Of a stretch of DNA of 64,000 nucleotides, positions 1 to 64,000 are shown one piece after another. Source of the stretch: a virus (taxonomy: Duplodnaviria > Caudoviricetes). Every line of letters starts with the position of its first letter. Positions within the stretch are counted from its first letter, which is position 1. The stretch covers positions 11,545 through 75,544 of IMG/VR virus record IMGVR_UViG_3300033067_001005; one strand, given 5' to 3'. The position numbers were made by a program, and so were the translations under genes. The notes under the pieces are model-generated. The model had not been told where the DNA came from. It was given only the letters and a program-made list of their open reading frames with translations, and did not search any database.

Positions 1-15
1 AAGCCGGGCGAGAAG

Positions 16-240
16 TTGATCCAGGAATACTTAGAGCGGCAGAGGACTACGCGCAGAAACAGGTTGAGCGCGACGTCCTCCATACCACTAGGAAGCCAAC
101 CCATTAGGATCTACGATCCTGAGGAGCTAATGTGCAGGTGTGGCCACCTGCAAGATGAGCACACCAAGACGGGCACATACACGCCGTGTCGCGTCTGTAG
201 GTGTGGCAACTTTGTCGTAAAAGAGGAGAAACGGAAATGA
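16..240 (+). CDS. small Zn-ribbon-like hypothetical protein
   Basis: 74 aa ORF with CRCGH and CRVCRC motifs; stop overlaps the next ATG (ATGA at 237-240). Confidence 0.55.
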   Translation: MIQEYLERQRTTRRNRLSATSSIPLGSQPIRIYDPEELMCRCGHLQDEHTKTGTYTPCRVCRCGNFVVKEEKRK

Positions 241-758
241 AGGCGATTCTAATGGCACTGGTCATCACCCTCCTCCCCTTCAAGCCGGAGCCGGAAGGCG
301 AAGTCATGAAGAGGGCAGCCAAGGCAGCCGAAGCTGCTGCCTACATCGTGAGTTATCGAATCGGAGACGTGAAAAACCCCACTAACGCTCTACGCCAGCG
401 TGAGACGTGGGCACGCATCATGTTCGTCTTTGCCTACTACGAGGCAAGTTGGTATGCTTCTCCGAAGGGCTCCAACGATGAGGGACGAGCGTGCGGCGTT
501 CTACAGGTACACAATCCTGAGAAATACGTGACCGGCTACGACTGCAAGTCCGTACGGGGCAGCCTAGAGAAGGGCTTTGACGTGGGCCTAGCTCTGATGA
601 TGCGTCTAGAGAAGCAGTGCGGGAGCAAGAAGGCTGCTCTAACTGCTTACGCCACTGATGGGGCCTGCCACAACTGGACGCTTCCGCTGGTGGTAAAGCG
701 TTGCAAAGAGGCGGGACTAACGGAAGAGTGCGAGCTTCCACTGAAGAAAGCGGCATAG
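237..758 (+). CDS. lytic transglycosylase (SLT/lysozyme-like) with N-terminal hydrophobic anchor; candidate endolysin
   Basis: YYEASW...GRACGVLQV resembles the SLT catalytic Glu-Ser and GxxQ motifs; N-terminus MKAILMALVITLLP is hydrophobic; start placed at ATG 237 after GAGGAG. Confidence 0.6.
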   Translation: MKAILMALVITLLPFKPEPEGEVMKRAAKAAEAAAYIVSYRIGDVKNPTNALRQRETWARIMFVFAYYEASWYASPKGSNDEGRACGVLQVHNPEKYVTGYDCKSVRGSLEKGFDVGLALMMRLEKQCGSKKAALTAYATDGACHNWTLPLVVKRCKEAGLTEECELPLKKAA

Positions 759-1460
759 ATGGCAAACGGACAGGGACCGGAGGCTGCGAGAAAGCTCGTA
801 ATTGTTCTGTTTAGCGGCGGGCTAGACAGCACGGTGACCCTGGCTAATGCACTGAGGAGCGGGCACCGTGTGTGCCCGCTTTTCTTTTGCTATGGTCAGC
901 GAAATCAGGGTCTAGAGCTAGCTGCTGCCACAAGCATCGTTAGCTGGCTGAAGAAGCACTATAGCTTTCTAGATGACCTACTCGTTCAGGGAGTAGCGCT
1001 ACCCAAGATTGGCGGACTCACCGGGGACGAGGAACTGCGAGAGCCCACCGAAGAGCAGCTGTTCGACGGTCAGTCGAACACCTACGTTCCAATGAGAAAC
1101 TTGGTGTTCCTGTCACTAGCTGGAGCAATCGCGGAAGCTAACGAGGCAGAGTCCATCTGGATAGGCTCCACATACTCTGACCAGGCATCTCCAGACACTA
1201 GAGACACGTTCCTAGCCGCTGTACAGGTAGCTATGATGCTGGGCTCACGAATTGGCGCCAAAGAACCAATTCGCATTAGAGCTCCGTATGGCGAGCTGAA
1301 TAGGCTGGTTGTCGTAGAGGATGGGAAGGCCTGGGGCCTTCCTCTGCACCTCACCCGCACTTGCTACGCAAACAAGCCCAAGCCGTGCAGAGTGTGCAGC
1401 GCTTGTAAGCAGCGGGAAAAAGCCTTCAAAGACGCACGCGAGGAAGACCCGGCTCTGTGA
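759..1460 (+). CDS. queC: 7-cyano-7-deazaguanine (preQ0) synthase
   Basis: LFSGGLDS PP-loop, YGQR, YVPMRNLVFLS, PDTR and C-terminal TCY...PCRVCSAC Zn site. Confidence 0.93.
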   Translation: MANGQGPEAARKLVIVLFSGGLDSTVTLANALRSGHRVCPLFFCYGQRNQGLELAAATSIVSWLKKHYSFLDDLLVQGVALPKIGGLTGDEELREPTEEQLFDGQSNTYVPMRNLVFLSLAGAIAEANEAESIWIGSTYSDQASPDTRDTFLAAVQVAMMLGSRIGAKEPIRIRAPYGELNRLVVVEDGKAWGLPLHLTRTCYANKPKPCRVCSACKQREKAFKDAREEDPAL

Positions 1461-1537
1461 AGCTGGACGAAGCACAAGAGCGGGTGTAGATTCTCTCTCG
1501 TAGGACAGAGGACCTGTTCTATAGAGGAGAAAGCATC

Positions 1538-1780
1538 ATGAAGAAGTTCCTAGGTACGTTCGACGGCGGTGGCGGCGGTGGCGGCGGTGGTGGCGGGGGC
1601 GCTGGCGCTACCCGTCCGACGGGTCGTCAGCCTGCTGGCCGTCCTACCGGCCGTCAGCCCGGCATCCTTCAGCGCATCGGCAACGGTATCGTCCGTGGCG
1701 CTGGCGCTGTCAGCCGGTTCGCTGGCCGTGTCGTCGGCTCCGCTCGTCGGGGCTTTGCGGCTGGCCAGGCCGCTCGCTAA
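1538..1780 (+). CDS. small Gly/Arg-rich peptide with KKFLGTFD N-terminal motif
   Basis: strong SD (AGAGGAG) before ATG; 12-Gly run, RPTGRQP twice, cationic amphipathic C-terminus; N-terminus identical over 8 aa to the scaffold N-terminus. Confidence 0.7.
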   Translation: MKKFLGTFDGGGGGGGGGGGGAGATRPTGRQPAGRPTGRQPGILQRIGNGIVRGAGAVSRFAGRVVGSARRGFAAGQAAR

Positions 1781-1805
1781 TCTCTAACGACTAAGGGTTT
1801 CTTTT

Positions 1806-1838
1806 CCTGGTTGTCACCCGCACTCCTCTACAACCAGG
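1806..1838. promoter_or_regulatory. inverted repeat (9-bp stem, 15-nt loop) between the peptide gene and the prp-like gene
   Basis: CCTGGTTGT (1806-1814) is the reverse complement of ACAACCAGG (1830-1838). Confidence 0.45.
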
Positions 1839-1851
1839 CCCCCTAACTCCC

Positions 1852-2211
1852 ATGATCAAATGCAAGACCTCTAAAGACGGTGATTGGATCACCTTTAGCG
1901 TTAGCGGACACTCAGAAGACACGGGCGACGAAGAGCGCTTTCAAGTCTGTGCCGGAGTCTCTACGCTAGCTGTGGGCCTTCTAGCACTAACAACTAACGT
2001 CGGTAGCAGAGCCAAGCGACTACAGCACGCAGACGGCCACGTTCTAATCGACATCCCAGCATCCGATGAGGCAATGCTCTCGTCGTTGAAGTTCGTCAAG
2101 TACGCGCTAAGGGTGCTGTATTCTGGCTATAGCGAGCATCTAGAGCTTGATTTCGCAGACGACGTACCGGAGTACGCGCCTTGGCCGAGCCCAGATCCCA
2201 CGTTGGCGTAG
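1852..2211 (+). CDS. prp: Prp-family (YsxB/DUF464, ribosomal-processing type) cysteine protease
   Basis: FSVSGHS...QVCAGVSTL matches the Prp catalytic GH...VCAxVS signature; ~110 aa size and C-terminal L..L...Y.EH pattern fit the family. Confidence 0.8.
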   Translation: MIKCKTSKDGDWITFSVSGHSEDTGDEERFQVCAGVSTLAVGLLALTTNVGSRAKRLQHADGHVLIDIPASDEAMLSSLKFVKYALRVLYSGYSEHLELDFADDVPEYAPWPSPDPTLA

Positions 2212-3818
2212 CTGGTAGCTGCCCCCTAGATACGGAGAAGCTGACGGACCTAATCCTGGCGTTCGTCGTCCTCTTCAACGAGCCTATGGGGATCCACCTG
2301 TACAGGTATCAACGCCTGTTCATGCGTGAGATCATCCACAGCCTACTAGACCATAACGGTGCGACGCTGACAGGGCTTTGGAGCCGGCAGAGCGGGAAGA
2401 GCGAGGCTCTTTCTAGTCTCGCGCCGGCTCTTTGTGTTTTCCTACCTGCCTTGGCTAAAGCCTTCCCCGGCGACCCAAGACTAACGGACTACACAGAGGG
2501 CTTCTGGGTAGGCATCTTCGCTCCGCGATTGGACCAGAGCGGAATCATCTACGGTCGTATTAGAAGCAAGGCGGAGAAGCCTAGCTCTCTAGCGCTGTAC
2601 CAGGATAACGACATCGGGATTCAGCTCACGCAGAGCCGAGGAGACCAAGTCTCTTGGAGCAACGGGAGCTTCGTCGCGTCTCAAACTGCCAGCGAGCAGA
2701 GCAGCGTTGAGGGTAAGACCTATCACCTCGTGATTCTAGACGAGGCGCAGCTAATCAGCCGGACCAAGGTCAACAAAGAAATCGCCCCGATGTTGGCCGC
2801 TACCAACGGCCTAATGGTGAAGATTGGCACTGCCAGCTTCTATAAGGGCGGCTTTCACGACTCCATCGTCTACAACCTGTCCTACGAGAAGAAGACAGGT
2901 AGGCGCTACCACTTCGAGTTCCCGTACGACGTCGTAATAGAAGAGAAGCGACGCACGTACGAAGAGACGAAGAAGCCCTTCCACCTGAACTACGAAGCCT
3001 GGGTCTCTACTGAGCTAGCTAAGCTCGGCGGGAACAAAGACAACGAAGAGTTCAGGATGAACTTCCGCCTGATGTGGTTCGAGGCCAACACGGGCGCGAT
3101 CGACCGCGATGCCTTCTATGACGCGGCAATTGAGACTCTAGAGGCGAATCAACCCACCTTTAGAGGAGACCTCGTTGCTGGTCTGGACTACGGAAAGAAG
3201 CACGACGCAACCATCCTGACGATCATGTCGGTCAATCCGAAGGAAATCGTCGACACTAGGGCTATGATTCGTCCTGGCGACGACATCCCTGTCTACCACG
3301 AGAAGACCATCATCGCTTGGTTTGAGCTAGAGGGAAGGCGCTGGAAAGAGATCCAGGGCAAGGTCGTTGCCGCTCTCTCCGAATACGCCGTTCACACACT
3401 AGTAGCTGACTCAACTGGCGTGGGAGACCCACTAACAGAGCAGCTACAAGACCTGATTCCCAGCATTAGAGTCATTCCGTTCGTTCTGTCAGCGCAGGGC
3501 AATGACCTGATGTACAAGCTCTATATCCAAGAGATGGAAGCGGGGCGTCTAAAGTACGCTGCCGGACCAGACACAGCTGCAACGAAGGTCTATAAGAACT
3601 TCGTACACGAACATGAGCAGTTGCAAAAACTGCGGAACAACCTCTATATCAAGTGCTGTGCCCCGGAAGGGGAACACGACGACTACCCAGACTCGGCCGC
3701 ACTTTGCTGCTATGCTGCAACGGTCCCTAGGGAATCGTTCATCGAACAGACTCAAAGCCCGTTCAAGTCGCGTCGTAGCAATGCTGCTGGGCGCTCTCGG
3801 TCAGATAGATACAGATAG
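2181..3818 (+). CDS. terL: terminase large subunit
   Basis: Walker A SRQSGKS, Walker B VILDEAQ, nuclease motifs AGLDYGKKHD, DSTGVG and HDDYPDS; TTG start uncertain. Confidence 0.93.
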   Translation: MAEPRSHVGVAGSCPLDTEKLTDLILAFVVLFNEPMGIHLYRYQRLFMREIIHSLLDHNGATLTGLWSRQSGKSEALSSLAPALCVFLPALAKAFPGDPRLTDYTEGFWVGIFAPRLDQSGIIYGRIRSKAEKPSSLALYQDNDIGIQLTQSRGDQVSWSNGSFVASQTASEQSSVEGKTYHLVILDEAQLISRTKVNKEIAPMLAATNGLMVKIGTASFYKGGFHDSIVYNLSYEKKTGRRYHFEFPYDVVIEEKRRTYEETKKPFHLNYEAWVSTELAKLGGNKDNEEFRMNFRLMWFEANTGAIDRDAFYDAAIETLEANQPTFRGDLVAGLDYGKKHDATILTIMSVNPKEIVDTRAMIRPGDDIPVYHEKTIIAWFELEGRRWKEIQGKVVAALSEYAVHTLVADSTGVGDPLTEQLQDLIPSIRVIPFVLSAQGNDLMYKLYIQEMEAGRLKYAAGPDTAATKVYKNFVHEHEQLQKLRNNLYIKCCAPEGEHDDYPDSAALCCYAATVPRESFIEQTQSPFKSRRSNAAGRSRSDRYR

Positions 3819-3828
3819 GGAGACTCCA

Positions 3829-4278
3829 ATGAAGATTTCCGCGCAAGAAGCCATGATGTTCGGTGGACCCAAGGCCGCCGCTGTGTGCGTGGGCCGCATC
3901 GAAAAGGTAGTCAGCCTTCAGGCTGTAGCTGCTACCCTGGCTGCATCCGTCATCTGGGTAGCTGACTTCAAGGGGAAGATCAGCGACGCGCAGTTCGTGT
4001 CGGCTGTTACCCCCGCGGCCGGCGAGAGCATGGTTCTCTCCGTTCTAAAGAACGGCGTTACCATGATGAGCGCCAACGTCACTGTGGACAACACCGTCGC
4101 GGCGAAGAAGAAGTGGGATATCTGGGCCAACCTGGACAAGGCCAAGAACTTCTTCAATGAGGGTGACATCATCACCTTCACCCGCACCTACGTTCCTGGT
4201 GGTACTCCTGCCATGACGGCCACTAACCTCGTCCTAGAGATGGTTGCCGAGGACATCAACGCGGCAAGAGCTATCTAA
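3829..4278 (+). CDS. putative virion beta-sandwich/decoration protein
   Basis: ATG 3829 after GGGAG; LSVLKNG...GDIITF pattern seen in small phage structural proteins. Confidence 0.5.
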   Translation: MKISAQEAMMFGGPKAAAVCVGRIEKVVSLQAVAATLAASVIWVADFKGKISDAQFVSAVTPAAGESMVLSVLKNGVTMMSANVTVDNTVAAKKKWDIWANLDKAKNFFNEGDIITFTRTYVPGGTPAMTATNLVLEMVAEDINAARAI

Positions 4279-4514
4279 TGAGCATTAGAGCCAAATTCCG
4301 TTGCACCTCTGTAGTGAAGTACCCCACTGGCGACGGGGAGACCGTGAGGCTGGGCGCTGTTCACGGAGGAGCCAGCGACGCTAACAAGTCATGGTCGAAG
4401 TTCACTCCGAGCGGAGACCTTCGGCTTCACATCACTAATCCCGAGGCTGAAGGTAAGTTCGTGCCTGGGAACTACTACTTCCTAGACTTCACCGAAACGG
4501 ACAAGGACGGCTAA
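4278..4514 (+). CDS. conserved phage hypothetical protein
   Basis: 78 aa with N.SWSKFTPSG.L.L.I.N...F..G.YY.DF pattern recurrent in phage proteins; TAATG coupling at both ends. Confidence 0.65.
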   Translation: MSIRAKFRCTSVVKYPTGDGETVRLGAVHGGASDANKSWSKFTPSGDLRLHITNPEAEGKFVPGNYYFLDFTETDKDG

Positions 4515-4828
4515 TGCGGAAGAACCTGAATGGCTCCGCTAAGAAGGGGGCCTTCGAGTTTGGGACCAAGAGCGGCAAGCCGGGAGAGCTACCCGCTGTT
4601 CGTCCCTTGATTGGTGCCTTCTACGAGCTGGCTGACGCGAAGCCGCAAGGCAGCCTGGACGAGACGTTTGCAGCCGGTGCTGACGGCGCCTCTTCTAATG
4701 CAATCGCGACCAAGGGCGCAGAGATGCGCAACTTGAACAAGCCAGAAGTAGAGCTGATTGCAGTAGGCAACCCTGGGGAGACCTACCGTGATGAACGAAA
4801 GCGGACCGGGACTGCTAAGATCCCGTGA
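4514..4828 (+). CDS. hypothetical protein
   Basis: coupled ORF (TAATG), 104 aa. Confidence 0.55.
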   Translation: MRKNLNGSAKKGAFEFGTKSGKPGELPAVRPLIGAFYELADAKPQGSLDETFAAGADGASSNAIATKGAEMRNLNKPEVELIAVGNPGETYRDERKRTGTAKIP

Positions 4829-5261
4829 CCGAAACCCCGTTTTCGTTCGCTATTTCGGCCAACTAGTCAGCCCGCGTCTGTATAGGCGCGGGTTTGGCTT
4901 TGTGGGCTTTCTCATCTGGCTCGTCGACCTACTGCGATTCTTTCTAGAGAGATGGCTGGTGTTCACCATCCTGAAGCTAGAGATGAGACGAGCAGGCGCT
5001 ACGAGACGCGAGGTCCAAGAGGCCGTAGAACAAGCCAAGCTGGACGTGAGTACTGGCGGAAACGTCGCTACTACCGTTGGCCAGCCCAAAGAGCGCGGAG
5101 ACCGCTACAAGCTAGGGCGGGCTGTAGAGCTGAGACCGACCCCAATCAGCTCTCAGAGTGACCTAGCCAAAACGATCGCCGCTGCTGCTGCTCCCAGGAG
5201 CAGAGAGCTACGCTACTTTAGAGGTAGACAACTTCTAATTCAGGAGGACAACAATGAATGA
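4791..5261 (+). CDS. hypothetical membrane protein
   Basis: hydrophobic segment GFGFVGFLIWLVDLLRFF; SD GGAG upstream. Confidence 0.5.
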   Translation: MNESGPGLLRSRDRNPVFVRYFGQLVSPRLYRRGFGFVGFLIWLVDLLRFFLERWLVFTILKLEMRRAGATRREVQEAVEQAKLDVSTGGNVATTVGQPKERGDRYKLGRAVELRPTPISSQSDLAKTIAAAAAPRSRELRYFRGRQLLIQEDNNE

Positions 5262-5412
5262 AGTAGTGCCTACCCCGCCTCCGTCTAACGTCCCGACTTC
5301 ACCGTCCGAGGACAAGCGGAAAAGCAATTACAAGAACGTACAGGTCGACTTCTCTGTCGGCACTGGGATGCAGCGCGGATTGCCCGTGCTGATCCCTAAG
5401 AAAGAGAAGTAA
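5254..5412 (+). CDS. small hypothetical protein (52 aa, not in the ORF track)
   Basis: read by hand: AGGAGG SD, ATG 5254, MNEVVPTPPP...PKKEK, TAA overlapping ATG 5412. Confidence 0.6.
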   Translation: MNEVVPTPPPSNVPTSPSEDKRKSNYKNVQVDFSVGTGMQRGLPVLIPKKEK

Positions 5413-5906
5413 TGACATCAGAGCTGCAATCAGCCCTGTCCTCAATAGGAGCCACCGTCGGCCTAATCACCTTCGTTCTGTTCGTTCTAGAGAAGTCTAA
5501 GAACAGCGGAAAGCAGGAGACCAAGCAAGAGAACTCGGTAGAAAAGGCCTCACTAGAGCGACAGATGGCTGACAACCTTCTGGAATCCAAGTTCCAAGCT
5601 TTAGGGCACGACCTGAAACTGGCTATTGCCACTTCGGATGTTCGTTCTGATGAGCGAGGAAAGAGGCTGCAAGAACAGGTAGTGGACATGCACAAGTCCA
5701 TCGCCGCTTTGACTGCGGACATGTCCAACCAGGCAAAGGCGCAGATCATTACGGATGAAAAGCTGTCTACGGTCACGAAGAAGCAGGACGAGACCGAAGC
5801 CCAGCTGGACAAGCTGTCTAATGAAGTGCAATCGCTCGGAAAGCAAATGTCCAAGATAGAGAACAGACTGTCTGGGCATTACTCGAAAACAGATCCCAGC
5901 AAGTAA
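5412..5906 (+). CDS. N-terminally membrane-anchored coiled-coil protein
   Basis: single TM (IGATVGLITFVLFVL) followed by heptad-like coiled coil. Confidence 0.6.
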   Translation: MTSELQSALSSIGATVGLITFVLFVLEKSKNSGKQETKQENSVEKASLERQMADNLLESKFQALGHDLKLAIATSDVRSDERGKRLQEQVVDMHKSIAALTADMSNQAKAQIITDEKLSTVTKKQDETEAQLDKLSNEVQSLGKQMSKIENRLSGHYSKTDPSK

Positions 5907-5916
5907 GGGGTAACTA

Positions 5917-7524
5917 ATGGCCGGCTCATCGATGCAGTTCTTGGCACTACAGGGCGGAAGCGGGACAGCAATCCCGTTTGCCAGAGAGACGGAGCCCAGT
6001 GCTATTGCCACCGTAGCTATGAGCCCCAAGGACTCGCAGCGTCTTCGGCGGTACGAGGAACACTGGCGCTTCTACCAGGGGCGACACTGGAACTTTGACC
6101 GTGAGGATGGCGAGCCTCTAGTTACCTCTAACTACTGTCGCGCAATCGTTCACAAGAAAGCTGCCTGGCTTGTAGGGAAGGGCATGGTGCTCGACACCCC
6201 GCAGGCCTTGCAGCACGTGACGAAGCCAAAGCTCGTAGAGACGTGGAAGTACAATAACGAGCAGATTCTCCTGTGGAAGCTAGCCGTAACTGGCGGCGTC
6301 ACTGGAGACTGCGTTGTACTGGTCACCGTGAAGGAACCGACGGGCGTAGAGCGCCGCTTCAACCCGAACACGGGCGGGCGCATCCACTTGCGGCTTGTAA
6401 TGCCACACCAGTACTTCCCGCGCTACAACCCCCTCAATAACGAAGAGCTAATCGGCGTCCGCATCATTACTGAGGTGGATGCTCCCGCTCCCGTAGAGAG
6501 GGTGGGGATGCGTGGCACTGGCAGGACCGTCGTCCCTCGTAAGCGCCGCTACGTGGAAGACATCACGGCGGAGAAGATTGTAGAGGGGTACGAAGATGGG
6601 CAGATGACCGAGAAGCCGAACGTACTGGGAGAGATCCCCGTCGTTCACTGGGTCAACCTACCGTTCCCCGGCGAAGTCTTCGGACAATCGGACCTAGACG
6701 GCGCAATCGACCTACAGCGTGAGCTGAACGAGAAGTTGACCGACCTCTCGGACATCATCAACTATCACGCGGCGCCAATCACCATCGTGACGGGTGCAAA
6801 GGCTAAGGCACTAGAGAAGGACGCCCGCAACATGTGGACGGGCCTTCCTGCTGACGCCAAGGTGTACAACCTCGAGCTGGGAAGCTCCGGGGACACTAAC
6901 TACAGGTACGTCGAGCTTGTGCGCAAGATGCTGCTAGAGCTTGCCAGCGTTCCTGAGGTAGCCCTGGGTGGCATCATCGCCATCTCCAATACGGCAGCCG
7001 CGGCACTAGAGGTGCAATTCCAGCCTCTGACGGAAGCCATCGACCAGAAGCGGCCGAACTATGAGCAGGGCCTAGAGCGCGTGAACTATCTGATTCTGCG
7101 CTGGTGGCAGACCATGGAGAAGTTCAACCTCCCCGTCGACCTCTGTAAGGAATGCGGCGGAAGGATTCTGACCTTCCAGGTCAAGACCAAGGATGGCAAG
7201 CAGCGCACGATGCGCAAATGCTACCTAATCGACCCGCAGACTCTAGAGTTCATGGAGCCTGACGATGTCCGCGTTAACGTAAAGCGCGAATACTCGTTCG
7301 GCACCGAGACTCGGATGATGCCCTACGGCCAGGTAAAGAAGGAGTTCTTGCAGCGCTCCGCCTCCTACTGGGACCCCATGCCCAGAATCGATAAGGTCGA
7401 AGAGGAGCAAAGCAAGCTAGACATGGCGGAGCAGAAGAAGGAAGAAGCCGCTAAAGAGCAAATTGCGGCAGCTGGTTATGACCCTGAGCAGCTGGCGGCT
7501 GCGGAGAAGCCAGGAGAAGAATAA
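5917..7524 (+). CDS. portal protein, SPP1 gp6-like, N-terminal part plus a C-terminal extension
   Basis: RFYQGRH, NYCRAIV, G.IPVVH..N, GQSDL..IDLQ..N, P.VALG..SN.AAL motifs; the usual crown segment is missing and is found in 8535..9179. Confidence 0.88.
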   Translation: MAGSSMQFLALQGGSGTAIPFARETEPSAIATVAMSPKDSQRLRRYEEHWRFYQGRHWNFDREDGEPLVTSNYCRAIVHKKAAWLVGKGMVLDTPQALQHVTKPKLVETWKYNNEQILLWKLAVTGGVTGDCVVLVTVKEPTGVERRFNPNTGGRIHLRLVMPHQYFPRYNPLNNEELIGVRIITEVDAPAPVERVGMRGTGRTVVPRKRRYVEDITAEKIVEGYEDGQMTEKPNVLGEIPVVHWVNLPFPGEVFGQSDLDGAIDLQRELNEKLTDLSDIINYHAAPITIVTGAKAKALEKDARNMWTGLPADAKVYNLELGSSGDTNYRYVELVRKMLLELASVPEVALGGIIAISNTAAAALEVQFQPLTEAIDQKRPNYEQGLERVNYLILRWWQTMEKFNLPVDLCKECGGRILTFQVKTKDGKQRTMRKCYLIDPQTLEFMEPDDVRVNVKREYSFGTETRMMPYGQVKKEFLQRSASYWDPMPRIDKVEEEQSKLDMAEQKKEEAAKEQIAAAGYDPEQLAAAEKPGEE

Positions 7525-7922
7525 TGGGAATCTTCGCTAGTATCGCAGCCAAGCTAGGCCTAGGCGGCTCAGGAAACGCTGCTACACCAAAGGGCGTTAC
7601 TGTCGGCGCTAGAGGCGGGAAGTACTACCTAGATGCTAACGGCAAAAAGGTGTACGGAGACCCTACCAAGGTGAAAGCCAAGGCCGCCGCGGCGCAGAAA
7701 GAGGCCCTACCAAGCAAACAGAAGGACAAGGCCGACGCGCACACGACCAAGGCTTTCGCTGCCTCTAGTAAGGCAAAGGACGCCGCTTCGCACAAGGCAG
7801 CTGCTGACGCGCACAAGATCGCAGCGGAGCATCACAGCAAGATAAACACTAAGTACTCCAAGATGAAGGCCAAGCACCACAGAGAGATGGTGGCCGAGCA
7901 CAGCAAGAAAGCGAAGGGCTAG
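7524..7922 (+). CDS. basic Lys/Ala/His-rich protein with G.RGG.YY...GKKVYG motif
   Basis: GARGGKYYLDANGKKVYG; helical H..AA.AH repeats; coupled to portal by TAATG. Confidence 0.7.
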   Translation: MGIFASIAAKLGLGGSGNAATPKGVTVGARGGKYYLDANGKKVYGDPTKVKAKAAAAQKEALPSKQKDKADAHTTKAFAASSKAKDAASHKAAADAHKIAAEHHSKINTKYSKMKAKHHREMVAEHSKKAKG

Positions 7923-7926
7923 AACC

Positions 7927-8535
7927 ATGGGCGTGTACGGAAAGCTCGCAGAAAAGTTAGGCGTCAGTGGTGGAGGCTCTAAAGGAACCCAGACTGGGCC
8001 CCGAGGCGGAAGATACTATCTGGATGCCAGCGGGAAGAAGGTTTATGGAGAGCCACCCAAAGGCTCTTCTGGTTCTAAGGCCAAGAACAAGGCAGCTGAC
8101 GACCCCGTAGCCATGGCTAAGAAGTTTAGTAGTCAGGCTCATTCCGCTTCCTCCGCTGCATACGATCCTAATTCCCACCATATGGCAGGAAAGGCACATC
8201 TTCTAGCTGCACACCTACAAGGCAAAGCGGGTGACAAGGCAGCTCAGGCCAAGCACCTAGATGCAGCCGAGGCACATGGCGACAAGTCTGCTGCTAATCT
8301 TCCAGCTGGCTACGTAAGCCAAATCAAAGCTGAAGCAGTAATGGCTAAAGCTGAATTGACCGGCAAGAAGATGAAGGGCTCCGGTGACATCATCACTAAG
8401 GGAGCCATGTCTGGGCATCTTTACCACGGAGAGTTGGAAGGAAAGCATGTCTACTCTCGCTCTCTGGAGGGGGGACGTGGCATGGGCCATACAGCTGACT
8501 CCGCCTACAAGTTTTCCGATAAGAAGGTCCACTAA
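7927..8535 (+). CDS. paralog of 7524..7922, basic protein with GPRGGRYY motif
   Basis: GPRGGRYYLDASGKKVYG; similar N-terminus and His/Ala-rich helices. Confidence 0.7.
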   Translation: MGVYGKLAEKLGVSGGGSKGTQTGPRGGRYYLDASGKKVYGEPPKGSSGSKAKNKAADDPVAMAKKFSSQAHSASSAAYDPNSHHMAGKAHLLAAHLQGKAGDKAAQAKHLDAAEAHGDKSAANLPAGYVSQIKAEAVMAKAELTGKKMKGSGDIITKGAMSGHLYHGELEGKHVYSRSLEGGRGMGHTADSAYKFSDKKVH

Positions 8536-9179
8536 TGGCACTCTTTCTAATTCCAAGCGTCTCAAAGCTCCTCGGGGCAAAGGACAAGCCCAAGGGCGAG
8601 ACACCCGAGCCTGAGACCGGGGAAGCTAATGCAAAGCCCGGTCAGCTCGTTGCCCACGACATCGACATCCCGGAGGAGCCGGAAGAGGTCAACGCCGTCG
8701 TTCAGGAATGGGACAACGAGAAGAACCAGTTCGTCGAGCGCAACCTAGGCAAGCGTCTTCTCGTGCCAACAGGCTGCGAAAGGCCCACGTACTTTTCCCC
8801 GTTCGAGAACTCGGTTACGCTGAAGAGCGCCCTACCGCGTGACAAGGAAAAGGACACTAACCTGTACCAAGCCTGGCAGACTAATGGCTGGGTAAGCAGA
8901 CACTGGGTCATGAGCCGTCTAGAAGAGGGCATCTCTATCTCGCAGATGGACAAGGAAATCGCGGACGATATCCCGTTCATTCTCTCTATTCAGGGAAAGC
9001 CTGACCCCTCTGGCCAGGTTGCCCAGACAAACGGACTTCAACAGCCCGGTGACGGGCCTGGCGACAACAACGGAGCGCCGCTACCCCCCGGACCAGGCCC
9101 TGGCCGCGGGAACAAGTTCGCTCCTGGCGATGGCCTAGCAAAGGCCCCACCCAACGCTTCACCGGGAAGGAAGATGTGA
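8535..9179 (+). CDS. portal protein C-terminal (wing/crown) part encoded as a separate ORF
   Basis: ENSVTLKSALPRD...QTNGWVSRHWVMSRL...EIADD matches the SPP1-type portal C-terminal V.F..LP.D...G.iS pattern, followed by a Pro/Gly tail. Confidence 0.7.
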   Translation: MALFLIPSVSKLLGAKDKPKGETPEPETGEANAKPGQLVAHDIDIPEEPEEVNAVVQEWDNEKNQFVERNLGKRLLVPTGCERPTYFSPFENSVTLKSALPRDKEKDTNLYQAWQTNGWVSRHWVMSRLEEGISISQMDKEIADDIPFILSIQGKPDPSGQVAQTNGLQQPGDGPGDNNGAPLPPGPGPGRGNKFAPGDGLAKAPPNASPGRKM

Positions 9180-9180
9180 G

Positions 9181-10194
9181 ATGAAACTGACACTGCTAAA
9201 GAAGACCGGAGTCGTCGATGACCCCGATCCGCGTACCACGCCGCCCACTAGAATCTTCCCTGTCTCTCCACAGTATGACGACGCCAAGCTGACGCCGGCC
9301 AAGTCCATTCACTGCATCTTCGTCGTTCTGAACGGGACGGCAGACGCGGCGAGCGGACTAGTAACGGCGCAGCTGTTCGTGAAGGGCGAGATTGCCCAAG
9401 GCGTTCTCTCCCCCGCTGGCGGAGCTACTTCGGAGACTAGATGGGTGCCTGTTGGCTCTCCCAAGACTGTCTCCAATAACGAGCTAGTCACCTTCCGTCT
9501 GCCTCCGGCGGCGGACAAAGACGACTGCTTCATGAGGCTAACCAGCATCTCTGGTACGTCTGCAACCGACGTTGCGATGTACTGGGCGCCTGGCGGGGAG
9601 ATGGAAGCGGACCTCGGCCTGGGTAGTGCCACTGGCGCTATTGCCACGCTGAACTCTGCTATCCAGGCTCTAATGCTAGCACAGTACAACGCTACCAGAC
9701 CTGTCCTAGCTGACAGAATTGCCAGCATTGCACAAGCAAACCAGCGTGGCGACATCACCGTAATGGAGCAGTATCTTCCCTCAGCGGAAGACTCTGCTAA
9801 CGGTGGTTTCCACACGTTCGAGCGAGCAATCGCAGATGTACTGGGAGCCTGGACCGGATATCACTCTGGCACCACCAAGGTGGGCACGGCAGGAATCAAC
9901 GTCAAAGCCGCTGTAGGAAGAGTCAGGCAGCTTAGAGGCGTAAACACCTCTACTACTGTCGATTACTACTTGGTACTCGTTGACAAGGCGACTGCGCCTA
10001 TCAACGGAGATGCTGTGGTAGACGCTATTGCTCTTCCCAGATCAGCCGCTGGCGTTGCCGTGAACGAGAAGCATAGAGACTATCCTGGTGGTAAGAAGAT
10101 GACCGCAGGCTTCTCTTACGCCATCTCTACTACGCCGCACACAGTCACCTTGGCTGCCGCTTTGGATTGTTCTGTTGGCGCCGAATACGCCTGA
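9181..10194 (+). CDS. putative head-associated structural protein (two beta-rich domains)
   Basis: position in head module; similarity to 13471..14214. Confidence 0.55.
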   Translation: MKLTLLKKTGVVDDPDPRTTPPTRIFPVSPQYDDAKLTPAKSIHCIFVVLNGTADAASGLVTAQLFVKGEIAQGVLSPAGGATSETRWVPVGSPKTVSNNELVTFRLPPAADKDDCFMRLTSISGTSATDVAMYWAPGGEMEADLGLGSATGAIATLNSAIQALMLAQYNATRPVLADRIASIAQANQRGDITVMEQYLPSAEDSANGGFHTFERAIADVLGAWTGYHSGTTKVGTAGINVKAAVGRVRQLRGVNTSTTVDYYLVLVDKATAPINGDAVVDAIALPRSAAGVAVNEKHRDYPGGKKMTAGFSYAISTTPHTVTLAAALDCSVGAEYA

Positions 10195-10205
10195 TAGGAG
10201 CTGAA

Positions 10206-10571
10206 ATGCGCTACGAAGTCCTTGTAAAGAAGTGGGATGAGAAGAAGGCTTTCACCCCTGTAATCGAGGTCAGCGACCCCACAGGCGAATGGAAGTCCGG
10301 GCGGATCGAAGGCCTGCGCTTGGAGCAACCAGACTCGCTAGACGAGCTGAAGATCCACCAGTGGTTGGCTGACTATGCCATGAAACACCAAGCTATCGCG
10401 GCGGCGGCACTAGCGGCCAAGGACCCTAAGCCCAAGGTGAAGCGTGGCCTAATCGACGCTACCAAGACTGACAAGGCTCGCAAGGTTGCTGAGGGCAAGA
10501 CAGGCTCAATCGCTGACGACGCAGACGACGCAGACCCGTTCACGGCTAACATGCTAGCACTAGGAAAGTAG
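10206..10571 (+). CDS. hypothetical protein
   Basis: SD AGGAG before ATG 10206. Confidence 0.55.
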   Translation: MRYEVLVKKWDEKKAFTPVIEVSDPTGEWKSGRIEGLRLEQPDSLDELKIHQWLADYAMKHQAIAAAALAAKDPKPKVKRGLIDATKTDKARKVAEGKTGSIADDADDADPFTANMLALGK

Positions 10572-10579
10572 GAGTCACT

Positions 10580-13474
10580 ATGCCCGCCCAGAACCTGATT
10601 CCTAACTCCGAAAACGTGTCGGCGTGGGGAATTCTGACGAATGTTGCTGCTGCACTAGCCTTGGCTGTCGCTGGTCCGGATGGCGCACTGGGCGGAGTGT
10701 CTCTTGTTACAGCCAATGGGGGCGGCGGAGCACTAAACCACTTCGCTGAGATGGCTAATGCGCAGATGCCCTACTTTGCGCAAGGTCTAGGATCGGCAGC
10801 TTTCCAGCTGAACGCAGGCAGAGAGCGTGTCTCTGGAGCGTGGATCAAGGCTGGGACGACCACTAAGGTCGTTGTGGGCAACGGGCGACACACGAACTGG
10901 TATCGTGCGCTATTCAACCTGTCTAACGGCACCGTGGACACGGAAGAGAACTGCCGCGCGTACATCGAGCCGGGAGAAAACGGCTGGTACTACTGTTGCG
11001 TCGTCTATATCGTGCAACCCCTAGAGGCCAACGTTCAGCAGGACTCCGTAGTAGTTGCTCCTGTGCCAGCGGCACAGACGGGAACAGCCAGCATCGCCTA
11101 CAATCACGCTAGCGAGTCCTGCTACGCCTTTGGAGCAACGCTAGCTCTGACCAACGGTCCTCCTCCGTACCAGAAGACCACGACGCAGACCAATGAGGCT
11201 CGTGCTCCTAGAGCACGTAACACTAGACAGAACAACATCCGTTGGTCTGAGAACCCGAGTAATGCTGTCTGGACGAAGTATGCTGCCTCTTGTGCAGCTT
11301 CAGCTGTGAACTCCCCACTAGGGGGCCTGGCGGAAGCAATCATTGAGGACGGCACTCTAGGATTCCACGGTGTGTCTCAGGGCGGAACTGCGGACAAAGG
11401 CATCTATACGATTACTGCGCTAGTAAAGGCAGGGACTCGTTCTTGGTGCCTTCTAGCTACAGCTGGGACAGGTGTAGGCGCTTACTTTGACCTGACTCTA
11501 GGTGTAACTGGCTCCATCTTCGGCTCACCGCTAGCAGCTTCGATAGAGCCGGCAGGAGACGGGTGGTGGTGGATCAGCGTAACCCACGCTATCCCAGCAG
11601 CTATTAGAGCTTTGGAGCTTTATGCAGCTACGGGTAATGCGGCGGCCAACTACACAGGCACTAACGGAAACACAGCACTCTACGTAGCGGGAATGTCTCT
11701 TGCGCAAAGCTGGGGTCCGCCTGACCACGTGAAGACCACCGTTGCCGTGATCAATCCAAAGATTGGTGTTAGAGGCAGAGCCAGGCAGAACTTGACTCCT
11801 GCCAGCGAGGACTTCACGGCCGGCTTTGCCTGGTTCAAAGAGAGCGGAGCTATTACTGTCACTGCTGACGTGGTAGCTGGACCTGATGGAGCCCTGACGA
11901 AGGCCGATCGTATCCAGTGGACATCAGGAATCCTGCGATACGTTGGCCAGAACATCAACTTCACTAGAGGTCCTTACACAGTCTCTGTGTGGCTGCGTTC
12001 AGCAACAGGTGGAACTCAGTTGGTAAGGCTGCGGCTTCCCCTCATTCCTGGCACCTCTAACCAGGACAGTCCTGTGTTGACCTTGACGCCAGACTGGCAG
12101 CGCTTCTCTTTCTCTGTGGAGATACAGTCGTCCAACGTCACTCTGTCCACTGTGCTCATAGAGAGCGACGCTGGGCTAAGTGCCGCAGACTTCTACGCTT
12201 GGGGCTTCCAGCTCACCCAAACGGCGAGAGAAACGCAGTACGTGAAGTCGACCACGCAGGCGGTGCTCGGTCGCGCTCCGCGCTCGCTCATGGGCAAGCA
12301 GAACCTCCTGCTTTCGTCGCAGGGGATGCACAGCGACGCGGTCAACTGGTTCCCAACGCTTGTTACTCGGTCTGCGTCCCCAGCGCTGGCACCCGATGGA
12401 ACGGCCACAGTCTCGCGCATCGAGGACACGGACCCAGCAAACTACGGCTACATCCGCCAGCAGATCAGCATCCCGCCGGGCGTGCGCAGCTATTGCTTTA
12501 GCATCTACCTGCGCAAGACGGCGACGTCTGCGGTCTGCGGATGGAACTACCTGGCGGTAGGGGGAACCACCCAGCCCGGAAGCATGCGTGTCGCGCCAGC
12601 CACGGGCGCCTGGTCGTCTGGCGGCACTCCTGGTGGCGTGGAGGATTGCGGCGACTACTGGCGCGTCTGGAACGTGGTCCGAAACCAGGGGTCTAGTGCG
12701 CTGCGCGTCGACTTTTATGTGGCGACGGGGACGAGCTTCAACGGCGGCGACAACGCCGCGGGCGTCGGCTGGGTCGACGTGTGGGGAGCGCAGTGGACGG
12801 AGGGCGAGGGTCCCACCGAGTACGTCGCAACGACGACCGCGGTCGTGAACACCGGAGCTCCGCGCCGTCGCGCTCCACGCCAGAACGTCGGCGCGAACAG
12901 CGACATGCTGAGCGGAGCGTGGAGCATTGCGAATGCGACCCGCTCCGCTGGGCCGGCAGGACCAACAGGAAAGACTGGCATTCTAGTACTGGAAGATGGC
13001 AGCGCAGCAGCAGTCCACTATATCACGCAGACTGTAACCTCGCTTGGTACAGGTCGCCTTGCTACTCTAACGTTCTATGCGAAGCGTGCTACGGCAGGAT
13101 CTCGTCAGTGGATTGCTTGCGCTGGAAACGGCGGAAACTCTGCACTATGGTTCGACCTGATAAACTTCAAACGAGGCACAGGCGGCGGAGGCTGTGTAGC
13201 TTCAACGATAGAGCAGGTAGAAGGCGGCTACGCAAAGATCAGCATTTCGTGGATCCAAACAGCCGGACTAGAGGGAGTACGTATCTACATGGCTGACGCT
13301 GACGGCAGCGTTACCTTCAATGGAGACAGCGGAGCCTCTGGAGGCATCTACGTCTTTGAGGCACAAGTAACTGAGGGCTACGGACCTCCGCCTGAGCAAG
13401 TGAGTACCAGGAATACTCCTGTGGGCTCTCAAGCGCAGGAATACGACAGAGGGCCAAGAGGCCTCTACGCATGA
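10580..13474 (+). CDS. head spike/fibre protein with five tandem carbohydrate-binding-like domains
   Basis: five ~190-aa units each starting QNL...S(E/Q/D)...W and ending around (W/F)G.Q...G..P..Y..T. Confidence 0.7.
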   Translation: MPAQNLIPNSENVSAWGILTNVAAALALAVAGPDGALGGVSLVTANGGGGALNHFAEMANAQMPYFAQGLGSAAFQLNAGRERVSGAWIKAGTTTKVVVGNGRHTNWYRALFNLSNGTVDTEENCRAYIEPGENGWYYCCVVYIVQPLEANVQQDSVVVAPVPAAQTGTASIAYNHASESCYAFGATLALTNGPPPYQKTTTQTNEARAPRARNTRQNNIRWSENPSNAVWTKYAASCAASAVNSPLGGLAEAIIEDGTLGFHGVSQGGTADKGIYTITALVKAGTRSWCLLATAGTGVGAYFDLTLGVTGSIFGSPLAASIEPAGDGWWWISVTHAIPAAIRALELYAATGNAAANYTGTNGNTALYVAGMSLAQSWGPPDHVKTTVAVINPKIGVRGRARQNLTPASEDFTAGFAWFKESGAITVTADVVAGPDGALTKADRIQWTSGILRYVGQNINFTRGPYTVSVWLRSATGGTQLVRLRLPLIPGTSNQDSPVLTLTPDWQRFSFSVEIQSSNVTLSTVLIESDAGLSAADFYAWGFQLTQTARETQYVKSTTQAVLGRAPRSLMGKQNLLLSSQGMHSDAVNWFPTLVTRSASPALAPDGTATVSRIEDTDPANYGYIRQQISIPPGVRSYCFSIYLRKTATSAVCGWNYLAVGGTTQPGSMRVAPATGAWSSGGTPGGVEDCGDYWRVWNVVRNQGSSALRVDFYVATGTSFNGGDNAAGVGWVDVWGAQWTEGEGPTEYVATTTAVVNTGAPRRRAPRQNVGANSDMLSGAWSIANATRSAGPAGPTGKTGILVLEDGSAAAVHYITQTVTSLGTGRLATLTFYAKRATAGSRQWIACAGNGGNSALWFDLINFKRGTGGGGCVASTIEQVEGGYAKISISWIQTAGLEGVRIYMADADGSVTFNGDSGASGGIYVFEAQVTEGYGPPPEQVSTRNTPVGSQAQEYDRGPRGLYA

Positions 13475-14214
13475 AGACAGCTTACTCTATAAAGGGTATG
13501 ACCCCATACGCGCCTCAATCTCCGGGAAATGCTCCACCTAATGGAGAGGTCTTTGAGATTGAGGACGGCCTTTTAGTCCAGCTGAAGATAGGGGACTGGC
13601 TGGGCACGAACACTAGACCCACGGGGAAGGCCTCAGACTATGTCCTAGTAGACCTGTTCTACTATGACGACTCTAGCTCGATGTGGATGCCTCTGGCGCT
13701 GTATGCTTCGGTCTTCTGCGGGAGGCCGAAGCACTTCGCTCTACCTAGAAGCACCCCAGCGGACACTACTCCTCAGAAGACCAAGGTGTGGGCGTGCGTT
13801 CGCGTCGTCAGCATCTCCGGCGGATCAGAACTCGTAAACACGGCGGAACTAAAGTTCGCCGATGCTAGCTCCGCCTACAACAACGAAGAGGATCCCATCA
13901 CGTACCTGATGGGGCGTGTAAGCGTCGCTAACCCATATAACACTCTACTCGTACCAGGCCGGATACAGATGGTGCGGGCTACTAATACAGACGTAGCTAC
14001 ACAGTACCTGTTCATCTGGGACTACACTGCACCAGCGGCTGCTTCTGTTCCATCATTTCCACCCAAAGCGATTGGTGCCGCAGCTACAGAGGACGTGGAC
14101 ATGGGAGGTATGCTGCTTCCTGCCCTAAGCCTCGGTCTGTCATCCAATAAAGACACGTTCACAGCTGCCGGCAGTGGATATCTAGCAGCCTTTTTCCAGC
14201 CTGGAACACGCTAG
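13471..14214 (+). CDS. putative structural protein, paralog of 9181..10194
   Basis: shared F.LP....C.VR..SISG and GR...R..NT....YL...D segments. Confidence 0.55.
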   Translation: MKTAYSIKGMTPYAPQSPGNAPPNGEVFEIEDGLLVQLKIGDWLGTNTRPTGKASDYVLVDLFYYDDSSSMWMPLALYASVFCGRPKHFALPRSTPADTTPQKTKVWACVRVVSISGGSELVNTAELKFADASSAYNNEEDPITYLMGRVSVANPYNTLLVPGRIQMVRATNTDVATQYLFIWDYTAPAAASVPSFPPKAIGAAATEDVDMGGMLLPALSLGLSSNKDTFTAAGSGYLAAFFQPGTR

Positions 14215-14226
14215 GACAAGAACCAG

Positions 14227-14255
14227 TTGCAACGCTACTCGTCGAAGGGTAGGAT
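14227..14255 (+). promoter_or_regulatory. sigma70-like promoter upstream of the capsid genes
   Basis: TTGCAA (14227-32), 17-nt spacer, TAGGAT (14250-55) in an intergenic gap. Confidence 0.55.
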
Positions 14256-14308
14256 CGGGACGATCCTTGGCAATCAAGCTAAGGACTCCCTAGCTAGGAG
14301 AAGACACG

Positions 14309-14551
14309 ATGGCGTACGACAGCACTAGTGGTAAGCGGATTCCCGCTACCCGCACCAAGATGGACAATGCGTCCCCGTCTCCTGCGCAGTCGCAGGGCGA
14401 GACCGGCGGCGCCGTAGGCAGCTCCTACTCGGCTACTCTAGTGGAGTATCCGAACAAGAGCCTGAACAACGTGGGCCCCGACGGCCAGGATCCGATGCTG
14501 AAGTTCCCGGCCGGTGTAGGCCAGGGCATCCGCAAGACGGGCCGCATCTAA
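14309..14551 (+). CDS. small hypothetical head-module protein
   Basis: SD AGGAG; 80 aa. Confidence 0.6.
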   Translation: MAYDSTSGKRIPATRTKMDNASPSPAQSQGETGGAVGSSYSATLVEYPNKSLNNVGPDGQDPMLKFPAGVGQGIRKTGRI

Positions 14552-14582
14552 CATCACTAACTGCTAGCGGCAGGAGTTACTA

Positions 14583-15692
14583 ATGAGAAACCTTCGTAAG
14601 AAGTTCCTGGGGACGTTCGATGAAAAGGCGGCTCCTGCCGCTGGTGAGCAAGGGGCGCCTGGGGGACAACCTCCGGCGCCTTCTGCGCCTGTAGACATTC
14701 AAGCCATCGCTAGTGCGGCAGCTGCGGCAGCTTCGGCTCAGACCGTAGAGAGGCTTCGCAAGTCGGCTGAAGATGAGGCCGCGGAAGAGGCTAGAGCGGC
14801 AGAGGAAGCTCGGCTCGCGGAAGAGGCCAGCCAGTCTCTAGAGGCTCACCGTCGCCACACCGATAGACAGGTAGAGGCGATTCGTGCGGAGCTTATGGCT
14901 ACACAGGCTGCTCTAAAGGCCTCGCAGCTTCAGACCTATAAGACGGAGCGGATCTCTCAGGTGAGAGCGGCCGGCGTAGGTATCGTCGTAGAACTCGTCA
15001 CTGGGAACAGTGAGGCGGAGATCGAGCAGTCGATTCAGCACGCTGCTAATGTGTACGCCACCTACCAGAAGCAGATCATGGCCGCGCAGACTCCGGCAGT
15101 ACCTGCCGCCGCGGCTGCTCCGGGGATTCCCCAAGCAGTAGTGCCCCCTCCCCCGGCAGCTGCCCCGCCTGCACCGGGGACGCTCACTCCCAGCGCTCCC
15201 ACGGCGGAGAACGCCCAAGTGTTTGACGCCGAGACCCTTGCCTACCTAACCTCCCCCGAGGCGGCAAGAAACGGCGATTACCAGAAGTACCGCCCTCTAA
15301 TTCATGCCCAGCTTCAGAGCAAGTTCTCTGGAGGCACTCCTACCTCTAATGTTCGTTCTACTTTGCAGCACCCCCAGGTACTGGCTCAGCGAGGAGCACC
15401 CGGCACGCCGGCCCCTCCGATGCCTGTTCAGAGAGGGGATATGCCAGGCGGCGTGAGAGTACCTATCGTTCAGGTAGGCCCGCCCCCGATGAACGCGCAG
15501 CCGCAACCAGGGACTAATCCCCGCTTCGGTGCGCCTCCCGCAGCTCAGGGCGCCCCACAGCCCGCAGAGCTGGATGCAGCATACAATCGGGGTCTAGTAC
15601 CAACGCTGGACCTGGAAGCCATTCGAGCCCGAGCACAAGCGGCTGCTGACAAGTACCGCCCTGCTCCTGCTCAACCCGTAGTGACTAACTGA
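14583..15692 (+). CDS. capsid scaffolding protein
   Basis: Ala/Glu/Pro-rich coiled coil directly upstream of the major capsid gene; N-terminal RKKFLGTFD. Confidence 0.8.
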   Translation: MRNLRKKFLGTFDEKAAPAAGEQGAPGGQPPAPSAPVDIQAIASAAAAAASAQTVERLRKSAEDEAAEEARAAEEARLAEEASQSLEAHRRHTDRQVEAIRAELMATQAALKASQLQTYKTERISQVRAAGVGIVVELVTGNSEAEIEQSIQHAANVYATYQKQIMAAQTPAVPAAAAAPGIPQAVVPPPPAAAPPAPGTLTPSAPTAENAQVFDAETLAYLTSPEAARNGDYQKYRPLIHAQLQSKFSGGTPTSNVRSTLQHPQVLAQRGAPGTPAPPMPVQRGDMPGGVRVPIVQVGPPPMNAQPQPGTNPRFGAPPAAQGAPQPAELDAAYNRGLVPTLDLEAIRARAQAAADKYRPAPAQPVVTN

Positions 15693-15708
15693 GGTAGGAG
15701 GCTAATCA

Positions 15709-16686
15709 ATGTCGTCGATGACTTCGGCCGTAAACAGCGGCCCCGGATTCTCGCAGCTGGTTGCTGCTGTTCGTGATGTGTACTCACAGGAGATCTACTT
15801 CTCCGCGATGCCGAACCTGCGCTTCGACCAGTTCGCCACTAGAAAGGACGAACTCACTGGCCAGCCTGGTGCGACTATCGTCCTTCCCAAGATGGGGACG
15901 ATCAAGCGTGGTGGCACCCTCACTGAGGGCGTCCGCATCCAGGGTAAGTCGATGAGCATGTCGACCACCACGATCACCGTGGCTGAGAAGGGTAACGCCA
16001 TCCTCATGACCGAGCGTCTTCTACAGACCTCGTTCTATGACAACATGGCTGCCGCCTCGATGCTCCTAGGGCGAGACTTCGCTCTAGTGAATGACACGGA
16101 CCTTCGTGACATCGCGCTCACCGCGACTAACAAGGTCTACGCCGGCAAGAAGGCCGCTCGTACGGACCTCGTTGGTGGTGACACCGCCGATACGACGTTC
16201 CTCATGGACATCGGGGAGAAGCTGGAGATCAACTCCTCGCCGAAATGGGGTAATGACTTCTACGTCAGCTTCTTCCACCCGCATGGACTAGCGAAGCTCC
16301 GTCAGAGCGTCGGCTGGGTCAACGCGGCGCACTACCAGGGCGCTACCCCGCTCTTCTACGGTGAGGCTGGCCGCTGGAACGACATCCGGTTCGTCAGCAC
16401 CTCTATGATGCCGAACGGCTTCAACAGCGCTCTGAACGACGCTGGCGAGTTCGCGGACCCCGGCTACGTCGCTGCTCTAGCGAATGGCACGGCCGGCAAC
16501 CAGACCACCATCTACCAGTGCGTCACCTTCGGCGAATACAGCTACGGCCAGGGCAACGCTCTGAACGTCGAGCTTCGCGACAACGGTGTCCAGGACTACG
16601 GCCGTGAGCACGGCCTCGCCTGGTACGCCATCTGGGGCCAGGGCCTCCTAGAGAACAACAACCTCGTCGTCGGCGAGCACGCCTAA
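15709..16686 (+). CDS. major capsid protein (N4-gp56-like, HK97 fold)
   Basis: RFDQFA...QPGATI...LTEG, E.GNA...T, G..G.WNDIRFV and YGR.HGLAWY motifs; highly biased codon usage. Confidence 0.9.
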   Translation: MSSMTSAVNSGPGFSQLVAAVRDVYSQEIYFSAMPNLRFDQFATRKDELTGQPGATIVLPKMGTIKRGGTLTEGVRIQGKSMSMSTTTITVAEKGNAILMTERLLQTSFYDNMAAASMLLGRDFALVNDTDLRDIALTATNKVYAGKKAARTDLVGGDTADTTFLMDIGEKLEINSSPKWGNDFYVSFFHPHGLAKLRQSVGWVNAAHYQGATPLFYGEAGRWNDIRFVSTSMMPNGFNSALNDAGEFADPGYVAALANGTAGNQTTIYQCVTFGEYSYGQGNALNVELRDNGVQDYGREHGLAWYAIWGQGLLENNNLVVGEHA

Positions 16687-16720
16687 TCCCTTCTAGGGTA
16701 GGTTCAGGAGAAGCAAGAAC

Positions 16721-17128
16721 ATGAGACTCATCGCTCTAATGGCCGTAGCGGCCACGTTTCACGCCAAGTACCTCGACACGTTCGTTGCCCGTACGGCTTC
16801 CAACGTGCAAGAGCTGCCGCCGGGGTACAACGACGAGAACCGTCGTCTCTTCCAGGCCGACCTCACCACGGACGTGACCGCGGCGGACACGATCGACGTG
16901 ACCCTCCCGGCCAACCTTCGCGCCGTCGGCGTTCAGGTTCTAGGGGCCTTCTTCGAGAAGTGGACCACCTCTTCTGCGATCGGCGCGAGAACTAAGACGC
17001 GCATTCCCGTAGTGGTCACCAGCTACGTCGAGGCAACCGGCGTCGTGACCCTCACCACCTCTACCGTCAACCTGTCGATCGCTACTGAGTCCGGGCGCGT
17101 CTTCCTAGAAGTCTGCCCGTACAAGTAA
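16721..17128 (+). CDS. putative capsid decoration protein with KYLDTF motif
   Basis: follows the capsid gene, same biased codon usage, beta-rich. Confidence 0.6.
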   Translation: MRLIALMAVAATFHAKYLDTFVARTASNVQELPPGYNDENRRLFQADLTTDVTAADTIDVTLPANLRAVGVQVLGAFFEKWTTSSAIGARTKTRIPVVVTSYVEATGVVTLTTSTVNLSIATESGRVFLEVCPYK

Positions 17129-17142
17129 GGAGCTGAACTCTA

Positions 17143-17451
17143 ATGGCTAAGAAAGACGAAACCAAGGCTCCCGAGACGGCCGAAACCAAGGCTCCCGAGG
17201 TAACGGAGGAAGACCTGGCTAAGGCAGCTGCACAGGCTGCTCTAGAGTCGGCAAAGGAAGCCACCGTCTCTGCTCCGGCAGAAGCCCCTGCTCCTACCAT
17301 CTCTGTGGGTGACGTAGAGGTCATCGCTCTTCGGGACGGCGCGGCTTCCATGGGTGGCCGTAACTATTCGTGGAAGAAGGATCAGCTCGTGGAGATGCAT
17401 GCATCGCACGCTCTAGAGCTGGAACAGGCGGGCTGGGTCCGCCGGATCTGA
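17143..17451 (+). CDS. small head-module protein with acidic Ala-rich N-terminus
   Basis: SD AGGAG; ETKAPE duplicated. Confidence 0.6.
   Translation: MAKKDETKAPETAETKAPEVTEEDLAKAAAQAALESAKEATVSAPAEAPAPTISVGDVEVIALRDGAASMGGRNYSWKKDQLVEMHASHALELEQAGWVRRI
17157..17199 (+). repeat. 19-nt direct repeat, 24-nt period
   Basis: CGAAACCAAGGCTCCCGAG at 17157 and 17181. Confidence 0.8.
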
Positions 17452-17461
17452 GGAGGCGACC

Positions 17462-18952
17462 GTGGCAGGCAGCGTGAAAGGCTCTCTAGTAACATCACTG
17501 CGTTCTAGACTAAGCGACGAGCGACCCTCGTCGATAGCCCTCACGCTGTCTGCTTCCGGTTGTAAAAGCGCCGTAGCTGACATTAGCAACGGCTTTCTGA
17601 ACATCTCGATTACTGGCGGAACAGGACCTATCAAGTCCGTTCGCTTTGACCTAGACCTTCCCAAGTACTCTACTGTGGGAAGACTAATCTCCGAGCTATC
17701 GTCTGCACCTGGAATCAAGGTAGACGCCGGAGACGCTTCTGATAGGGAATTCCCCTCTTCTGAGCTTGTAATGGACGGGATGCCGGAGATCGGGCCTCAA
17801 GGTAAGGCCACCGCCCTGCGCCACTACATGTTCTCGGACAGAGAACTGGCTAGCTTCCTGGAAGAAGCCTGTCAGGTTCATAATCCCAACTACGCTCCGT
17901 CCAACGTACCCATCGCCGAACACCCCTACGTGGTGAAGAAGGCGGCTGCGGCTGCCTACCGTGCGCTGGCTGCTAATGCGGCAAAGAGACGTGGTCTAGA
18001 GATGGACGTAGACTCGTGCCTGAAGCTGGCGCGAGACCTAGAGGACCAATACGCTAAAGACTTGAAGGTGCAGCTTCGCGCTGTGCCCGTCCCCAAGGTG
18101 GACGACTCCTATGTTGGCTCCGGCCACATCATGGAGGGGAAGCTTTTCCGGCGCTCCCTACGCACTGGTCTGCCCTCTAGCATCAAGCTGGGTGGAGACC
18201 TGCCCGCCCCCGACCTGTTCAATCCGGCGGATGACGACGTAGAGGACGTGTTCGTTAGACTGCGGTGGAACATCAACAAAGACGATCGCTTCATGCGATA
18301 CGAGCTTTGGAGAGATACCCTGCCCGAGGTAGAGCGGAGCCTGGGAGGCACTCTAGACGCTTCCTACGTGAGCCCTAGCCTTCCAGAGAACACGCAGTAC
18401 TCCAAGCCGAGCACCTCTAAGCAGGTGCTAATCATCTACGGAAGCGCGCGGACCACCATCTTCGCTGAGAACAAGGATACGATGGTCACATCATCCTTCG
18501 TCGACGGCCAGACTGGAGACCGCACCTACGGGAACGCGCGGACCATCGGAGAGCCTCTAGAGTCTGAGATGGACTACTACTACCGGCTGTACAGCGTCTC
18601 CAGAACTGGAGAGGTCGTCGGCTCGGAAGTCATCCACGTGAAGACGAAGAAGCAGCGTGGCCTGTTCAAGCGCACGAGCGCCGGTCTCCTGGACCCAACG
18701 GGCTTTTCTGTCGCCTCCGGCCCTCTCGCGGGCGGAACGACCGTTACGATTACTGGAACGGGATTCGAGGCAGGGGTAACCGTCACCATCGGCGGAAAGC
18801 TCGCAACTATCGTCTCCGTCAATAGCACTACTATCGTGCTGACGACCCCAGCCTTTAGCAACAGGTCGTTCATCGGGAAGCCGCTGGACATCATCGTGAC
18901 GAGTCCTAACGGCCTGAAGGACATCGCCAAGGCTGCCTGGGCTTACACATGA
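17462..18952 (+). CDS. head-tail connector/neck protein with Fn3-like and IPT/TIG domains
   Basis: FSDREL..FL adaptor-like segment; VRLRW...RYELWRD...YYYRLYSV (Fn3-like); GP.AGGT.VTITGTGF...V.IGG (IPT/TIG). Confidence 0.65.
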   Translation: MAGSVKGSLVTSLRSRLSDERPSSIALTLSASGCKSAVADISNGFLNISITGGTGPIKSVRFDLDLPKYSTVGRLISELSSAPGIKVDAGDASDREFPSSELVMDGMPEIGPQGKATALRHYMFSDRELASFLEEACQVHNPNYAPSNVPIAEHPYVVKKAAAAAYRALAANAAKRRGLEMDVDSCLKLARDLEDQYAKDLKVQLRAVPVPKVDDSYVGSGHIMEGKLFRRSLRTGLPSSIKLGGDLPAPDLFNPADDDVEDVFVRLRWNINKDDRFMRYELWRDTLPEVERSLGGTLDASYVSPSLPENTQYSKPSTSKQVLIIYGSARTTIFAENKDTMVTSSFVDGQTGDRTYGNARTIGEPLESEMDYYYRLYSVSRTGEVVGSEVIHVKTKKQRGLFKRTSAGLLDPTGFSVASGPLAGGTTVTITGTGFEAGVTVTIGGKLATIVSVNSTTIVLTTPAFSNRSFIGKPLDIIVTSPNGLKDIAKAAWAYT

Positions 18953-19365
18953 TACAAGTCAAATTCAGAGCCTCTAACGACCTTGTAGAAACGGCACACC
19001 TCAGGCTCGCGGTCGTAGCTGACCGTGAGCTTCGTCGTTTCGCCGATGCTAAAGTCAAATGGCTAAAGGCCTTCATCCTTAGCAACATGGTGCATCCGCA
19101 CAAGCTGCATGACGATGGGAAGCCCACGCTGTTCGACTCCGGCAAGTACCTTAGAGGCATCAAGGCTACCGTCGAAAACGGGAACCTAGAGATAAAGCCT
19201 ACTGGGAACAATGACCACATGAGCAACGAGGCACTCGGTGAGCTACTAGAATGGGGCGCCAAAGGCTACCCGGCTAGACCGCACTGGCGCATCCTCGGAC
19301 TCGAGGTCAACAACTCCCTAGAGGCACTGGGAAGAGACATCTTCAAGGCGCTACTGGAGAGCTAA
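18949..19365 (+). CDS. neck/tail completion protein (HK97 gp10-like)
   Basis: TL.DSG.Y...I and LEWG...YPARPHW motifs. Confidence 0.6.
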   Translation: MIQVKFRASNDLVETAHLRLAVVADRELRRFADAKVKWLKAFILSNMVHPHKLHDDGKPTLFDSGKYLRGIKATVENGNLEIKPTGNNDHMSNEALGELLEWGAKGYPARPHWRILGLEVNNSLEALGRDIFKALLES

Positions 19366-20096
19366 TGGCCTACATCGGTATCCTAGAAGCCTTTAGAGCT
19401 AGACTGGAAGGCCAGGACCCGAAGTACGTACCTCGGCTGCCTTCTACTCCGCTGAAGGATGACCCTCGCATCGCTGCCGAAGTCGACGGAGGGGCTGTAG
19501 CCGGCGGAGCAGGCTCCACGGTCAACGTGAATGGGCTCACCATCAACATCGCAGATGATGACGACAGCGGGCAATGGAGTGTAGAGCTGTGGCCAATGAT
19601 TACGTACAGGGTCGTGGCCAACAACCCCCGCTACAACGAATGGATTTCTAATACAGACCCAGAGCAGGGTATCGGCGACGGCTACCAGATCCCCATAGAG
19701 ACCTCTTCGCAGGAACTCAAAGAAGGGAAGTTCAGCCTGGGAAGCAGCCCTCGCCTCTTCAAGACCCGCCCTGTCGAGATTCCCATAGACTTCCTCGTTG
19801 AAGTCAAACTAATGGCCAACAACAACATCACGTCGGCCCTCCTCGTTGACTACGTCTACAGAGTTCTACCTCCACGAAGCTTCATCCGCGTGCCGATGAA
19901 GGACGGTACGTTCGCCTCTTGGGACCTTGATATGCAAGACTTCAAGGACCTGGATGTACGGTCGGCTGTGCTCTCTGGCAATGCCGAGAAGGAATACGCT
20001 AAGGTCTTCACGTACCGTGTCGAGGGCTACCTAGACAACACAGACCTAGCGAAAATTAGCAGCCGCGTTAGAAAGGTTTCCATCAACGTAACCTGA
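19365..20096 (+). CDS. putative tail terminator
   Basis: position before sheath; WPMITY and FTYRVEGYLD patterns. Confidence 0.55.
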   Translation: MAYIGILEAFRARLEGQDPKYVPRLPSTPLKDDPRIAAEVDGGAVAGGAGSTVNVNGLTINIADDDDSGQWSVELWPMITYRVVANNPRYNEWISNTDPEQGIGDGYQIPIETSSQELKEGKFSLGSSPRLFKTRPVEIPIDFLVEVKLMANNNITSALLVDYVYRVLPPRSFIRVPMKDGTFASWDLDMQDFKDLDVRSAVLSGNAEKEYAKVFTYRVEGYLDNTDLAKISSRVRKVSINVT

Positions 20097-20105
20097 GAGG
20101 ACGAC

Positions 20106-20330
20106 ATGCCTACCATTAGAAGCAACTACAGCCGTTACGTAGAAGTCCATCTGGAGACTGAGTGCGTCACTCTCAATCCAGGTGACTCCCATTCGTTTAC
20201 GGGGCCTGTGACGCCCCACCTACAGGAGCTAATTGCTTCTAATATGGTTACGCTGGTTCAAGATGAGCCCGAAGCGGAGCCTGTTCCCATCACCAAGCCC
20301 GGCGTTCACGCTGAAGAGGAGAGTGTCTAA
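20106..20330 (+). CDS. small tail-module hypothetical protein
   Basis: SD GAGG; coupled to sheath. Confidence 0.55.
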   Translation: MPTIRSNYSRYVEVHLETECVTLNPGDSHSFTGPVTPHLQELIASNMVTLVQDEPEAEPVPITKPGVHAEEESV

Positions 20331-22081
20331 TGGCTACTGAGAACTTCGACGCACCTGGCGTAAGCGCCAGAGTCGGAAGAGCTGCCGTCCCCGTAATCCA
20401 GGCCTCGCCTGTGAGCATCGGCGGGTTCATCATGTACGCAACGAAGGGTCCGCACGACAAGGCCGTCCGCGTCGACAGCTTCGCCAAGTTCGTCCGCATC
20501 TTCGGCTCCTATGACACGAACACGTACGGGCCTGATGCGGTCCGCGCGTTCTTCGACAACGGGGGCAGAGCCTGCTGGATCGTCCGCATCACTAGAAGCG
20601 GCGGCTCCGGTTCCAACGTGAAGGCCACCTTCACCCTTCAGAGCGCAGCGCTTGCTAACACGATGGTCTGCACGGCTGTCGGCTACGGCGTGTCCGGCAA
20701 CGGCATGAAGGTAGTGGCGGCGAAGGAAGACACCAAACTGGGACTAATCGGAGCTGTAACGGCTACTGGTGCGCAGACCGTCATCAACTGCTCGTCTGCC
20801 ATTGCTGCCAAGCTACGCGTGGGTGACCAGATCGCCATCACGGAAGGCACTACGCAGCGCGGCATCGTCTCGCGCATCGACGACACCAAGATCATCCTAG
20901 TAGCGTCTGTGACTGTCCCCGCGGGCGGCTACAATACGACTACGACGATCATCACTAAGGAAACCTTCTCCATTACGGTGTATGACCAGGGCGTTGTCGT
21001 CGCTGGTCCTTATCGTAACCTGGCGATGTCCAGCCTAAGCCTGAAGGACTACTTCCTAACGCGGCTGAACACGACGGATGACGAGAACCCGGTAACGTTC
21101 ACTGACTCTGGCCTCTCCATGGCTGGCGGCGTGGATACTCGCCCCGTCAATACCGTTTCCGGCGGCGACATGCTCGTAGGTGGCTCTGAGATGACCCAAT
21201 CGGCTGATGCCGATTACAAGGGCTCTTCGGCTACGTCTACCGGCGTCTATGCCTTCGACAAGGTTGCCTCTGGGCAGGTCAACATCCTCGCCATTCCGGG
21301 CGTAACTGGCACCAGCGGCGCCGTCTCCAAGGCTCTAGTGGAATACTGTGCTGGCAGAGAAGACGTTCACTGCGTCATCTCTCCTGCACTGGCTACTGCG
21401 GTATCCGCGGCTGTCACGTACAAGCAGGACAATATCGGAGCCTACCGCTTCGGCGCGATGTACTACCCCTGGGTGCAGATCCTGGACCCGATCAGCGGGC
21501 AGCCTGCTTACGTGCCGCCGGACGGCTACGTCATGGGTCTGTACGCTCGTACGGATAGAAAGCGCGGCGTACAGAAGGCTCCTGCTGGCGAGGCAGAGGC
21601 TCTAGTAGGTACCATCGGTGTGGAGAGAAAGCTCTCTAGAGATGACCGTGGCACCCTCTACACGGTCAACATCAACCCCATCGAAGACATTGCCGGCAAG
21701 GGGCAATGCGTCATGGGAAGCCGCACTCTGGAGAAGGGCCTGTACGGACAGGTCTCCGTCTCTAGAACGTATACCTACCTGGCTGTGACGCTTCGTGAAG
21801 GCACCCGCTGGGTCATCTTCGAGCCGAACAACGAGGACACCCGCGCTCGCTTGCGCCGGTCCGTCTCCGACTACCTAGAGCGCGAATGGAGAAAGAACCT
21901 TCTAAACGGTGATACCGTTGACCAGGCGTTCTACTGCATCTGCGATGCCAGCAACAACCCCGATGTCATCGTCAAGGCCCAGCAGATGGTTGCCGATGTC
22001 GGTGTGAACGTGCCGGACGTCACCGAGAACCTAGTAATCAACATCAGCCAGGACCAGCGCGGTTCTAGCGCTGCGGCCTAA
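20330..22081 (+). CDS. tail sheath protein
   Basis: APGVS, F...FG, AFFDNGG..CWIVR, YYPW, PP.G...G.YAR.D..RGV.KAPA, WVIFEPN motifs. Confidence 0.95.
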   Translation: MATENFDAPGVSARVGRAAVPVIQASPVSIGGFIMYATKGPHDKAVRVDSFAKFVRIFGSYDTNTYGPDAVRAFFDNGGRACWIVRITRSGGSGSNVKATFTLQSAALANTMVCTAVGYGVSGNGMKVVAAKEDTKLGLIGAVTATGAQTVINCSSAIAAKLRVGDQIAITEGTTQRGIVSRIDDTKIILVASVTVPAGGYNTTTTIITKETFSITVYDQGVVVAGPYRNLAMSSLSLKDYFLTRLNTTDDENPVTFTDSGLSMAGGVDTRPVNTVSGGDMLVGGSEMTQSADADYKGSSATSTGVYAFDKVASGQVNILAIPGVTGTSGAVSKALVEYCAGREDVHCVISPALATAVSAAVTYKQDNIGAYRFGAMYYPWVQILDPISGQPAYVPPDGYVMGLYARTDRKRGVQKAPAGEAEALVGTIGVERKLSRDDRGTLYTVNINPIEDIAGKGQCVMGSRTLEKGLYGQVSVSRTYTYLAVTLREGTRWVIFEPNNEDTRARLRRSVSDYLEREWRKNLLNGDTVDQAFYCICDASNNPDVIVKAQQMVADVGVNVPDVTENLVINISQDQRGSSAAA

Positions 22082-22091
22082 AGAGGACCCA

Positions 22092-22613
22092 ATGCTGCAC
22101 TCGCTTCCTGGATTCCGTGAATTTCTAGCAACGTTCGGTAGAACCTCGCAAGAGGACCCTCTAAAGACCTTCGCCTACCGCGTGGAGATTGACAACTTCG
22201 CGCGCATGGGCTTCTCCAAGGTCACCGGACTAAAGCCTAAGGTAGACGTTGTCACGTACCGTGAGGGCGGCGACAATACTACCGAGAAGAAGAGCCCCGG
22301 CATGACCAAGTGGGATGACCTCACGCTAGAGCGTGGTATTATCGTCGCCACTGGAGCCGGCGATAGAGACTTCGTCCTCTGGTTCGCGCAGGTCTACGAC
22401 GTGGGCGCGAAGAAGGTCGGAGCTAAGTCTGACTTCAGACGCAACATCGATATCGTGCTCCTCGACAGAGAGGGCAAGACCGCGAAACGTTGGCGCGTCC
22501 TGGAGGCCTGGCCTAGTGGTGGCGTACTTCTGCCCGACCTCGACGCACTGGGCAGCAACAACGCGATCGAATCGCTTACGATTACGCACGAGGGCGCTCG
22601 GGAAATCCTGTAA
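22092..22613 (+). CDS. tail tube protein (T4 gp19-like) with a 15-aa N-terminal extension ending FLATF
   Basis: DP..F.YRVEI, GFSKVTGL, YREGG, PG..K..D.TLERG, RR.I.I.L.D, W...AWP motifs. Confidence 0.93.
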   Translation: MLHSLPGFREFLATFGRTSQEDPLKTFAYRVEIDNFARMGFSKVTGLKPKVDVVTYREGGDNTTEKKSPGMTKWDDLTLERGIIVATGAGDRDFVLWFAQVYDVGAKKVGAKSDFRRNIDIVLLDREGKTAKRWRVLEAWPSGGVLLPDLDALGSNNAIESLTITHEGAREIL

Positions 22614-22651
22614 GCCACTGGTGCAGAAACCTACAACCTGAGGTACGATAA

Positions 22652-22689
22652 GGGCCAGGCTTCGCTGAATGCGAGGTTCTGGCCTTTTT
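22652..22689 (+). terminator. rho-independent terminator after sheath/tube
   Basis: GGGCCAGGCTTCGC-tgaat-GCGAGGTTCTGGCC stem-loop followed by TTTTT. Confidence 0.6.
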
Positions 22690-22707
22690 CGTATCTGGAG
22701 GTTTCTA

Positions 22708-23541
22708 ATGGCTGAATTCAAGCTTCCTAACGGTGTTCGCATCGGCGGGGAACTGTTCCGTAACGTAGAACTTCGTAAGCTCAAGGGGCGTGACGAGGAC
22801 TTCCTACGCGACAAGTCTAATATCAGAGAAGGGGCTGTAATGGCCAAGCTCGTCAAGGGCGCCATTACCAAGCTAGGACCACTAGTACCAGGCTCTAACG
22901 CGGAAGACAACGAGCGGTTCAACATCGCCTTCGACCGCATGTTCCAGGCGGACCTTACCTACCTTCTAATCATGCTGAGAGTCACTACTCTTGGCGGCAT
23001 CTATCGCTTCAGCGTTTCTTGCCCCGTCTGCGAAGCTAAGAGTCAGCAGAGCATCGATATGTTGGCGGAGCTGAAGATCGACGAGATCGCGGAGGAGTAC
23101 GCAGACCTGGACTCCTACACCGCAACCGTGGACGGTAAGTCGATCCTGTTCGATGCTCTGCGCGTGAAGCACTTCAGTCGTCTAGAGGCCATCCAGCGGG
23201 ATAAGAAGAACGAAATCTCTTCTTCCGAGCTGGTCGTACAGCTGAAGGCGATCGACGGCGAGCAGGTCACCATGGAGAGCGTCAAGGAACTCGACTGGGG
23301 CTTCCGTAATGACATTAGAACCAAGATGGACGAGTTCAGCGGCGGCATCGATACTAACCTGGAGATCGAATGCCCCACCTGCGGAACTGAGTTCATCCGG
23401 CTAATGCCGCTGGAGAGCGGAAGTTTTTTCTTCCCGAAGGGAACGGCTTCACCCAAGACGAGACAGGCCAAGTCTTCCCGAAACTCTGGTACGACGTTGC
23501 GCTCCTGGCTACAAGATGGGGCTGGTCTCATAAAGACGTAA
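22708..23541 (+). CDS. tail assembly chaperone (G-type)
   Basis: F.LP.G, L.G.DE, D..YLL..LR..T.G, CP.C...CP.C and FFFP motifs; between tube and tape measure. Confidence 0.85.
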   Translation: MAEFKLPNGVRIGGELFRNVELRKLKGRDEDFLRDKSNIREGAVMAKLVKGAITKLGPLVPGSNAEDNERFNIAFDRMFQADLTYLLIMLRVTTLGGIYRFSVSCPVCEAKSQQSIDMLAELKIDEIAEEYADLDSYTATVDGKSILFDALRVKHFSRLEAIQRDKKNEISSSELVVQLKAIDGEQVTMESVKELDWGFRNDIRTKMDEFSGGIDTNLEIECPTCGTEFIRLMPLESGSFFFPKGTASPKTRQAKSSRNSGTTLRSWLQDGAGLIKT

Positions 23542-23639
23542 TGGAACTGGACCTAGACGAACGCCTCTACTACGTGAAGCTGGCTGAGAGACAAGTCCAG
23601 TCAGAGCAGGATGCGGCGGCAGAGGCCAAAAAGAGATAA
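23424..23639 (+). other. programmed -1 ribosomal frameshift site and GT-type extension
   Basis: T TTT TTC slippery heptamer in frame at 23424-23430; -1 frame open to TAA 23637-39 and encodes LWYDVALLATRWGWSHKDVMEL..DERLYY, typical of the T segment. Confidence 0.8.
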
Positions 23640-23647
23640 GAGGACAG

Positions 23648-25987
23648 ATGGCCACGAAATACACCCTAGACATGGACGTTTCGGGTAACGCGAAGAAGGA
23701 ACTAGAGAACATCTCTAAGTCCATCGGGGACATTCGTGGCCAGGCTGGCCAGCTCTCCAGCATGGGCGACAGCATGGGCAAGGCGATGGACCAAGTTGCG
23801 TCTAATACGCGTACTGCGGCCATCGCTGCCGTTGCCCAGCAGATTCAGGGCCTGTCGCAGAAGTTCGTGGAGCTTTCCGACACCGTTAGAACGCGGGGTA
23901 AGGAATTCATCCAAGACATCTTTACTGAGACAGCTGCCTTTCAGGATACACAAGCAGACCTGAAGTTCGCATTCGGCAGCCAATGGGAATCTGTCTATGA
24001 CGAGGTTCTAAAGGATTCAGCGAAACTGACCTTCAGCTTCCAGGACGTTGCGCAGCTAGCGTCAGGTCTCGGCCGCATGAAGATCAACCCCTTCGGCGGC
24101 GTAGACGAGTCCAGTCAGAAGTTCCTGTCTAAGACCGGAGAATACGTAAGAGCCCTAGAAGTCATTCAGGATGCTGCCGACGCTTCTGGAAGAGACTCTC
24201 AGAAGTTTATGTTCTCTCTCCGTGAAGCCATCTCTGGAGACATGAAATCCATCAGAGACGCTCTAGACCTACCTAAAGAGGTCACGGAGAAGTGGAAAAA
24301 GGCCATTGATGCTGCTAAGGACCCCCAAGCAAAGTACAACACGATGATCAAGGAACTGGCTACTCTGTATGGAGGAGCCGGTGCTCTAAAGGCGCAGAAT
24401 TGGAATAAGACCATGGCGCAGATTCCTGACCTGCTACAGCAGATCAAGGCTGCCGCTGGAGCCGAAGGCATAAAGTACCTGACGGCTGACATGGCCGAAT
24501 TCGTGGATGTACTGGGTGACATCGCTAAGGATAAGGACATCATGAAGGCTCTAGCAGAGGGCTTCACGATCCTAATCTACCCGATTCGCCTAGCAGTACA
24601 ATGGGGCACCAAGCTCGTGGGCTTCCTGGGAGACCTCGTAAAGCAATACCCGTGGCTTCCCAAGGTCGTAGCTATCTTCGTGGCTTTCAACGCGGCTGTG
24701 CTAATCCTCGTGGGCTCTTTCGCCGGCCTCATCCTGGCCATCGGCGGCGTGATTGCTGGTGTCATGGCAATCGGCTCCGAGGTGCTGCTCCCACTGTTGG
24801 CAGCTTCTGTATTCCTGCTACCTCTAATGGTGCTACTGGGCGTCGTACTGATGTCCATCGGGCTGGGTATCAAATCCATCTCTGACACCTCCAAGCGAGA
24901 GCTACAGACACCAATCAGCATGTTCGAGAAGATCAAGGTAGTCTTCTCCGCGCTGTACGAGATGATTAGCACCTTCAACGGCACCACTTCGGAGATGTCG
25001 ATTGAGACCTACAACGCTCTAAAGAAGTCGGGCATGGAAGGCTTCGTCGACGGCGTAATGAAGGTGTGGCTACGGCTCAATCAGCTGTGGGATGGCTTCA
25101 CTGCCACGATGGACGACCTATCTCTGAGCGTGGGTCCCACGGCACTGGAGCTTCTAGGAGAGCTGAAAAAAGCCTTTCTATTGTTCGCTGACATGTTGGG
25201 TCTAACGACTCTGCAAACGGCAGCAACCAACAAGTCTGGAAAAGACTGGGCGAACACCGGAAGAGACATCGCCACCTCTCTAATCGTCATCACGAAGATG
25301 ATGCTTGGCCTGATGACCACTGCCATAAAGGTCTTCAACTGGATGATGGAATGGAAGATCATCCATGGTCTTCTAATCGCCATCGGCGGGCTTCTGGCTA
25401 TGGCTACCGTGGCCGTTATTGCCCTAACAGCTGCTGGTATGCTCCTCATGGCTCCGTTCATGGCACTAGCACTCATCGTCGGCGGAATCGTTATGGGCAT
25501 CGTCATGGCGATCGAGAAGGTGATAGAGCTGAAGAAGCTGGCTGAAGACAAGAACAAGACGAAGGATCAGCTTCTAAAAGAAGGCAATGCAGCCAATACC
25601 GTCGCTAATAGCGAGATGGAGAAGCTCAAGGCCGAGAAGGACCGAAGAGCCAAGGCCGGGTTGGCACCTCTAACGTGGGAAGAGCAGGAGAAGCTACTCG
25701 GTAGAGAGACTCCAAAGGCCAAGGCCGAGAAGATGGCGGCGATGGGAGGCATTCCTGCGGAGCAGCTAAACGCTGCTGGTGTAAAGCTGGAGAAGGCTGG
25801 AACCAGCTTCGACTGGAACCAGCTGGCGGCACAGCAGGGGGCTGGTAACGGCCCTGTAACTCTATCCCCCGAATCCATCCAAGCACTGGCAGGCGCTATG
25901 TCCAAGCTACCTGCACCCCAGGTCAACGTGGAGCACATCGCTAAGGCCACCAATAAGGCTAACGTTTCCGTCAATGGAGGCTTCTAA
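23648..25987 (+). CDS. tape measure protein
   Basis: 779 aa helical Ala/Gly-rich protein with hydrophobic stretches, downstream of the chaperone. Confidence 0.9.
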   Translation: MATKYTLDMDVSGNAKKELENISKSIGDIRGQAGQLSSMGDSMGKAMDQVASNTRTAAIAAVAQQIQGLSQKFVELSDTVRTRGKEFIQDIFTETAAFQDTQADLKFAFGSQWESVYDEVLKDSAKLTFSFQDVAQLASGLGRMKINPFGGVDESSQKFLSKTGEYVRALEVIQDAADASGRDSQKFMFSLREAISGDMKSIRDALDLPKEVTEKWKKAIDAAKDPQAKYNTMIKELATLYGGAGALKAQNWNKTMAQIPDLLQQIKAAAGAEGIKYLTADMAEFVDVLGDIAKDKDIMKALAEGFTILIYPIRLAVQWGTKLVGFLGDLVKQYPWLPKVVAIFVAFNAAVLILVGSFAGLILAIGGVIAGVMAIGSEVLLPLLAASVFLLPLMVLLGVVLMSIGLGIKSISDTSKRELQTPISMFEKIKVVFSALYEMISTFNGTTSEMSIETYNALKKSGMEGFVDGVMKVWLRLNQLWDGFTATMDDLSLSVGPTALELLGELKKAFLLFADMLGLTTLQTAATNKSGKDWANTGRDIATSLIVITKMMLGLMTTAIKVFNWMMEWKIIHGLLIAIGGLLAMATVAVIALTAAGMLLMAPFMALALIVGGIVMGIVMAIEKVIELKKLAEDKNKTKDQLLKEGNAANTVANSEMEKLKAEKDRRAKAGLAPLTWEEQEKLLGRETPKAKAEKMAAMGGIPAEQLNAAGVKLEKAGTSFDWNQLAAQQGAGNGPVTLSPESIQALAGAMSKLPAPQVNVEHIAKATNKANVSVNGGF

Positions 25988-26556
25988 TGGCAGGAGTAGA
26001 CTTCTCCGCCCCCAAGGTCAGACGGGGACGGCTAACCAACCAGCGCAACGGGGAGGCCGTTCCCTTCCTCTACAACCCGACCTCAATCAAAGAGAAGCTC
26101 CCGGTCAACTACGTAGAGGACAACATCCCGGGAGCGTCAGACCCTCTAATCAGCTTTGCCTCAGGTGGCGCAAAGGAAATCTCGTTCACGCTCACGCTGT
26201 GCGGGGAGTCCAGCTTGCGCCGCCGTAAAGGGCAGATTCTGAACGCTGCTAGAGGTGACGTGGAGATCCTGTCTGGGGATGACTTCTCTATCGCGGGAGA
26301 GATCGACTTCTTTAGGCAGTTTGCCTATCCGACCGACCCTAAGGACAGCCAAGCAGACGGCGCACCAGATCGAGTAGTGCTGACGTTCGGCAGACTCTAT
26401 GACGGCGTCGTCTGTACCATCCACAACATCGACTTGGACATCACCGAGTTCTCTCCTGGACTGGACCCGACCAAGGCAACTGTGGCTCTGACCATGAAAA
26501 GGTACGTAACCAAGAGTGTCTTTTCTAATCAGATTTTCTTGAGGGGAGGTGGCTAA
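25987..26556 (+). CDS. tail tube initiator/baseplate-proximal tube protein
   Basis: F.YNP..I.E...VNY...IPG...P..F..GG...ISF.L and P.RV..TFG motifs. Confidence 0.75.
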   Translation: MAGVDFSAPKVRRGRLTNQRNGEAVPFLYNPTSIKEKLPVNYVEDNIPGASDPLISFASGGAKEISFTLTLCGESSLRRRKGQILNAARGDVEILSGDDFSIAGEIDFFRQFAYPTDPKDSQADGAPDRVVLTFGRLYDGVVCTIHNIDLDITEFSPGLDPTKATVALTMKRYVTKSVFSNQIFLRGGG

Positions 26557-27473
26557 TGGGAATGCCCAAGCCCTCTACCTCTAAGCAGGGCTTTCCTAAG
26601 CGAGGACCAGCGGGCCCTCCAGGTGCTGGAGGAGGGGGCGGAAGCCTCCCCTCTGGCACTGGGCTTGTCGGCGTCACGGCAGGCTCTGGAGAGACCATCA
26701 CAGTAGGCGCCGGACTAAACCTGACGGGCTCTTTCGGTGCCAGAACGCTCTCTGCCGGCTGGACGCCTGTCTACTCGGTAGACTTCAGCGCTCTAGCTAC
26801 AGGCGTCACGCCGGGGGCAGATGGCGCTGTGACTATCGATGGCAAGACTTGGTACGCCAAGAACGTAGCCAACGTCGCAGAGATGCGGACCGTCAATGGA
26901 GAGGGACTGGTAATCGATCCGTCCGCTGTTAGTTCGGATCTATACGGGCCTACTTACACCGCTCCCACTTGGGCAATAAAATGGTCTGATCTAGGAATCC
27001 CTCCGGATTCCGACTATAGAATTTGGTTGAAGTTCGCTACTACTGGCATTGCTTCGGACTTTGAAACGGCAGACTTTGCGATAGAACAATTCCAAACCAC
27101 AACCTATAGAATTGCTCTTGCAAGGCTTTTTTCTACAGGGTCGGGTGGTCAATGCTGGCAAGTCAGGAGAACGCTTGCGGGAGGGACTTCCACTCCGGCT
27201 AGCGGAACAGACAACCCATCTCACGACGTTGTTCTAATCTCCGGAAGGGGTCAAGGTATTACTAGCATTTTGACAGGGGCTTCGGTTGGAGGAAACTTCC
27301 CAGATCAAGCGTCGCTAACACTTAGGCAACTGGCAGTAGTAGATTTCAGTGGAGGAAATCCGGCGATCCTTCACAGTACAAATAATCTAGCTTTCGCGTT
27401 CGCTTGCTACCCTGTGAATACTTCCAATTCTCTACGCGCGTCAATTTCAAAATTCCTAGTGGAGAAGCGATGA
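26556..27473 (+). CDS. putative virion accessory/receptor-binding protein
   Basis: collagen-like GPAGPPGAGGGG start, beta-rich body, AT-richer 3' half. Confidence 0.55.
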   Translation: MGMPKPSTSKQGFPKRGPAGPPGAGGGGGSLPSGTGLVGVTAGSGETITVGAGLNLTGSFGARTLSAGWTPVYSVDFSALATGVTPGADGAVTIDGKTWYAKNVANVAEMRTVNGEGLVIDPSAVSSDLYGPTYTAPTWAIKWSDLGIPPDSDYRIWLKFATTGIASDFETADFAIEQFQTTTYRIALARLFSTGSGGQCWQVRRTLAGGTSTPASGTDNPSHDVVLISGRGQGITSILTGASVGGNFPDQASLTLRQLAVVDFSGGNPAILHSTNNLAFAFACYPVNTSNSLRASISKFLVEKR

Positions 27474-28069
27474 TTGGCCTGAATAGCAGATACAACTACG
27501 CCAACGTCGTTAGAGTAGTGAACGACACTGGGCAGATTGAGCCTGACCATCTGGACATCCGTCCTCGGCTTACCCGTAAGGTCTTCATCGACAACGAGGC
27601 GTACTCCATAGCTGACAGAGACACGCTCTCTAACATCTCCTGGAGGAAGCTCGGGACTGGTAAGCTCTACTGGGTAATAGCCGACCTATCAGATGTTGTG
27701 GACGCCTTCACCGACCTGCTCATCAGAGAAAAGCGGAAGGTACTGGCCAGCCTAACTTCGTCTCTAACTGGCAGCGTCACCTATGAGACTATCCAGGTTT
27801 CAACGACTAGAGGCTTCAAGCCCAACCAGAAAATCGAGATTGAAGACCTGAATACGAACGTGAAGTACACCACTACCGTCGTTTCCGTGGACAAGAGCAG
27901 CCTGCGGATCAGAGTCGTGGCCTTCACTACTGCAATCGGCGTCATAGCTGCGAAGAGCCGCGTGTCCGTGCTCTATCTCTACCGGCCAACGCTGGTAATT
28001 CCTACTATCCAGCGCACGCTCTTTGAGCTGACCGACTTTTCCAACAAGATGAACACACTGGTGCCGTAA
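27470..28069 (+). CDS. baseplate protein, LysM/gpX-like
   Basis: SRY...D.L..I....LG...LYWVIAD motif. Confidence 0.7.
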   Translation: MIGLNSRYNYANVVRVVNDTGQIEPDHLDIRPRLTRKVFIDNEAYSIADRDTLSNISWRKLGTGKLYWVIADLSDVVDAFTDLLIREKRKVLASLTSSLTGSVTYETIQVSTTRGFKPNQKIEIEDLNTNVKYTTTVVSVDKSSLRIRVVAFTTAIGVIAAKSRVSVLYLYRPTLVIPTIQRTLFELTDFSNKMNTLVP

Positions 28070-29301
28070 TGCCCGCAGAACCGTACGCTGGAAAGAAGGT
28101 CTATGGAGGCAATTACAGCTGGCGCAACTTCGCGCCGATGCTCTATCTCTACATAGACGACAAGCCGGCGGACGATCTACTCGCCGTGCTTACCAGTTTC
28201 TCCTACAAGGCCAGCTCCACCAAAGCCGCCGAGACACAGTTCGTCTTCAAAAACAGCTCTAGAAGGCTGATGGATGACCGACGTCTGTACCCCAATGTCA
28301 CATGGAAGTTCCGCTTCGGCTACTTCAATGACATGAGTTCAATCATCACTGCTGTAATCCGCAACGTGGAGCCGGAATACAACGACAAGCAGATGGTCAC
28401 TATCTCCCTGTTCGACCTGTCTCTACAGCTGGCAGGCAAGTCCACCGGAAAGAACTGGGGAAAGCTGACCTCGTCTGACATCGCTCGTCGTATCGCCAGA
28501 CAGGCTGGGATGGAGGCCATAGTAGAGGACACTAAGGACGGCGGAAAGAAGGACTTCATCCAACCGAAGTCTGTTAGCGACCTTCAATTCTTGAGGGACC
28601 TAGCGGCAGACCTTGACTACGAGATGTACGTAGACGGGTCTCCTCCTATCCTCTACTTCGTGAGAAAGCGCTTTGATTCCGCTCCACAGCGAAAGCTCGT
28701 CTACTACGACAACCCTAATGAGTTCTCTTACGTGAAGGAATTCAAGCCGACCTTGAAGAGCTTGGGTCCCATCCAATCTGGAGCCGCCAGCCCCACAGCC
28801 AGCGCTGCAACAGACAAGAGCAAGGATCCCAGCCTAGGGGCTAAGGTTCCGCAATTCATGGTCGTAAAGAACGCGGAGACTGGCGCGGCTTATGTCGTCC
28901 CTAAGAAGACAGACGCCATTACGAAGGCTGCACCTTCTGGAGCTGACACCAAGTCTCTAGTGAACGCGGCACACTCGCAGATGCTGGACAAGGCCAACGA
29001 AGCTAGTAGCACGCACCCTCTAACCCCGTCTCTGCGAGTAGCCAACATCTACGAATGGGACGGCGTAGAGAAGCAGCTGAACGGAAAGTGGTATCTAAAG
29101 GAAGCCACCTACACCATTGACGGCTCCGGACACGGCACGACCTGTACTTGGAGTCGTAATGCCAACAACGGCCAGGCGGGAAAGAACGCCGACAACAAGA
29201 ACAACAAGGGTGTGGGCGGCAATCCTAACGGAAAGCCCATCATCGTTGCTAACGCCGAAACCGGCAGCAAGACAGTAATACTACCGGGGGCCAGCAAATG
29301 A
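28069..29301 (+). CDS. baseplate hub / late control D-like protein
   Basis: F.FGY, S.SDIA..IA, Q...SDL.FL..LA motifs. Confidence 0.8.
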   Translation: MPAEPYAGKKVYGGNYSWRNFAPMLYLYIDDKPADDLLAVLTSFSYKASSTKAAETQFVFKNSSRRLMDDRRLYPNVTWKFRFGYFNDMSSIITAVIRNVEPEYNDKQMVTISLFDLSLQLAGKSTGKNWGKLTSSDIARRIARQAGMEAIVEDTKDGGKKDFIQPKSVSDLQFLRDLAADLDYEMYVDGSPPILYFVRKRFDSAPQRKLVYYDNPNEFSYVKEFKPTLKSLGPIQSGAASPTASAATDKSKDPSLGAKVPQFMVVKNAETGAAYVVPKKTDAITKAAPSGADTKSLVNAAHSQMLDKANEASSTHPLTPSLRVANIYEWDGVEKQLNGKWYLKEATYTIDGSGHGTTCTWSRNANNGQAGKNADNKNNKGVGGNPNGKPIIVANAETGSKTVILPGASK

Positions 29302-30071
29302 GCCTGGGCGTAAACACTAAAGTACATCTGGGACAGGACCGCGTCTCTGAAGAGAACAGAGATCGCTTCTTCGGAGAGTACGTGGGCTTCGTCAAAGACA
29401 GAGCCGACCCCAAGCAACTAGGAAGAGTACGTGTTCTCTGCCCGCAGATCATCGGAGACGGGAACGGCACAGACTCTCTACTAGATTGGGCCTTTCCGAA
29501 GGGAGCAGCTGTAGCTGTACCTCCTGTGGGCGAAGAGGTCTCTATCACCTTTGAACTAGGAATGGTTCAATACCCACTCTACACGTGGGGGCGGAAGAGC
29601 AGCCAGACCAGCGTACCTCCGGCGGCAAGGGGTGCAGCAGACCCGACGTGGCTCGCACAGGCCACAGGGGACTCCGGAGGCTTCGGAAGCTTCAAGATTA
29701 CTGCAACGCTGCCTGCCGATGGTGCCAAGACTGTCCCTCCTGTCTACCCATACAACAAGGTGTTCCAGAGCGAATCTGGGCACATCCTCGAGCTGGATGA
29801 CAGCCCCTCTAATCCACGCGCCAGGTACTATCATCCGAAGGGGACCACCATCCTCATCGACGCAGACGGCAGTGTGCATGTCCGCTCTAAGGGTGCGCAG
29901 CACTTCCACTCCGGCGGAGACGTCAACTTCCTGATGAAGGAAAACGCCACCTTTAGAGTTGTCTATCCAGGAGGAGCCGCTCTAGCTGTGGGAGCTAACG
30001 GCATCCACCTGAACGGGCACCAGCTGACGCTACTAGGCAGAGTCCTGAACCGAGATGTAAAGGCAATCTAA
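29298..30071 (+). CDS. baseplate central spike (gpV/gp5 OB-fold)
   Basis: G.V....DP..LGRVRV..P, WA, PPVGE.V...F..G...P, SGH..E.DD motifs. Confidence 0.88.
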   Translation: MSLGVNTKVHLGQDRVSEENRDRFFGEYVGFVKDRADPKQLGRVRVLCPQIIGDGNGTDSLLDWAFPKGAAVAVPPVGEEVSITFELGMVQYPLYTWGRKSSQTSVPPAARGAADPTWLAQATGDSGGFGSFKITATLPADGAKTVPPVYPYNKVFQSESGHILELDDSPSNPRARYYHPKGTTILIDADGSVHVRSKGAQHFHSGGDVNFLMKENATFRVVYPGGAALAVGANGIHLNGHQLTLLGRVLNRDVKAI

Positions 30072-30787
30072 TGGCTGAAACAACTGCTCCGGTCGTCTTC
30101 TGTGCCGCTCCACCCTTCTCGTGCCCTGGACCGTTGCAGGTACGTCTGCCGTTTGGCCTGCCTGTGTTCACAGCGCCAGACACGTCCTGTGAGGGAATAA
30201 AGGACCTTCTAGACAACATCACAGTGTCTCTGTCTGGCTTCATGCCCATTCTGAAGCTGGCCGACTGTCTTCTAAAGGCAGTCACTTTCATCACGAAGCT
30301 TCCTGGCCTCATCTCACCACCCAAGATTTCCGATATAGCGCGATACGCTGAAGAGGTGGCTGGCTGCGCAGAGCTGCTAAGCGAGTTCTCCGGGCAGAAC
30401 TACGTGGCCTACTGCCGGGTAGTGAAGGACATTCTAAACGTTATCATCTGCGTGCTGTCCTGCATCAGAGAGATGCTCCAGCTAGTAGCTGAGAACGACA
30501 CAGCGGCGGCATCTCTAGCAGCGTCACCAGACCTGAGCCTGCAAGAGATGGGTCTCTGTCTTCAGGGACAGACTGTAAAGCTGAAGCTGGACATCTCTCT
30601 AAAGCTGAACTCTGTAGGTATCGTAATTCTGTTCATCAACGCTCTGCTGACCGCACTGCCTCCTCTGGCTGCGGTAGCTGGAACGAGCAGCATCGACTTC
30701 TCCGAATCAGACATGACGATCGAGAAGTTGACCACAATCATCACGTCTCTCCAAAGCGTGGTAACCTTGCTCGACGTTTGCGGCTGA
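30071..30787 (+). CDS. Cys-containing helical baseplate-region protein of unknown function
   Basis: coupled to the spike gene; amphipathic/hydrophobic helices. Confidence 0.6.
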   Translation: MAETTAPVVFCAAPPFSCPGPLQVRLPFGLPVFTAPDTSCEGIKDLLDNITVSLSGFMPILKLADCLLKAVTFITKLPGLISPPKISDIARYAEEVAGCAELLSEFSGQNYVAYCRVVKDILNVIICVLSCIREMLQLVAENDTAAASLAASPDLSLQEMGLCLQGQTVKLKLDISLKLNSVGIVILFINALLTALPPLAAVAGTSSIDFSESDMTIEKLTTIITSLQSVVTLLDVCG

Positions 30788-30798
30788 AAGGGAAGTAG

Positions 30799-31221
30799 AT
30801 GCTAGCTAATGACCTACTGGCGCGCTCCCTGTTGGGAAAGGGCCTGAAAGCTCCACTAGAAGTAGACAGCTCTACGCAAGACTTCGCGGGCGTAGAAGAA
30901 GAGGCCAACACGTATCAGTGCATCTTGGACCTTCTCCAAACTCGCACAGGCGAGCGTGTGATGAACGAAGACATCGGGACGATCATCCCGGCCTTGGTCT
31001 TTGAAGACTCGGATACCGCGATAGCTCTTCTTCCAGCTGCTGCCAAAGAGGCTCTAGAGAAGTACGAGCCTAGAATCGACAGAGTACAAACCAGCGCTAG
31101 GGCTCTGAAGGATGGGAACGGCGCAGCTGTCGTCTATCTAGACCTCCGCTTTCGTTACAAGAGCACTGGTAGGATAGACAACAAGACCATTCCGTACTCG
31201 ATCAATGAAGGAGACTTGTAA
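30799..31221 (+). CDS. baseplate wedge gp25/gpW-like protein
   Basis: I..LL.T..GERVM....G, EPRI motifs. Confidence 0.88.
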   Translation: MLANDLLARSLLGKGLKAPLEVDSSTQDFAGVEEEANTYQCILDLLQTRTGERVMNEDIGTIIPALVFEDSDTAIALLPAAAKEALEKYEPRIDRVQTSARALKDGNGAAVVYLDLRFRYKSTGRIDNKTIPYSINEGDL

Positions 31222-33221
31222 TGGCCAGCGGTAACGACCTCTCCATCCGGCGCGTTAGCCCGGTAGTTGACTACACGAGCATGGACTTCGACGCGCTGAA
31301 GGCAGACCTAATCGCCTACGCTCAAGCGAAGTATCCTGACCGCTGGACCGACTTCAATGACACCCAATGGGCCGTCGTCTTTCTAGAGATGCAGTGCTAT
31401 ATCGGGGACCTGCTTACCTATAACCTGAACTCTATGCTACGTGAAGCCTTCACTGGTGCTGCTGTGCGCAAGGCTAACGTGGAAGCCTTCGCTCGTACCA
31501 TCGGCATGGAGCTGACCTACCCAGTCTCTTCCACCACAACCCTGCGCGTGAGCTTGAACCCGCTTGGCGCCTATCCGTTCACCTTGACCAAGGTGGACAA
31601 CAAGTTCTCTAATGGAAGCACGGAAGACGAGGTCATCTTCCAGCCCATCTCTGACACCGTCGTCGCTGCCTACCCGGGCGTCGGCTACGTTGACGTGTCC
31701 GCCATCGAAGGTGAGCGTTTCGACGCATACCTTGTTGGCGTAGGCACTGGCGCTGCCAATCAGAAGTGGCAATTCCCTCAGGACTCCATCGTTTTCGACT
31801 CCGTCTCCATCACTGTAGGCGGCGTGGGATGGACTAGAGTTCTGAACCTCGTTATGCAGGCGAGCACTGCACAGGTTTACCGTCTAATCAGAGATGACGA
31901 GGGCTTCCTCTTCATTCTCTTTGGAGACGGCATTCATGGCGCCAAGCCTGGTAGCGGCGTAGAGATCAGAGGCACCTTCCGCCAGGGAGGCGGCAAGCGT
32001 GGAAACCTGAATAAGACGGCCATCACTACAGTTGTCTCGGCGCACAGCAACGTTACTGGCGTGACCAACAGCCAGGTGGAAGCTACCGGCGGCGATAATG
32101 AGCAGACGCTGGCTTCAGCTAAGCAAGCCATCCCAGGGTTTCTGTCCACCAATGACAGAGCCGTGTCACTACCCGACTACGAAGCCATGGCCAACAAGGT
32201 CAGCGGCGTAAAGAAAAGCAGAGCTAGCCTGGATGTCATTCCTGGCTCTAACGTCGTTCGTCTCATCGTGGCTCCTACAGGTGGAGGCTCTCCTAGCTCC
32301 ACGCTGAAGAAGAACGTGTCTTCTGCCTTTATTGGAAAGAAGGGGCACGCAGCTAGAGTAAAGGTGTTCGGGCCCACCTATAAGGACCTTCGCTTGCAGC
32401 TGCTGGCACACATCAATCCGGCGGTAAGAGCAACTGATGGCGAACTGACGCTGAAGAACGGGCTGCTGAACAGCGCAGGCACTGGTCTACTAGACTTCGA
32501 CAACCTTGATTTCGAGGCCGTTGTCTCTACTGGAGAAGCTGAAGAGTACTTGCTAGCGCAGACTCGCTTTCAGAACTACTTCGCTACTCTAAAGACGAAG
32601 GGTATCGACCGCGTAGAGATCGAGCGCATGGACATCGATCCAGTCGCGCGAATCAGAGATGAGGGAAACACGGGCGATGGCACTGTAGGCTCCATTATTC
32701 TGAATGACCTACAGCGGAGAAGAGAGTACTACATACTTCTAGTGTCATCTGCTCAATACCACGTGTATGAGCGCATCGTCGGTCGCGTCAGCTACCTGAG
32801 CGACACTGAGCTAACAGACACTGGGAAGCAGTTCGACTCTGAAGGCGTCGTCAGCTTCGCGGGCTACAAGCTGGCTCCGTACAGAACGGCTTCTAGCTTG
32901 GTAGACGTAGCTAGCGCTAGCGATACAGACATCGTCCTGGCTACAGGCTCTCCCAGCTTGTTCGCCATGACGCAGCCCCAAGCTGAGTACTATACGTACT
33001 CTCCCACTCCGACCGTTGTTACTGTCGGAAGCCAGTACACGTCTCCAGATGGCAGCGTGAAATTCACTCTAGCGGCTGGGGCAACCCCCTTCCTAGCTGG
33101 TGACTCTCTCTACCTGGATGTGTACCCTAAGGAAAGTGACATTCGTCTGCGGCCGGATGAGTATCCGCGTCTAACCAGCGCGAACCTAACGATTCGTACT
33201 TCTGGCGGCCTCCGCCTGTAG
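31221..33221 (+). CDS. baseplate wedge J-like protein
   Basis: DY...DF..L...L, WTD...D, FGDG..G..P, GG...G, A.GG...E, RAV...DYE motifs. Confidence 0.88.
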   Translation: MASGNDLSIRRVSPVVDYTSMDFDALKADLIAYAQAKYPDRWTDFNDTQWAVVFLEMQCYIGDLLTYNLNSMLREAFTGAAVRKANVEAFARTIGMELTYPVSSTTTLRVSLNPLGAYPFTLTKVDNKFSNGSTEDEVIFQPISDTVVAAYPGVGYVDVSAIEGERFDAYLVGVGTGAANQKWQFPQDSIVFDSVSITVGGVGWTRVLNLVMQASTAQVYRLIRDDEGFLFILFGDGIHGAKPGSGVEIRGTFRQGGGKRGNLNKTAITTVVSAHSNVTGVTNSQVEATGGDNEQTLASAKQAIPGFLSTNDRAVSLPDYEAMANKVSGVKKSRASLDVIPGSNVVRLIVAPTGGGSPSSTLKKNVSSAFIGKKGHAARVKVFGPTYKDLRLQLLAHINPAVRATDGELTLKNGLLNSAGTGLLDFDNLDFEAVVSTGEAEEYLLAQTRFQNYFATLKTKGIDRVEIERMDIDPVARIRDEGNTGDGTVGSIILNDLQRRREYYILLVSSAQYHVYERIVGRVSYLSDTELTDTGKQFDSEGVVSFAGYKLAPYRTASSLVDVASASDTDIVLATGSPSLFAMTQPQAEYYTYSPTPTVVTVGSQYTSPDGSVKFTLAAGATPFLAGDSLYLDVYPKESDIRLRPDEYPRLTSANLTIRTSGGLRL

Positions 33222-33230
33222 GAGAGACCA

Positions 33231-35414
33231 GTGACTGCTCCCGTCAATAAGCCTTACCTGTACGCCAGCACGCCGGAGAACGGCGAGCAGAACGTAGCCT
33301 TCGCTGTAACCCCAGTAGTCGTGGATATAGACTGCTCTACTACTGTCAGCAACGCCTCTGTGAAGGTGTGGTTCAATGGCGTTCTGGCGTACGACGCTGC
33401 TGGAGCGGGCTTTCAGGCGGGGTACACAGGCTCCGTGGCTACTGTAGGAACGAGGCGCGTCGTTACGTTCGCCACTCACCCTGTCTTCACGGTGAAAGAC
33501 GTTGTGATTACTGCGTTCGCCTACAACGCGGCCGTTACAGCCTACTCCTACATGTCCTTTTCGTTCTCTACTCTGGTGGGGGCTATCAGCAGCCTAACTG
33601 CTAAGACGTTTTGCGAGGGCAAGCAGATTGACCTGGCGTGGGTAAACCCTGCTGGCATCACTAGAGTGAAGATTCGTAGAAGCGCCTGGGCTTACGCGCT
33701 CTACGATAGCGATGAAGGCGACACCATCTATGACGGTGCTGTGAAGGCCTCTCACAGTGATACTGGCCTCGCTGAGGGGAAATTCTACTACTACACCGTC
33801 TTGTTTTCCTACTCTCCGGGTCCTAGCTACGTCTGGAACGCGGATGACAACAGCTTCGTAGAGGGGCTGTCTATCAAGGATTACAACAAGGCTGAGGGTG
33901 ACTACGTCTACAACCTACTTCCTGACAACTACCGAAAGGCTGACCAGGAAGAGGCCAGAGGTACCCAGCGCTACAAGCTGCGCGATTACTGCACTGTAAT
34001 CCAATGCAGCGTCAACCTTTACCGGGGTTGGCTAGAAGCATTGCTTCTGCTCCGTGACGCGGAAAACATGCCGGCCGGACGCCTAGGAGAGGCAGAGAAC
34101 CAGAAGGGTCTAATCTCTGCTCACCTAGCCATGTTCGGCGTCACTCCTGAGCAGAGCTTCGACGCTGGAGTGCTGCGCCGCCTAGCAATGGGCATCGCTG
34201 TAGCCAACAAGCAGAAGGGCACCTGTAACGGGCTGGTAACCCTGGGAAAGCTGTTCACTGGATGGGATGCCACTTGTAAAGAGCTGGTTGACCCGTCTTG
34301 CGGCGTAAACCGATTCGTTGTTTCGTGGGACAAAGAGTCTTACATTCTAATCGGAAAGAACATCGCCAAGACGCCGACGTACACACCCGTCGGATGGGTT
34401 GTAGAGGTTGGGGCTAACTACCTAGACGTGCCTACAGCCACCAGCCTTTACAAGGCAGATGGCATCACAGCGGCGACAGCCCCTCCTGACACGTCCTCCT
34501 CTGACCAAACCGTGGCTATGGTCATCGATGAGATGGGCTCTTGGTGCTGCGTCAGCGATGTGACCACTTCCGCCGGGAAGACTCGGATAACCTTCAGTAA
34601 TGGGCTTCCCAGAGCTGAGATTACCGGAACTGGAACAGCAGCTGGTAGTGATTTCACCATTACTGCCGTAGACCTCACTTCCTATCCCAAGCAGTTCCCT
34701 TCTCCGGCAGCTGAGCCTGTGTGGGGGACTAATGCCTGGGCAGGACACAAGATCATCGACTCGGCCGGGACTATCAGAACGGTCGTAACAAGCGATGCCA
34801 CAGACGCCATTACTGGAGACACAGTTCTCCACCTCTCTGGAGCTGTGGCATCTGGCGTATTCTCTTTGGCCTTTGACTTCGACCCTGCTGGTGTGACGTT
34901 CGCCACCAGAAAGCCGATTCTAAAGGCTAGGCTGTACATCGGGGAGTTCTCTCCTGTGTACGATCCACGCTGGGACACGCGCCTGTTGAGCGACTTCTAC
35001 GCTGGACCATGGTCCACTCTGACGGGCTTTGGAGCGCCTACTAGCTTCGGCTGGGCTCCCACTCCAAAGGACGTGGTGCTGACCTTCTCCCAGGGCTACT
35101 CCGACTATGGCTCTGTGACTCGAGTCGCGGCCAACGAATTGGAGGACTACACCAAGGCTTGGACCACTAACCAGTGGCTGGGCTACTATGTAAACCCCAA
35201 CTGGGAGCAGAAGAAGCTCTTCAAAGTCATCTATAATGATGCCACGCACTTGTACCTGGACATGAAGACGGGTACAGACCTCAGCTCGTTCTCCGGCACT
35301 AAGGCGTCTTACGTCATCCTGTCCCCGGAGAACGCTGCTCGCTACGCACAGTTCATGCGGCTAATGCCCACGTTCTGTATGTTCGAGGCTAGACCCGTTG
35401 TGAAGTTCCTATAG
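33231..35414 (+). CDS. baseplate wedge / tail protein I-like with Ig-like and Fn3-like N-terminal domains
   Basis: STPENGEQNV (Ig-like), IDLAW.NP...YYY.V (Fn3), YNLLP..YR..D and KGT..GL..L....TGW (gpI-like). Confidence 0.7.
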   Translation: MTAPVNKPYLYASTPENGEQNVAFAVTPVVVDIDCSTTVSNASVKVWFNGVLAYDAAGAGFQAGYTGSVATVGTRRVVTFATHPVFTVKDVVITAFAYNAAVTAYSYMSFSFSTLVGAISSLTAKTFCEGKQIDLAWVNPAGITRVKIRRSAWAYALYDSDEGDTIYDGAVKASHSDTGLAEGKFYYYTVLFSYSPGPSYVWNADDNSFVEGLSIKDYNKAEGDYVYNLLPDNYRKADQEEARGTQRYKLRDYCTVIQCSVNLYRGWLEALLLLRDAENMPAGRLGEAENQKGLISAHLAMFGVTPEQSFDAGVLRRLAMGIAVANKQKGTCNGLVTLGKLFTGWDATCKELVDPSCGVNRFVVSWDKESYILIGKNIAKTPTYTPVGWVVEVGANYLDVPTATSLYKADGITAATAPPDTSSSDQTVAMVIDEMGSWCCVSDVTTSAGKTRITFSNGLPRAEITGTGTAAGSDFTITAVDLTSYPKQFPSPAAEPVWGTNAWAGHKIIDSAGTIRTVVTSDATDAITGDTVLHLSGAVASGVFSLAFDFDPAGVTFATRKPILKARLYIGEFSPVYDPRWDTRLLSDFYAGPWSTLTGFGAPTSFGWAPTPKDVVLTFSQGYSDYGSVTRVAANELEDYTKAWTTNQWLGYYVNPNWEQKKLFKVIYNDATHLYLDMKTGTDLSSFSGTKASYVILSPENAARYAQFMRLMPTFCMFEARPVVKFL

Positions 35415-35422
35415 GAGATGAC

Positions 35423-38400
35423 ATGCGCACTACCAGAGACTCGTTCACGGACTCTAAGAACCGCAAGCTAGTAATTCACCAGCTTGGCACCCCTCCTGTC
35501 GACGCGGACATGAACGAGGGCCAGAAGATTGGCGCAGTAGACGAAGCCGAGACGACCAACGCCATCCTGGCGGGGAGCATCAGAGCTACTGACGTGGCTA
35601 GTAGCCTGCGCCCTGTCTACGCGGCGGGAACTGGCTTCCGACCGTATGCCTCTGGTACGGCTAAGATTTTCCTGACCAAGGGCTCGTGCTGGATCGAAGG
35701 CTTTAGAGTCACGCTAGATTCTGACCTGGACCTAACGGCTGCTGGCCTGTCCTTTCCTGTAGTTGGTGGCTCGGACATCTACGGCTACATCTACGCCGAC
35801 GTGACGTGGGCAGAGGTAGACAGCGCAGGAGACGCCTCTATTGCTGTTCCGCAGCTGGGCGAAACTGCGCGGCGCATTGCCATGTCTATCACCTACCATA
35901 AGGCGGAAAGCACGGTCAGCTATGCTGCGGCCGTGTCAGGCATTGCTGCTCTTCCAGTGGTGACCGACCCCAGAATCTGGAAGGGGAACACTGCCCGTGT
36001 GTTCTTCTGCAAGTACTACAGAGCGGCAGCTTCCACTAACATCAACTCGGGGGATGTGCTGGACCTACGTCACCCTGTTTCGGGTGAGAACCGTCAGACA
36101 TTCATCAAGACTCTAAGACCGTCTGGATCGGCTTCTGGCAGCTCTGATGAGGGTTCCGGCGAAGCTGACAGCATGATCGTATGGAACCTAGACAACTCCA
36201 AGCTAGTCATCGGAAAGCGCACTGACAACGCTAATCCTGAAGACCACATGACTGGTCTTTACGTGAAGAGCGCCGAAGGACCTAAGCACTACGTCGCTTC
36301 TAATCCAGGGCAGGTTTGGGCTTCTACAGGGGCAGGAACCACTGATGGTAGCCCCGTAGTTCTTGTGCCTGGAGATGGCTGGGCTCTAGCAGAAGACCAG
36401 GCTCTTGGCTGGCTAACGCAACAAGGTGCGGCAGGCGGCTCAGGAAGGCTGGCTAAAGACACCGTGGCTGGCTCTTGGGTATTCGATCAGACTCCAGCCC
36501 CCACGTCGCCTACCTTCGGTCCATTCTTCACGGAGAAGCTGTCTGTTGCTGCTCTAACGTCCTTCAATAAGGACCCTGGCAGCTTCATTCTCTGCTACCG
36601 CAAAGGACCGGACCTAATCTGGTACAATGGGCAGGTAACTAGAGGCTACGCTGGAACACCCTCGTTCGAGGAGCTGGGAGCCACTCCATCTGTCTACACA
36701 GCTATCGTCGGCACTACTGGTAACGCTAACCACCTGGCGTACCAAGACGGCGTAGAGCGCGCGCTAGCCATCCCCATGACCGGGCAAGGCGATGGTGCTG
36801 TTGGGGCTTCTAAGACGCTGCGTTACCACGTAAGACGTGGCTCGTGGATCTTCACTAGAAAGATTCGCAAGTTCGGAACCATCGGCAGCGGCGGAACGAC
36901 CTACTCATACCTGAACACCAAGTCCAACATCATCGTGGAGGGAGATGGCCCGTCCGTAACGGAGCTTTACTTCCAGAACACGGTGTCTGCCTCTAGAGCT
37001 GCTGCTGATCCGGCCATCTTGGTGATGGCAGCGGACCGCATCGAGTTGCGCGAACTACGCCTTCGCCAGAATCAAGATGCTACCTATAAGGGTAGCTACT
37101 TCTATTTCGAGGGATACGAAGTCGTTCTAGAGAACTGCATCTTCTCTGGCCCTGTCGCTATCAAGGCGGCAAAGGTCAGAATCAAGAACTGCATCTTTGA
37201 AGGCTTTGGCGGCTCCGCTGTGCGTAACTTCGTGGCTGACTCCACAGGTAACCCGCTTGTGGCGCAGCACCTCTACCTGTCGACGCTGGCAGACAGCACG
37301 CAGCACGAATGGGAAGTAGACCACAACGTGTTTTTGATGACTAGTGACGCCGGCACGCATGCTGGTGTCGTTGTAGAGCCAGACAGAGCTACCTCTCCTC
37401 TGACTCTAGACATGCATCATAATCACTTCGTCTACACGGCCACCTGCACTATTCCGTCTGTCCACATCAATGGCAAGTACGGAAAGCTGGACATCTACAA
37501 GAACCAGTTCCTGAACGCTCGTGGCAAGGGGAAGCCTGGCTATATCGCTCCGGCTGACGGCACGGCACCATTCAATGGAAGCTCCTACGGTGGGAGCGTT
37601 CTAATCAAGGATGTCTCTAACAACCAAACCGTGGCTGCGGCCTACGTCAGCTGCACCAAGGGTAGAGACCCGAGCAGCGCCATCGAAGTGCATCACAACT
37701 ACTTCGACATGACCTACCTGGGGCAGACGGCTTCTGCTTTCACGGCCTGGGGTTGCTTCATCCACGCCTTCAACTCAATTACGGCGGCGGCGACCACCAG
37801 AATCCACAACGTCCACTTCGACGACAACGAAGTGAACATGAGCTGCTCTAACGGCTACGGATGGCCTGGATCGCCCACTACCAAGGTGTGCGCCTGGGGC
37901 TTCGTGCTAATGCCTACCTACCAGGACGGCGTCGGACTCTCTGCCCTTAGAGTCTATAACGTCACAGGCAACGGCAACTCGTTCGACCTCGGCGGAGAAG
38001 ACGCAGCCAACCAGAAGTGGATTTGGCGTAGCATCCTAGGCGTCGACGTTGACACGTGGCCGGCTGACTCCGTGGGCCACTTCATGGACACTCCGTGCCT
38101 TCTTGGTGTATCTATGAGGGCGAGCACTGGCGCCTCTGCTTACACCAATACCAATAGAAGAGCGACTGGGGTCGTTTTCAACAATAACCGCATCTATACC
38201 CGCGCTCTAGACGGAAGCAGCGAGGCTCAGCGAGCCATCATCAGTCTGAATGACTCCGTCATGAACGACTATTGGCTAAGCTTCATCTGCGTAGAGCAGG
38301 GTCACTACTCGACGAACAGGACCGCCGCGACCGAGACCGGCGCCCCTCTGCGCATGTTCACGGGTGTGAAGGCTCCTGTGGCCATGGGGAACACGATCGA

Positions 38401-38743
38401 GGCTCCTGTCTACACCAGAGCGGGAACGATGACTGGTGACGTGGGGGCCGTCTACTTCGGCGGATGCTACCAGGCCAGAGGCAGCAACAATTTCATCGAA
38501 CTCTACTGCATTGCCGGTGGTTCTCCCATCCGCATCCCCGGCATCTTTGATGATGGAGGTATTCGCTCTCTATTTGTGGGCAACAATGAAGCTTGCGGCT
38601 ATGCCGTTGGCGGTGGCTCCTCTGGCTACTGCATCTCTAACCTGCTAGTTCACGGGCTCGCCGAAGGGCCTAACGGGAACTTCGGAAGCACTACCAAGCA
38701 GGCGCTAGAAACCGCCAGCACTGGTCACAACTTCGTTGCCTAG
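35423..38743 (+). CDS. tail fibre/tailspike with right-handed beta-helix (candidate depolymerase)
   Basis: N-terminal Q.G.P..DAD.NE baseplate-anchoring motif; later repeats such as VVLENCIF, VRIKNCIF, ..DHNVF, ..HHNHF, ..NNNRI. Confidence 0.8.
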   Translation: MRTTRDSFTDSKNRKLVIHQLGTPPVDADMNEGQKIGAVDEAETTNAILAGSIRATDVASSLRPVYAAGTGFRPYASGTAKIFLTKGSCWIEGFRVTLDSDLDLTAAGLSFPVVGGSDIYGYIYADVTWAEVDSAGDASIAVPQLGETARRIAMSITYHKAESTVSYAAAVSGIAALPVVTDPRIWKGNTARVFFCKYYRAAASTNINSGDVLDLRHPVSGENRQTFIKTLRPSGSASGSSDEGSGEADSMIVWNLDNSKLVIGKRTDNANPEDHMTGLYVKSAEGPKHYVASNPGQVWASTGAGTTDGSPVVLVPGDGWALAEDQALGWLTQQGAAGGSGRLAKDTVAGSWVFDQTPAPTSPTFGPFFTEKLSVAALTSFNKDPGSFILCYRKGPDLIWYNGQVTRGYAGTPSFEELGATPSVYTAIVGTTGNANHLAYQDGVERALAIPMTGQGDGAVGASKTLRYHVRRGSWIFTRKIRKFGTIGSGGTTYSYLNTKSNIIVEGDGPSVTELYFQNTVSASRAAADPAILVMAADRIELRELRLRQNQDATYKGSYFYFEGYEVVLENCIFSGPVAIKAAKVRIKNCIFEGFGGSAVRNFVADSTGNPLVAQHLYLSTLADSTQHEWEVDHNVFLMTSDAGTHAGVVVEPDRATSPLTLDMHHNHFVYTATCTIPSVHINGKYGKLDIYKNQFLNARGKGKPGYIAPADGTAPFNGSSYGGSVLIKDVSNNQTVAAAYVSCTKGRDPSSAIEVHHNYFDMTYLGQTASAFTAWGCFIHAFNSITAAATTRIHNVHFDDNEVNMSCSNGYGWPGSPTTKVCAWGFVLMPTYQDGVGLSALRVYNVTGNGNSFDLGGEDAANQKWIWRSILGVDVDTWPADSVGHFMDTPCLLGVSMRASTGASAYTNTNRRATGVVFNNNRIYTRALDGSSEAQRAIISLNDSVMNDYWLSFICVEQGHYSTNRTAATETGAPLRMFTGVKAPVAMGNTIEAPVYTRAGTMTGDVGAVYFGGCYQARGSNNFIELYCIAGGSPIRIPGIFDDGGIRSLFVGNNEACGYAVGGGSSGYCISNLLVHGLAEGPNGNFGSTTKQALETASTGHNFVA

Positions 38744-38752
38744 GAGGCTGTA

Positions 38753-39106
38753 ATGGAACTCGAGCTACTGAAATCCCTCTTCTCTAAGAACTGGTGGCTT
38801 AGTGCTGCCATCGTCATCGGGCTCGTGATGCGCCTCCTAAAGGAAGACGTAAAGGGCCCGAGCATCCCCGCGAAGTATCGCCCACTGGCTGTCGTCGTTC
38901 TGGGCGCACTAGCTGGCGTGGTGAACGCCGTTCTAACCGGCCAACCCTGGCGGATGGCCTTCGCTCAAGGCTGCCAGGCAGCGGTCATCGCTATCGTGGG
39001 CCACTACTTCGGCGTAGACCTGCTTCTAAAGGGCAAGGAACTTCAGATTCCAGGCCTAATGGTGAAGCCGGAAGAGAAGAAGGAAGAGGACAAGCCCAAT
39101 GTCTAA
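38753..39106 (+). CDS. holin-like membrane protein
   Basis: three hydrophobic segments and a charged C-terminal tail (KPEEKKEED). Confidence 0.55.
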   Translation: MELELLKSLFSKNWWLSAAIVIGLVMRLLKEDVKGPSIPAKYRPLAVVVLGALAGVVNAVLTGQPWRMAFAQGCQAAVIAIVGHYFGVDLLLKGKELQIPGLMVKPEEKKEEDKPNV

Positions 39107-39509
39107 TACGACATACGACAAGTTCAAAGAGCAGATCCTAAAGGCCGGTATCAATCTAGAGACAGATGATATCCGGGCCGTGCTCATCGACACAGCACTG
39201 TACACCTTCAGCGCCGCTCACGAGTTCCTGTCGTCTGTAGCTGTTGGAGCGCGCATCGGGACTCCCGTTGCTCTAACCACGAAGACGGTAACTAACGGCG
39301 TCTTCGACGCTGACGACCCTACCTTCACCTCTGTGCCGGCCACTTCGGTGGAAGCTCTGCTCATCTACAAACACACAGGTGTGGATGCCACGGCTCGTCT
39401 CATCTACTTCGTGGACACAGCGTCCGGACTTCCCTTCACCACTTCCGGCGGAAACGTCTCAGTGGCGTGGGATAACGGCGCTAACAAGATTTTCGCCCTC
39501 AGCGGTTGA
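39099..39509 (+). CDS. conserved phage tail-associated protein
   Basis: Y..FK..IL...INL..DDI...L.D...Y, ..VFDA.D..F, LP.T..GG.V.V.W pattern common in tail fibre loci. Confidence 0.7.
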   Translation: MSNTTYDKFKEQILKAGINLETDDIRAVLIDTALYTFSAAHEFLSSVAVGARIGTPVALTTKTVTNGVFDADDPTFTSVPATSVEALLIYKHTGVDATARLIYFVDTASGLPFTTSGGNVSVAWDNGANKIFALSG

Positions 39510-39521
39510 ACGAGGCTCTAC

Positions 39522-39839
39522 ATGATCATGTCTCCTAATCAACGGATGCGTCTTCACTGGGACGCTGACAAGGGTTGGATTCTGGACGTACCTATGGCAC
39601 TGCCAGACTCTGCGCTACGTAAGGCGGTGGACTGGGCGCTACCCCACCAGAAGCAGCGTCTTCTGGGCCTACCTCTAGGGCCTAAGCGGGACGAGCTAGC
39701 GGCGGCAATCAAGCAGCTGTCCGAATATAAGGTCAACCAGCGCGTCATTGGCGCCCGCGGAGATACCAAGGGCGATCAGGTCTTCTTTGAGGCAACCGAG
39801 CGGGAGACAACTCGCTTCATCTCTGTAGGGAGTAACTAA
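39522..39839 (+). CDS. hypothetical protein
   Basis: ORF in operon, coupled to next gene. Confidence 0.55.
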   Translation: MIMSPNQRMRLHWDADKGWILDVPMALPDSALRKAVDWALPHQKQRLLGLPLGPKRDELAAAIKQLSEYKVNQRVIGARGDTKGDQVFFEATERETTRFISVGSN

Positions 39840-40354
39840 TGGCTGCCACTTGGCGCGCAACTTCAGCAGCAATTACCTATGCTAATGCTAAGGACATGCT
39901 CAATGTCTTCAACGGTGCTGCGTCAGCAAAGATCATCAAGGTGTATCGCTGCTACTTCTTCAACAACGGCACTGGCGCTGTAACCGGCGTGCTCACCACG
40001 CTACAGGTTCGTCGCATCACGGCTGCGTCTGTTGGTACTGCTGTAACTCCTGTGAAGCACGACACGAACAGTGCCGCTCTAGACGCGAACACGACTTGCG
40101 GAACCAACCAGACCGTCACAGGTTCTGACATCTTCCGCCGTCTTGTCTGGTCTAACGACGAGCCCACCGTCTCCGCGGCGACGCAAGATGAATGGGAGCT
40201 ACTCGTTCCGTTCGCTGAAATCTGGAACGCCGGTTACGGAGACTCTAACATTGAACCCATTACTTGTCGGACTACCCAGGGATGCGAAATCTTCCACTCT
40301 GGCTCTTCCGCAGTAGGCACTGCTGACGCAGAACTGGAGTTTACCAATGTCTAA
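39839..40354 (+). CDS. putative tail-associated beta-sandwich protein, one copy of a repeated domain
   Basis: VTPVKHDTN, FRRL, IEPI..R motifs shared with 40613..41788. Confidence 0.65.
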   Translation: MAATWRATSAAITYANAKDMLNVFNGAASAKIIKVYRCYFFNNGTGAVTGVLTTLQVRRITAASVGTAVTPVKHDTNSAALDANTTCGTNQTVTGSDIFRRLVWSNDEPTVSAATQDEWELLVPFAEIWNAGYGDSNIEPITCRTTQGCEIFHSGSSAVGTADAELEFTNV

Positions 40355-40610
40355 AGCTGAACTAACGGCCATGACTCCTGAGGAACGGACCACTGCACTC
40401 TTTGGTCTTCCAGGAAAGCGCGTTTCCGCCACCAATAGAGGAGGGGGCTATCCTGTAGAGAACGCCCCTGCTCCTGGACCTAGAGAAGGTGCTGTAGACC
40501 GTGTAGAACGAGACGGCACCATCTGGGTAGACTTCGGTGAAAAGCGCGCACTAGACGGCGCAGCCTACGTAGAGAGCTTCAACTGGACTGAACTGGAATA
40601 CCTGGAGTAA
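40347..40610 (+). CDS. small SH3-like hypothetical protein
   Basis: GKRV....G.V..VE.DG.IWVDFG pattern. Confidence 0.5.
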   Translation: MSKAELTAMTPEERTTALFGLPGKRVSATNRGGGYPVENAPAPGPREGAVDRVERDGTIWVDFGEKRALDGAAYVESFNWTELEYLE

Positions 40611-40612
40611 TC

Positions 40613-41788
40613 ATGCGCTTCTCGTACACCTACCACGCTCAAGCTGTAGATTCAGCCCCACTACAGGATGGTGTGGCTTGCGTGTACAATGGAATGTCTG
40701 ATGGGCTTGTCGAGGTTCGCTCCGTCTACCTTTACCCTGCGGGAGGGGGCAACCCCGTTGTGGGCGTAGCGAACCTGGCAATTCAGCGTATTAGCGCCAT
40801 GACTGCTGGAAGTGGCATAGCTGTGTCTCCTGTGAAGATGGACACTAACGCTAACGATCCAGCTGATGTTGCTGTAGTATGTGCCCCAGACGCTGTTACA
40901 CCTACTGACTTCTTCAGACGGTTGGCTGATTGCCCGGCGTTCTCAACCACTACAGCTAACGCTAGCTTGGCTAGCAAGGTGCTTAGCGGAGGGAACAAGT
41001 GGCAACCACTTTCCTCTTCAGACTTTTTCAGAGCTGTTCTTGGTACTGATATAGAGCCCATAATTCTAAGACCTAATGAAGGCTTCGCTCTTATGCAAAC
41101 TGCCTGGGGTAAGCCCCATGCTATGCGTGTCGAGCTATTCCTTTGTAATACGGTCACTGGCTCTACTTACGTTTACCGTTCTGCTAAAATAGGCACTACT
41201 AGAAGGCTGGACAAGGCCATCCTTGCAGTAATGAACACACATGCTTCTGATGTCTATGAGGTGTGCTGCATTTCCGTGCCTGATGATGGAGACTCTAACC
41301 AGAACGTGCGCCTTCGCTTGCTGCTAATCGATGGTTACGAGGGAGGAGATGACACGGAAGTCTTCTCTAGACATGACACAGCTGTTCCTGTACCAGCTGG
41401 ATTGAAGGCTGTGGCCGGCCCTTTCAGGGCTAAGCCAGCCGGAGAAAACTTTGGTGCTCCAATTGACTGGCACACCGGACAGCAGGCACTAGCGATGCCA
41501 ATTGCCCAGCAGCACAAGATGGGTAGGCTTAGAAACAGGACGTTCGGCCCCCTTCCCTACTATGAAGGAGCCCCAAGTGCCTTCCCTATGGGGAAGAGCT
41601 TTCTACTGTTTGATGCTACTGGTGGGCAGGACGGCGGAATTATTCTGCGTCCTGGGCAGGGCCTAGCAATTGTCGTAGGCTCTGAAGGTAGCCTAGAGAA
41701 CTCTACCTTCTCCTACTACGAAGCCTCATTTCACCTCTCCGTTTCCCCTCCAATGGTCTGTGCGCAAAGCAGCGCAGTGGGGTTGTGA
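40613..41788 (+). CDS. putative tail-associated protein with two copies of the 39839 domain
   Basis: VSPVKMDTN/FRRL/IEPIILRP and FSRHDT/IILRPGQG. Confidence 0.65.
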   Translation: MRFSYTYHAQAVDSAPLQDGVACVYNGMSDGLVEVRSVYLYPAGGGNPVVGVANLAIQRISAMTAGSGIAVSPVKMDTNANDPADVAVVCAPDAVTPTDFFRRLADCPAFSTTTANASLASKVLSGGNKWQPLSSSDFFRAVLGTDIEPIILRPNEGFALMQTAWGKPHAMRVELFLCNTVTGSTYVYRSAKIGTTRRLDKAILAVMNTHASDVYEVCCISVPDDGDSNQNVRLRLLLIDGYEGGDDTEVFSRHDTAVPVPAGLKAVAGPFRAKPAGENFGAPIDWHTGQQALAMPIAQQHKMGRLRNRTFGPLPYYEGAPSAFPMGKSFLLFDATGGQDGGIILRPGQGLAIVVGSEGSLENSTFSYYEASFHLSVSPPMVCAQSSAVGL

Positions 41789-42303
41789 TGCCGATTAGAA
41801 ACAAGGCGTTCATTCTCTCGTTTCCGGCTGTTAGCTCCGTGTCCAGGCCAGACAGGTACACTGGCTACACGTTTTCGTCTGGCTCGGCCAAGATCAGCAA
41901 AGATGGAGGAGCTTTCAGTAACACGACCAACCTTCCAGTGGAGATTAGCGCGGGCCGCTACTCCCTGACGCTGACTGCTACAGAGATGAACGCTGACTTT
42001 GTTCACGTGTATGTAGAGTCGTCCGGCATAGACCCTGTAGACTTCCAGGTAGCCACCTCTGGGCACCCTTCTGGCGCTGTTATCGCCTCCCCATCTCCTA
42101 CCTCTACGGTCTTCGGAACAGACCGAACGGAGGCAACGACGGACTACTGGAAAGACGCTCTAATCATGTTCACTTCCGGCGCGCTCGCCGGGCAGGTGAA
42201 GAAGGTGAGCGCGTATGATGGCACGACTAAAGCCGTCACCGTCAGCTCTGCGTTCACAGCAGCACCAGCAAGTACGGATCGATTCATCCTCGTAAACCTG
42301 TGA
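41788..42303 (+). CDS. putative virion structural protein
   Basis: ISKDGG.F.NT.N...E...G.Y.LTLTA.E and Y...I.FTSG...GQ...V..Y motifs seen in tail accessory proteins. Confidence 0.6.
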   Translation: MPIRNKAFILSFPAVSSVSRPDRYTGYTFSSGSAKISKDGGAFSNTTNLPVEISAGRYSLTLTATEMNADFVHVYVESSGIDPVDFQVATSGHPSGAVIASPSPTSTVFGTDRTEATTDYWKDALIMFTSGALAGQVKKVSAYDGTTKAVTVSSAFTAAPASTDRFILVNL

Positions 42304-42310
42304 GGACTCA

Positions 42311-43231
42311 ATGACTAGGCTGCTGTTTGACTTCTTCGACGTAGCTACGCCCGGGACAGTCAGCCCCTCAAGCCTAGTCATCGTCATCAATAAGGGCTCT
42401 CCTGTCGTCTCAATGTCTGCGGCTGCAGCTGGCGCGACTGTGACGGTCAACAAAGGCTCCGTTCTCACCAATCTAATAGTGCTTCCCACTGGGAGCACCG
42501 TTCTAGTCAACAAAGGCACTGACAGCTTCTCCATGGGCATCTTGCCTACAGGAAAGACTGTCACTGTCAGCAAGGGTGCAGCCGTCCTTACGCTGGCCCT
42601 GGCTGTAACAGGCAAGCAACTACCTTTCCAGCTAGGCGCAGACGTTTTCGGAATGAGAGTCCTTCCTGCTGGGAAGGCTCTCGTTTTCGGCTACGGAGCA
42701 GCAACGCTGACGCTGAAGGTGCTGCCCTCCGGGAACACTGTTTCTGCTTCTAAGGGCTCCTCTGTCATTGGTCTGACATTTCTGCCTTCTAGCCACTTCA
42801 TTTCCGTAAACTATGGTGCTCCAGCAGAAAGCGGCACCATAAACGTTGCGGGAAAGCTGGTAACTGTATCCAAGGGAAGCCCTGTCTTCACCCTTGTGAG
42901 CGGAATCAGCGTTGTAGTAGCTGGGCACGCAATCACCGTCACAGGCGGAACGCCAACGTTCATCAGCGGGATTACCAGCTGGGCTGTTCAGCCACAGGTA
43001 ACCAGCACCTTTGCTTTCGCTACTGCTCCTGAGCAGCCAGGTGTTGTCAGCCTCTCTACTATGAGAACTGGGCTACCTATCATTCGAGACTTTGGCGTTG
43101 TGGCACAGGGCACCCAGCCAAGCCCGAGTCTTCCCGTTCTGTCTAATCCTAAGCAGCCGAGGGCCGCAATCGTGCTCGTTGCCCCGCAGAGACAATCCAA
43201 GCCCGTGTCAGCTACAGCAAAGAGGGTGTGA
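42311..43231 (+). CDS. fibre-like protein with ~20-aa beta-repeats
   Basis: repeated LP(T/A/S)G.T.V.(K/Y)G units. Confidence 0.6.
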   Translation: MTRLLFDFFDVATPGTVSPSSLVIVINKGSPVVSMSAAAAGATVTVNKGSVLTNLIVLPTGSTVLVNKGTDSFSMGILPTGKTVTVSKGAAVLTLALAVTGKQLPFQLGADVFGMRVLPAGKALVFGYGAATLTLKVLPSGNTVSASKGSSVIGLTFLPSSHFISVNYGAPAESGTINVAGKLVTVSKGSPVFTLVSGISVVVAGHAITVTGGTPTFISGITSWAVQPQVTSTFAFATAPEQPGVVSLSTMRTGLPIIRDFGVVAQGTQPSPSLPVLSNPKQPRAAIVLVAPQRQSKPVSATAKRV

Positions 43232-43881
43232 TGGGAATAACACTGAATTGGGGATTCGATCCTTCTACCGCTATCACCCAGTTCGTGCTCACCAAGAGCA
43301 CCGACAAGGGAAAGAGCTACTCGGCTCTAACCACCATCGCCTTTGATGTGACTGGTGCAGCCTTCGACGCAAAGAAGGGTCTGTTCTTCTACACCGATGC
43401 AGCTGGAGCACCGGGCCACATCTACAAGTTGGTGGCGCAGGGAGCAGCTGGAGACAGCTCTCCGTCGTACATTGTCGCTCCGGCTGACGAGCCCACCACT
43501 TGCCTGGTGATTGGCTACATTAGAGATGGCTTCGGGGCCGTCAACGAGAACGTGAAGGTCAACGTCAGCTCGTATGGGAACGCTCAGGAATCGTGGGCGG
43601 ACAACCCTAATGGGCTGATTGCTCAGAACCCGAGAAGTCTAGGCATCGTCGCGGGAGAGCGCACTGTCTACCCGGACTCCAATGGGATGTGGCAGGTAGA
43701 GCTAATCAAGAACACCAGGGCGCGCATCATCATCGAAGAGATGAACTTCGACTGGACGTTCAAGGTGCCCAACGATTCTGGGCCTGTGAACATCACAGAT
43801 ATCCCTCAGTTGCGTGGACAGGAATTCCACGGAGCTAGAGCAGACGTCCGAGGTAACGAGCCCCCTCCCGTTAGAGGCTAG
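43231..43881 (+). CDS. putative structural protein (Fn3-like N-terminus)
   Basis: I.LNW...S.D.G.SY...Y.D..G...Y.YKLVA pattern; last gene before terminator. Confidence 0.55.
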   Translation: MGITLNWGFDPSTAITQFVLTKSTDKGKSYSALTTIAFDVTGAAFDAKKGLFFYTDAAGAPGHIYKLVAQGAAGDSSPSYIVAPADEPTTCLVIGYIRDGFGAVNENVKVNVSSYGNAQESWADNPNGLIAQNPRSLGIVAGERTVYPDSNGMWQVELIKNTRARIIIEEMNFDWTFKVPNDSGPVNITDIPQLRGQEFHGARADVRGNEPPPVRG

Positions 43882-43894
43882 CTCTTTACTTTTT

Positions 43895-43923
43895 CAGCCT
43901 GTGGCGCATAGGCTGTTTTCTTT
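43895..43923 (+). terminator. rho-independent terminator closing the structural operon
   Basis: CAGCCTGTG-gcg-CATAGGCTG followed by TTTTCTTT. Confidence 0.7.
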
Positions 43924-43938
43924 CCAGGAGAGCAGCCA

Positions 43939-45450
43939 ATGTTGCCCATCGTTATAGATGCCATGAGCTGGTATCCACTAGAGATACTGGCTGACGTAGA
44001 GAAGACAAAGCGAGACCTAACAGTAGAAAACAAGGCGTACGCGGATAGACTGAAGTTCGGCAGACCAACCGAGCGCGACTTCTCCCACGTGACGCTGTAC
44101 GAGGAGACCGAGGACTACCTCGGTGTTCCTCGTACCTACCATCCTGTGCTGAATGCTAAGGCTGCTTTTAGCCGCCAAGAAGTGCTAGAGGACGTGTGCC
44201 CTTTGAGAGGCTCCAAGCCTTGGCCGCTCCGCCGGCAGCCAAGAGAGCACCAGCTAAAGCCTCTAGAGGTACTGCGCGCCAACGCTGAAGACGGCTTGCT
44301 GTGCATGGGTTGCGGCAAAGGAAAGACTGTCATTGCGCTAATGCACGCGGCGGAATGTGGGCTGAAAACCCTTGTAATCGTTGACCGCGAATTCATCCTA
44401 GAGCAGTGGAAGCGTGAGGCCTGGACGACCATCGCCATGGCGCCAGGAGACATCGGCCACATCCAGGGGAAGCGCGTCGACGTAGGTAACCGTGTCACTG
44501 TGGCTTCCGCGCACACGCTCGCCCGGCGGGACTACGGAGACGAATGGTACCGTCAATTTGGACTAATCATCTTCGATGAGGTCCACGTTGCCGCGGCACC
44601 CTCTTTCGAGCCGTTGCTGAAGCGCTTTCCTGGGCGTAGGCTTGGCCTCTCTGCTACGCCCAAGCGAGCAGACGGATTAGACCCGGTCTTCACGATGCAT
44701 CTGGGCGGAGACCCTGTCTACACGGACCTGTCTAGAGACCAGCCCTCTAGATGGGTCTTCAAGCGTTTGCCGCCTCTAGTAAGCGAGAAGATGCTCATGG
44801 GCCTATTCTGGCGCCGAGCCGGCAGGACGCTTCACACGCTACTGCGCGACGCGGAGAAGAACGCGGTCCACGCCCCGCGCAACTACATGCTGAACAGGGC
44901 TGCCTTCGAGACCAAGGTCTCTGAAAGCCCCGAATGGCAGGCCACGATCATCTCTGACATCCGCAAGGCTGTAGAGAAGGGTCGTAGCGTGCTCGTCCTA
45001 GGCAGCCGCACCGACCAGCTAGAGGAACTGGGCATGCAGGCGCAGCTACAGGGGATTGATGCTGGTGTCGTCATCGGCTCCACGAAGCAGAAGGATCGGG
45101 AGCGCCACTTCAGAGACCGAAGGGTGCTACTGGCGACAGACGACCTCGCCGCCAAGGCGCTCGACGTTCCACGCATTGACACGCTGTTCCTCCTGTTCCC
45201 TTCTAGTAACGAGACGTTCCTACAGCAAGCCTGTGGGCGCATCGACCGTCTACACGAAGAGAAGAGAAAACCTCTAGTCGTCGTTTACAGCCATCTCTAT
45301 GTTCCCCGCTTTCAGCGTAAGGAAGATGAGATGGTAGCCGCCATTAGAAAGATTGATAAGGATGCCTCCTTCAACTACGTCGGATACTCCCAGAAAAGCA
45401 AAGTGGGGCAACGCTCGCGCCTGGACGTGCTTCTTGGAGTACGTCGATAA
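43939..45450 (+). CDS. superfamily 2 helicase (UvsW/XPB-like)
   Basis: GCGKGKT Walker A, IIFDEVH, LGLSATP.R.DG, LDVP..D.L, Q..GRI.R. Confidence 0.88.
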   Translation: MLPIVIDAMSWYPLEILADVEKTKRDLTVENKAYADRLKFGRPTERDFSHVTLYEETEDYLGVPRTYHPVLNAKAAFSRQEVLEDVCPLRGSKPWPLRRQPREHQLKPLEVLRANAEDGLLCMGCGKGKTVIALMHAAECGLKTLVIVDREFILEQWKREAWTTIAMAPGDIGHIQGKRVDVGNRVTVASAHTLARRDYGDEWYRQFGLIIFDEVHVAAAPSFEPLLKRFPGRRLGLSATPKRADGLDPVFTMHLGGDPVYTDLSRDQPSRWVFKRLPPLVSEKMLMGLFWRRAGRTLHTLLRDAEKNAVHAPRNYMLNRAAFETKVSESPEWQATIISDIRKAVEKGRSVLVLGSRTDQLEELGMQAQLQGIDAGVVIGSTKQKDRERHFRDRRVLLATDDLAAKALDVPRIDTLFLLFPSSNETFLQQACGRIDRLHEEKRKPLVVVYSHLYVPRFQRKEDEMVAAIRKIDKDASFNYVGYSQKSKVGQRSRLDVLLGVRR

Positions 45451-45796
45451 GGACGGCTTTCCTAGGAAGGGGAAGGGGCGGACTCTAAAGGTGGGGAACG
45501 TCGACGTAGACCTGTTCCCTACTGGCGTTCTGTGCGGGGCGATCCATCGCAGCAAGAATACCCTCTATGAGTGGGAGGAACTCTACGGATTCCCTCGTGC
45601 TCTATACCGCATGACTGATGACAAGCGACAGCAGCGTTGGTACTCTCGCGCGCAGATCCTTGCCATCCTGGAGACGTACCGAGGCGTCGGAGAACTGAAA
45701 GGCAAGGTCAATAGAGCGCGCTTTCCCCAATTCATCGCAGCAGTTAGAACGTTTTTCTACACCATTGATGCTAAAACGGCGGAGCTGAAGAAATGA
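45362..45796 (+). CDS. MerR-like HTH DNA-binding protein
   Basis: L..AI.RS..TL..WE....FP...R.YSR.QI; start uncertain, overlaps helicase end. Confidence 0.55.
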   Translation: MPPSTTSDTPRKAKWGNARAWTCFLEYVDKDGFPRKGKGRTLKVGNVDVDLFPTGVLCGAIHRSKNTLYEWEELYGFPRALYRMTDDKRQQRWYSRAQILAILETYRGVGELKGKVNRARFPQFIAAVRTFFYTIDAKTAELKK

Positions 45797-46170
45797 GCGA
45801 CGAAGAGAGTACAGAGGAGATCATCGTTTGTTCCATCTGTGACAAGCCTTGGATCCCCCACCACACTGCCGATCAGCCTCATCCCTTCATTAGGACTAGA
45901 GACAGTGTGGGAGGCTTCGCCTACATCGCAATATGCTCTCCGTGCATGTCTGAGTTGAAGAAGGAAAGCGTGCCTATGACGTGCCTCGTGTGCAAGCGTC
46001 TAGAGTGGCTGACCATCACCTCTCAGAAAGCACTTGGGCTTCTAGAATCCATCGGCGATGGAAAGAAACTAGGTCTAATTCACTTTGTAACCGTAGACGT
46101 CTGTGGCGTATGTGAGAAAGGGACTCCCAATGAAGAAGCTATTGCTAGTGCTGTCCATGCTGCTTGTTAG
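45793..46170 (+). CDS. Zn-finger-like hypothetical protein
   Basis: four CxxC pairs. Confidence 0.55.
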   Translation: MSDEESTEEIIVCSICDKPWIPHHTADQPHPFIRTRDSVGGFAYIAICSPCMSELKKESVPMTCLVCKRLEWLTITSQKALGLLESIGDGKKLGLIHFVTVDVCGVCEKGTPNEEAIASAVHAAC

Positions 46171-46501
46171 CGCCTGCGCCGGCACGTTCGAGGAGGCTCG
46201 GATGGTTGGCCTCAAGAGCAAGCCCGTAGGGGCAAGCTCGGCTAGAACGCCGGAGAAAGAGAAGTACTGCCAGGAGCTGGATAGCTCGCGCATCTCGGCG
46301 GGAGCCAATGCCAAGGGGCTAGGCGTCGTGGCAGGGACCGCCGGAGGGGCTGGTGGCATCACTGCCGCCGTTCTGAGCGCTCCCAAGGGCGTCGTCATCA
46401 CTGCCGCAGTCGTCAGCGTTCTGGCGGGGGCCGGCGCTGTACAGCAGCTGTTCACCTCGGAAGCTAAGGGCGTCACCTGGACGAGGGAGTGCGGACAATG
46501 A
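46130..46501 (+). CDS. lipoprotein with a glycine-zipper/TM segment
   Basis: MKKLLLVLSMLLVSA-C lipobox; long hydrophobic Gly/Ala segment near the C-terminus. Confidence 0.65.
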   Translation: MKKLLLVLSMLLVSACAGTFEEARMVGLKSKPVGASSARTPEKEKYCQELDSSRISAGANAKGLGVVAGTAGGAGGITAAVLSAPKGVVITAAVVSVLAGAGAVQQLFTSEAKGVTWTRECGQ

Positions 46502-46764
46502 ACTTCGGAGCAGCCCTATCGGCTCTAAAGTCTGGAGCCTACGCACGCAGAACTGGCTGGAACGGGAAGGGTATGTGGCTGCACATCCAGCGGCCTGACG
46601 CCTTCTCCAAGATGAGCCTTCCCTACCTCTACATGTTCACTGCGGACAAGCATCAGGTTCCCTGGCTTGCCAGCCAAACGGACATTATGGCCGAGGATTG
46701 GCAGATTTTCTACACTAGTGGCAGCAACCTAGCTCCACAAGACAGCGCCGACTGGATCGACTAA
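46498..46764 (+). CDS. DUF2829 / Tad2-like protein
   Basis: MNFG.AL..LK.G...RR.GWNGKGMWL...PYLY...PW.ASQTD..AEDW. Confidence 0.88.
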   Translation: MNFGAALSALKSGAYARRTGWNGKGMWLHIQRPDAFSKMSLPYLYMFTADKHQVPWLASQTDIMAEDWQIFYTSGSNLAPQDSADWID

Positions 46765-47117
46765 TGAAAAGACAAATCAGAGCAGCCATTCTAATGGCTG
46801 CCTCCGTGCTCATGCTGGGATCCACCTGTAACAGCAACAAGGACCACAAGTACGAGCCTCAGCTAGCACCTATCCCTGTTCCGGGGCAGACGCCAGAAGC
46901 CTGTAAGTTGGCTGCTGACCGAATCGAGATTCTAAAGTGCATGCGCAGTGATGGAAAGCCTCTGTGGGTCTCTGTGAAGGGGAAGCCATGGAGCGTCTAC
47001 TGCGTAGAGGCTGCTAACGAGGGGGATGTGCTCCGGCCCGACTGCATCGTCAGGGCAACAGACTGTGAACAGGTCAACGTCTACTCCCACGTTCCACTGG
47101 AGAAGTCCTGTCCATGA
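46764..47117 (+). CDS. Cys-rich lipoprotein
   Basis: MKRQIRAAILMAASVLMLGST-C lipobox-like signal; further Cys residues. Confidence 0.6.
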   Translation: MKRQIRAAILMAASVLMLGSTCNSNKDHKYEPQLAPIPVPGQTPEACKLAADRIEILKCMRSDGKPLWVSVKGKPWSVYCVEAANEGDVLRPDCIVRATDCEQVNVYSHVPLEKSCP

Positions 47118-48004
47118 GCATCCTAACCCAAGGTGAGATTAGTTTCGGCTACAAGCCTGACCTTCCCCCCGCTCTTAGAGCTTGGTCCCCCAAGGCTGAC
47201 TGGGATTTCAAAGACCTGAAGGGCAACCTGAAGGTAGCCGGAACCGGGAACACGCACGTACTTCCTCTAAAGTACATTTTCGTCCGCAACCAGAACCCGT
47301 ACCCCACTTGCGTGGGCCATGGAACGTGGGCGGCTCTAAAGTTCCAGCTAGCATACGTGCTAGGAAAGGACTTCAACCCTTCCGCTCTCATGCTCTGGTA
47401 CAACGCCTGCAAGTTCTCTGGCACGCTGCCCAACGTGGAGGGCACATACATCAATGCTGCGCTCTACGCTTTGGGTCACAACGGCTTCTGTTCCGAGGAC
47501 AAGGACCGCTACCTGAAGCAGACTCCTGGGGGTATCTGGATCCCTAAGGATGAAACTGAGATGGTGGTTCGTCCGGAGCTAGAGGCTCTACAGGACGCCG
47601 ACGATAACAAGCTAGAGGAATTCGAGTATCGCCGCGTCTCTCCTGACCCGGACGACATCGAAGCCAGCATTCGCGCCAACATCGGCGTGATTACTGGAAA
47701 GGCAGTAGGTAGCAGCTACATCAACCAATTCGACAACCCGGACGAGGAGACTGTCCTAACGGACATGGGCCCGTATGCTGGTCGTCACTGCACCTACTAC
47801 ATCGGCGTTCGTCAGGTCTATAGAGGCGGACAGCTGAAGAGAGAGTTCCTCGACTTCAACTCCTGGGGACCTTGGGGCCACGGCGCCGTAGGCTCCGACG
47901 GAGAAAGCATCCCATACGGGTGCCGTTGGATTAGCGAAGACCTCGCTGCCTCCGGCGAAGACAACTGGGCAGTAACCATCTCTAAGCAGCACTTCATCGT
48001 CTAA
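47114..48004 (+). CDS. papain-like (C1A) cysteine peptidase
   Basis: VRNQ....CVG (oxyanion Gln, catalytic Cys), GRHC (His), FNSWG.WG (Asn); N-terminal GY.PD. Confidence 0.8.
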   Translation: MSILTQGEISFGYKPDLPPALRAWSPKADWDFKDLKGNLKVAGTGNTHVLPLKYIFVRNQNPYPTCVGHGTWAALKFQLAYVLGKDFNPSALMLWYNACKFSGTLPNVEGTYINAALYALGHNGFCSEDKDRYLKQTPGGIWIPKDETEMVVRPELEALQDADDNKLEEFEYRRVSPDPDDIEASIRANIGVITGKAVGSSYINQFDNPDEETVLTDMGPYAGRHCTYYIGVRQVYRGGQLKREFLDFNSWGPWGHGAVGSDGESIPYGCRWISEDLAASGEDNWAVTISKQHFIV

Positions 48005-48012
48005 GAGGGAAC

Positions 48013-48510
48013 ATGTCGTCTAAGAAGCCGGTAGCCACTACCTCCATTTCTGTTCTAGGTGTCAAGGCCACGCTGCGAGAGATGCTAGAGCGCATCGAGA
48101 AGGCAGAAGCAGAGAAGGCTGCAGTACGCGGACTGCACAGCGAGCTGTTCAAGCACCTAGACTCCCTGGACTCCGTGATCGAGGAGACCAAAGAGTCGAT
48201 GAAGAGACTAATCTTCACCAAGGGAGGGCCGCCGGATGACGACGATGTTACTGGCAGAATGTGGGTGCCTGCTGAAGGCACCATCTTCGATGTCCGCATC
48301 GTCTACGCCAAGGAAAAGGACAGCTACGACCCGGCCAAGTTGCCGAAGGCTGTACTGTCCGCTCCTGGCGTCGTGACCGAAGTGGACACGGACGTCGTAA
48401 ACGCTCTACTAGCCGGCATGACGCCGGCCAAGCGCTACCGTGTACGGAAGGCGCTGCAAGAGGGCAAGTGGAAGACTCCAGCACTGGAGATTAGAAGACG
48501 AGAGGACTAG
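48013..48510 (+). CDS. hypothetical protein
   Basis: SD AGAGG; coiled-coil N-terminus. Confidence 0.6.
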   Translation: MSSKKPVATTSISVLGVKATLREMLERIEKAEAEKAAVRGLHSELFKHLDSLDSVIEETKESMKRLIFTKGGPPDDDDVTGRMWVPAEGTIFDVRIVYAKEKDSYDPAKLPKAVLSAPGVVTEVDTDVVNALLAGMTPAKRYRVRKALQEGKWKTPALEIRRRED

Positions 48511-48807
48511 ATGACGCATGCGCCGACTCATATCCTGAAGTGCAGAACGATCGCCTTCCAAGCCGTCATAGAGAAGACTAAAACCCATGACATCCGCTCT
48601 ACTCTGGATTGCGAGTATGCCGTCGGCGACGTTTTGCACTATCAGGAATGGGACGACGCCACCTCGAGCTACACGGGCCGTAATGCCTGGGTGACCGTCA
48701 CCTTCGTCGACCAGTTCTCCACGGACGCCGTAGCCCTGTCTATCCATCTGTCGCACTTCACCGACCGGCCCCCATCGGGGCACTACATGAAAACCGAGTC
48801 CTTCTAA
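48511..48807 (+). CDS. DUF3850/ASCH-PUA-like protein
   Basis: H.LK....F.AV....KT..IR...Y.VGD.L...EWD...YTGR...V.VT. Confidence 0.75.
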   Translation: MTHAPTHILKCRTIAFQAVIEKTKTHDIRSTLDCEYAVGDVLHYQEWDDATSSYTGRNAWVTVTFVDQFSTDAVALSIHLSHFTDRPPSGHYMKTESF

Positions 48808-48825
48808 CTCAGAAAGCCGATCGCC

Positions 48826-49206
48826 ATGAGCATGCCCCGTCTCACCCTTCCCAAGCTGAAAGGCACTCCTGTCCGCAAGCCCGGAGGGCAGGCTTTCACC
48901 TCAATGGAGGTAGAAAAGACCACCCGCAGCGGAGAGAAGCAGACACTAGCCGCTTCAGAAGAGGTCCATGAGGTGACTCCCGCCGTAACCACTACAGGAG
49001 ACGCCTTCGTGGGGAGCGAGATGCATGTAACCATCCCAGGACCCCCCAAGAGCTACAAGACGGTAAGAATCGGGGCTTCCGTCTACATCCCCTGCGAAAC
49101 GGACGACAAGTCCATCTCTAACGCTCTTTCCAGAGCTGATGCGCTAGCTCAGCAGCACCTTGAGGGGCTAGCAGCCGAGGCACACAAGTTCTTGTCGGAG
49201 GGCTAG
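48826..49206 (+). CDS. hypothetical protein
   Basis: 126 aa ORF, Y..VRIG..V.IPC motif. Confidence 0.6.
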   Translation: MSMPRLTLPKLKGTPVRKPGGQAFTSMEVEKTTRSGEKQTLAASEEVHEVTPAVTTTGDAFVGSEMHVTIPGPPKSYKTVRIGASVYIPCETDDKSISNALSRADALAQQHLEGLAAEAHKFLSEG

Positions 49207-49287
49207 ATGATCATCAAGGCTAAGGTTTGTGAGAACTGCGGGCATGTGAAGTGCGATGGCAAGTGCAAGAAGGGAAAGGACTGCTAG
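49207..49287 (+). CDS. tiny Cys/Lys-rich ORF (26 aa)
   Basis: read by hand: ATG right after the previous TAG; MIIKAKVCENCGHVKCDGKCKKGKDC. Confidence 0.35.
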   Translation: MIIKAKVCENCGHVKCDGKCKKGKDC

Positions 49288-49369
49288 AGCCCGAATTACT
49301 CTAATCAGGAAGGGGCGGGGACCAGCGGAGGCAGGAACGTCGAAATTCCACCCTCTAATGGTCCTCGCT

Positions 49370-49500
49370 CATATAAAATAAGTGCGAAGTTAGTACACTC
49401 ACGCGCGTATGCGCGTATGCGCGTTTCTCACCCCTCTGGGGTGATACCCGTGCGTACGTGCGTACGTGCATGCCTGCACGAACACGCGGCGCGCGCGAGA
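49370..49500. repeat. candidate replication origin: AT-rich patch, tandem 8-mers and a hairpin
   Basis: ATATAAAATAA; GCGCGTAT tandem copies; TCACCCC-tct-GGGGTGA; GTGCGTAC tandem copies. Confidence 0.55.
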
Positions 49501-49513
49501 AAAGGTTGCACTA

Positions 49514-49900
49514 ATGTCTCAGCTTCAATACTGGAAGATCAAGTTCTTCGACCAACACTCTTCTAGACTCGACTCCGTTCGTTTGAAGAACATAGTGGAG
49601 ATCAACGAGCAGAAATGCTTGCTCTACAGAGGCCTAACCCACTATGACACGTCTACCGTTGCTGCTACCCACCTTGGAGTACTTCCAAGTGAGGTGCAGC
49701 TAGAACTTGTCGGACCTGTGGAAACCATCTCTGATCTCCATGCCGCTTTGGGATTAGAGAAATTCCGCGTTCTATTGCTCGTTTATCACACTGAAGAAGG
49801 TCTAACAGAAGAGTTGCTTGGAGCCAACGAGAGTCTAATCAAGATGGTCATCGGAGGACCGCACTCTTTACGCAACTCCAGTGACTGGCTGAAGCCCTGA
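49514..49900 (+). CDS. hypothetical protein
   Basis: ATG 49514; AT-richer than neighbours. Confidence 0.5.
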   Translation: MSQLQYWKIKFFDQHSSRLDSVRLKNIVEINEQKCLLYRGLTHYDTSTVAATHLGVLPSEVQLELVGPVETISDLHAALGLEKFRVLLLVYHTEEGLTEELLGANESLIKMVIGGPHSLRNSSDWLKP

Positions 49901-49999
49901 TCGGCTGTTGCCCTCAGCTGAAATGTGGGGCATTCTGGCGCTCGCTTTTCACACCGCCCGAAAAGATTAGCGCAATTCACACTCTAGAAAGAGGTTACC

Positions 50000-51109
50000 A
50001 TGGCCGCCGCCCGCTTTCGTCTACCGCCTAGGTCCGCCAACTCTAAGACCACTACTCCTGAAGACCTTGACGGCATCATGTCGTGGGTCAATGCCGATGA
50101 CCGGAACAAGGAAGATGCCCTGGCACCCGTAGCCAACATCGACTTTACAGACAGGAAGACGCTAATGGTCCCTATGAAGGGGGCCCAGCGTCGCGAATAC
50201 GCCTTCAACGAAAGCTCCTACAAGCAGCTGTGCTCGCTACTAGGCATTCCCGCCAAGTATCTAGCGACGTGCCCCGTAGATGGGCCCGGCGGGCAGAAGG
50301 CGCAGGTAGAGAACAGAATCGAGCAGCACGGCGGGAAGGAACTCCTCGTGCGCGTTCGTAATGCGCCAATGGACGTAGACGGGAAGAAGGTTGCTGGAGT
50401 TGTCCGCGCCGTACTGCCAGGCAACTACACTCCCTTCGACAATCGTCACATGGTGACTTCACTCCGCTCGGCTATCGCCCAAGCCGGCGAATTCAAGCTG
50501 CAAGCCTCTAACATCACAGACCCGAGGTCTTCCGAAAAGGCTCTACAGATTCGGATGACCAGGGAGGAGACGTTCGAGATCGGAGAGCTAGGCCTGAACG
50601 ACCCACATCAGGTTGGCTTCCACGCCGTCACCTCCGAGGTGGGACTACAGCACCTGTCCGTCTCCGCTCTTGTGTGGCGCCTTGTCTGCACTAACGGGAT
50701 GATGGGGTGGGGAGACAGCCGTATCTTGGACACCAACTACACTAACCACACGGTTAGCGAGCTGATGCCGCGCATCCATGAGGCCGTGCTAATCAGCATG
50801 CGCCAGGAAGAGGCAATCAAAGACATGCTCCACCGGGTGTACCTGGAGCCTGTGAAGGACCCCGAATCCTCTATTCACATCTTCGCCCGCAAGATGAAGT
50901 TGTCCGACAGCCTGACCGAAAGGGCCCTCTACCACCTGAAGATGGACCGAAGTGCCAAGCCAACGAAGTTCACCGTTCTACAGGCCTTCACGGCCACCGC
51001 TCGGGAGGCTCCGCTGGCCGAACGAGCAGGACTAGAGGCTCTAATTGGTAAGACCCTCATCGGGGGCTCTTACACGTTGGAGCAGAATGCACATGACGAG
51101 GAAGCATGA
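50000..51109 (+). CDS. DUF932-like protein
   Basis: RA.L...Y...DN and G....SEVG...SV...VWRLVCTNGM motifs. Confidence 0.65.
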   Translation: MAAARFRLPPRSANSKTTTPEDLDGIMSWVNADDRNKEDALAPVANIDFTDRKTLMVPMKGAQRREYAFNESSYKQLCSLLGIPAKYLATCPVDGPGGQKAQVENRIEQHGGKELLVRVRNAPMDVDGKKVAGVVRAVLPGNYTPFDNRHMVTSLRSAIAQAGEFKLQASNITDPRSSEKALQIRMTREETFEIGELGLNDPHQVGFHAVTSEVGLQHLSVSALVWRLVCTNGMMGWGDSRILDTNYTNHTVSELMPRIHEAVLISMRQEEAIKDMLHRVYLEPVKDPESSIHIFARKMKLSDSLTERALYHLKMDRSAKPTKFTVLQAFTATAREAPLAERAGLEALIGKTLIGGSYTLEQNAHDEEA

Positions 51110-51570
51110 GTGTTAGTGCTGCTTTAGCTTGGTACAGACGCAATAGAGAGACGATCTTACCAAAAGCTAGAGAACGTGGAAACGCTCGCTACAAGGAAAA
51201 GAAAGTAGAGATACTAGCCAAGGCAAAAGCCAGATATCATGCGGACCCAAGTAAGTATGCTGATAAAGAGCTGAAAAGAAGGTTCGGAATAGGACTGGCT
51301 GACTACTTTCTGCTGTTACAAAACCAAGGCAATGCCTGCGCTATATGCAAGTCGTCTACTCCGGGAGGGCGTGGACGCTTTCATGTGGATCACTGCCACA
51401 CTACTGGAAAGATTAGAGGGATTCTTTGCCATTCCTGCAATGTGGGATTGGGTGTGTTCAAAGACAGTCCCTTTCTTCTCTTTCTAGCTTCCGCCTATCT
51501 AAGGAGCCATAAGTCTGATGTCAGCAGCAGAAATCGATTGGGAAGCCGCGCTCATCTCCGCTATCGTTAG
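51106..51570 (+). CDS. endonuclease VII-type HNH homing endonuclease
   Basis: CAIC...HVDHCHTTGKIRGILCHSCN.GLG.FKD; AT-richer; overlaps both neighbours. Confidence 0.88.
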   Translation: MSVSAALAWYRRNRETILPKARERGNARYKEKKVEILAKAKARYHADPSKYADKELKRRFGIGLADYFLLLQNQGNACAICKSSTPGGRGRFHVDHCHTTGKIRGILCHSCNVGLGVFKDSPFLLFLASAYLRSHKSDVSSRNRLGSRAHLRYR

Positions 51571-52822
51571 TAGGAAGGATATACGAACTGTAATCAAAGC
51601 CAAACTCACGACCGAGTTCTTCTTTCAGCCGCTGAACCGCGCTGCGTTCAAGTGGCTACTACAACACTATGCCAACCCGCTGTACGGGGACACTCCGTCC
51701 TGGGAAAGCTTCCAGCACTCGTTCTCCGGGTTCATCCCCGTAGAGCTAGACGACAGCATCCCGGCTCTCTGCTCCAAGGTCCGTGAACACAAGCTCTATA
51801 ACGACATCGCTGCCACGCTTCAAGACGTGGCGGACACAACAACTGGAGACCCATTCTCTGGTCTAGACCGTCTGCGAGAGCTGACCTCCCACCTGTCTTC
51901 CCTTCACCGGGTAGACAGCATCATCGACATCAGGAGCCAGATCGAGACTCTAAGGGAAGAGTACTTCCGCATGAAGGAAAACCCTACGGGCCTCAAAGGG
52001 AAGCCCTACCCGTGGGACGCGCTCAATAGAGCCACCCTAGGAGCGCAGAACGGTCAGTACATCCTGATTTACGGCCGGCCGAAACGAGGCAAGACGTGGT
52101 ACGGGCTCTATGTGTGCCAGACGTGGCACGCGCACGGGGACCGGCCGCTCATCCTCTCGCAGGAGCTATCGGACATCGAGATGTGCCGAAGGTACGTTGC
52201 TCTGTCCACCTGCGTTCCGTACGGGCTCTATCAGAGAGGTCAGCTGCCGCCAGACATGGAGGCTGACTTCCTGGAGAACCTAACGGCGTTCATCGAGCAG
52301 CCTCCGGTGATGATTACCCAGCTGGCCTCCAGAGGAGAGCAGGCGCTAATCGACATCGGCGCGCTCATCGACGAGTATGGAGCTACCTCCGTGTTCATCG
52401 ATGGCGTACACAACCTCGGGGTGGACACTAAAGAGCTTTATGCTCTGTCCAAGGGGCTCAAGGGGCTAGCCGGGGCTAAGAAGGTCCCCATGCTCATGAC
52501 CACCCACGCCAACAAGTCTAGAGGCAAGCAATCGAATGAGGCCACGCTAGAGGGCGGAGATGACATCGCCCACGCCGACGCCTTCTTCCAGGACAGTGAC
52601 CTTGCTATCCGGCTCACAGCGGACATCGAAGACATGAAGCAGAATCAGGTCAAGATGTTCACTGCCGCCGTTAGAGAAGGCACTTCAACCCTGTTCGTGG
52701 TCAACCGCCACTTGTGCCAGGACCTGACGCAGAAGGCTGTAATCCGCTTTGGAGAGTCCGATTCGGAGGACGAGCCGACTGTCGAGGGCGATGTGGACGC
52801 AGAGCCTGATGTGAGGGAATAG
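51518..52822 (+). CDS. replicative helicase, DnaB-like (SF4)
   Basis: G.P.PW..LN....G, GRPKRGKT Walker A, VFIDGV, D.IA.ADAF.QDSD. Confidence 0.88.
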   Translation: MSAAEIDWEAALISAIVSRKDIRTVIKAKLTTEFFFQPLNRAAFKWLLQHYANPLYGDTPSWESFQHSFSGFIPVELDDSIPALCSKVREHKLYNDIAATLQDVADTTTGDPFSGLDRLRELTSHLSSLHRVDSIIDIRSQIETLREEYFRMKENPTGLKGKPYPWDALNRATLGAQNGQYILIYGRPKRGKTWYGLYVCQTWHAHGDRPLILSQELSDIEMCRRYVALSTCVPYGLYQRGQLPPDMEADFLENLTAFIEQPPVMITQLASRGEQALIDIGALIDEYGATSVFIDGVHNLGVDTKELYALSKGLKGLAGAKKVPMLMTTHANKSRGKQSNEATLEGGDDIAHADAFFQDSDLAIRLTADIEDMKQNQVKMFTAAVREGTSTLFVVNRHLCQDLTQKAVIRFGESDSEDEPTVEGDVDAEPDVRE

Positions 52823-53826
52823 TGGCCATACAGAGCCGTAAAGACTTCACGGTTCTAATCAGACAGCTACTGACCCCTTACGACCTCTGGGAACAGGGGG
52901 CGGGGCACTACCGCTCTTGCTGCCCTGTTCACGGAGGCGCTAACAAGTCCTCATTCGTTATTGACAGCGTAGGTCGATGGCGATGTCACTCGTGCAAGGC
53001 CTGGGGAGACTTGACCAAGCTGGTCTCGATTCTCACAGGCATTTCGCTGAAGCAGGCCAAAGAGACCATAGGCAACGCACCAGACCGTCTAATGACGGAG
53101 TTGCCCACCCTGTCTACCTGGGAAGAGCACAGGAAGGGCAAGGGGCCCAACTACTCGGTGCTGAGCGAGGCCACTCTAGGCCCGTACAGGCGCTACTGTC
53201 CTGGCTATCTGGTAGCCAGAGACTTTAGCGAGCTTGTTCTGAAGGAATACGAGATAGGGTACGACAATCACAATTGCCGTATTGTGATCCCTGCGCGTGA
53301 TGCGGAAGGCAGACTAGTAGGCCTAACCTACAGAACTGACTTCGATATCCCTGGCCGGCCGAAGTACTGGCACGACCAATGGGACAAGAGCGCACACCTT
53401 TGGGGGCTTCACAAGCACGCCGGGAAGCTAGTAGAGAACTTCTTCCTCGTGGAAGGGCAGCTGGACGCTGTGAGACTCAGCCAGCTAGGCCAACCGGCGG
53501 CGGCCATCATGGGGTCGTCTATCTCTAGCATGCAGATATCCGTTCTCGTCCGCAACGTTCGATGCAAGAGACTAGTGCTCATGTTCGACAACGACGAGGC
53601 CGGAGTCAGCGCAACGAAGCAGGTGCTGAAGGCGCTCTCTAAGACGCGCTTTTCCAAGAGTACATACATCGCTTCCTACGAAGCGAAAGACCCAGGGGAA
53701 CTACGCCGGATGAAAGGTGTTGTAATCCGACATTGGACGAAAGCCCTGTTGCCATCGTCCGACAAACCCCCTATTCTGAAGCTTCCTGCGCTGCTTGCGC
53801 ACACCAAACAACCCTCTATGGGTTAG
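52822..53826 (+). CDS. DNA primase (CHC2 Zn finger + TOPRIM)
   Basis: CPVH...S......W.CHSC; LVEGQLD; MFDNDEAG; KDPGE. Confidence 0.9.
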   Translation: MAIQSRKDFTVLIRQLLTPYDLWEQGAGHYRSCCPVHGGANKSSFVIDSVGRWRCHSCKAWGDLTKLVSILTGISLKQAKETIGNAPDRLMTELPTLSTWEEHRKGKGPNYSVLSEATLGPYRRYCPGYLVARDFSELVLKEYEIGYDNHNCRIVIPARDAEGRLVGLTYRTDFDIPGRPKYWHDQWDKSAHLWGLHKHAGKLVENFFLVEGQLDAVRLSQLGQPAAAIMGSSISSMQISVLVRNVRCKRLVLMFDNDEAGVSATKQVLKALSKTRFSKSTYIASYEAKDPGELRRMKGVVIRHWTKALLPSSDKPPILKLPALLAHTKQPSMG

Positions 53827-53836
53827 GAGAATTCTA

Positions 53837-55183
53837 ATGGGACTAGTAAGAGGCCTAGCGGCTGCCCGCGAGATCCAAGAGCAGAACAAGACCCGCCGCT
53901 CTAGCGGCTCAAGACAACTCTTCTTGAAGTCTGGAGAGGAAGCCGTCCTCCGTTACTTCGGCGATTTCGAGGGTCAGCAAGACCCCGTAGCTTCTAGAAA
54001 CCACTTCGTGAAGCGCCTACAAGGGGCCGATAGGTACAACAACTGCGGGAAGAACAACGACGCTCCCTGCGTGTTCTGCTACCTGGGTGACCACGGCGAC
54101 AAGGGTATCGGAGGATGCGGCGGCGGTCCTAATCGCCAGAACTTCTACGTCAAGGATTACCGCCGGCAGCACAGGCTGGACCAGGAGGTGCGTGTTCTAA
54201 AGGCGGGCTACATCATGACGCCAGGAAAGGCGCCCCCTGCCGAAGCTTTCGAGCTGACCAAGTATCCACCCTGCAATGGACCGAACAAGCCCTGCCAGTG
54301 GTGCAAGCAAGGCTCTGAGGCTGTTGATGGCGGTTTCATGCCGTTCTCTCTAGCGCCGCAATACGCAGACCAGCTGGTGTCCCTACAGGCCCGGCTCCGG
54401 GACTACTGCCGTTGCGGAGCGCTCGCGGAGGGGAACGTCTCTACTCTGTGGGTGTCCCAATACCTGTGCGGGAACTGCAACGCGGAAGTGGAGTTCTACC
54501 CGGAGAACGGAAACCCCACCGTGAAATGTGATGCCTGCAACCATGTGCTTCCGCCGCTTGAGGTCATCTCTTGCACTAATGAGGACGGCCATAGCGAGGA
54601 ATTCCCGCCGCAGAGAGCCGACCTCCAGGACTTCAAGGTCAGAACCTCCAAGACTGGCTCCGAGAAGTCCACGTCCTTCAATTTCGAGCCCATCTTCCCC
54701 ATGGACCCGCCCACGGAAGAGGAGCTAGAGAAGGCAAAGGAATACTGGCCCAAGTGGGAAGAGATTCTAGCCGGCGATCCGCCCGAGATGCAGGCCGCGA
54801 AGCTAGGCGTACAGAATCCCTTCGGCCAGACCGAGGGTCACGGCGCCAAGGCTTACGGGAAGCCGTCGCCCAACCAGCAGAACGCCACTAGAGTGCCACC
54901 CAAGGCTGCCGCTCCCCCCACGGCAGCGCCGAAGCCGGCCGCTCCTGCTCCTCGGCCGATGCCGAGTCATCCCTCTGCTACTAGACCTGCGGCCCCCCAA
55001 GCTCTGAAGGCACCTACTCCGGCTGCTACACCCAAGTTCGCCCTCAAGCTGCCGGGAAAGGCGCCGACCTCTCCGGCTCCCAGCCGTCCGGCCAAGACTC
55101 CGCCTGGTCGCTTTCTGACTAGAGCACCTGTTTCCATGGAACCGGAAGAGACCGACGACGAAGAGGACATCGCGTTCGAGTAA
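53837..55183 (+). CDS. single-stranded DNA-binding protein-like, multi-Cys
   Basis: LFLK.GE...LR, HF, C.....C..C; Pro/Ala linker; acidic tail ending DDEEDIAFE; lies between primase and polymerase. Confidence 0.65.
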   Translation: MGLVRGLAAAREIQEQNKTRRSSGSRQLFLKSGEEAVLRYFGDFEGQQDPVASRNHFVKRLQGADRYNNCGKNNDAPCVFCYLGDHGDKGIGGCGGGPNRQNFYVKDYRRQHRLDQEVRVLKAGYIMTPGKAPPAEAFELTKYPPCNGPNKPCQWCKQGSEAVDGGFMPFSLAPQYADQLVSLQARLRDYCRCGALAEGNVSTLWVSQYLCGNCNAEVEFYPENGNPTVKCDACNHVLPPLEVISCTNEDGHSEEFPPQRADLQDFKVRTSKTGSEKSTSFNFEPIFPMDPPTEEELEKAKEYWPKWEEILAGDPPEMQAAKLGVQNPFGQTEGHGAKAYGKPSPNQQNATRVPPKAAAPPTAAPKPAAPAPRPMPSHPSATRPAAPQALKAPTPAATPKFALKLPGKAPTSPAPSRPAKTPPGRFLTRAPVSMEPEETDDEEDIAFE

Positions 55184-55186
55184 CCC

Positions 55187-58100
55187 ATGCACAAAGACCC
55201 CATCCAGGTGAGCCTGACGTGGGCAGAGACGGAGGCTGTTCTGGCGAAACTGCTAGAGCAGCCTCTCGTTTCTCTGGACACTGAATGGTACAACTACGAC
55301 AAGGATAAACCCCCAGTCAATAATGGATTGGCTGCTTGTGTCACCCTTGCCTACTTGGAAAAGGGCAGGATAAAGCGGCACTTTATCTACAACTTTGGTG
55401 ACAGCGAGGGCAATATCAATGCCCTAGCTCCCTGGTTACGCAGCAAAGACCACGTGAAGCTGGCTCACAATGCCACTTCTGACTGGCACATCATCGCTAA
55501 TCACGGAATCATCGCAGAGAGCCTGGACGAGGACACCATGGTCCTGGATTGGCTCTATGATGAGAACCGTGAGTACAAGCATAACCTCAAGGAATGTATG
55601 GAGGACCATCTAGGCGTAGAGCGCTTGCCCTATGCTGAGGTGTTTGGAAGCATTCGCTTGAAGAAGGACGGAACTGAATACGCCAGTAGAGAGCGCATCG
55701 TTCCACTCCTAGAGGACTACCTTTCGGCTCTTGAGCCGAGGTACGAGATTGACGAAGACGACATGGGCGACCATTGGAATCGCTTCGTCAACTACGCCAC
55801 CAATGACGCTGAAGACGCGCTCATGCTCCGGGAGACGGTCTATCGGCCGAAGATGGAGCTTCTAAAGTGGATTGGGGACAAGACCTACTTCGACTTGTAC
55901 CAGTCCATAGACCGCCCCATTATCAGTGTCATTCAGAGGATGGAGCGCCACGGCATGCCACTAGACATGCCATTCCTGGAGTACAACAGGGACAAGGCGC
56001 TACTAGACCAGCAGAAGACAGAAGCCGCCATTCTGGAGATTGCTGGTTGTCCAATGAACGTGGGGAGCAAGCAACAGCTGGCAAAACTCCTCTATGGCGT
56101 AGGGGTGTTCCCCGTGAAGAAGGGGAAGAAGACACTCTACAACATCACCGGTAGAGAGCTGCCTTGCTTCGGCAAGACTGATTCGGGCGACCCATCTACG
56201 GATGCAGCCGCCATGAAGAAGCTCGCCAGGTGGCTGAAGAAGGAAGCTAGCTCTATTGAGCAGCCCTTCGACATCGAGGAATCGAAGCAGCTGGTGGAGC
56301 TAATCAGAGAGCACTCTGCTAGGTCTACCCAGATCAAGACGTTTCTAATCGGGCTCACACAGCGCGCCGTGCGCGGCCGGGCACACACCCGTGTGAATCC
56401 GATCGGGACGACATCAGGGCGCTGGTCCACTTCAGAGCCCAACTTGCAGAACATCTCTACAGGTGAAAAGGACACCTACAACCTAAGAGACTCGTTCTGC
56501 GCGCTGCTCGGCTATTGCCTCATCGTGGCAGACTTCAGCCAGCTAGAGTACCGCTTGCTAGCCCACTTCTCCCAAGAGCCCAAACTAATAAAGGCCTTTG
56601 AGAGAGGGTGGGACTTGCACTCTCTAACCACCTACAACATCTTCCCCAACGTGAAGCATGCTGTAGATGCCAAGTTCGGACCTGGCGGAGAGAACAGCGA
56701 GCACTTCGACGACGCGCTAAAGTGGATTGCGGAGGAATTCCCCAACGAGCGTAAGCGCGGAAAGTGTGTACACCCCTCTACTCTCATCAGAACCGATGGC
56801 GGCTACTCACTAATCGGTGAGATCGTCGAGGCTGCTGAGGACTCATTCGCTGTTGCACATGGCGCCTATCAGGTTGAAGGGCCTGAAAGCTACCTGAACA
56901 TAAACTCCGTCTATAATGGAGGAAACAAAGACCTGGTTGCCGTCGTCTCTAGACGTGGACTGCTTGTCTGCACTCCACAGCATAAGCTACGTCTAGCAGA
57001 CGGGAAGATGGTGGAGGCCGGAAAGCTGAAGAAAGGGGACGAGCTAGAGGAAGCTACTTTGGACCCTCTTCCTCACTTTCTAGGGTCACTAGGAAGAAGC
57101 ATCACAATGAAACTGTGGGACGGAGTTCCCCCCACAGAGCAGCCTGTAACAGAAGACCTGGCTTACTTTGCTGGAGTATTTCATGGCGATGGAACAAACA
57201 ACGAGTCTTCTGCCGCCATTACACACGGATCAACCCAGGGCCTTGTCTACTCAGACTGGCAAGACACCATAGTAGACCTTTGTACCAGCCTGGGCATGTC
57301 ACCAGAAAGGAAGGAAAGACAGGTTTATCTAGGCAGCCGTGTCTTCGTTTCTTGGCTAACTGCTTTAGGGCTCTCGCAGCCCGGCGGAAAGCGCAAGAGG
57401 ATGGACGTTCCATCTTGGGTAATGAATTCTAACCTGTTTCCGCATTACTTTGCCGGGCTGTTCGACACAGACGGCACTGTTAGCAGTGGCAGAGCTTCAA
57501 TTACTACCAAGTGGGCAACGTACGCTGGACAGCTAGCGACGCTTCTCAAAGCACATGGCTACCCAGCCACCGTAGAGGCCACATTCAACAAGACGTACCA
57601 ACGATGGTACTACCGAGTAGTTCTAAGAAAGCAGGACTCCTACGTGCTTCTGTCGGAGCTGTCCAGACTGAAGCATAAGAAAGAGGCTCTATCGCCAGGA
57701 GAGCAACATAGTCTAAAGAAGAACATCGTGACGCACGTTATTCCTCAGGGAACAGGTCCTTGTGTAGACTTGAACGTACCTGGGCATGTCTACATCGCTA
57801 ATGGGTTCGTCACTCATAACACTCTAAACTTCGAGATTATCTACGGTGTCGGCTACCGCAAACTCGCCGAACAGCTGGAGATCCCGGAGGACGAAGCCAA
57901 GCGCATGGTGGATGGCTGGAACAAAGGTTATCCGTACGTCGTCGCTTGGAAGCGCCGTGTGCTGAACGAGTTCCGCATTCACGGCTACTACCGCACGCTA
58001 GACGGGCATATGCGGCATGCGCAGCTGCATCGGCTCAACTCAGACGAGTATGGTATCCGCGGCGAAGAAGAGCGCACTCTAATCAATGCCATCATCCAGG

Positions 58101-58348
58101 GTTCAGCTGCGGCCATGACGAAGAAAGCCATGCTGAACATCCACAGAGACCCCGGCTTCCACGCGCTGGGAGGCGCCTTTATCAATCAGGTACACGACGA
58201 GCTGATCATCCACGCACCACTAGAAAACCGTGATGCGTTGGTCACCCTAATCAGACCACACATGGAGCAACCCTTTTCCCGCCCCCTCCGCGTGAAGATG
58301 CCGGTTAGCATCGGCGTCGGACCGACCTGGGCAACTGCTAAAGCATGA
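55187..58348 (+). CDS. family A DNA polymerase with 3'-5' exonuclease, intein-containing
   Basis: SLDTE, AHNA..D, YA.NDA exo motifs; GRWS..EPNLQNI, ADFSQLEYR.LAHFS, K-TLNF..IYG, N..IQGSAA, VHDE. Confidence 0.95.
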   Translation: MHKDPIQVSLTWAETEAVLAKLLEQPLVSLDTEWYNYDKDKPPVNNGLAACVTLAYLEKGRIKRHFIYNFGDSEGNINALAPWLRSKDHVKLAHNATSDWHIIANHGIIAESLDEDTMVLDWLYDENREYKHNLKECMEDHLGVERLPYAEVFGSIRLKKDGTEYASRERIVPLLEDYLSALEPRYEIDEDDMGDHWNRFVNYATNDAEDALMLRETVYRPKMELLKWIGDKTYFDLYQSIDRPIISVIQRMERHGMPLDMPFLEYNRDKALLDQQKTEAAILEIAGCPMNVGSKQQLAKLLYGVGVFPVKKGKKTLYNITGRELPCFGKTDSGDPSTDAAAMKKLARWLKKEASSIEQPFDIEESKQLVELIREHSARSTQIKTFLIGLTQRAVRGRAHTRVNPIGTTSGRWSTSEPNLQNISTGEKDTYNLRDSFCALLGYCLIVADFSQLEYRLLAHFSQEPKLIKAFERGWDLHSLTTYNIFPNVKHAVDAKFGPGGENSEHFDDALKWIAEEFPNERKRGKCVHPSTLIRTDGGYSLIGEIVEAAEDSFAVAHGAYQVEGPESYLNINSVYNGGNKDLVAVVSRRGLLVCTPQHKLRLADGKMVEAGKLKKGDELEEATLDPLPHFLGSLGRSITMKLWDGVPPTEQPVTEDLAYFAGVFHGDGTNNESSAAITHGSTQGLVYSDWQDTIVDLCTSLGMSPERKERQVYLGSRVFVSWLTALGLSQPGGKRKRMDVPSWVMNSNLFPHYFAGLFDTDGTVSSGRASITTKWATYAGQLATLLKAHGYPATVEATFNKTYQRWYYRVVLRKQDSYVLLSELSRLKHKKEALSPGEQHSLKKNIVTHVIPQGTGPCVDLNVPGHVYIANGFVTHNTLNFEIIYGVGYRKLAEQLEIPEDEAKRMVDGWNKGYPYVVAWKRRVLNEFRIHGYYRTLDGHMRHAQLHRLNSDEYGIRGEEERTLINAIIQGSAAAMTKKAMLNIHRDPGFHALGGAFINQVHDELIIHAPLENRDALVTLIRPHMEQPFSRPLRVKMPVSIGVGPTWATAKA
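56765..57820 (+). mobile_element. intein with LAGLIDADG homing endonuclease (352 aa) in polymerase motif B
   Basis: starts CVHPSTLI, ends DLNV..HVYIANGFVTHN followed by Thr; LAYFAGVFHGDG and YFAGLFDTDG; removal restores K-TLNFEIIYG. Confidence 0.93.
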
Positions 58349-58614
58349 AAAAGCTGCTACTAGGAGACTTCATTCACATGGTGACGTCCTCCGTGGGCAT
58401 CAAAGCCTGCGAAGGTTGTCAGAAGCGTAGGGAAGCCTTGAACATCCTCGATTCCGCAGAGGAGAAGGCAACCCTGAGTCAACTAATGCGTGCCATTCTC
58501 AACCCAGAAGAGGTAATCCATGCCCACGAAGAAGCCTGCCAAAAAGACTACGACCAACTCCTCGAAGAAGCAGTCGAAGAAGCCGCAGAAGACTTCGGCG
58601 AAACCCCGCACTAA
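58345..58614 (+). CDS. small conserved phage protein
   Basis: LGD.I..VT...GIK.CEGC..R.E.LN motif. Confidence 0.6.
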   Translation: MKKLLLGDFIHMVTSSVGIKACEGCQKRREALNILDSAEEKATLSQLMRAILNPEEVIHAHEEACQKDYDQLLEEAVEEAAEDFGETPH

Positions 58615-58855
58615 GGGCGTTGTCGAGAACCTTCCTCCGTCAGTGCGCCTCGTTCTTCTGTCTAGCGCCGCTGGGATGGTAACAAAGGCTGACAATGCCG
58701 GCTTCGTCAGGCAGATGCCTGATGGTACTGTAACCCTCACATTCGCCATCATGCGTGATGGAGCACTGTTCGAGAAGGCTAAGAAGGACCGCAAGCTCAT
58801 TCAACGTGAGTTGCCCTTCTACGGCCCGTCAGCGGAGACCACTAATGGCGGGTAA
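58520..58855 (+). CDS. Lys-rich hypothetical protein
   Basis: basic N-terminus; overlaps both neighbours. Confidence 0.45.
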   Translation: MPTKKPAKKTTTNSSKKQSKKPQKTSAKPRTKGVVENLPPSVRLVLLSSAAGMVTKADNAGFVRQMPDGTVTLTFAIMRDGALFEKAKKDRKLIQRELPFYGPSAETTNGG

Positions 58856-60167
58856 GCGCCTCAGCATAAAGCAGAAGCGAGAGCAGCGGCAGAGAGACGT
58901 AGCTTCACAAGCCACTAGTACAGGAGGAGACCGCTTCGACAAGCTCATCTCCGCTGTCAACAAACGGCTGAAGGGTGGAGGCTCCATCTTTCGTGGCACG
59001 GCAATCGAGCGGCAGGAGTATGTCAGGCGCTCTACTGGCATCCCCTCTGTCGACTACGTGCTTAGCGGAGGGCCGCCGAAGGGCGGACTAATCGAGATTG
59101 GAGGGGAGTACAGCAGCGGGAAGACTACGCTGGCTCTTCATATGTGCGCTGTAGAGCAGCAGGTGCAATGGGCTCTGCCGCCCGAACAGCGCCGGGGCAT
59201 TGCTTGGATCGCTCTGGAGCCATTCTCCAAGCGCTGGGCTAGACAGAACGGGTTCTTTCTGCCGTTCAACGAGGACACGTACGTCGACCACAATACGGGA
59301 GAAGAGAAGGTCTACGACGCCTACGCCGAAGCCAGCGAACTCGAGCTACTCAGAATGCAGCAGATGGGTATAGAAGACCCCTACGCTGAAATCTGCCCGT
59401 TCGTGCTCGTGCATGAGGACCGAGGTGACGTAGCCCTAGATGCAGCTCTAGACCTCATCAAGTCTAATCTGTTCTCCTACGTCGTCGTCGACTCGCTCGG
59501 CGTGGCCAAGAGCACCAAATGGCTGGAAGAGGCCGAGGTGCAGGATTCGGGAGACTTCGACCGCACGGCCAAGATGATTGGCGACTATACTGCTAGAGCA
59601 TGCCTAGCTCTGAACAAGCGGTACGACGCCAATAATCAGATGGCGGATGACGGTGCCTTCTTCAACGAGACCACCTGCATTCACCTGAATCACATCGTTA
59701 CCAACATCGGGACGATGGCCATGGCGCCTTGGAAGAAGTACTCCATAAAGGGAGGCGAGGGTAACAAGCACAACCACCACGCCATTCTGTTCCTCTACAA
59801 GGGCGAGCAGATGATGATGGAGCGTCCAGGCGGAAGCAGGTACGTCTATGGCCAGGCCAACAAGATCATCTGCATCAAGTCCAAGATTGGAGCACCGTTC
59901 AAGGCTGGAGAATTTGACTTCTACTTCCAGCCCTTCGGTCAATTCCAAGCCGGAGACATCGACACAGCGAAGGACGCTGTGCAGCTTGGTCTAATCCTGG
60001 GCGTGTTCAACCGACGTGGCTCGCACATCGACTTCGGTCCTAACGAGCACACGTCTGAAGAATACACTGCTAATGGCCAAGACAACTTCGCTGATCTGGT
60101 CAGAGCCACTCCAGAGCTTTTCGAGGCTCTAAAGCTAGCCGTAGCAGCGGCAACAAAGAGGCTGTGA
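58845..60167 (+). CDS. recA: RecA/UvsX-like recombinase
   Basis: STG...D..L.GG.P.G...EI.G..SSGKTT, VVVDSL, N.I...IG, GG....H motifs. Confidence 0.88.
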   Translation: MAGKRLSIKQKREQRQRDVASQATSTGGDRFDKLISAVNKRLKGGGSIFRGTAIERQEYVRRSTGIPSVDYVLSGGPPKGGLIEIGGEYSSGKTTLALHMCAVEQQVQWALPPEQRRGIAWIALEPFSKRWARQNGFFLPFNEDTYVDHNTGEEKVYDAYAEASELELLRMQQMGIEDPYAEICPFVLVHEDRGDVALDAALDLIKSNLFSYVVVDSLGVAKSTKWLEEAEVQDSGDFDRTAKMIGDYTARACLALNKRYDANNQMADDGAFFNETTCIHLNHIVTNIGTMAMAPWKKYSIKGGEGNKHNHHAILFLYKGEQMMMERPGGSRYVYGQANKIICIKSKIGAPFKAGEFDFYFQPFGQFQAGDIDTAKDAVQLGLILGVFNRRGSHIDFGPNEHTSEEYTANGQDNFADLVRATPELFEALKLAVAAATKRL

Positions 60168-60457
60168 TGGGTGACGTGCTTCCCTTTAGAAAGCCAGACC
60201 CTAACTCCGCCTGTTTTTCCTTAGCTAAGGACCAGCCATGGTGCATCTCTAGACAGAAATGTGGCCTCTGTGGCGCCTCATGTGTCGCTGTATTTCCTTT
60301 AGAGAGAAGCATAGACTACGGATTTGAGTGCCACGAATGCCACGAAATGGCTAGCGTAGTGCTCTATCTTGTCGACGACGCTGGCGACATCCTGATCCAG
60401 CAAGATGGTTCTCTAATGACGCTGGAGAAGCTAAGAGAAATAGTAGGCGTGAAATGA
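60167..60457 (+). CDS. Zn-finger hypothetical protein
   Basis: CGLCG and CHECH motifs. Confidence 0.5.
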   Translation: MGDVLPFRKPDPNSACFSLAKDQPWCISRQKCGLCGASCVAVFPLERSIDYGFECHECHEMASVVLYLVDDAGDILIQQDGSLMTLEKLREIVGVK

Positions 60458-60777
60458 GGTTCAAGCTTCCTAAGCAGAATATTCGCTCCTCGGTCCTACA
60501 GGAGAAGCGCATCGCCAGAGACACAGGGGGCCGGCGCGTAGCAGGCTCTGGCTCCCAGCCTGGGAACAAGTCAGACGTCACGGCCGGCAAGTGGCGTGTA
60601 GAGGCGAAGCAAACGACCTCGTCTCGCTACTCGTTGACTCTCGCGGTGTGGCGCAAGATAGAGATGGAAGCCTTTCGAGCAGGACAGGAACCTGTGCTCG
60701 TGGTCGAAATCTCTGGCCGCAAACTAGCAGTGCTCGATTACCAGATGTGGCTGGGCCTTCGTGAGGGCCTTCCCTAA
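60454..60777 (+). CDS. Holliday junction resolvase-like (Hjc, PD-(D/E)XK)
   Basis: QE.RIA...GG.R..GSG....KSD....VEAKQT. Confidence 0.75.
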   Translation: MRFKLPKQNIRSSVLQEKRIARDTGGRRVAGSGSQPGNKSDVTAGKWRVEAKQTTSSRYSLTLAVWRKIEMEAFRAGQEPVLVVEISGRKLAVLDYQMWLGLREGLP

Positions 60778-60800
60778 GAAAACCCCGAGAAACACTACTG

Positions 60801-60829
60801 TTGACTCATCCCATTAGCCTTGCTAAGAT
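60801..60829 (+). promoter_or_regulatory. near-consensus sigma70 promoter
   Basis: TTGACT (60801-06), 17-nt spacer, TAAGAT (60824-29). Confidence 0.75.
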
Positions 60830-60871
60830 GAGACCATCATCCAAGAACGGATGTCTACCCCAGGAGTCGTC

Positions 60872-61378
60872 ATGAAGCTGAGTCTACCCGCCGCCAAGCC
60901 CACCGCGCCCACCAAGCCCGCTCCCCCGACCAAGCCCGTGGTCGCTGGCAAGGCCCCCGCAAAGGCCCCGGCCGCGAAGGAACCGAAGGAAAACTTCTAT
61001 CGCAAGATGAAGAAGTACACGCATATCAAGCTCACTGAGCTGATCGCACAGCCGGAGGTCATTCGGGGCCGTATCGGCAGCAAGGCCAAGGGCGCTCTCT
61101 CCGCCGAGGAGCTAGTGCAATTCCTCGTCAGCGTGGAGGACGAGGCCCCGGGCTGGAACAAGCCGAAGACCGAAGGCAAGAAGCGCGGTCGCAAGCCGAA
61201 GACCTCGGAAGAGAAGACGGCTGCCAAGGCTGCCAAGGGTGGACCCAAGGCCCCCACCGCTCCGGCTGCTGCTGTACTGAAGAAGCCCGGTGGCCTGCTC
61301 CCGCCGCGCGCTCCCGCTGCTGTCGCACCGAAGGCTCCGGCACCCGCCGTGTCGAAGCTTCGCCTGCCCGGTAAGTGA
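60872..61378 (+). CDS. Lys/Ala/Pro-rich protein, stand-alone transcription unit
   Basis: SD AGGAG before ATG 60872; biased codons; histone-like low-complexity arms around a small folded core. Confidence 0.75.
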   Translation: MKLSLPAAKPTAPTKPAPPTKPVVAGKAPAKAPAAKEPKENFYRKMKKYTHIKLTELIAQPEVIRGRIGSKAKGALSAEELVQFLVSVEDEAPGWNKPKTEGKKRGRKPKTSEEKTAAKAAKGGPKAPTAPAAAVLKKPGGLLPPRAPAAVAPKAPAPAVSKLRLPGK

Positions 61379-61400
61379 CCGCAACTACCAGCAGCATTAG

Positions 61401-61439
61401 AAAGGGCTGTCCTCTCGCGAGGGCGGCCCTTTTCTTTTA
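61401..61439 (+). terminator. rho-independent terminator
   Basis: AAAGGGCTGTCCTC-tcgc-GAGGGCGGCCCTTTT followed by CTTTT. Confidence 0.8.
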
Positions 61440-61466
61440 TCTAGTCACCTTGGTAGGCTGTCCAGA

Positions 61467-62336
61467 ATGAGATTGACCAAGACTCTAAGTACCATTTTCA
61501 GCGGAGGGAACGCCGCTAAGCTTCCGCCGAAGCTGTACACCACTAATGGGATTCCGCCTCACAGGGACTGGAACTCCATCGCTGGTATGTTCCTGCACGT
61601 AGACGCGAACAAGCCGGATGACAGGCACCAGGGTGTGTTCCACCCAAGCGCTGGCCTGACCTGGGAGATCGACCACTGCATTAGGCAGATTATGTTCGAC
61701 TTGGTGTGCGCACCCAAGTCTGAGAAGCTAATATCTCCTAAGCTGGCCAAGATCCTGGACAACGGACATGACCGGCACAAGGGTCTAAACAACCTGTTCA
61801 AGCGCATGGCTGCCGCGAAGCATCAGGGGATGGAAGCTTTCGAGCACGATATCCCGGCCAGACATCCAACGCTGCCAATCGCGGGTGAGGCCGACGGGCG
61901 TATCCACATGGCTAATGGCCATAGGTACATCGTTGACTTCAAGACCATCAACTTGGCTAACTTCAAGAAGCTGAATGGCTCTAGTGGCCGCTACCTCTAC
62001 CAGCTGAATACATACATGGGGATTCTGAACGAGAAGGTTGGCTACGTGCTCTATGAGTGCAAAGACAACCAAGACTGGGCGGAACCGATGGAGCTGTATA
62101 GGCACGTATTCAGCCAAGAGATGTTCGACCAGACGGAGCAGTTCGCAAGGGACGTGCTCACCATGTTGTGGAACGAAGATGTGCCCGCATTCGACTCTAA
62201 AGTCTGTGATGCGCACGTCACGTTCTGCGGATACCGCAGCGTCTGCAACAAGCACAAGCAGGGTCTAATGACTCTTCAGCAGATGGACAGACGCACCGAC
62301 GGCATGAAACGCCACCACCTCAAGGTGATTCAATGA
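61467..62336 (+). CDS. Cas4-like PD-(D/E)XK exonuclease
   Basis: C.RQ..F, G...H, G.ADG, IVDFKT, QL..Y and terminal C......FC.YR.VC. Confidence 0.8.
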   Translation: MRLTKTLSTIFSGGNAAKLPPKLYTTNGIPPHRDWNSIAGMFLHVDANKPDDRHQGVFHPSAGLTWEIDHCIRQIMFDLVCAPKSEKLISPKLAKILDNGHDRHKGLNNLFKRMAAAKHQGMEAFEHDIPARHPTLPIAGEADGRIHMANGHRYIVDFKTINLANFKKLNGSSGRYLYQLNTYMGILNEKVGYVLYECKDNQDWAEPMELYRHVFSQEMFDQTEQFARDVLTMLWNEDVPAFDSKVCDAHVTFCGYRSVCNKHKQGLMTLQQMDRRTDGMKRHHLKVIQ

Positions 62337-62920
62337 CTGTCACCGGCAAGCATGTGTTCCGTCTTCCTCCCGCTGCGTCTAATCCTAGGAGGGTTTCGAG
62401 AGAGCAGCTGCGCAAGCTCGTCACAGAGGAGAGAGGCGAGCCAGAAGAGGAAGTAGTTAGACCTCTCGATGTGTGGACCCATGGCTTCTCTGCCAATGCA
62501 GCAATAGAGGCTGTAGCCGAGTTCGCTCCTATGGCTGACCAGCCTGTGGAAGCGCCATCTACACCAGGAAGGGTGACGGACCTCTCTAATGAAGACCTTG
62601 GGATGCTACATGCGCAGTTTGCTGCATTCGCTGAATACCTTGAGCCTCAGGTTGCGCTCATGGAGATTCAAGCGGCTGAGGACGAAAGCTTCCTGGCGCA
62701 CATCACTGCTGAAATCAGACTAGTGAAGTCAGGCACTGTGGCGGACAAGAACGCCAAGGCAATCAACGACCCCAAGTACATAGAGGCAGAGCAGCGACAG
62801 CTCGTCTCGACGGCCAAGGCCAAGCTTCTAAAAGCTAGGTTCAATGGCTACGTGCGCATCACCTCGGCTCTAAGCCGGGAGATATCCAGAAGAACAGGAG
62901 AGTACAGCCATGGCGGATAG
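62333..62920 (+). CDS. helical hypothetical protein
   Basis: coupled ORF, C-terminal SREI.RR. Confidence 0.6.
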   Translation: MTVTGKHVFRLPPAASNPRRVSREQLRKLVTEERGEPEEEVVRPLDVWTHGFSANAAIEAVAEFAPMADQPVEAPSTPGRVTDLSNEDLGMLHAQFAAFAEYLEPQVALMEIQAAEDESFLAHITAEIRLVKSGTVADKNAKAINDPKYIEAEQRQLVSTAKAKLLKARFNGYVRITSALSREISRRTGEYSHGG

Positions 62921-63292
62921 ATGAGACCCGGGGGAGGCAAGGCGAAAGGCAAGGCTTTCGAGAAGCTTGTTTCTGGTAGAGTCCAGGAATGGCTAGGCCT
63001 AGGGCCAGAGGACATCATCAGGACACGCTCGGGAGATGACGACTGCGACATTGGGTTGTCGCCTGCCGCCAAGAAAATCTTCCCTTACTGGCTGGAGTGC
63101 AAGCACACTAATACGCTGAGCATCCCAGCTTGGCTTCGTCAAGCGGAGGCAGCCATAAAGCGCCACAACGCTTATGACCAAACACCAGTAATCGTGTTTC
63201 GTCAGACCGGCTCTAGAAAGCTCTACGCTGTTGTAGAGTTCGAGCATTTCATGGACCTAGCTACACGCTTTCTAATTCATCAGGAGAAGTAA
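62921..63292 (+). CDS. Holliday junction resolvase-like (second copy)
   Basis: KGK.FE..V, DI, LECKH...W..QA, P...F.Q. Confidence 0.75.
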   Translation: MRPGGGKAKGKAFEKLVSGRVQEWLGLGPEDIIRTRSGDDDCDIGLSPAAKKIFPYWLECKHTNTLSIPAWLRQAEAAIKRHNAYDQTPVIVFRQTGSRKLYAVVEFEHFMDLATRFLIHQEK

Positions 63293-63293
63293 T

Positions 63294-63857
63294 ATGAGCG
63301 ACCAACGTCCCATCAAATTCCGCGCAGTGGCCAGCGAGACTGACCCCGACATGCTCGACGTGAAGCAGACGCTTCGGCGGGCCAAGATCGCCTCGGAGCA
63401 CTTCGCCGATATCGAGCGAACGGTCAGTGGACAGAAGCGCGTAGAGGATCCTGGAGGCGACCAATTCATGAAGGTCAGCTGGAAGGAATTCCTCGACATC
63501 CGACAGGACGAACGCTTCATCCCGATGTCCAAGTACATCATGAACCTGATGTTCTATGCCGACGGGCAGAAGCCCAGACCCAAGCCTCTTCGCCCCCTAA
63601 TCAGGAATGAGGTAGGGATGTGGACCAATGCTCGCGGGGAGCAGAAGATCGTCTTCCTGAAGGACGCTGGTCCTGACGACGTTGGCGAGGGCAAGTACTA
63701 CCACGTCAGCGGTGTAGACTTCAGCAAGAGCGGCACCACTCTAGATGAGGCTGACAGCACCAAGGTGGCCAGCATGCTCCAGACTGGCACTCTAGAGGTG
63801 CTTTCTCCTGAGCCTGTCATCGTGGTGGAAACGGAGGCTCCCGATGGGACTGATTGA
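63294..63857 (+). CDS. hypothetical protein
   Basis: SD AGGAG; 187 aa. Confidence 0.6.
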   Translation: MSDQRPIKFRAVASETDPDMLDVKQTLRRAKIASEHFADIERTVSGQKRVEDPGGDQFMKVSWKEFLDIRQDERFIPMSKYIMNLMFYADGQKPRPKPLRPLIRNEVGMWTNARGEQKIVFLKDAGPDDVGEGKYYHVSGVDFSKSGTTLDEADSTKVASMLQTGTLEVLSPEPVIVVETEAPDGTD

Positions 63858-64000
63858 AATCTGCAAGGTGATGACCACGGAGACGGCGCATAGGCTTCAG
63901 AGGCATAACGGGAAATGCCGCCATCTCCACGGACACAGATACTCGTTCGAGGTCATCCTACAGGCGGCGGAAGAACTGCTACCGAAGGATGGGATGCTGG
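63844..64000 (+). CDS. queD: 6-carboxy-5,6,7,8-tetrahydropterin synthase (5' part, truncated by window end)
   Basis: read by hand: MGLIEICKVMTTETAHRLQRHNGKCRHLHGHRYSFEV, with the AH.L...GKC..LHGH.Y signature. Confidence 0.88.
   Translation, partial: MGLIEICKVMTTETAHRLQRHNGKCRHLHGHRYSFEVILQAAEELLPKDGML

Follow-up and report, generated by a model that had tools for sequence, protein, structure and literature searches.

The window, i.e. the whole stretch of 64,000 nucleotides analysed here (positions 11,545 to 75,544 of IMG/VR record IMGVR_UViG_3300033067_001005), derives from a virus of the Caudoviricetes. It encodes a Prp-family cysteine protease and four proteins sharing a short N-terminal motif, hereafter called the tag. 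The genes concerned and their neighbours are the following:

759..1460, + strand, QueC (7-cyano-7-deazaguanine synthase; PF06508 at E 9e-44), genomic context
1538..1780, + strand, tagged basic micro-protein, 80 aa; tag MKKFLGTF (nt 1538-1561), predicted cut between F8 and D9
1852..2211, + strand, phage-encoded Prp-family cysteine protease, 119 aa, catalytic His20 and Cys33 (PF04327, profile, fold and dyad)
2181..3818, + strand, large terminase, directly 3' of prp and overlapping it (phrog_2 at E 2e-18; weak Terminase_6N and 6C), genomic context
14583..15692, + strand, putative scaffolding protein, 369 aa; tag MRNLRKKFLGTF (nt 14583-14618), predicted cut between F12 and D13
15709..16686, + strand, major capsid protein, untagged (phrog_1357 at E 7e-41; Phage_capsid_3)
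16721..17128, + strand, small head-module (post-capsid) protein, 135 aa; tag formed by residues 1-21, ending AKYLDTF (nt 16721-16783), predicted cut between F21 and V22
20330..22081, + strand, tail sheath, untagged (PF04984, PF17482, phrog_23)
22092..22613, + strand, tail tube of the T4 gp19 family, 173 aa; tag MLHSLPGFREFLATF (nt 22092-22136), predicted cut between F15 and G16

Prp is known as an essential enzyme of ribosome maturation in Firmicutes, where it removes the leader of ribosomal protein L27, and a single staphylococcal phage is known to borrow it from its host. ORF 1852-2211 carries the signature SGH20S...VC33AGVS and had been named a Prp in the initial annotation. A profile search bore this out: PF04327 (Peptidase_Prp, MEROPS C108) is matched over profile positions 1-89 of 90 with 33.4 bits, above the curated cut-off of 27 bits, and the match was confirmed on the genome record. 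The ORF also matches phrog_4478 'peptidase', and a profile finds the solved Prps 2g0i, 2idl, 4peo/7kld and 1s12 at E 1e-7 to 1e-10. The AF2 model (pLDDT 83.7, pTM 0.79) retrieved Prp-family structures on all of ranks 1-13 in Foldseek (1s12, 7kld, 7jvs, 2idl, 2g0j, 2g0i, 4peo), with TM scores of 0.54-0.68 normalised to the query. In an alignment of five phage and two bacterial Prps, H20 and C33 are invariant within the context GH...VC(A/S)(A/G); sequence identity of the phage Prp to the two bacterial ones is 20-24%. By family, predicted fold and catalytic residues, ORF 1852-2211 is thus a Prp-family cysteine protease. The Prps of related contigs, taken alone, score 13.9-25.2 bits, below the Pfam cut-off; they are clear homologues of the window Prp with an intact dyad. 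The subfamily of the window Prp comprises 39 clusters at E up to 1e-10. No match to the window Prp was found by tblastn in 50,697 GenBank phage records, and a word-based protein search with it matched only itself.

The bacterial ribosomal Prp (YsxB, C108) has the Pfam family, the fold, the His/Cys dyad and a substrate with P1 Phe and P4 Leu in common with the phage enzyme. It differs in lying in an rplU-prp-rpmA operon and acting on pre-L27, whereas the putative substrates of the phage Prp are phage structural proteins. The rplU-prp-rpmA order is present in the bacterial controls (L061 and L062); the neighbours of the phage prp are QueC, the micro-protein and terL, and no L27 gene is found in the phage record. 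Relatives keep QueC, micro-protein, prp and terL in this order, and QueC is the upstream neighbour of the micro-protein and prp pair also in L065, L066, L067, L149, L150 and the P0020 contig.

The four tagged N-termini read MKKFLGTF/D (1538), MRNLRKKFLGTF/D (14583), ...HAKYLDTF/V (16721) and MLHSLPGFREFLATF/G (22092), the slash marking the predicted cut. Throughout the 75,544-bp record (six-frame ORFs of at least 60 aa) the motif [FY]LxTF occurs at four sites, exactly these four, all within the first 21 residues of + strand proteins. From composition, 0.034 N-terminal sites and 0.33 sites in total are expected in the 106 gene-like ORFs (24,625 aa); four N-terminal sites and none elsewhere were observed. 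An FLNTF near the start of a protein of the related phage G006 was considered as a tag and rejected, being the conserved N-terminus of a gp25-like baseplate protein. Between the two KKFLGTFD copies of the window there are just three nucleotide differences, all of them synonymous (CTA/CTG, GGT/GGG, GAC/GAT), and F4, L5 and F8, all within the tag, are the sole invariant residues of the micro-protein family; both observations indicate selection on the tag at the protein level. Hence the coordinates, the sequences and the synonymous-only difference between the copies given in the initial annotation hold as written, and the motif rate at non-N-terminal positions favours its proposal.

It is hardly credible that the common N-termini are a functionless artefact of wrong start codons or of recent DNA copying between genes. 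Start calls are uncertain in the high-GC relatives, several ORFs of which can be extended upstream. In the window, however, Shine-Dalgarno-like GGAG/GAGG sequences lie 6-12 nt 5' of each of the four tagged ORFs, and at the junction of tag and body all four are free of alternative start codons. Recent copying is opposed by the synonymous differences and by the recurrence of the tag in more than 10 diverged genomes of 42-63% GC, in which the flanking sequence is not conserved.

The tagged proteins are otherwise unlike one another. Behind its tag the micro-protein consists of a Gly run followed by an Arg-rich tail, the mature part having a pI of about 12; it belongs to no Pfam, PHROG or Atlas family (model pLDDT 0.46). 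ORF 14583..15692 is a putative scaffold by its position directly upstream of the capsid gene and by its composition; it has no Pfam or PHROG family match and does not significantly resemble the scaffold annotated in Streptomyces phage LuckySocke. Relatives that have Prp and those that lack it show the same conservation at the N-terminus of the untagged capsid protein. In the tail tube the PF06841 match (E 2e-33) begins only at residue 26.

If the tag is a substrate of the phage Prp, the two should be found together in relatives, as the earlier proposal also implied. In the Prp-bearing contigs G001, G003, G004, G005, L064-L067, L149 and L150, the micro-protein, scaffold and tube are tagged wherever the genes are covered, and a tagged, very basic, glycine-rich homologue of the micro-protein lies directly 5' of prp in 11 of 12 contigs. 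Seven related untagged contigs lack Prp, two of them 92-100% complete; the contigs counted here are related to one another and do not represent independent events. Two of the Prp-less phages, G006 and G008, share the gene order and have neither tag nor Prp, G008 being complete with terminal repeats; five more large contigs with untagged tubes are likewise devoid of Prp. For the single proteins, scaffold orthologues are tagged in G001, G002, G003, G004, G005 and L065 and untagged in the Prp-less G006, G007 and G008. The tail tube is tagged in G001, G002, G003, G005 and G009, and 79 of 80 wider tube relatives have no such N-terminal extension. Post-capsid orthologues bear the tag in G003 and G009 and lack it in G001, G002, G005, L065 and G006/G007; G004 has a tagged ORF at the post-capsid position, a candidate orthologue. 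The motif is thus kept in prp-carrying relatives and missing in prp-less ones.

The same comparison suggests where the tag would be cut. Untagged tubes begin M-ARxxxEDP, and their Met1 aligns with F15 of the tagged tube; in untagged post-capsid orthologues Met1 aligns with the last Phe of the tag. We therefore place cleavage after the last Phe. The mature termini predicted earlier (DGGG, DEKA, VART and GRTS) fit this position, for the tube and the post-capsid protein by these alignments. Tags and untagged orthologues together point to a phage Prp that would remove N-terminal extensions site-specifically after Phe. We consider it likely that this enzyme recognises the tag and cuts after its final Phe, so that four or more phage proteins lose 8-21 residues. 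Also in favour, different putative substrates of one genome share the P2 residue: KFLGIF is found on both micro-protein and scaffold of L065, and FLGNF occurs with FLSNF in L066. For the Prp dimer with residues 1-40 of the micro-protein, complex prediction gave a score of 0.60, with one control at 0.44, and carries no weight for or against cleavage.

The leader might instead be mainly an uncleaved or incidentally cleaved targeting or chaperone-binding signal, gathering for instance micro-protein and scaffold in the procapsid core, while Prp would mainly have another target such as a host protein. In phage 80alpha the N-terminal sequence of the scaffold is required for assembly and its cleavage is not (PMC5744158); since cleavage is dispensable for 80alpha viability, the leader's main role could be binding rather than removal. 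The tags of micro-protein and scaffold are, moreover, identical in G000 and in L065, as expected with a shared binding partner. Against such a role, the tail tube, no component of the capsid core, is tagged as well, and tags are not seen apart from prp. The first residue of untagged orthologues, moreover, coincides with the predicted cut site, which suggests that the extension must go for a working N-terminus to arise. We regard a mere binding signal as unlikely and retain cleavage by the phage Prp as the preferred reading.

Compared with the L27 motif, only P1 Phe and P4 Leu recur in the tag (KLNLQFF/A versus KKFLGTF/D), and the tag does not match the L27-mimic leader Lx[LI]Q[FLH]F/A. Across contigs P3 is variable (G, K, Q, D, A, S, E or N) and P1' is mostly small (D, G, N, S, T, V), with Glu in one L067 tag and Ala in one tag only, that of the G009 post-capsid protein. 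Pneumococcal Prp requires P1 Phe, L27 F12A being uncut (bioRxiv 10.64898/2026.08.10.744006), and P1' must be small for Prp cleavage (PMC9261936). With its P1 Phe and mostly small P1', the tag would fit this known Prp chemistry. Of the 'own recognition code' once ascribed to the phage, the dissimilarity to the canonical L27 motif stands; 'private' holds in that sense only, as the L27 of the host may differ from the canonical one.

The leaders could also be removed by a host protease, Prp or another enzyme, the phage Prp being redundant or serving host L27. The use of host Prp is established for 80alpha (PMC5744158). BCD7-like sister phages have no prp, yet carry ...NV[HYF]/A leaders on scaffold, capsid and tube, and their hosts have Prp (Bacillus cereus by biology, a Thermosipho metagenome-assembled genome (MAG) in our data, whose L27 leader ends IQLF/A). 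Within the clade of the window phage, however, phages without a prp of their own also lack the tag. The P3 Gln needed by S. aureus Prp (PMC9261936) is not conserved in the tag, and P1' is almost never Ala. Prps are, moreover, narrowly specific, C. difficile Prp failing to cut the S. aureus L27 peptide (PMC9261936). We therefore judge processing by a host enzyme very unlikely and favour the phage Prp.

As to other phage proteases, the initial annotation saw no further prohead protease in the head module, and indeed none of the four canonical families is detectable: S78, S77, ClpP/S14 and S49 (PF04586, PF03420, PF00574, PF01343) gave no match in the record at E up to 1, and no protease family was found in the ORFs between portal and scaffold. 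Since many head-module ORFs have no detectable family, a second, unrecognised protease may nevertheless be encoded there.

The proposed scheme is as follows. The phage would make its own Prp-type cysteine protease (His20/Cys33), which would recognise an N-terminal leader of the consensus [KR]-[FY]-L-x-x-F and cut directly after the final leader Phe. Substrates would be the adjacent basic micro-protein, the scaffold, the small head-module protein and the tail tube, which would lose 8-21 residues. By analogy with Prp acting on L27, and with host Prp acting on capsid and scaffold of 80alpha, the leader most likely holds assembly-prone proteins inactive or escorted until Prp frees the exact mature N-terminus. 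It would be a portable add-on, since sister phages lacking the protease manage with leaderless forms of these proteins. The earlier idea of a self-contained propeptide system spanning head and tail assembly is upheld in the co-occurrence of tag and prp and in the tags on head proteins and tube; cleavage we infer from sequence comparison.

Several known systems resemble this scheme in part. T4 has short N-terminal leaders on small basic internal proteins and scaffold components, which are cut by the prohead protease gp21. There, as in our scheme, a phage protease removes a short N-terminal capsid-targeting leader; the T4 enzyme, however, is a serine protease of another family acting inside the prohead (no PF03420 match here), and the T4 tail tube is not known to be processed. 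In 80alpha, host Prp processes both the capsid protein gp47 and the scaffold gp46, as Kizziah et al. 2017 (PMC5744158) cite from Wall et al. 2015; the 2017 paper also notes the motif on the phi13 major tail protein. As here, a Prp-family cysteine protease is combined in 80alpha with a short N-terminal leader ending in Phe that is common to unrelated virion proteins. In contrast to 80alpha, the protease is phage-encoded rather than supplied by the host, the scaffold bears a tag but the major capsid protein lacks one, the tag (FLxTF, then D, G, N, S or V) is without the L27-type P3 Gln and P1' Ala, and a dedicated basic micro-protein lies beside the protease gene as putative substrate. The maturation protease of Streptococcus phage Cp-1 is the other member of MEROPS clan CR (PMC9405229); it is likewise a phage-encoded, Prp-related cysteine protease acting on the N-terminal extension of a virion protein, but about 40 residues are removed, from the capsid protein. 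The novelty of the scheme is thus less than was first assumed, Prp tags having been described on phage proteins including a tail protein (PMC5744158). The new element relative to known schemes is the micro-protein as putative substrate.

A whole group of uncultivated myoviruses has a diverged Prp and a matching, non-L27-like leader on head proteins, tail tube and micro-protein. If the scheme is true, a single small protease times head and tail assembly, the tiny, very basic micro-proteins form a new phage protein class, and studies on the evolution of Prp specificity gain a naturally matched protease and seven-residue tag, the cut sites of which are predicted exactly. More speculatively, prp and the micro-protein might form a self-contained, transferable maturation module whose specificity does not overlap the L27/Prp pair of the host and which would allow leader-gated assembly in Prp-less hosts; the micro-protein would then be a polycationic, DNA-condensing core protein, delivered into the head by its leader and freed by Prp, a phage counterpart of the adenovirus protease acting on the core proteins pVII and Mu. 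We hold this extension to be doubtful, if conceivable.

The phage belongs to a lineage of QueC-encoding myoviruses of 42-63% GC, whose capsid proteins are nearest to that of Bacillus phage BCD7 (43% identity). A search of sequencing runs returned small shares of sequence in wastewater metagenomes, with no RNA run listed. Among 185,579 species genomes, the nearest capsid relatives were found in the Thermosipho MAG and a Bacillota MAG, at 47-48% identity.

The record containing the window is a linear sequence of 75,544 bp from an uncultivated virus in IMG/VR, estimated to be 83% complete; the window covers its bases 11545-75544. The phage is contractile-tailed, and the region considered here encodes its packaging, head and tail module. 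Family profile searches detected no canonical prohead protease in the record.

Features of the packaging, head and tail region (window positions)
759-1460: QueC
1538-1780: micro-protein, 80-aa ORF
1852-2211: Prp-family protease, 119-aa ORF
2181-3818: large terminase
5917-7524: SPP1-type portal
between the portal and the 369-aa protein: several ORFs without family
14583-15692: 369-aa protein (putative scaffold), immediately preceding the capsid gene
15709-16686: major capsid protein
16721-17128: 135-aa protein (post-capsid protein)
20330-22081: sheath
22092-22613: T4 gp19-type tail tube

The initial annotation had taken the 119-aa ORF for a Prp protease, and this assignment holds. The ORF matches Peptidase_Prp of Pfam with 33.4 bits (curated threshold 27), and a profile combining the ORF with its relatives matches Prps of known structure from S. 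mutans, S. pneumoniae, S. aureus and Thermotoga (E 1e-7 to 1e-10). An AlphaFold model (pLDDT 84) has the Prp-type fold, its clear Foldseek matches being Prp structures only. Aligning the ORF with two bacterial Prps and four relatives from phages shows no substitution at His20 or Cys33. Among 1.84 billion protein representatives searched by profile, 39 clusters belong to the subfamily at E up to 1e-10.

The same annotation described an N-terminal [FY]LxTF tag on the micro-protein, the scaffold, the post-capsid protein and the tail tube, correctly in every detail. Its two KKFLGTFD copies differ at three positions, all synonymous, as had been stated. A ribosome-binding site precedes each of the four tagged ORFs, and none has an alternative start codon at the junction of tag and body. 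Over all frames of the whole record, ORFs of at least 60 aa contain no further [FY]LxTF. Among 106 gene-like ORFs, four N-terminal matches stand against 0.034 expected from composition, with none in the remaining ~22,000 residues, so that the motif does not recur at a similar rate at random positions.

Searching viral contigs with the capsid protein yielded nine related loci of 55-70% identity. In four of these (G001, G003, G004, G005) the gene directly before the terminase encodes a Prp homologue, and the tag stands on the scaffold, on the tube where that gene is covered, and on a small basic protein whose gene adjoins prp upstream. The order QueC, small ORF, prp, terL is the same in the contigs of seven further Prp subfamily members. 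G006, G007 and G008 share the gene order of the tagged relatives and include the terminase region, G008 being complete with terminal repeats; no Prp match was found in them, nor any tag on scaffold, post-capsid protein or tube. A phage-Prp profile likewise found no Prp in five further large contigs with untagged tubes, one of them 92% complete. Tubes without extension, beginning M-[AGS]-R-x-x-x-E-DP or similar, account for 79 of 80 wider relatives in viral contigs. The sole tagged tube is that of G002, whose scaffold is tagged too (KFLGNF/N; the slash marks the predicted cut); this contig excludes the terminase region, so the missing Prp match is uninformative there. The comparison proposed in the initial annotation was thus borne out among these contigs: the tag is kept in relatives with prp and missing in those without.

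Some proteins carry the tag in certain genomes and lack it in others. The post-capsid protein is tagged in the window genome and the relatives G003 and G009 and untagged in G001, G002, G005 and the related contig L065; G004 has a tagged ORF in this position. The protein following the terminase is tagged in G003 and L066 and untagged in the window, L065 and L067, and L067 carries a tag on a protein following the portal. Judged from these sequences, the tag is portable.

Alignment places the predicted cut precisely. Met1 of untagged tubes lies opposite Phe15 of the window tube (ARAAVEDP opposite GRTSQEDP), and Met1 of four untagged post-capsid orthologues lies opposite the last tag residue of three tagged ones (...YLDTF/VARTAS, ...FLQAY/TAYTAQ and ...FLGTF/ASQSAT versus M/ATTTAT and M/ANVNAT). 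A cut behind the last aromatic residue would thus give the same N-terminus as normal Met removal gives in untagged orthologues. No other argument speaks as strongly for removal of the leader, as opposed to mere binding, and the tube and post-capsid alignments support the mature termini predicted earlier (DGGG, DEKA, VART, GRTS).

Across genomes the tag reads [KR]-[FY]-L-x-x-F, with P2 usually Thr and P1' G, D, N, S, T, V, A or E. Its only matches to KLNLQFF/A, the L27 site of S. aureus, are P1 Phe and P4 Leu. Prp needs P1 Phe, L27 F12A remaining uncut (bioRxiv 10.64898/2026.08.10.744006); for S. aureus Prp, P3 must also be Gln and P1' small, and Prps tell apart even closely similar L27 leaders (PMC9261936). 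The tag thus fits Prp chemistry without being a copy of L27. Unusual P2 residues are common to proteins within a genome, Ile on the micro-protein and scaffold of L065 and Asn on the micro-protein and post-terminase protein of L066; these two cases give a hint of co-adaptation with the resident Prp.

Prp, a small dimeric enzyme of the cytoplasm, processes L27 while the ribosome is being assembled; in procapsids isolated from 80alpha infections, capsid and scaffold proteins are already cleaved (PMC5744158). Both points argue for the phage Prp as a leader peptidase, which would act on assembly-prone proteins, and against a classical prohead protease locked in the shell; a tagged tail tube would fit only the leader peptidase. 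As sister phages function with untagged proteins and no Prp, the leader would be an added layer of control, which may slow the onset of polymerisation, help folding or recruit a partner.

A tagged micro-protein is present in 11 of the 12 contigs whose sequence extends upstream of prp. In six of the seven further contigs (that of subfamily member P0020 not among them) its start was read as MKFLKVF/GG (L064), MNKFLGIF/DGG (L065), MKFLGNF/GGG (L066), MFLGTF/NTG (L067), MKFLGMF/GGG (L149) and MKFLQTF/GGG (L150). Across eight aligned micro-proteins no column is invariant except F, L and F of the tag. The micro-protein is extremely basic, predicted to be disordered and always paired with prp; outside the tag, composition alone is conserved (Gly 15-43%, 11 to 21 Arg or Lys, no more than 5 acidic residues, pI about 12). 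G005 has two units fused in an uninterrupted 187-aa frame (L015:1643-2206), each starting ...KFLKTF/GGAST, a possible tandem precursor that Prp could cut internally. As a best guess, the micro-protein would be a polycationic protein, internal or associated with DNA, that the cut sets free; a regulator or competing substrate of the phage Prp is equally open. The exception, L068, has another gene context: on this contig of 69% GC the subfamily Prp (P0014, L068:2776-3093) lies beside a Gp80-family protein and a peptidoglycan-binding protein, and the locus lacks the micro-protein and obvious tags.

The nearest cultured capsid relative, Bacillus phage BCD7 (43% identity), has no prp. It carries a common leader (L001 19048-26015) on scaffold (...MFMTVHA/EE), capsid (...LFQNVFA/DA) and tube (...LFMNVHA/DS). 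Shared leaders on scaffold, capsid and tube also occur in BCD7-like loci with no prp of their own (L041 9142-16190; L042 9086-15799), ending ...NV[HYF]A/[DE] in BCD7 and L041; those of L042 (RTARA/DE, REALA/SG, RQTLA/DE) bear little likeness to IQLF/A, the host L27 site. A related element in a Thermosipho MAG has ...FLNVYA/ES, ...LMNVYA/ES and ...IKSVFA/EE; L27 of this MAG starts MMRIDIQLF/AK, and its gene adjoins the MAG's prp. N-terminal leaders on scaffold, capsid and tube thus seem to be a trait of the wider lineage, with host Prp, where a host has one, as their probable protease, and the window clade would differ from these sisters by its own enzyme and a different leader. The annotated scaffolding protein of Streptomyces phage LuckySocke, which lacks prp, starts MSTPVPGTF/QQ (L002:19122-19967), a faint resemblance to the tag that is probably due to chance.

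Processing of 80alpha proteins by host Prp is published, as is the occurrence of the motif on the phi13 tail protein (PMC5744158), and PMC9405229 places a Prp-related protease of phage Cp-1 in MEROPS. The literature searched gave no description of phage-encoded Prps together with their substrates. Computational support for a phage Prp with predicted substrates is good. New are a Prp subfamily that has diverged and occurs in a different lineage of phages, a leader that does not resemble the one on L27, a capsid protein without tag, a tag whose presence and absence track those of prp, with exact alignment at the cut site, and a conserved tagged micro-protein.

After the portal (window 7524-8535) lie two paralogous basic ORFs with the common motif G-x-RGG-x-YY-x-D-x-x-GKKVYG, weakly matching the PBCV basic adaptor domain PF08789 (E 0.026). 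The observation extends to L004:2049-7956 and L150:10352-10696, and in relatives the same motif opens much longer proteins of 490-714 aa. A role as head proteins, internal or ejected, is possible. The portal ORF measures 535 aa in the window, 544-549 aa in G004, L067 and L150, and 705-753 aa in G001, G003, G005, G006-G008 and L065. The 700-aa large terminase of L065 (L065:7873-9975) contains an intein (PF14890 Intein_splicing).

Follow-up and report, generated by a model that had tools for sequence, protein, structure and literature searches.

We found that the portal protein of an uncultured contractile-tailed phage is genuinely divided into two genes, with two small genes, which we call cargo genes, standing between the N- and C-terminal pieces. 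Portals are normally treated as invariant single-chain dodecamers, and their genes are hallmarks for finding and classifying tailed phages. In the stretch of phage DNA analyzed here (64,000 nucleotides; the window), the divided gene lies shortly after the large terminase gene and ahead of the scaffold and major capsid genes. The locus holds four open reading frames, with ORF1 in frame 1 and ORF4 in frame 3, and its features are as follows.

5917..7524, plus strand: portal N piece (ORF1), 535 aa, with clip, stem, wing, first insertion-domain half, and acidic helical tail.
7108..7521, plus strand: first half of the insertion domain (ORF1 residues ~398-535), placed from the model of the fused homolog P0006 and the homologue alignment.
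7144-7146, 7153-7155, and 7219-7221, plus strand: conserved cysteines C410, C413, and C435 of ORF1.
7522..7526, plus strand: TAATG stop/start overlap of the N piece and cargo gene 1, read directly from the sequence, with GGAG 6-9 nt upstream.
7524..7922, plus strand: inserted cargo gene 1 (ORF2), 132 aa, a paralog of ORF3.
7927..8535, plus strand: inserted cargo gene 2 (ORF3), 202 aa, with a weak PBCV_basic_adap match.
8533..8537, plus strand: TAATG stop/start overlap of cargo gene 2 and the C piece, read directly from the sequence.
8535..9179, plus strand: portal C piece (ORF4), 214 aa, matching the C-terminal ~190 aa of fused portals.
8646..8810, plus strand: second half of the insertion domain (ORF4 residues ~38-92), with C81 at 8775-8777.
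8811..8990, plus strand: last wing strand and crown helices (ORF4 residues 93-152), placed by hhalign and by structural alignment of the fused model.
9030..9176, plus strand: Gly/Pro-rich tail N-G-A-P-x-P-P-G-P-G-P-G-R-G-N, conserved and predicted to be disordered.

ORF1 matched the Pfam family SPP1_portal (PF05133) with 69.1 bits (cut-off, 25.5; E 4.5e-19) over residues 38-402, covering profile positions 7-350 of 416 only, and phrog_64 (E 1.2e-29) over profile positions 82-432 of 547. Beyond residue ~402 it runs into CKEC...KC and an acidic tail. ORF4 had no match in Pfam, PHROG, or NCBIfam, NCBIfam gave no match for any of ORF1-4, and BLASTN of 5917-9179 against 50,697 phage records found nothing. 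Related loci came from a search with a portal alignment (A1), ORF4 alone as the query having found none among viral contigs; the homolog set comprised 51 fused and 26 short forms. Both window pieces proved to be collinear, end to end, with the single portals of 740-753 aa of relatives, at 51-55% identity. ORF1 is 55% identical to residues 3-539 of the fused portal P0006, and ORF4 residues 30-214 align with residues ~560-751 of P0006 (51% identity, E 3e-47) and with the same C-terminal region of the fused portal P0010 (54%, E 3e-54). ORF4 is also 61% identical to the stand-alone C piece of a split relative, L001. A profile of nine such C pieces matched the C-terminal block of insertion-free portals over ORF4 residues 83-152 (hhalign 92.9%, E 3.6e-7), a similarity to ordinary portals that is far beyond chance at the profile level. 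Judged from these alignments, the window portal is not a single polypeptide in the manner of SPP1 Gp6-like portals, its C-terminal block being carried on ORF4.

The initial annotation had read the portal as lying in two genes about 1 kb apart, with the missing C-terminal block in 8535..9179 in another frame and with two complete genes and a TAATG overlap at each junction. The collinearity of both pieces with P0006 and P0010, the hhalign match, and the ORFs and junction sequences bear out this reading. Fused homologs, looked for in relatives, were found, as was the portal similarity of 8535..9179 looked for by profile.

The AF2 model of P0006 (pLDDT 78, pTM 0.74), taken as a proxy for the window's two chains, has the clip, stem, wing, and crown of the portal fold. 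It matched portals in Foldseek (E 1.8e-15) and superposed on those of SaPI1, SPP1, Bxb1, and phiCD508 with VIA Z values of 25-29 and ~400 residues aligned within residues 29..690, including SPP1 gp6 (7z4w_A; Z 25.9, 396 aligned, rmsd 4.4, model residues 29..684) and 8vd8_A (Z 28.9, 398 aligned, rmsd 6.9). Since ~400 residues align across this span, residues ~405-620 constitute an insertion and residues 620-690 the crown; the latter superpose on the C-terminal crown of SPP1 gp6 and other portals. The predicted insertion domain follows the long wing helix and precedes the last wing strand. Its N half has β strands, which bear a CxxCGG knuckle and one more Cys, and then a long acidic helix; the rest comprises a disordered linker rich in Pro and Glu, followed by a β hairpin and the fourth Cys. 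In the model, the region matching the insertion half of ORF1 has β strands at 410-476 and a helix at 500-533, that of ORF4 matches the β hairpin at 582-608 and C613, and the split point coincides with a low-confidence linker at residues 534-575; residues 694-751, the Gly/Pro tail region, have a pLDDT of <50. According to the model, the linker in which the break falls is disordered and belongs to an insertion domain of ~230 aa that is specific to this lineage. When this domain was folded alone (A6, pLDDT 72.8), the best Foldseek match had an E of 0.85 and the best VIA wide match a Z of 4.9, on the long helix only; this left the domain without an assigned fold, which does not make the fold new. 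A search of 185,579 genomes turned up no portal of the insertion type.

The insertion domain has four conserved cysteines, of which the N piece contains three and the C piece the fourth, and they are exactly those that the initial annotation had named (CKEC, C410/C413; KC, C435; GC, C81 of ORF4). C410, C413, G414, G415, and C435 are invariant among 46 homologs, and HDIDIPEEPE and G80-C81 are invariant among nine split C pieces. All four cysteines occur in 45 of the 48 fused proteins and none in the remaining ones, P0047, P0049, and P0068; among the loci, L027 lacks all of them, and L016, with its P0049-type sequence, lacks Cys at each of the four positions. Because the four cysteines are either all present or all absent in relatives, a shared inter-chain site is plausible, putatively binding a metal, probably zinc, through three ligands of the N piece and one of the C piece.

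The split form was present in at least 12 independent assemblies, from NCBI, JGI, ENA, Logan, and IMG/VR, the pieces being separated by 0, 1, 2, or 3 genes. Relatives have either a fused portal or a split one, the latter with no insert or with as many as three, and the intervening DNA ranges from 0 to 3.1 kb; the split relatives are L001, L005, L006, L009, and L083-L089. A search of 1.84 billion representatives gave ~20 stand-alone C pieces of 170-300 aa beside fused forms. As the window comes from a metagenome-derived IMG/VR record, the split could in principle be an assembly artefact or a chimeric contig of one metagenome. However, four sources provide at least 11 further assemblies with the same architecture and different inserts, and the GC content is even across the region (0.53-0.59), which makes an artefact extremely unlikely.

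Pairs of split portals share 55.5% sequence identity over the N part and 56.8% over the C core, compared with 59.6% and 58.1% for pairs of fused ones; on these figures, the constraint on split portals is not relaxed. Forty-six columns, including LPRD, C81, and the GPGPGRGN tail, are invariant across the nine split C pieces, and the C piece is an intact ORF in every split locus extending that far. Being conserved to the same degree as the N piece, the C piece does not appear to be a decaying remnant beside an N piece that works as the portal alone. We regard such decay as very improbable, even though ORF1, by its profile coverage, holds most of the portal fold.

The fused relatives, which show one chain as the ancestral state, and the no-insert relatives, whose pieces lie in different frames with an overlap of 1-4 nt, might suggest that the pieces are rejoined into one chain via an intron, protein splicing, ribosomal bypass, or frameshifting. 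Against this, the intervening DNA is made up of intact, conserved genes, each with its own start, and no Rfam match (introns included) was found in 5500-9700 at E ≤ 1. ORF1 stops where the homology to fused forms stops, and it aligned with P0006 to within 2 residues of its end, leaving no room for an intein; no intein-sized blocks were seen at the break, where ORF4 has a leader of 30 aa and an open frame reaching just 4 codons upstream of its ATG. The junctions, which in the window are GGAGAAGAATAATG at 7512-7526 and CACTAATG at 8530-8537, show no slippery heptamers; they overlap in the ordinary TAATG/GTGA manner of coupled genes and have SD-like sites, and the TAATG overlaps suggest coupled translation of separate chains. 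Rejoining is therefore highly unlikely. No promoter or terminator signals above background were found.

How the split arose is partly indicated by L009 and L086, which have the same split with zero genes between the pieces. Since split forms without inserts exist, gene insertion was probably not the cause of the break; the split probably came first, and the junction took up genes afterwards. The proposal that a large insertion had been broken by gene insertion is thus upheld as to where the break lies and not as to its cause. A single split clade was not formally rejected by the AU test (delta lnL 53.2, p 0.064), and none of 200 bootstrap trees explained the split with just one change. An 11-nt identity, TAATGGCACTC, between the window and L009 junctions is too short to weigh. 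We also considered a derivation of the ORF4 start from a cargo-gene start, given their similar amphipathic N termini, and rejected it because the DNA alignment of the three start regions was unconvincing.

The two cargo genes are paralogs (ORF2 residues 1-49, 55% identity, E 4e-16). ORF2 has the motif G-A-R-G-G-K-Y-Y at 7605-7628, followed by a Lys/Ala/His-rich helical body, and ORF3 has G-P-R-G-G-R-Y-Y at its N terminus (7996-8019). The N-terminal family motif, G-P-R/K-G-G-K/R-Y/F-Y, resembles the PBCV basic adaptor and is common to 13 genes adjoining or inside portals; the bodies of these genes, 132-714 aa long, are unrelated. In L001 and L083-L089, the inserted genes start with the same motif as ORF3, and the fused loci L008 and L030 have cargo-family genes immediately downstream of the portal. 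ORF3 reached 15.1 bits against Pfam PBCV_basic_adap (PF08789), below the cut-off of 20.4 (E 0.026), and ORF2 had no match to this family. Nevertheless, a profile of 13 phage motifs, ORF2 included (A5), retrieved many PF08789-annotated proteins with E down to 1.9e-17, so that at the profile level the family of ORF2 and ORF3 is related to PF08789. The proteins matched by A5 often also bear HNH, SNase, kinase, or ART domains; the HNH fusions are confined to unrelated bacterial proteins, and one of them, P0121, was set aside as a guide to the cargo role because its bacterial context is not informative. Among the inserts, the third of L084 has an ADP-ribosyltransferase (ART) domain (4e-7), and a weak metallopeptidase-like match was obtained in L083. 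No effector or enzyme domain was recognized in ORF2 or ORF3, an ESM Atlas look-up of ORF3 gave no usable match, neither the two ORFs nor ten inserted genes of relatives matched HNH, GIY-YIG, or LAGLIDADG, and no MuF domain was found in the window ORFs or the inserts of relatives.

As far as their sequences go, the cargo genes fit a constant targeting module with variable enzymatic C termini, encoded in the head/packaging module. By analogy with PBCV-1, whose proteins with the basic adaptor domain, e.g., the kinases A278L and A282L, were recovered among DNA-associated virion proteins (PMC3281028), the motif most likely binds DNA. The inserted genes would then probably encode DNA-bound proteins that are encapsidated and exit together with the genome.

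In most split relatives, the C piece begins with a variable, helical extension of 40-140 aa; fused forms lack it, and it shows no similarity to their linkers. In L089, this module is a free-standing 66-aa gene behind a cargo gene, and it matches the start of the C piece of L001 (40% identity, E 3e-10). Together with the clustering of cargo genes exactly at the portal junction, these extensions could point to the crown piece being a separately controlled late-assembly or cargo-docking subunit, which would join the N-piece ring, e.g., after cargo loading, and whose variable N-terminal module would bind the cargo encoded beside it. However, the window's C piece has a ~30-aa leader only, without the extension module, and the extensions are poorly conserved, with only those of L084 and L087 clearly alike; we consider such a subunit, docking module included, unlikely.

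The explanation that we favor, and hold to be likely, is a gene in pieces, i.e., a portal of separate chains that would reassemble into the ring, with a junction that hosts cargo genes. Conservation and gene layout point to the co-assembly of the two chains. The ancestral portal of this lineage would have been one chain of ~700-750 aa with an insertion domain of ~230 aa, and in one subclade the gene is broken within the disordered linker of that domain. The clip, stem, and wing would come from the N piece, together with the insertion domain's first half; the C piece would contribute the other half of that domain, followed by the last wing strand, crown helices, and Gly/Pro tail. One late operon would yield two separate polypeptides, coupled via the TAATG overlaps, and these would reassemble non-covalently into the portal ring, probably held by strand complementation in the insertion domain, the four-Cys, probably zinc, site, and crown packing. 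The junction would then have become a landing place for variable cargo genes, of which the window has two paralogs.

A more far-reaching version, possible though on the whole rather doubtful, takes the break as a selected, reusable slot for docking and expression. In this version, the separate crown subunit would let swappable DNA-binding cargo genes sit in the portal operon at fixed translational ratios, and the free crown piece, often with its extra N-terminal module, would position the cargo at the portal, to exit first with the DNA. The portal would have switched several times between split and fused, and the chains would be locked by the inter-chain Cys4 metal site.

If the portal is indeed a gene in pieces, a crown that can be added in trans may offer a natural system for its role in packaging and ejection, and, should it prove real, the four-Cys site shared by the chains would make a simple case for testing what keeps split proteins together. 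A junction within an essential structural gene can be a hotspot for swappable, probably injected, proteins. Automated annotation and portal phylogenies can miss or truncate split portals, ORF4 being without a database family match. A literature search found no report of split portals, although its incomplete coverage makes this weak evidence of absence.

The closest comparison is with the SPP1 gp6-type portals (PF05133), which the window portal resembles in sequence family, fold, and gene position. The solved portals of this type that we compared (SPP1, 7z4w/2jes; 80alpha/SaPI1, 8v8b/8vd8; phiCD508, 9gb3; Bxb1, 9d94) are single chains, whereas that of the window is cut inside the ~230-aa four-Cys insertion, and a second polypeptide carries the last wing strand and the crown.

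Phage genes in pieces are known from Aeh1 nrdA/mobE, T4 topoisomerase 39/60/mobA, and phage 25 gene 43, as described by Edgell et al. (2010; PMC2988022, section 17). As there, an essential gene that is whole in relatives appears as two ORFs in the window, with foreign ORFs between, and the stop and start codons overlap within the same operon, UAAUG in nrdA/mobE and TAATG in the window. The alignments likewise place both pieces collinearly on unsplit orthologs. In those cases, however, enzymes are split by HNH or GIY-YIG homing endonuclease genes (PMC2988022), whereas the window has a 12-fold structural ring protein and, on domain searches, no intervening homing endonuclease. Its inserts are without a nuclease domain, and split relatives without inserts exist.

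The cargo genes compare with the PBCV basic adaptor and with capsid-packaged effectors. The cargo motif and PF08789 have a common G-x-R-G-G-x-Y-Y...G-K-K-x-Y core, and DNA binding is putative for both; the phage motif, however, is N-terminal and single-copy, and ORF2 and ORF3 are below the Pfam cut-off. Packaged effectors whose genes adjoin portal and MuF genes, or are fused to them, include polyvalent proteins (Iyer et al., 2017; PMC5512222), MuF polymorphic toxins (Jamet et al., 2017; PMC5576092), and T4 Alt. Like these, the cargo family places variable C-terminal domains, ART included, on a constant N-terminal module by the portal. Unlike them, it is without MuF, its constant module being PBCV-basic-adaptor-like and ~25 aa long, and its genes lie inside the portal gene, whereas the MuF and polyvalent effectors follow the portal or are fused to it.

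The portal of this phage is encoded on two genes, as the initial annotation had claimed. The gene order, with ORF1 to ORF4 consecutive on the same strand, is as follows.

2181..3818, large terminase
5917..7524, ORF1, portal N piece, 535 aa
7524..7922, ORF2, inserted gene, 132 aa
7927..8535, ORF3, inserted gene, 202 aa
8535..9179, ORF4, portal C piece, 214 aa
14583..15692, scaffold-like gene
15709..16686, major capsid gene
20330..22081, tail sheath
31221..33221, baseplate J

ORF1 covered only part of the portal profiles (positions 7-350 of 416 in Pfam SPP1_portal and 82-432 of 547 in phrog_64), and ORF4 had no match in any of the family profile libraries searched. The homologs of ORF1 fell into two size classes, about 530-570 aa and about 670-760 aa, and the long ones were found to contain a counterpart of ORF4. 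Residues 30-214 of ORF4 correspond to residues ~560-751 of two fused single-chain portals, P0006 (51%, E 3e-47) and P0010 (54%, E 3e-54), and residues 3-539 of P0006 align with ORF1 at 55%. Fused homologs, proposed earlier as a check on the split, were thus found in relatives, with both parts present in 51 of 79 close homologs and the N part alone in 26. A profile of nine stand-alone C pieces also paired with the C-terminal block of ordinary portals lacking the insertion (hhalign probability 92.9%, E 3.6e-7), placing the invariant LPRD of the C pieces opposite PLPKD.

The four genes have near-zero spacing, with TAATG overlaps at ORF1/ORF2 and ORF3/ORF4 and a GGAG immediately 5′ of the former. 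GC content is even over the split-portal region, where no promoter-like or terminator-like sites rose above shuffled background and no flanking repeats pointing to a transposon were found. The source is a 75.5-kb IMG/VR virus record, and the tail sheath and baseplate J genes make this a contractile-tailed phage. The portal C piece is separated from the scaffold gene by a block of about 5 kb (9181-14300; genes of 337, 134, 964, and 247 aa) without counterpart in two related loci, L001 and L002; there, scaffold and capsid genes come within about 1-2 kb. None of the four genes in the block starts with the motif shared by ORF2 and ORF3. Elsewhere in the window, a family-A DNA polymerase (55187-58348; 1053 aa) has its match divided into two stretches, contains a LAGLIDADG_3 domain (residues 754-817), and looks to be interrupted by an intein or endonuclease insertion; a RecA/Rad51-like protein (58755-60167; 470 aa), whose RecA match is also in two stretches, may carry an insertion too. 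Directly upstream of the packaging module/terminase, the relatives L001, L002, L084, L085, and L087 have QueC, QueF, and DUF5591 genes, suggesting 7-deazaguanine modification of phage DNA.

We modeled the fused P0006 with AF2, using a 48-sequence alignment (pLDDT 78, pTM 0.74). Residues 29..690 resemble solved portals in VIA and Foldseek searches, namely SaPI1 8vd8_A (VIA Z 28.9, 398 aligned, rmsd 6.9), SPP1 gp6 7z4w_A (VIA Z 25.9, 396 aligned, rmsd 4.4), and the phiCD508 portal (Foldseek E 1.8e-15). Since only about 400 of about 660 residues could be aligned, residues ~405-620 constitute an insertion, flanked in the model by the long wing helix (371-403) on one side and the last wing strand (625-628) on the other. 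Within the insertion, beta strands (410-476) are followed by a long helix (500-533), then by a linker of low confidence (534-575), and finally by a beta hairpin (582-608). The split forms break in this linker, and the crown helices (636-684) fall in the ORF4-encoded part. Modeled on its own (pLDDT 72.8), the insertion domain had no convincing match in a structure search of the PDB. The C-terminal tail of the portal (window 9030-9176) is predicted to be disordered and contains the motif N-G-A-P-x-P-P-G-P-G-P-G-R-G-N, invariant in 9/9 split C pieces (including L001, L006, L009, and L083-L087) and likewise carried by close fused portals; it may act as a docking peptide within the capsid.

Four conserved cysteines are spread over the two pieces. 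In ORF1, C410, C413, and C435 do not vary across 46 homologs, and neither does C81 of ORF4 across the nine split C pieces. All four are present in 45 of 48 fused proteins and none in the other three (P0047, P0049, and P0068, from at least two lineages); L016, a P0049-type sequence, has no cysteine at any of the four positions, and the insertion domain of L027 is entirely cysteine-free. Because they are lost together, the sequences indicate a joint function, the simplest reading being a putative Cys4 metal site to which the N piece would contribute three ligands and the C piece one.

The pieces are probably not rejoined into a single chain and would instead co-assemble as two polypeptides. No Rfam family matched in 5500-9700, even at E<=1, and the DNA between the pieces consists of intact genes, 0 to about 3.1 kb long among relatives. 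ORF1 does not extend beyond its homology to the fused form, and the ORF4 leader is just ~30 aa, leaving no space for intein halves. In the two relatives without an insert, the junction is an ordinary coupling overlap, GGGAGCCGAATAATG in L009 and GTGA in L086.

Among related loci from NCBI, JGI, ENA, Logan, and IMG/VR, every intermediate state was seen, from fused to split with at least three inserts.

Portal states among related loci
Fused: L004, L007, L008, L030
Split, no insert: L009, L086
Split, one large insert: L001, L006, L087, L085 (L085 with an additional small gene)
Split, two inserts: window, L083
Split, three inserts: L084
Split, at least three inserts up to the contig end: L088, L089

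When 1.84 billion representative proteins were searched exhaustively with a profile, 57 matched, ~20 of them C pieces standing alone and 170-300 aa long. The C core is conserved to the same degree as the N part in split-split pairs (56.8% versus 55.5% identity) and in fused-fused pairs (58.1% versus 59.6%), so the C piece is not decaying. Judged by these sequences, the split portal is widespread and probably functional. One subclade (100% support) holds all split forms along with 11 fused forms, and its sister clade of 39 members is all fused. With only locus-verified split rows used, the portal tree needed six fused/split state changes, four of them imposed by branches with strong support, and not one of 200 bootstrap trees could be explained by a single change. 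A single origin is thus disfavored, not formally rejected (AU test for a single split clade, p = 0.064), and recombination could blur this history. The initial annotation was largely right overall, except that it had gene insertion break the portal: L009 and L086 share the same break without any inserted gene, making insertion an unlikely cause. More likely, the junction became a permissive slot after the break.

ORF2 and ORF3 are paralogous over their first ~49 residues (55%, E 4e-16), sharing G-P/A-R/K-G-G-K/R-Y/F-Y...G-x-K-V-Y-G-x-P-P. This motif opens nearly all genes between the portal pieces in relatives. Where the portal is fused or split without an insert, it also opens genes directly 3′ of the portal: L008 has three such genes (490-714 aa), L030 a single one, and L086 one of 649 aa. 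The gene bodies behind it, 132 to 714 aa in total length, are mutually unrelated. No recognized domain in ORF2 or ORF3 scored above cut-off; ORF3, but not ORF2, matched PBCV_basic_adap below it. A profile of 13 such motifs recovered proteins already annotated with PF08789, often linked to HNH, SNase, Endonuclease_NS, kinase, or ART domains. In PBCV-1, two kinases bearing this domain were found among DNA-associated virion proteins (PMC3281028). The third insert of L084 (10442-11755) combines the motif with an ADP-ribosyltransferase domain (ART 4e-7, above cut-off; ADPrib_exo_Tox 1e-5), reminiscent of T4 Alt, and one L083 insert has a weak metallopeptidase-like match, with weak matches to Peptidase_M90 and a lethal-factor-like domain. 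The latter coincide in position with a shared E-W-F-A-E-T-H block at the end of several of these proteins (L001:7680-8552, L088:2971-4659, and L089:2613-3869), so the block may represent an effector domain of the zinc-peptidase type. Effectors are known that are fused to portal and MuF genes or encoded next to them (PMC5512222; PMC5576092); by analogy, we infer that these cargo proteins would be DNA-bound, enter the head during packaging, and be delivered along with the genome.

Most split C pieces have a variable helical N-terminal extension, absent from the fused forms and from ORF4. L089 encodes it separately, in a 66-aa gene that follows a cargo gene and resembles the beginning of the L001 C piece (40% identity, E 3e-10). 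This module of about 60 aa (F-x-L...A-E-x-E...G-S/T-L-T; L089:3869-4069, L085:9786-10025, and L001:8554-8730) occurs in two forms, free-standing after a cargo gene or fused to the C-piece start, and may serve as a chaperone, immunity, or docking module.

A literature search, incomplete in coverage, found no report of split portals. The nearest parallel is the phage "gene in pieces," known from Aeh1 nrdA/mobE, T4 genes 39/60 with mobA, and phage 25 gene 43 (PMC2988022). Those are enzymes split by homing endonucleases, whereas in this phage the split gene encodes a structural ring protein and neither insert is a nuclease. The split portal combines two known kinds of arrangement, split phage genes and portal-linked cargo.
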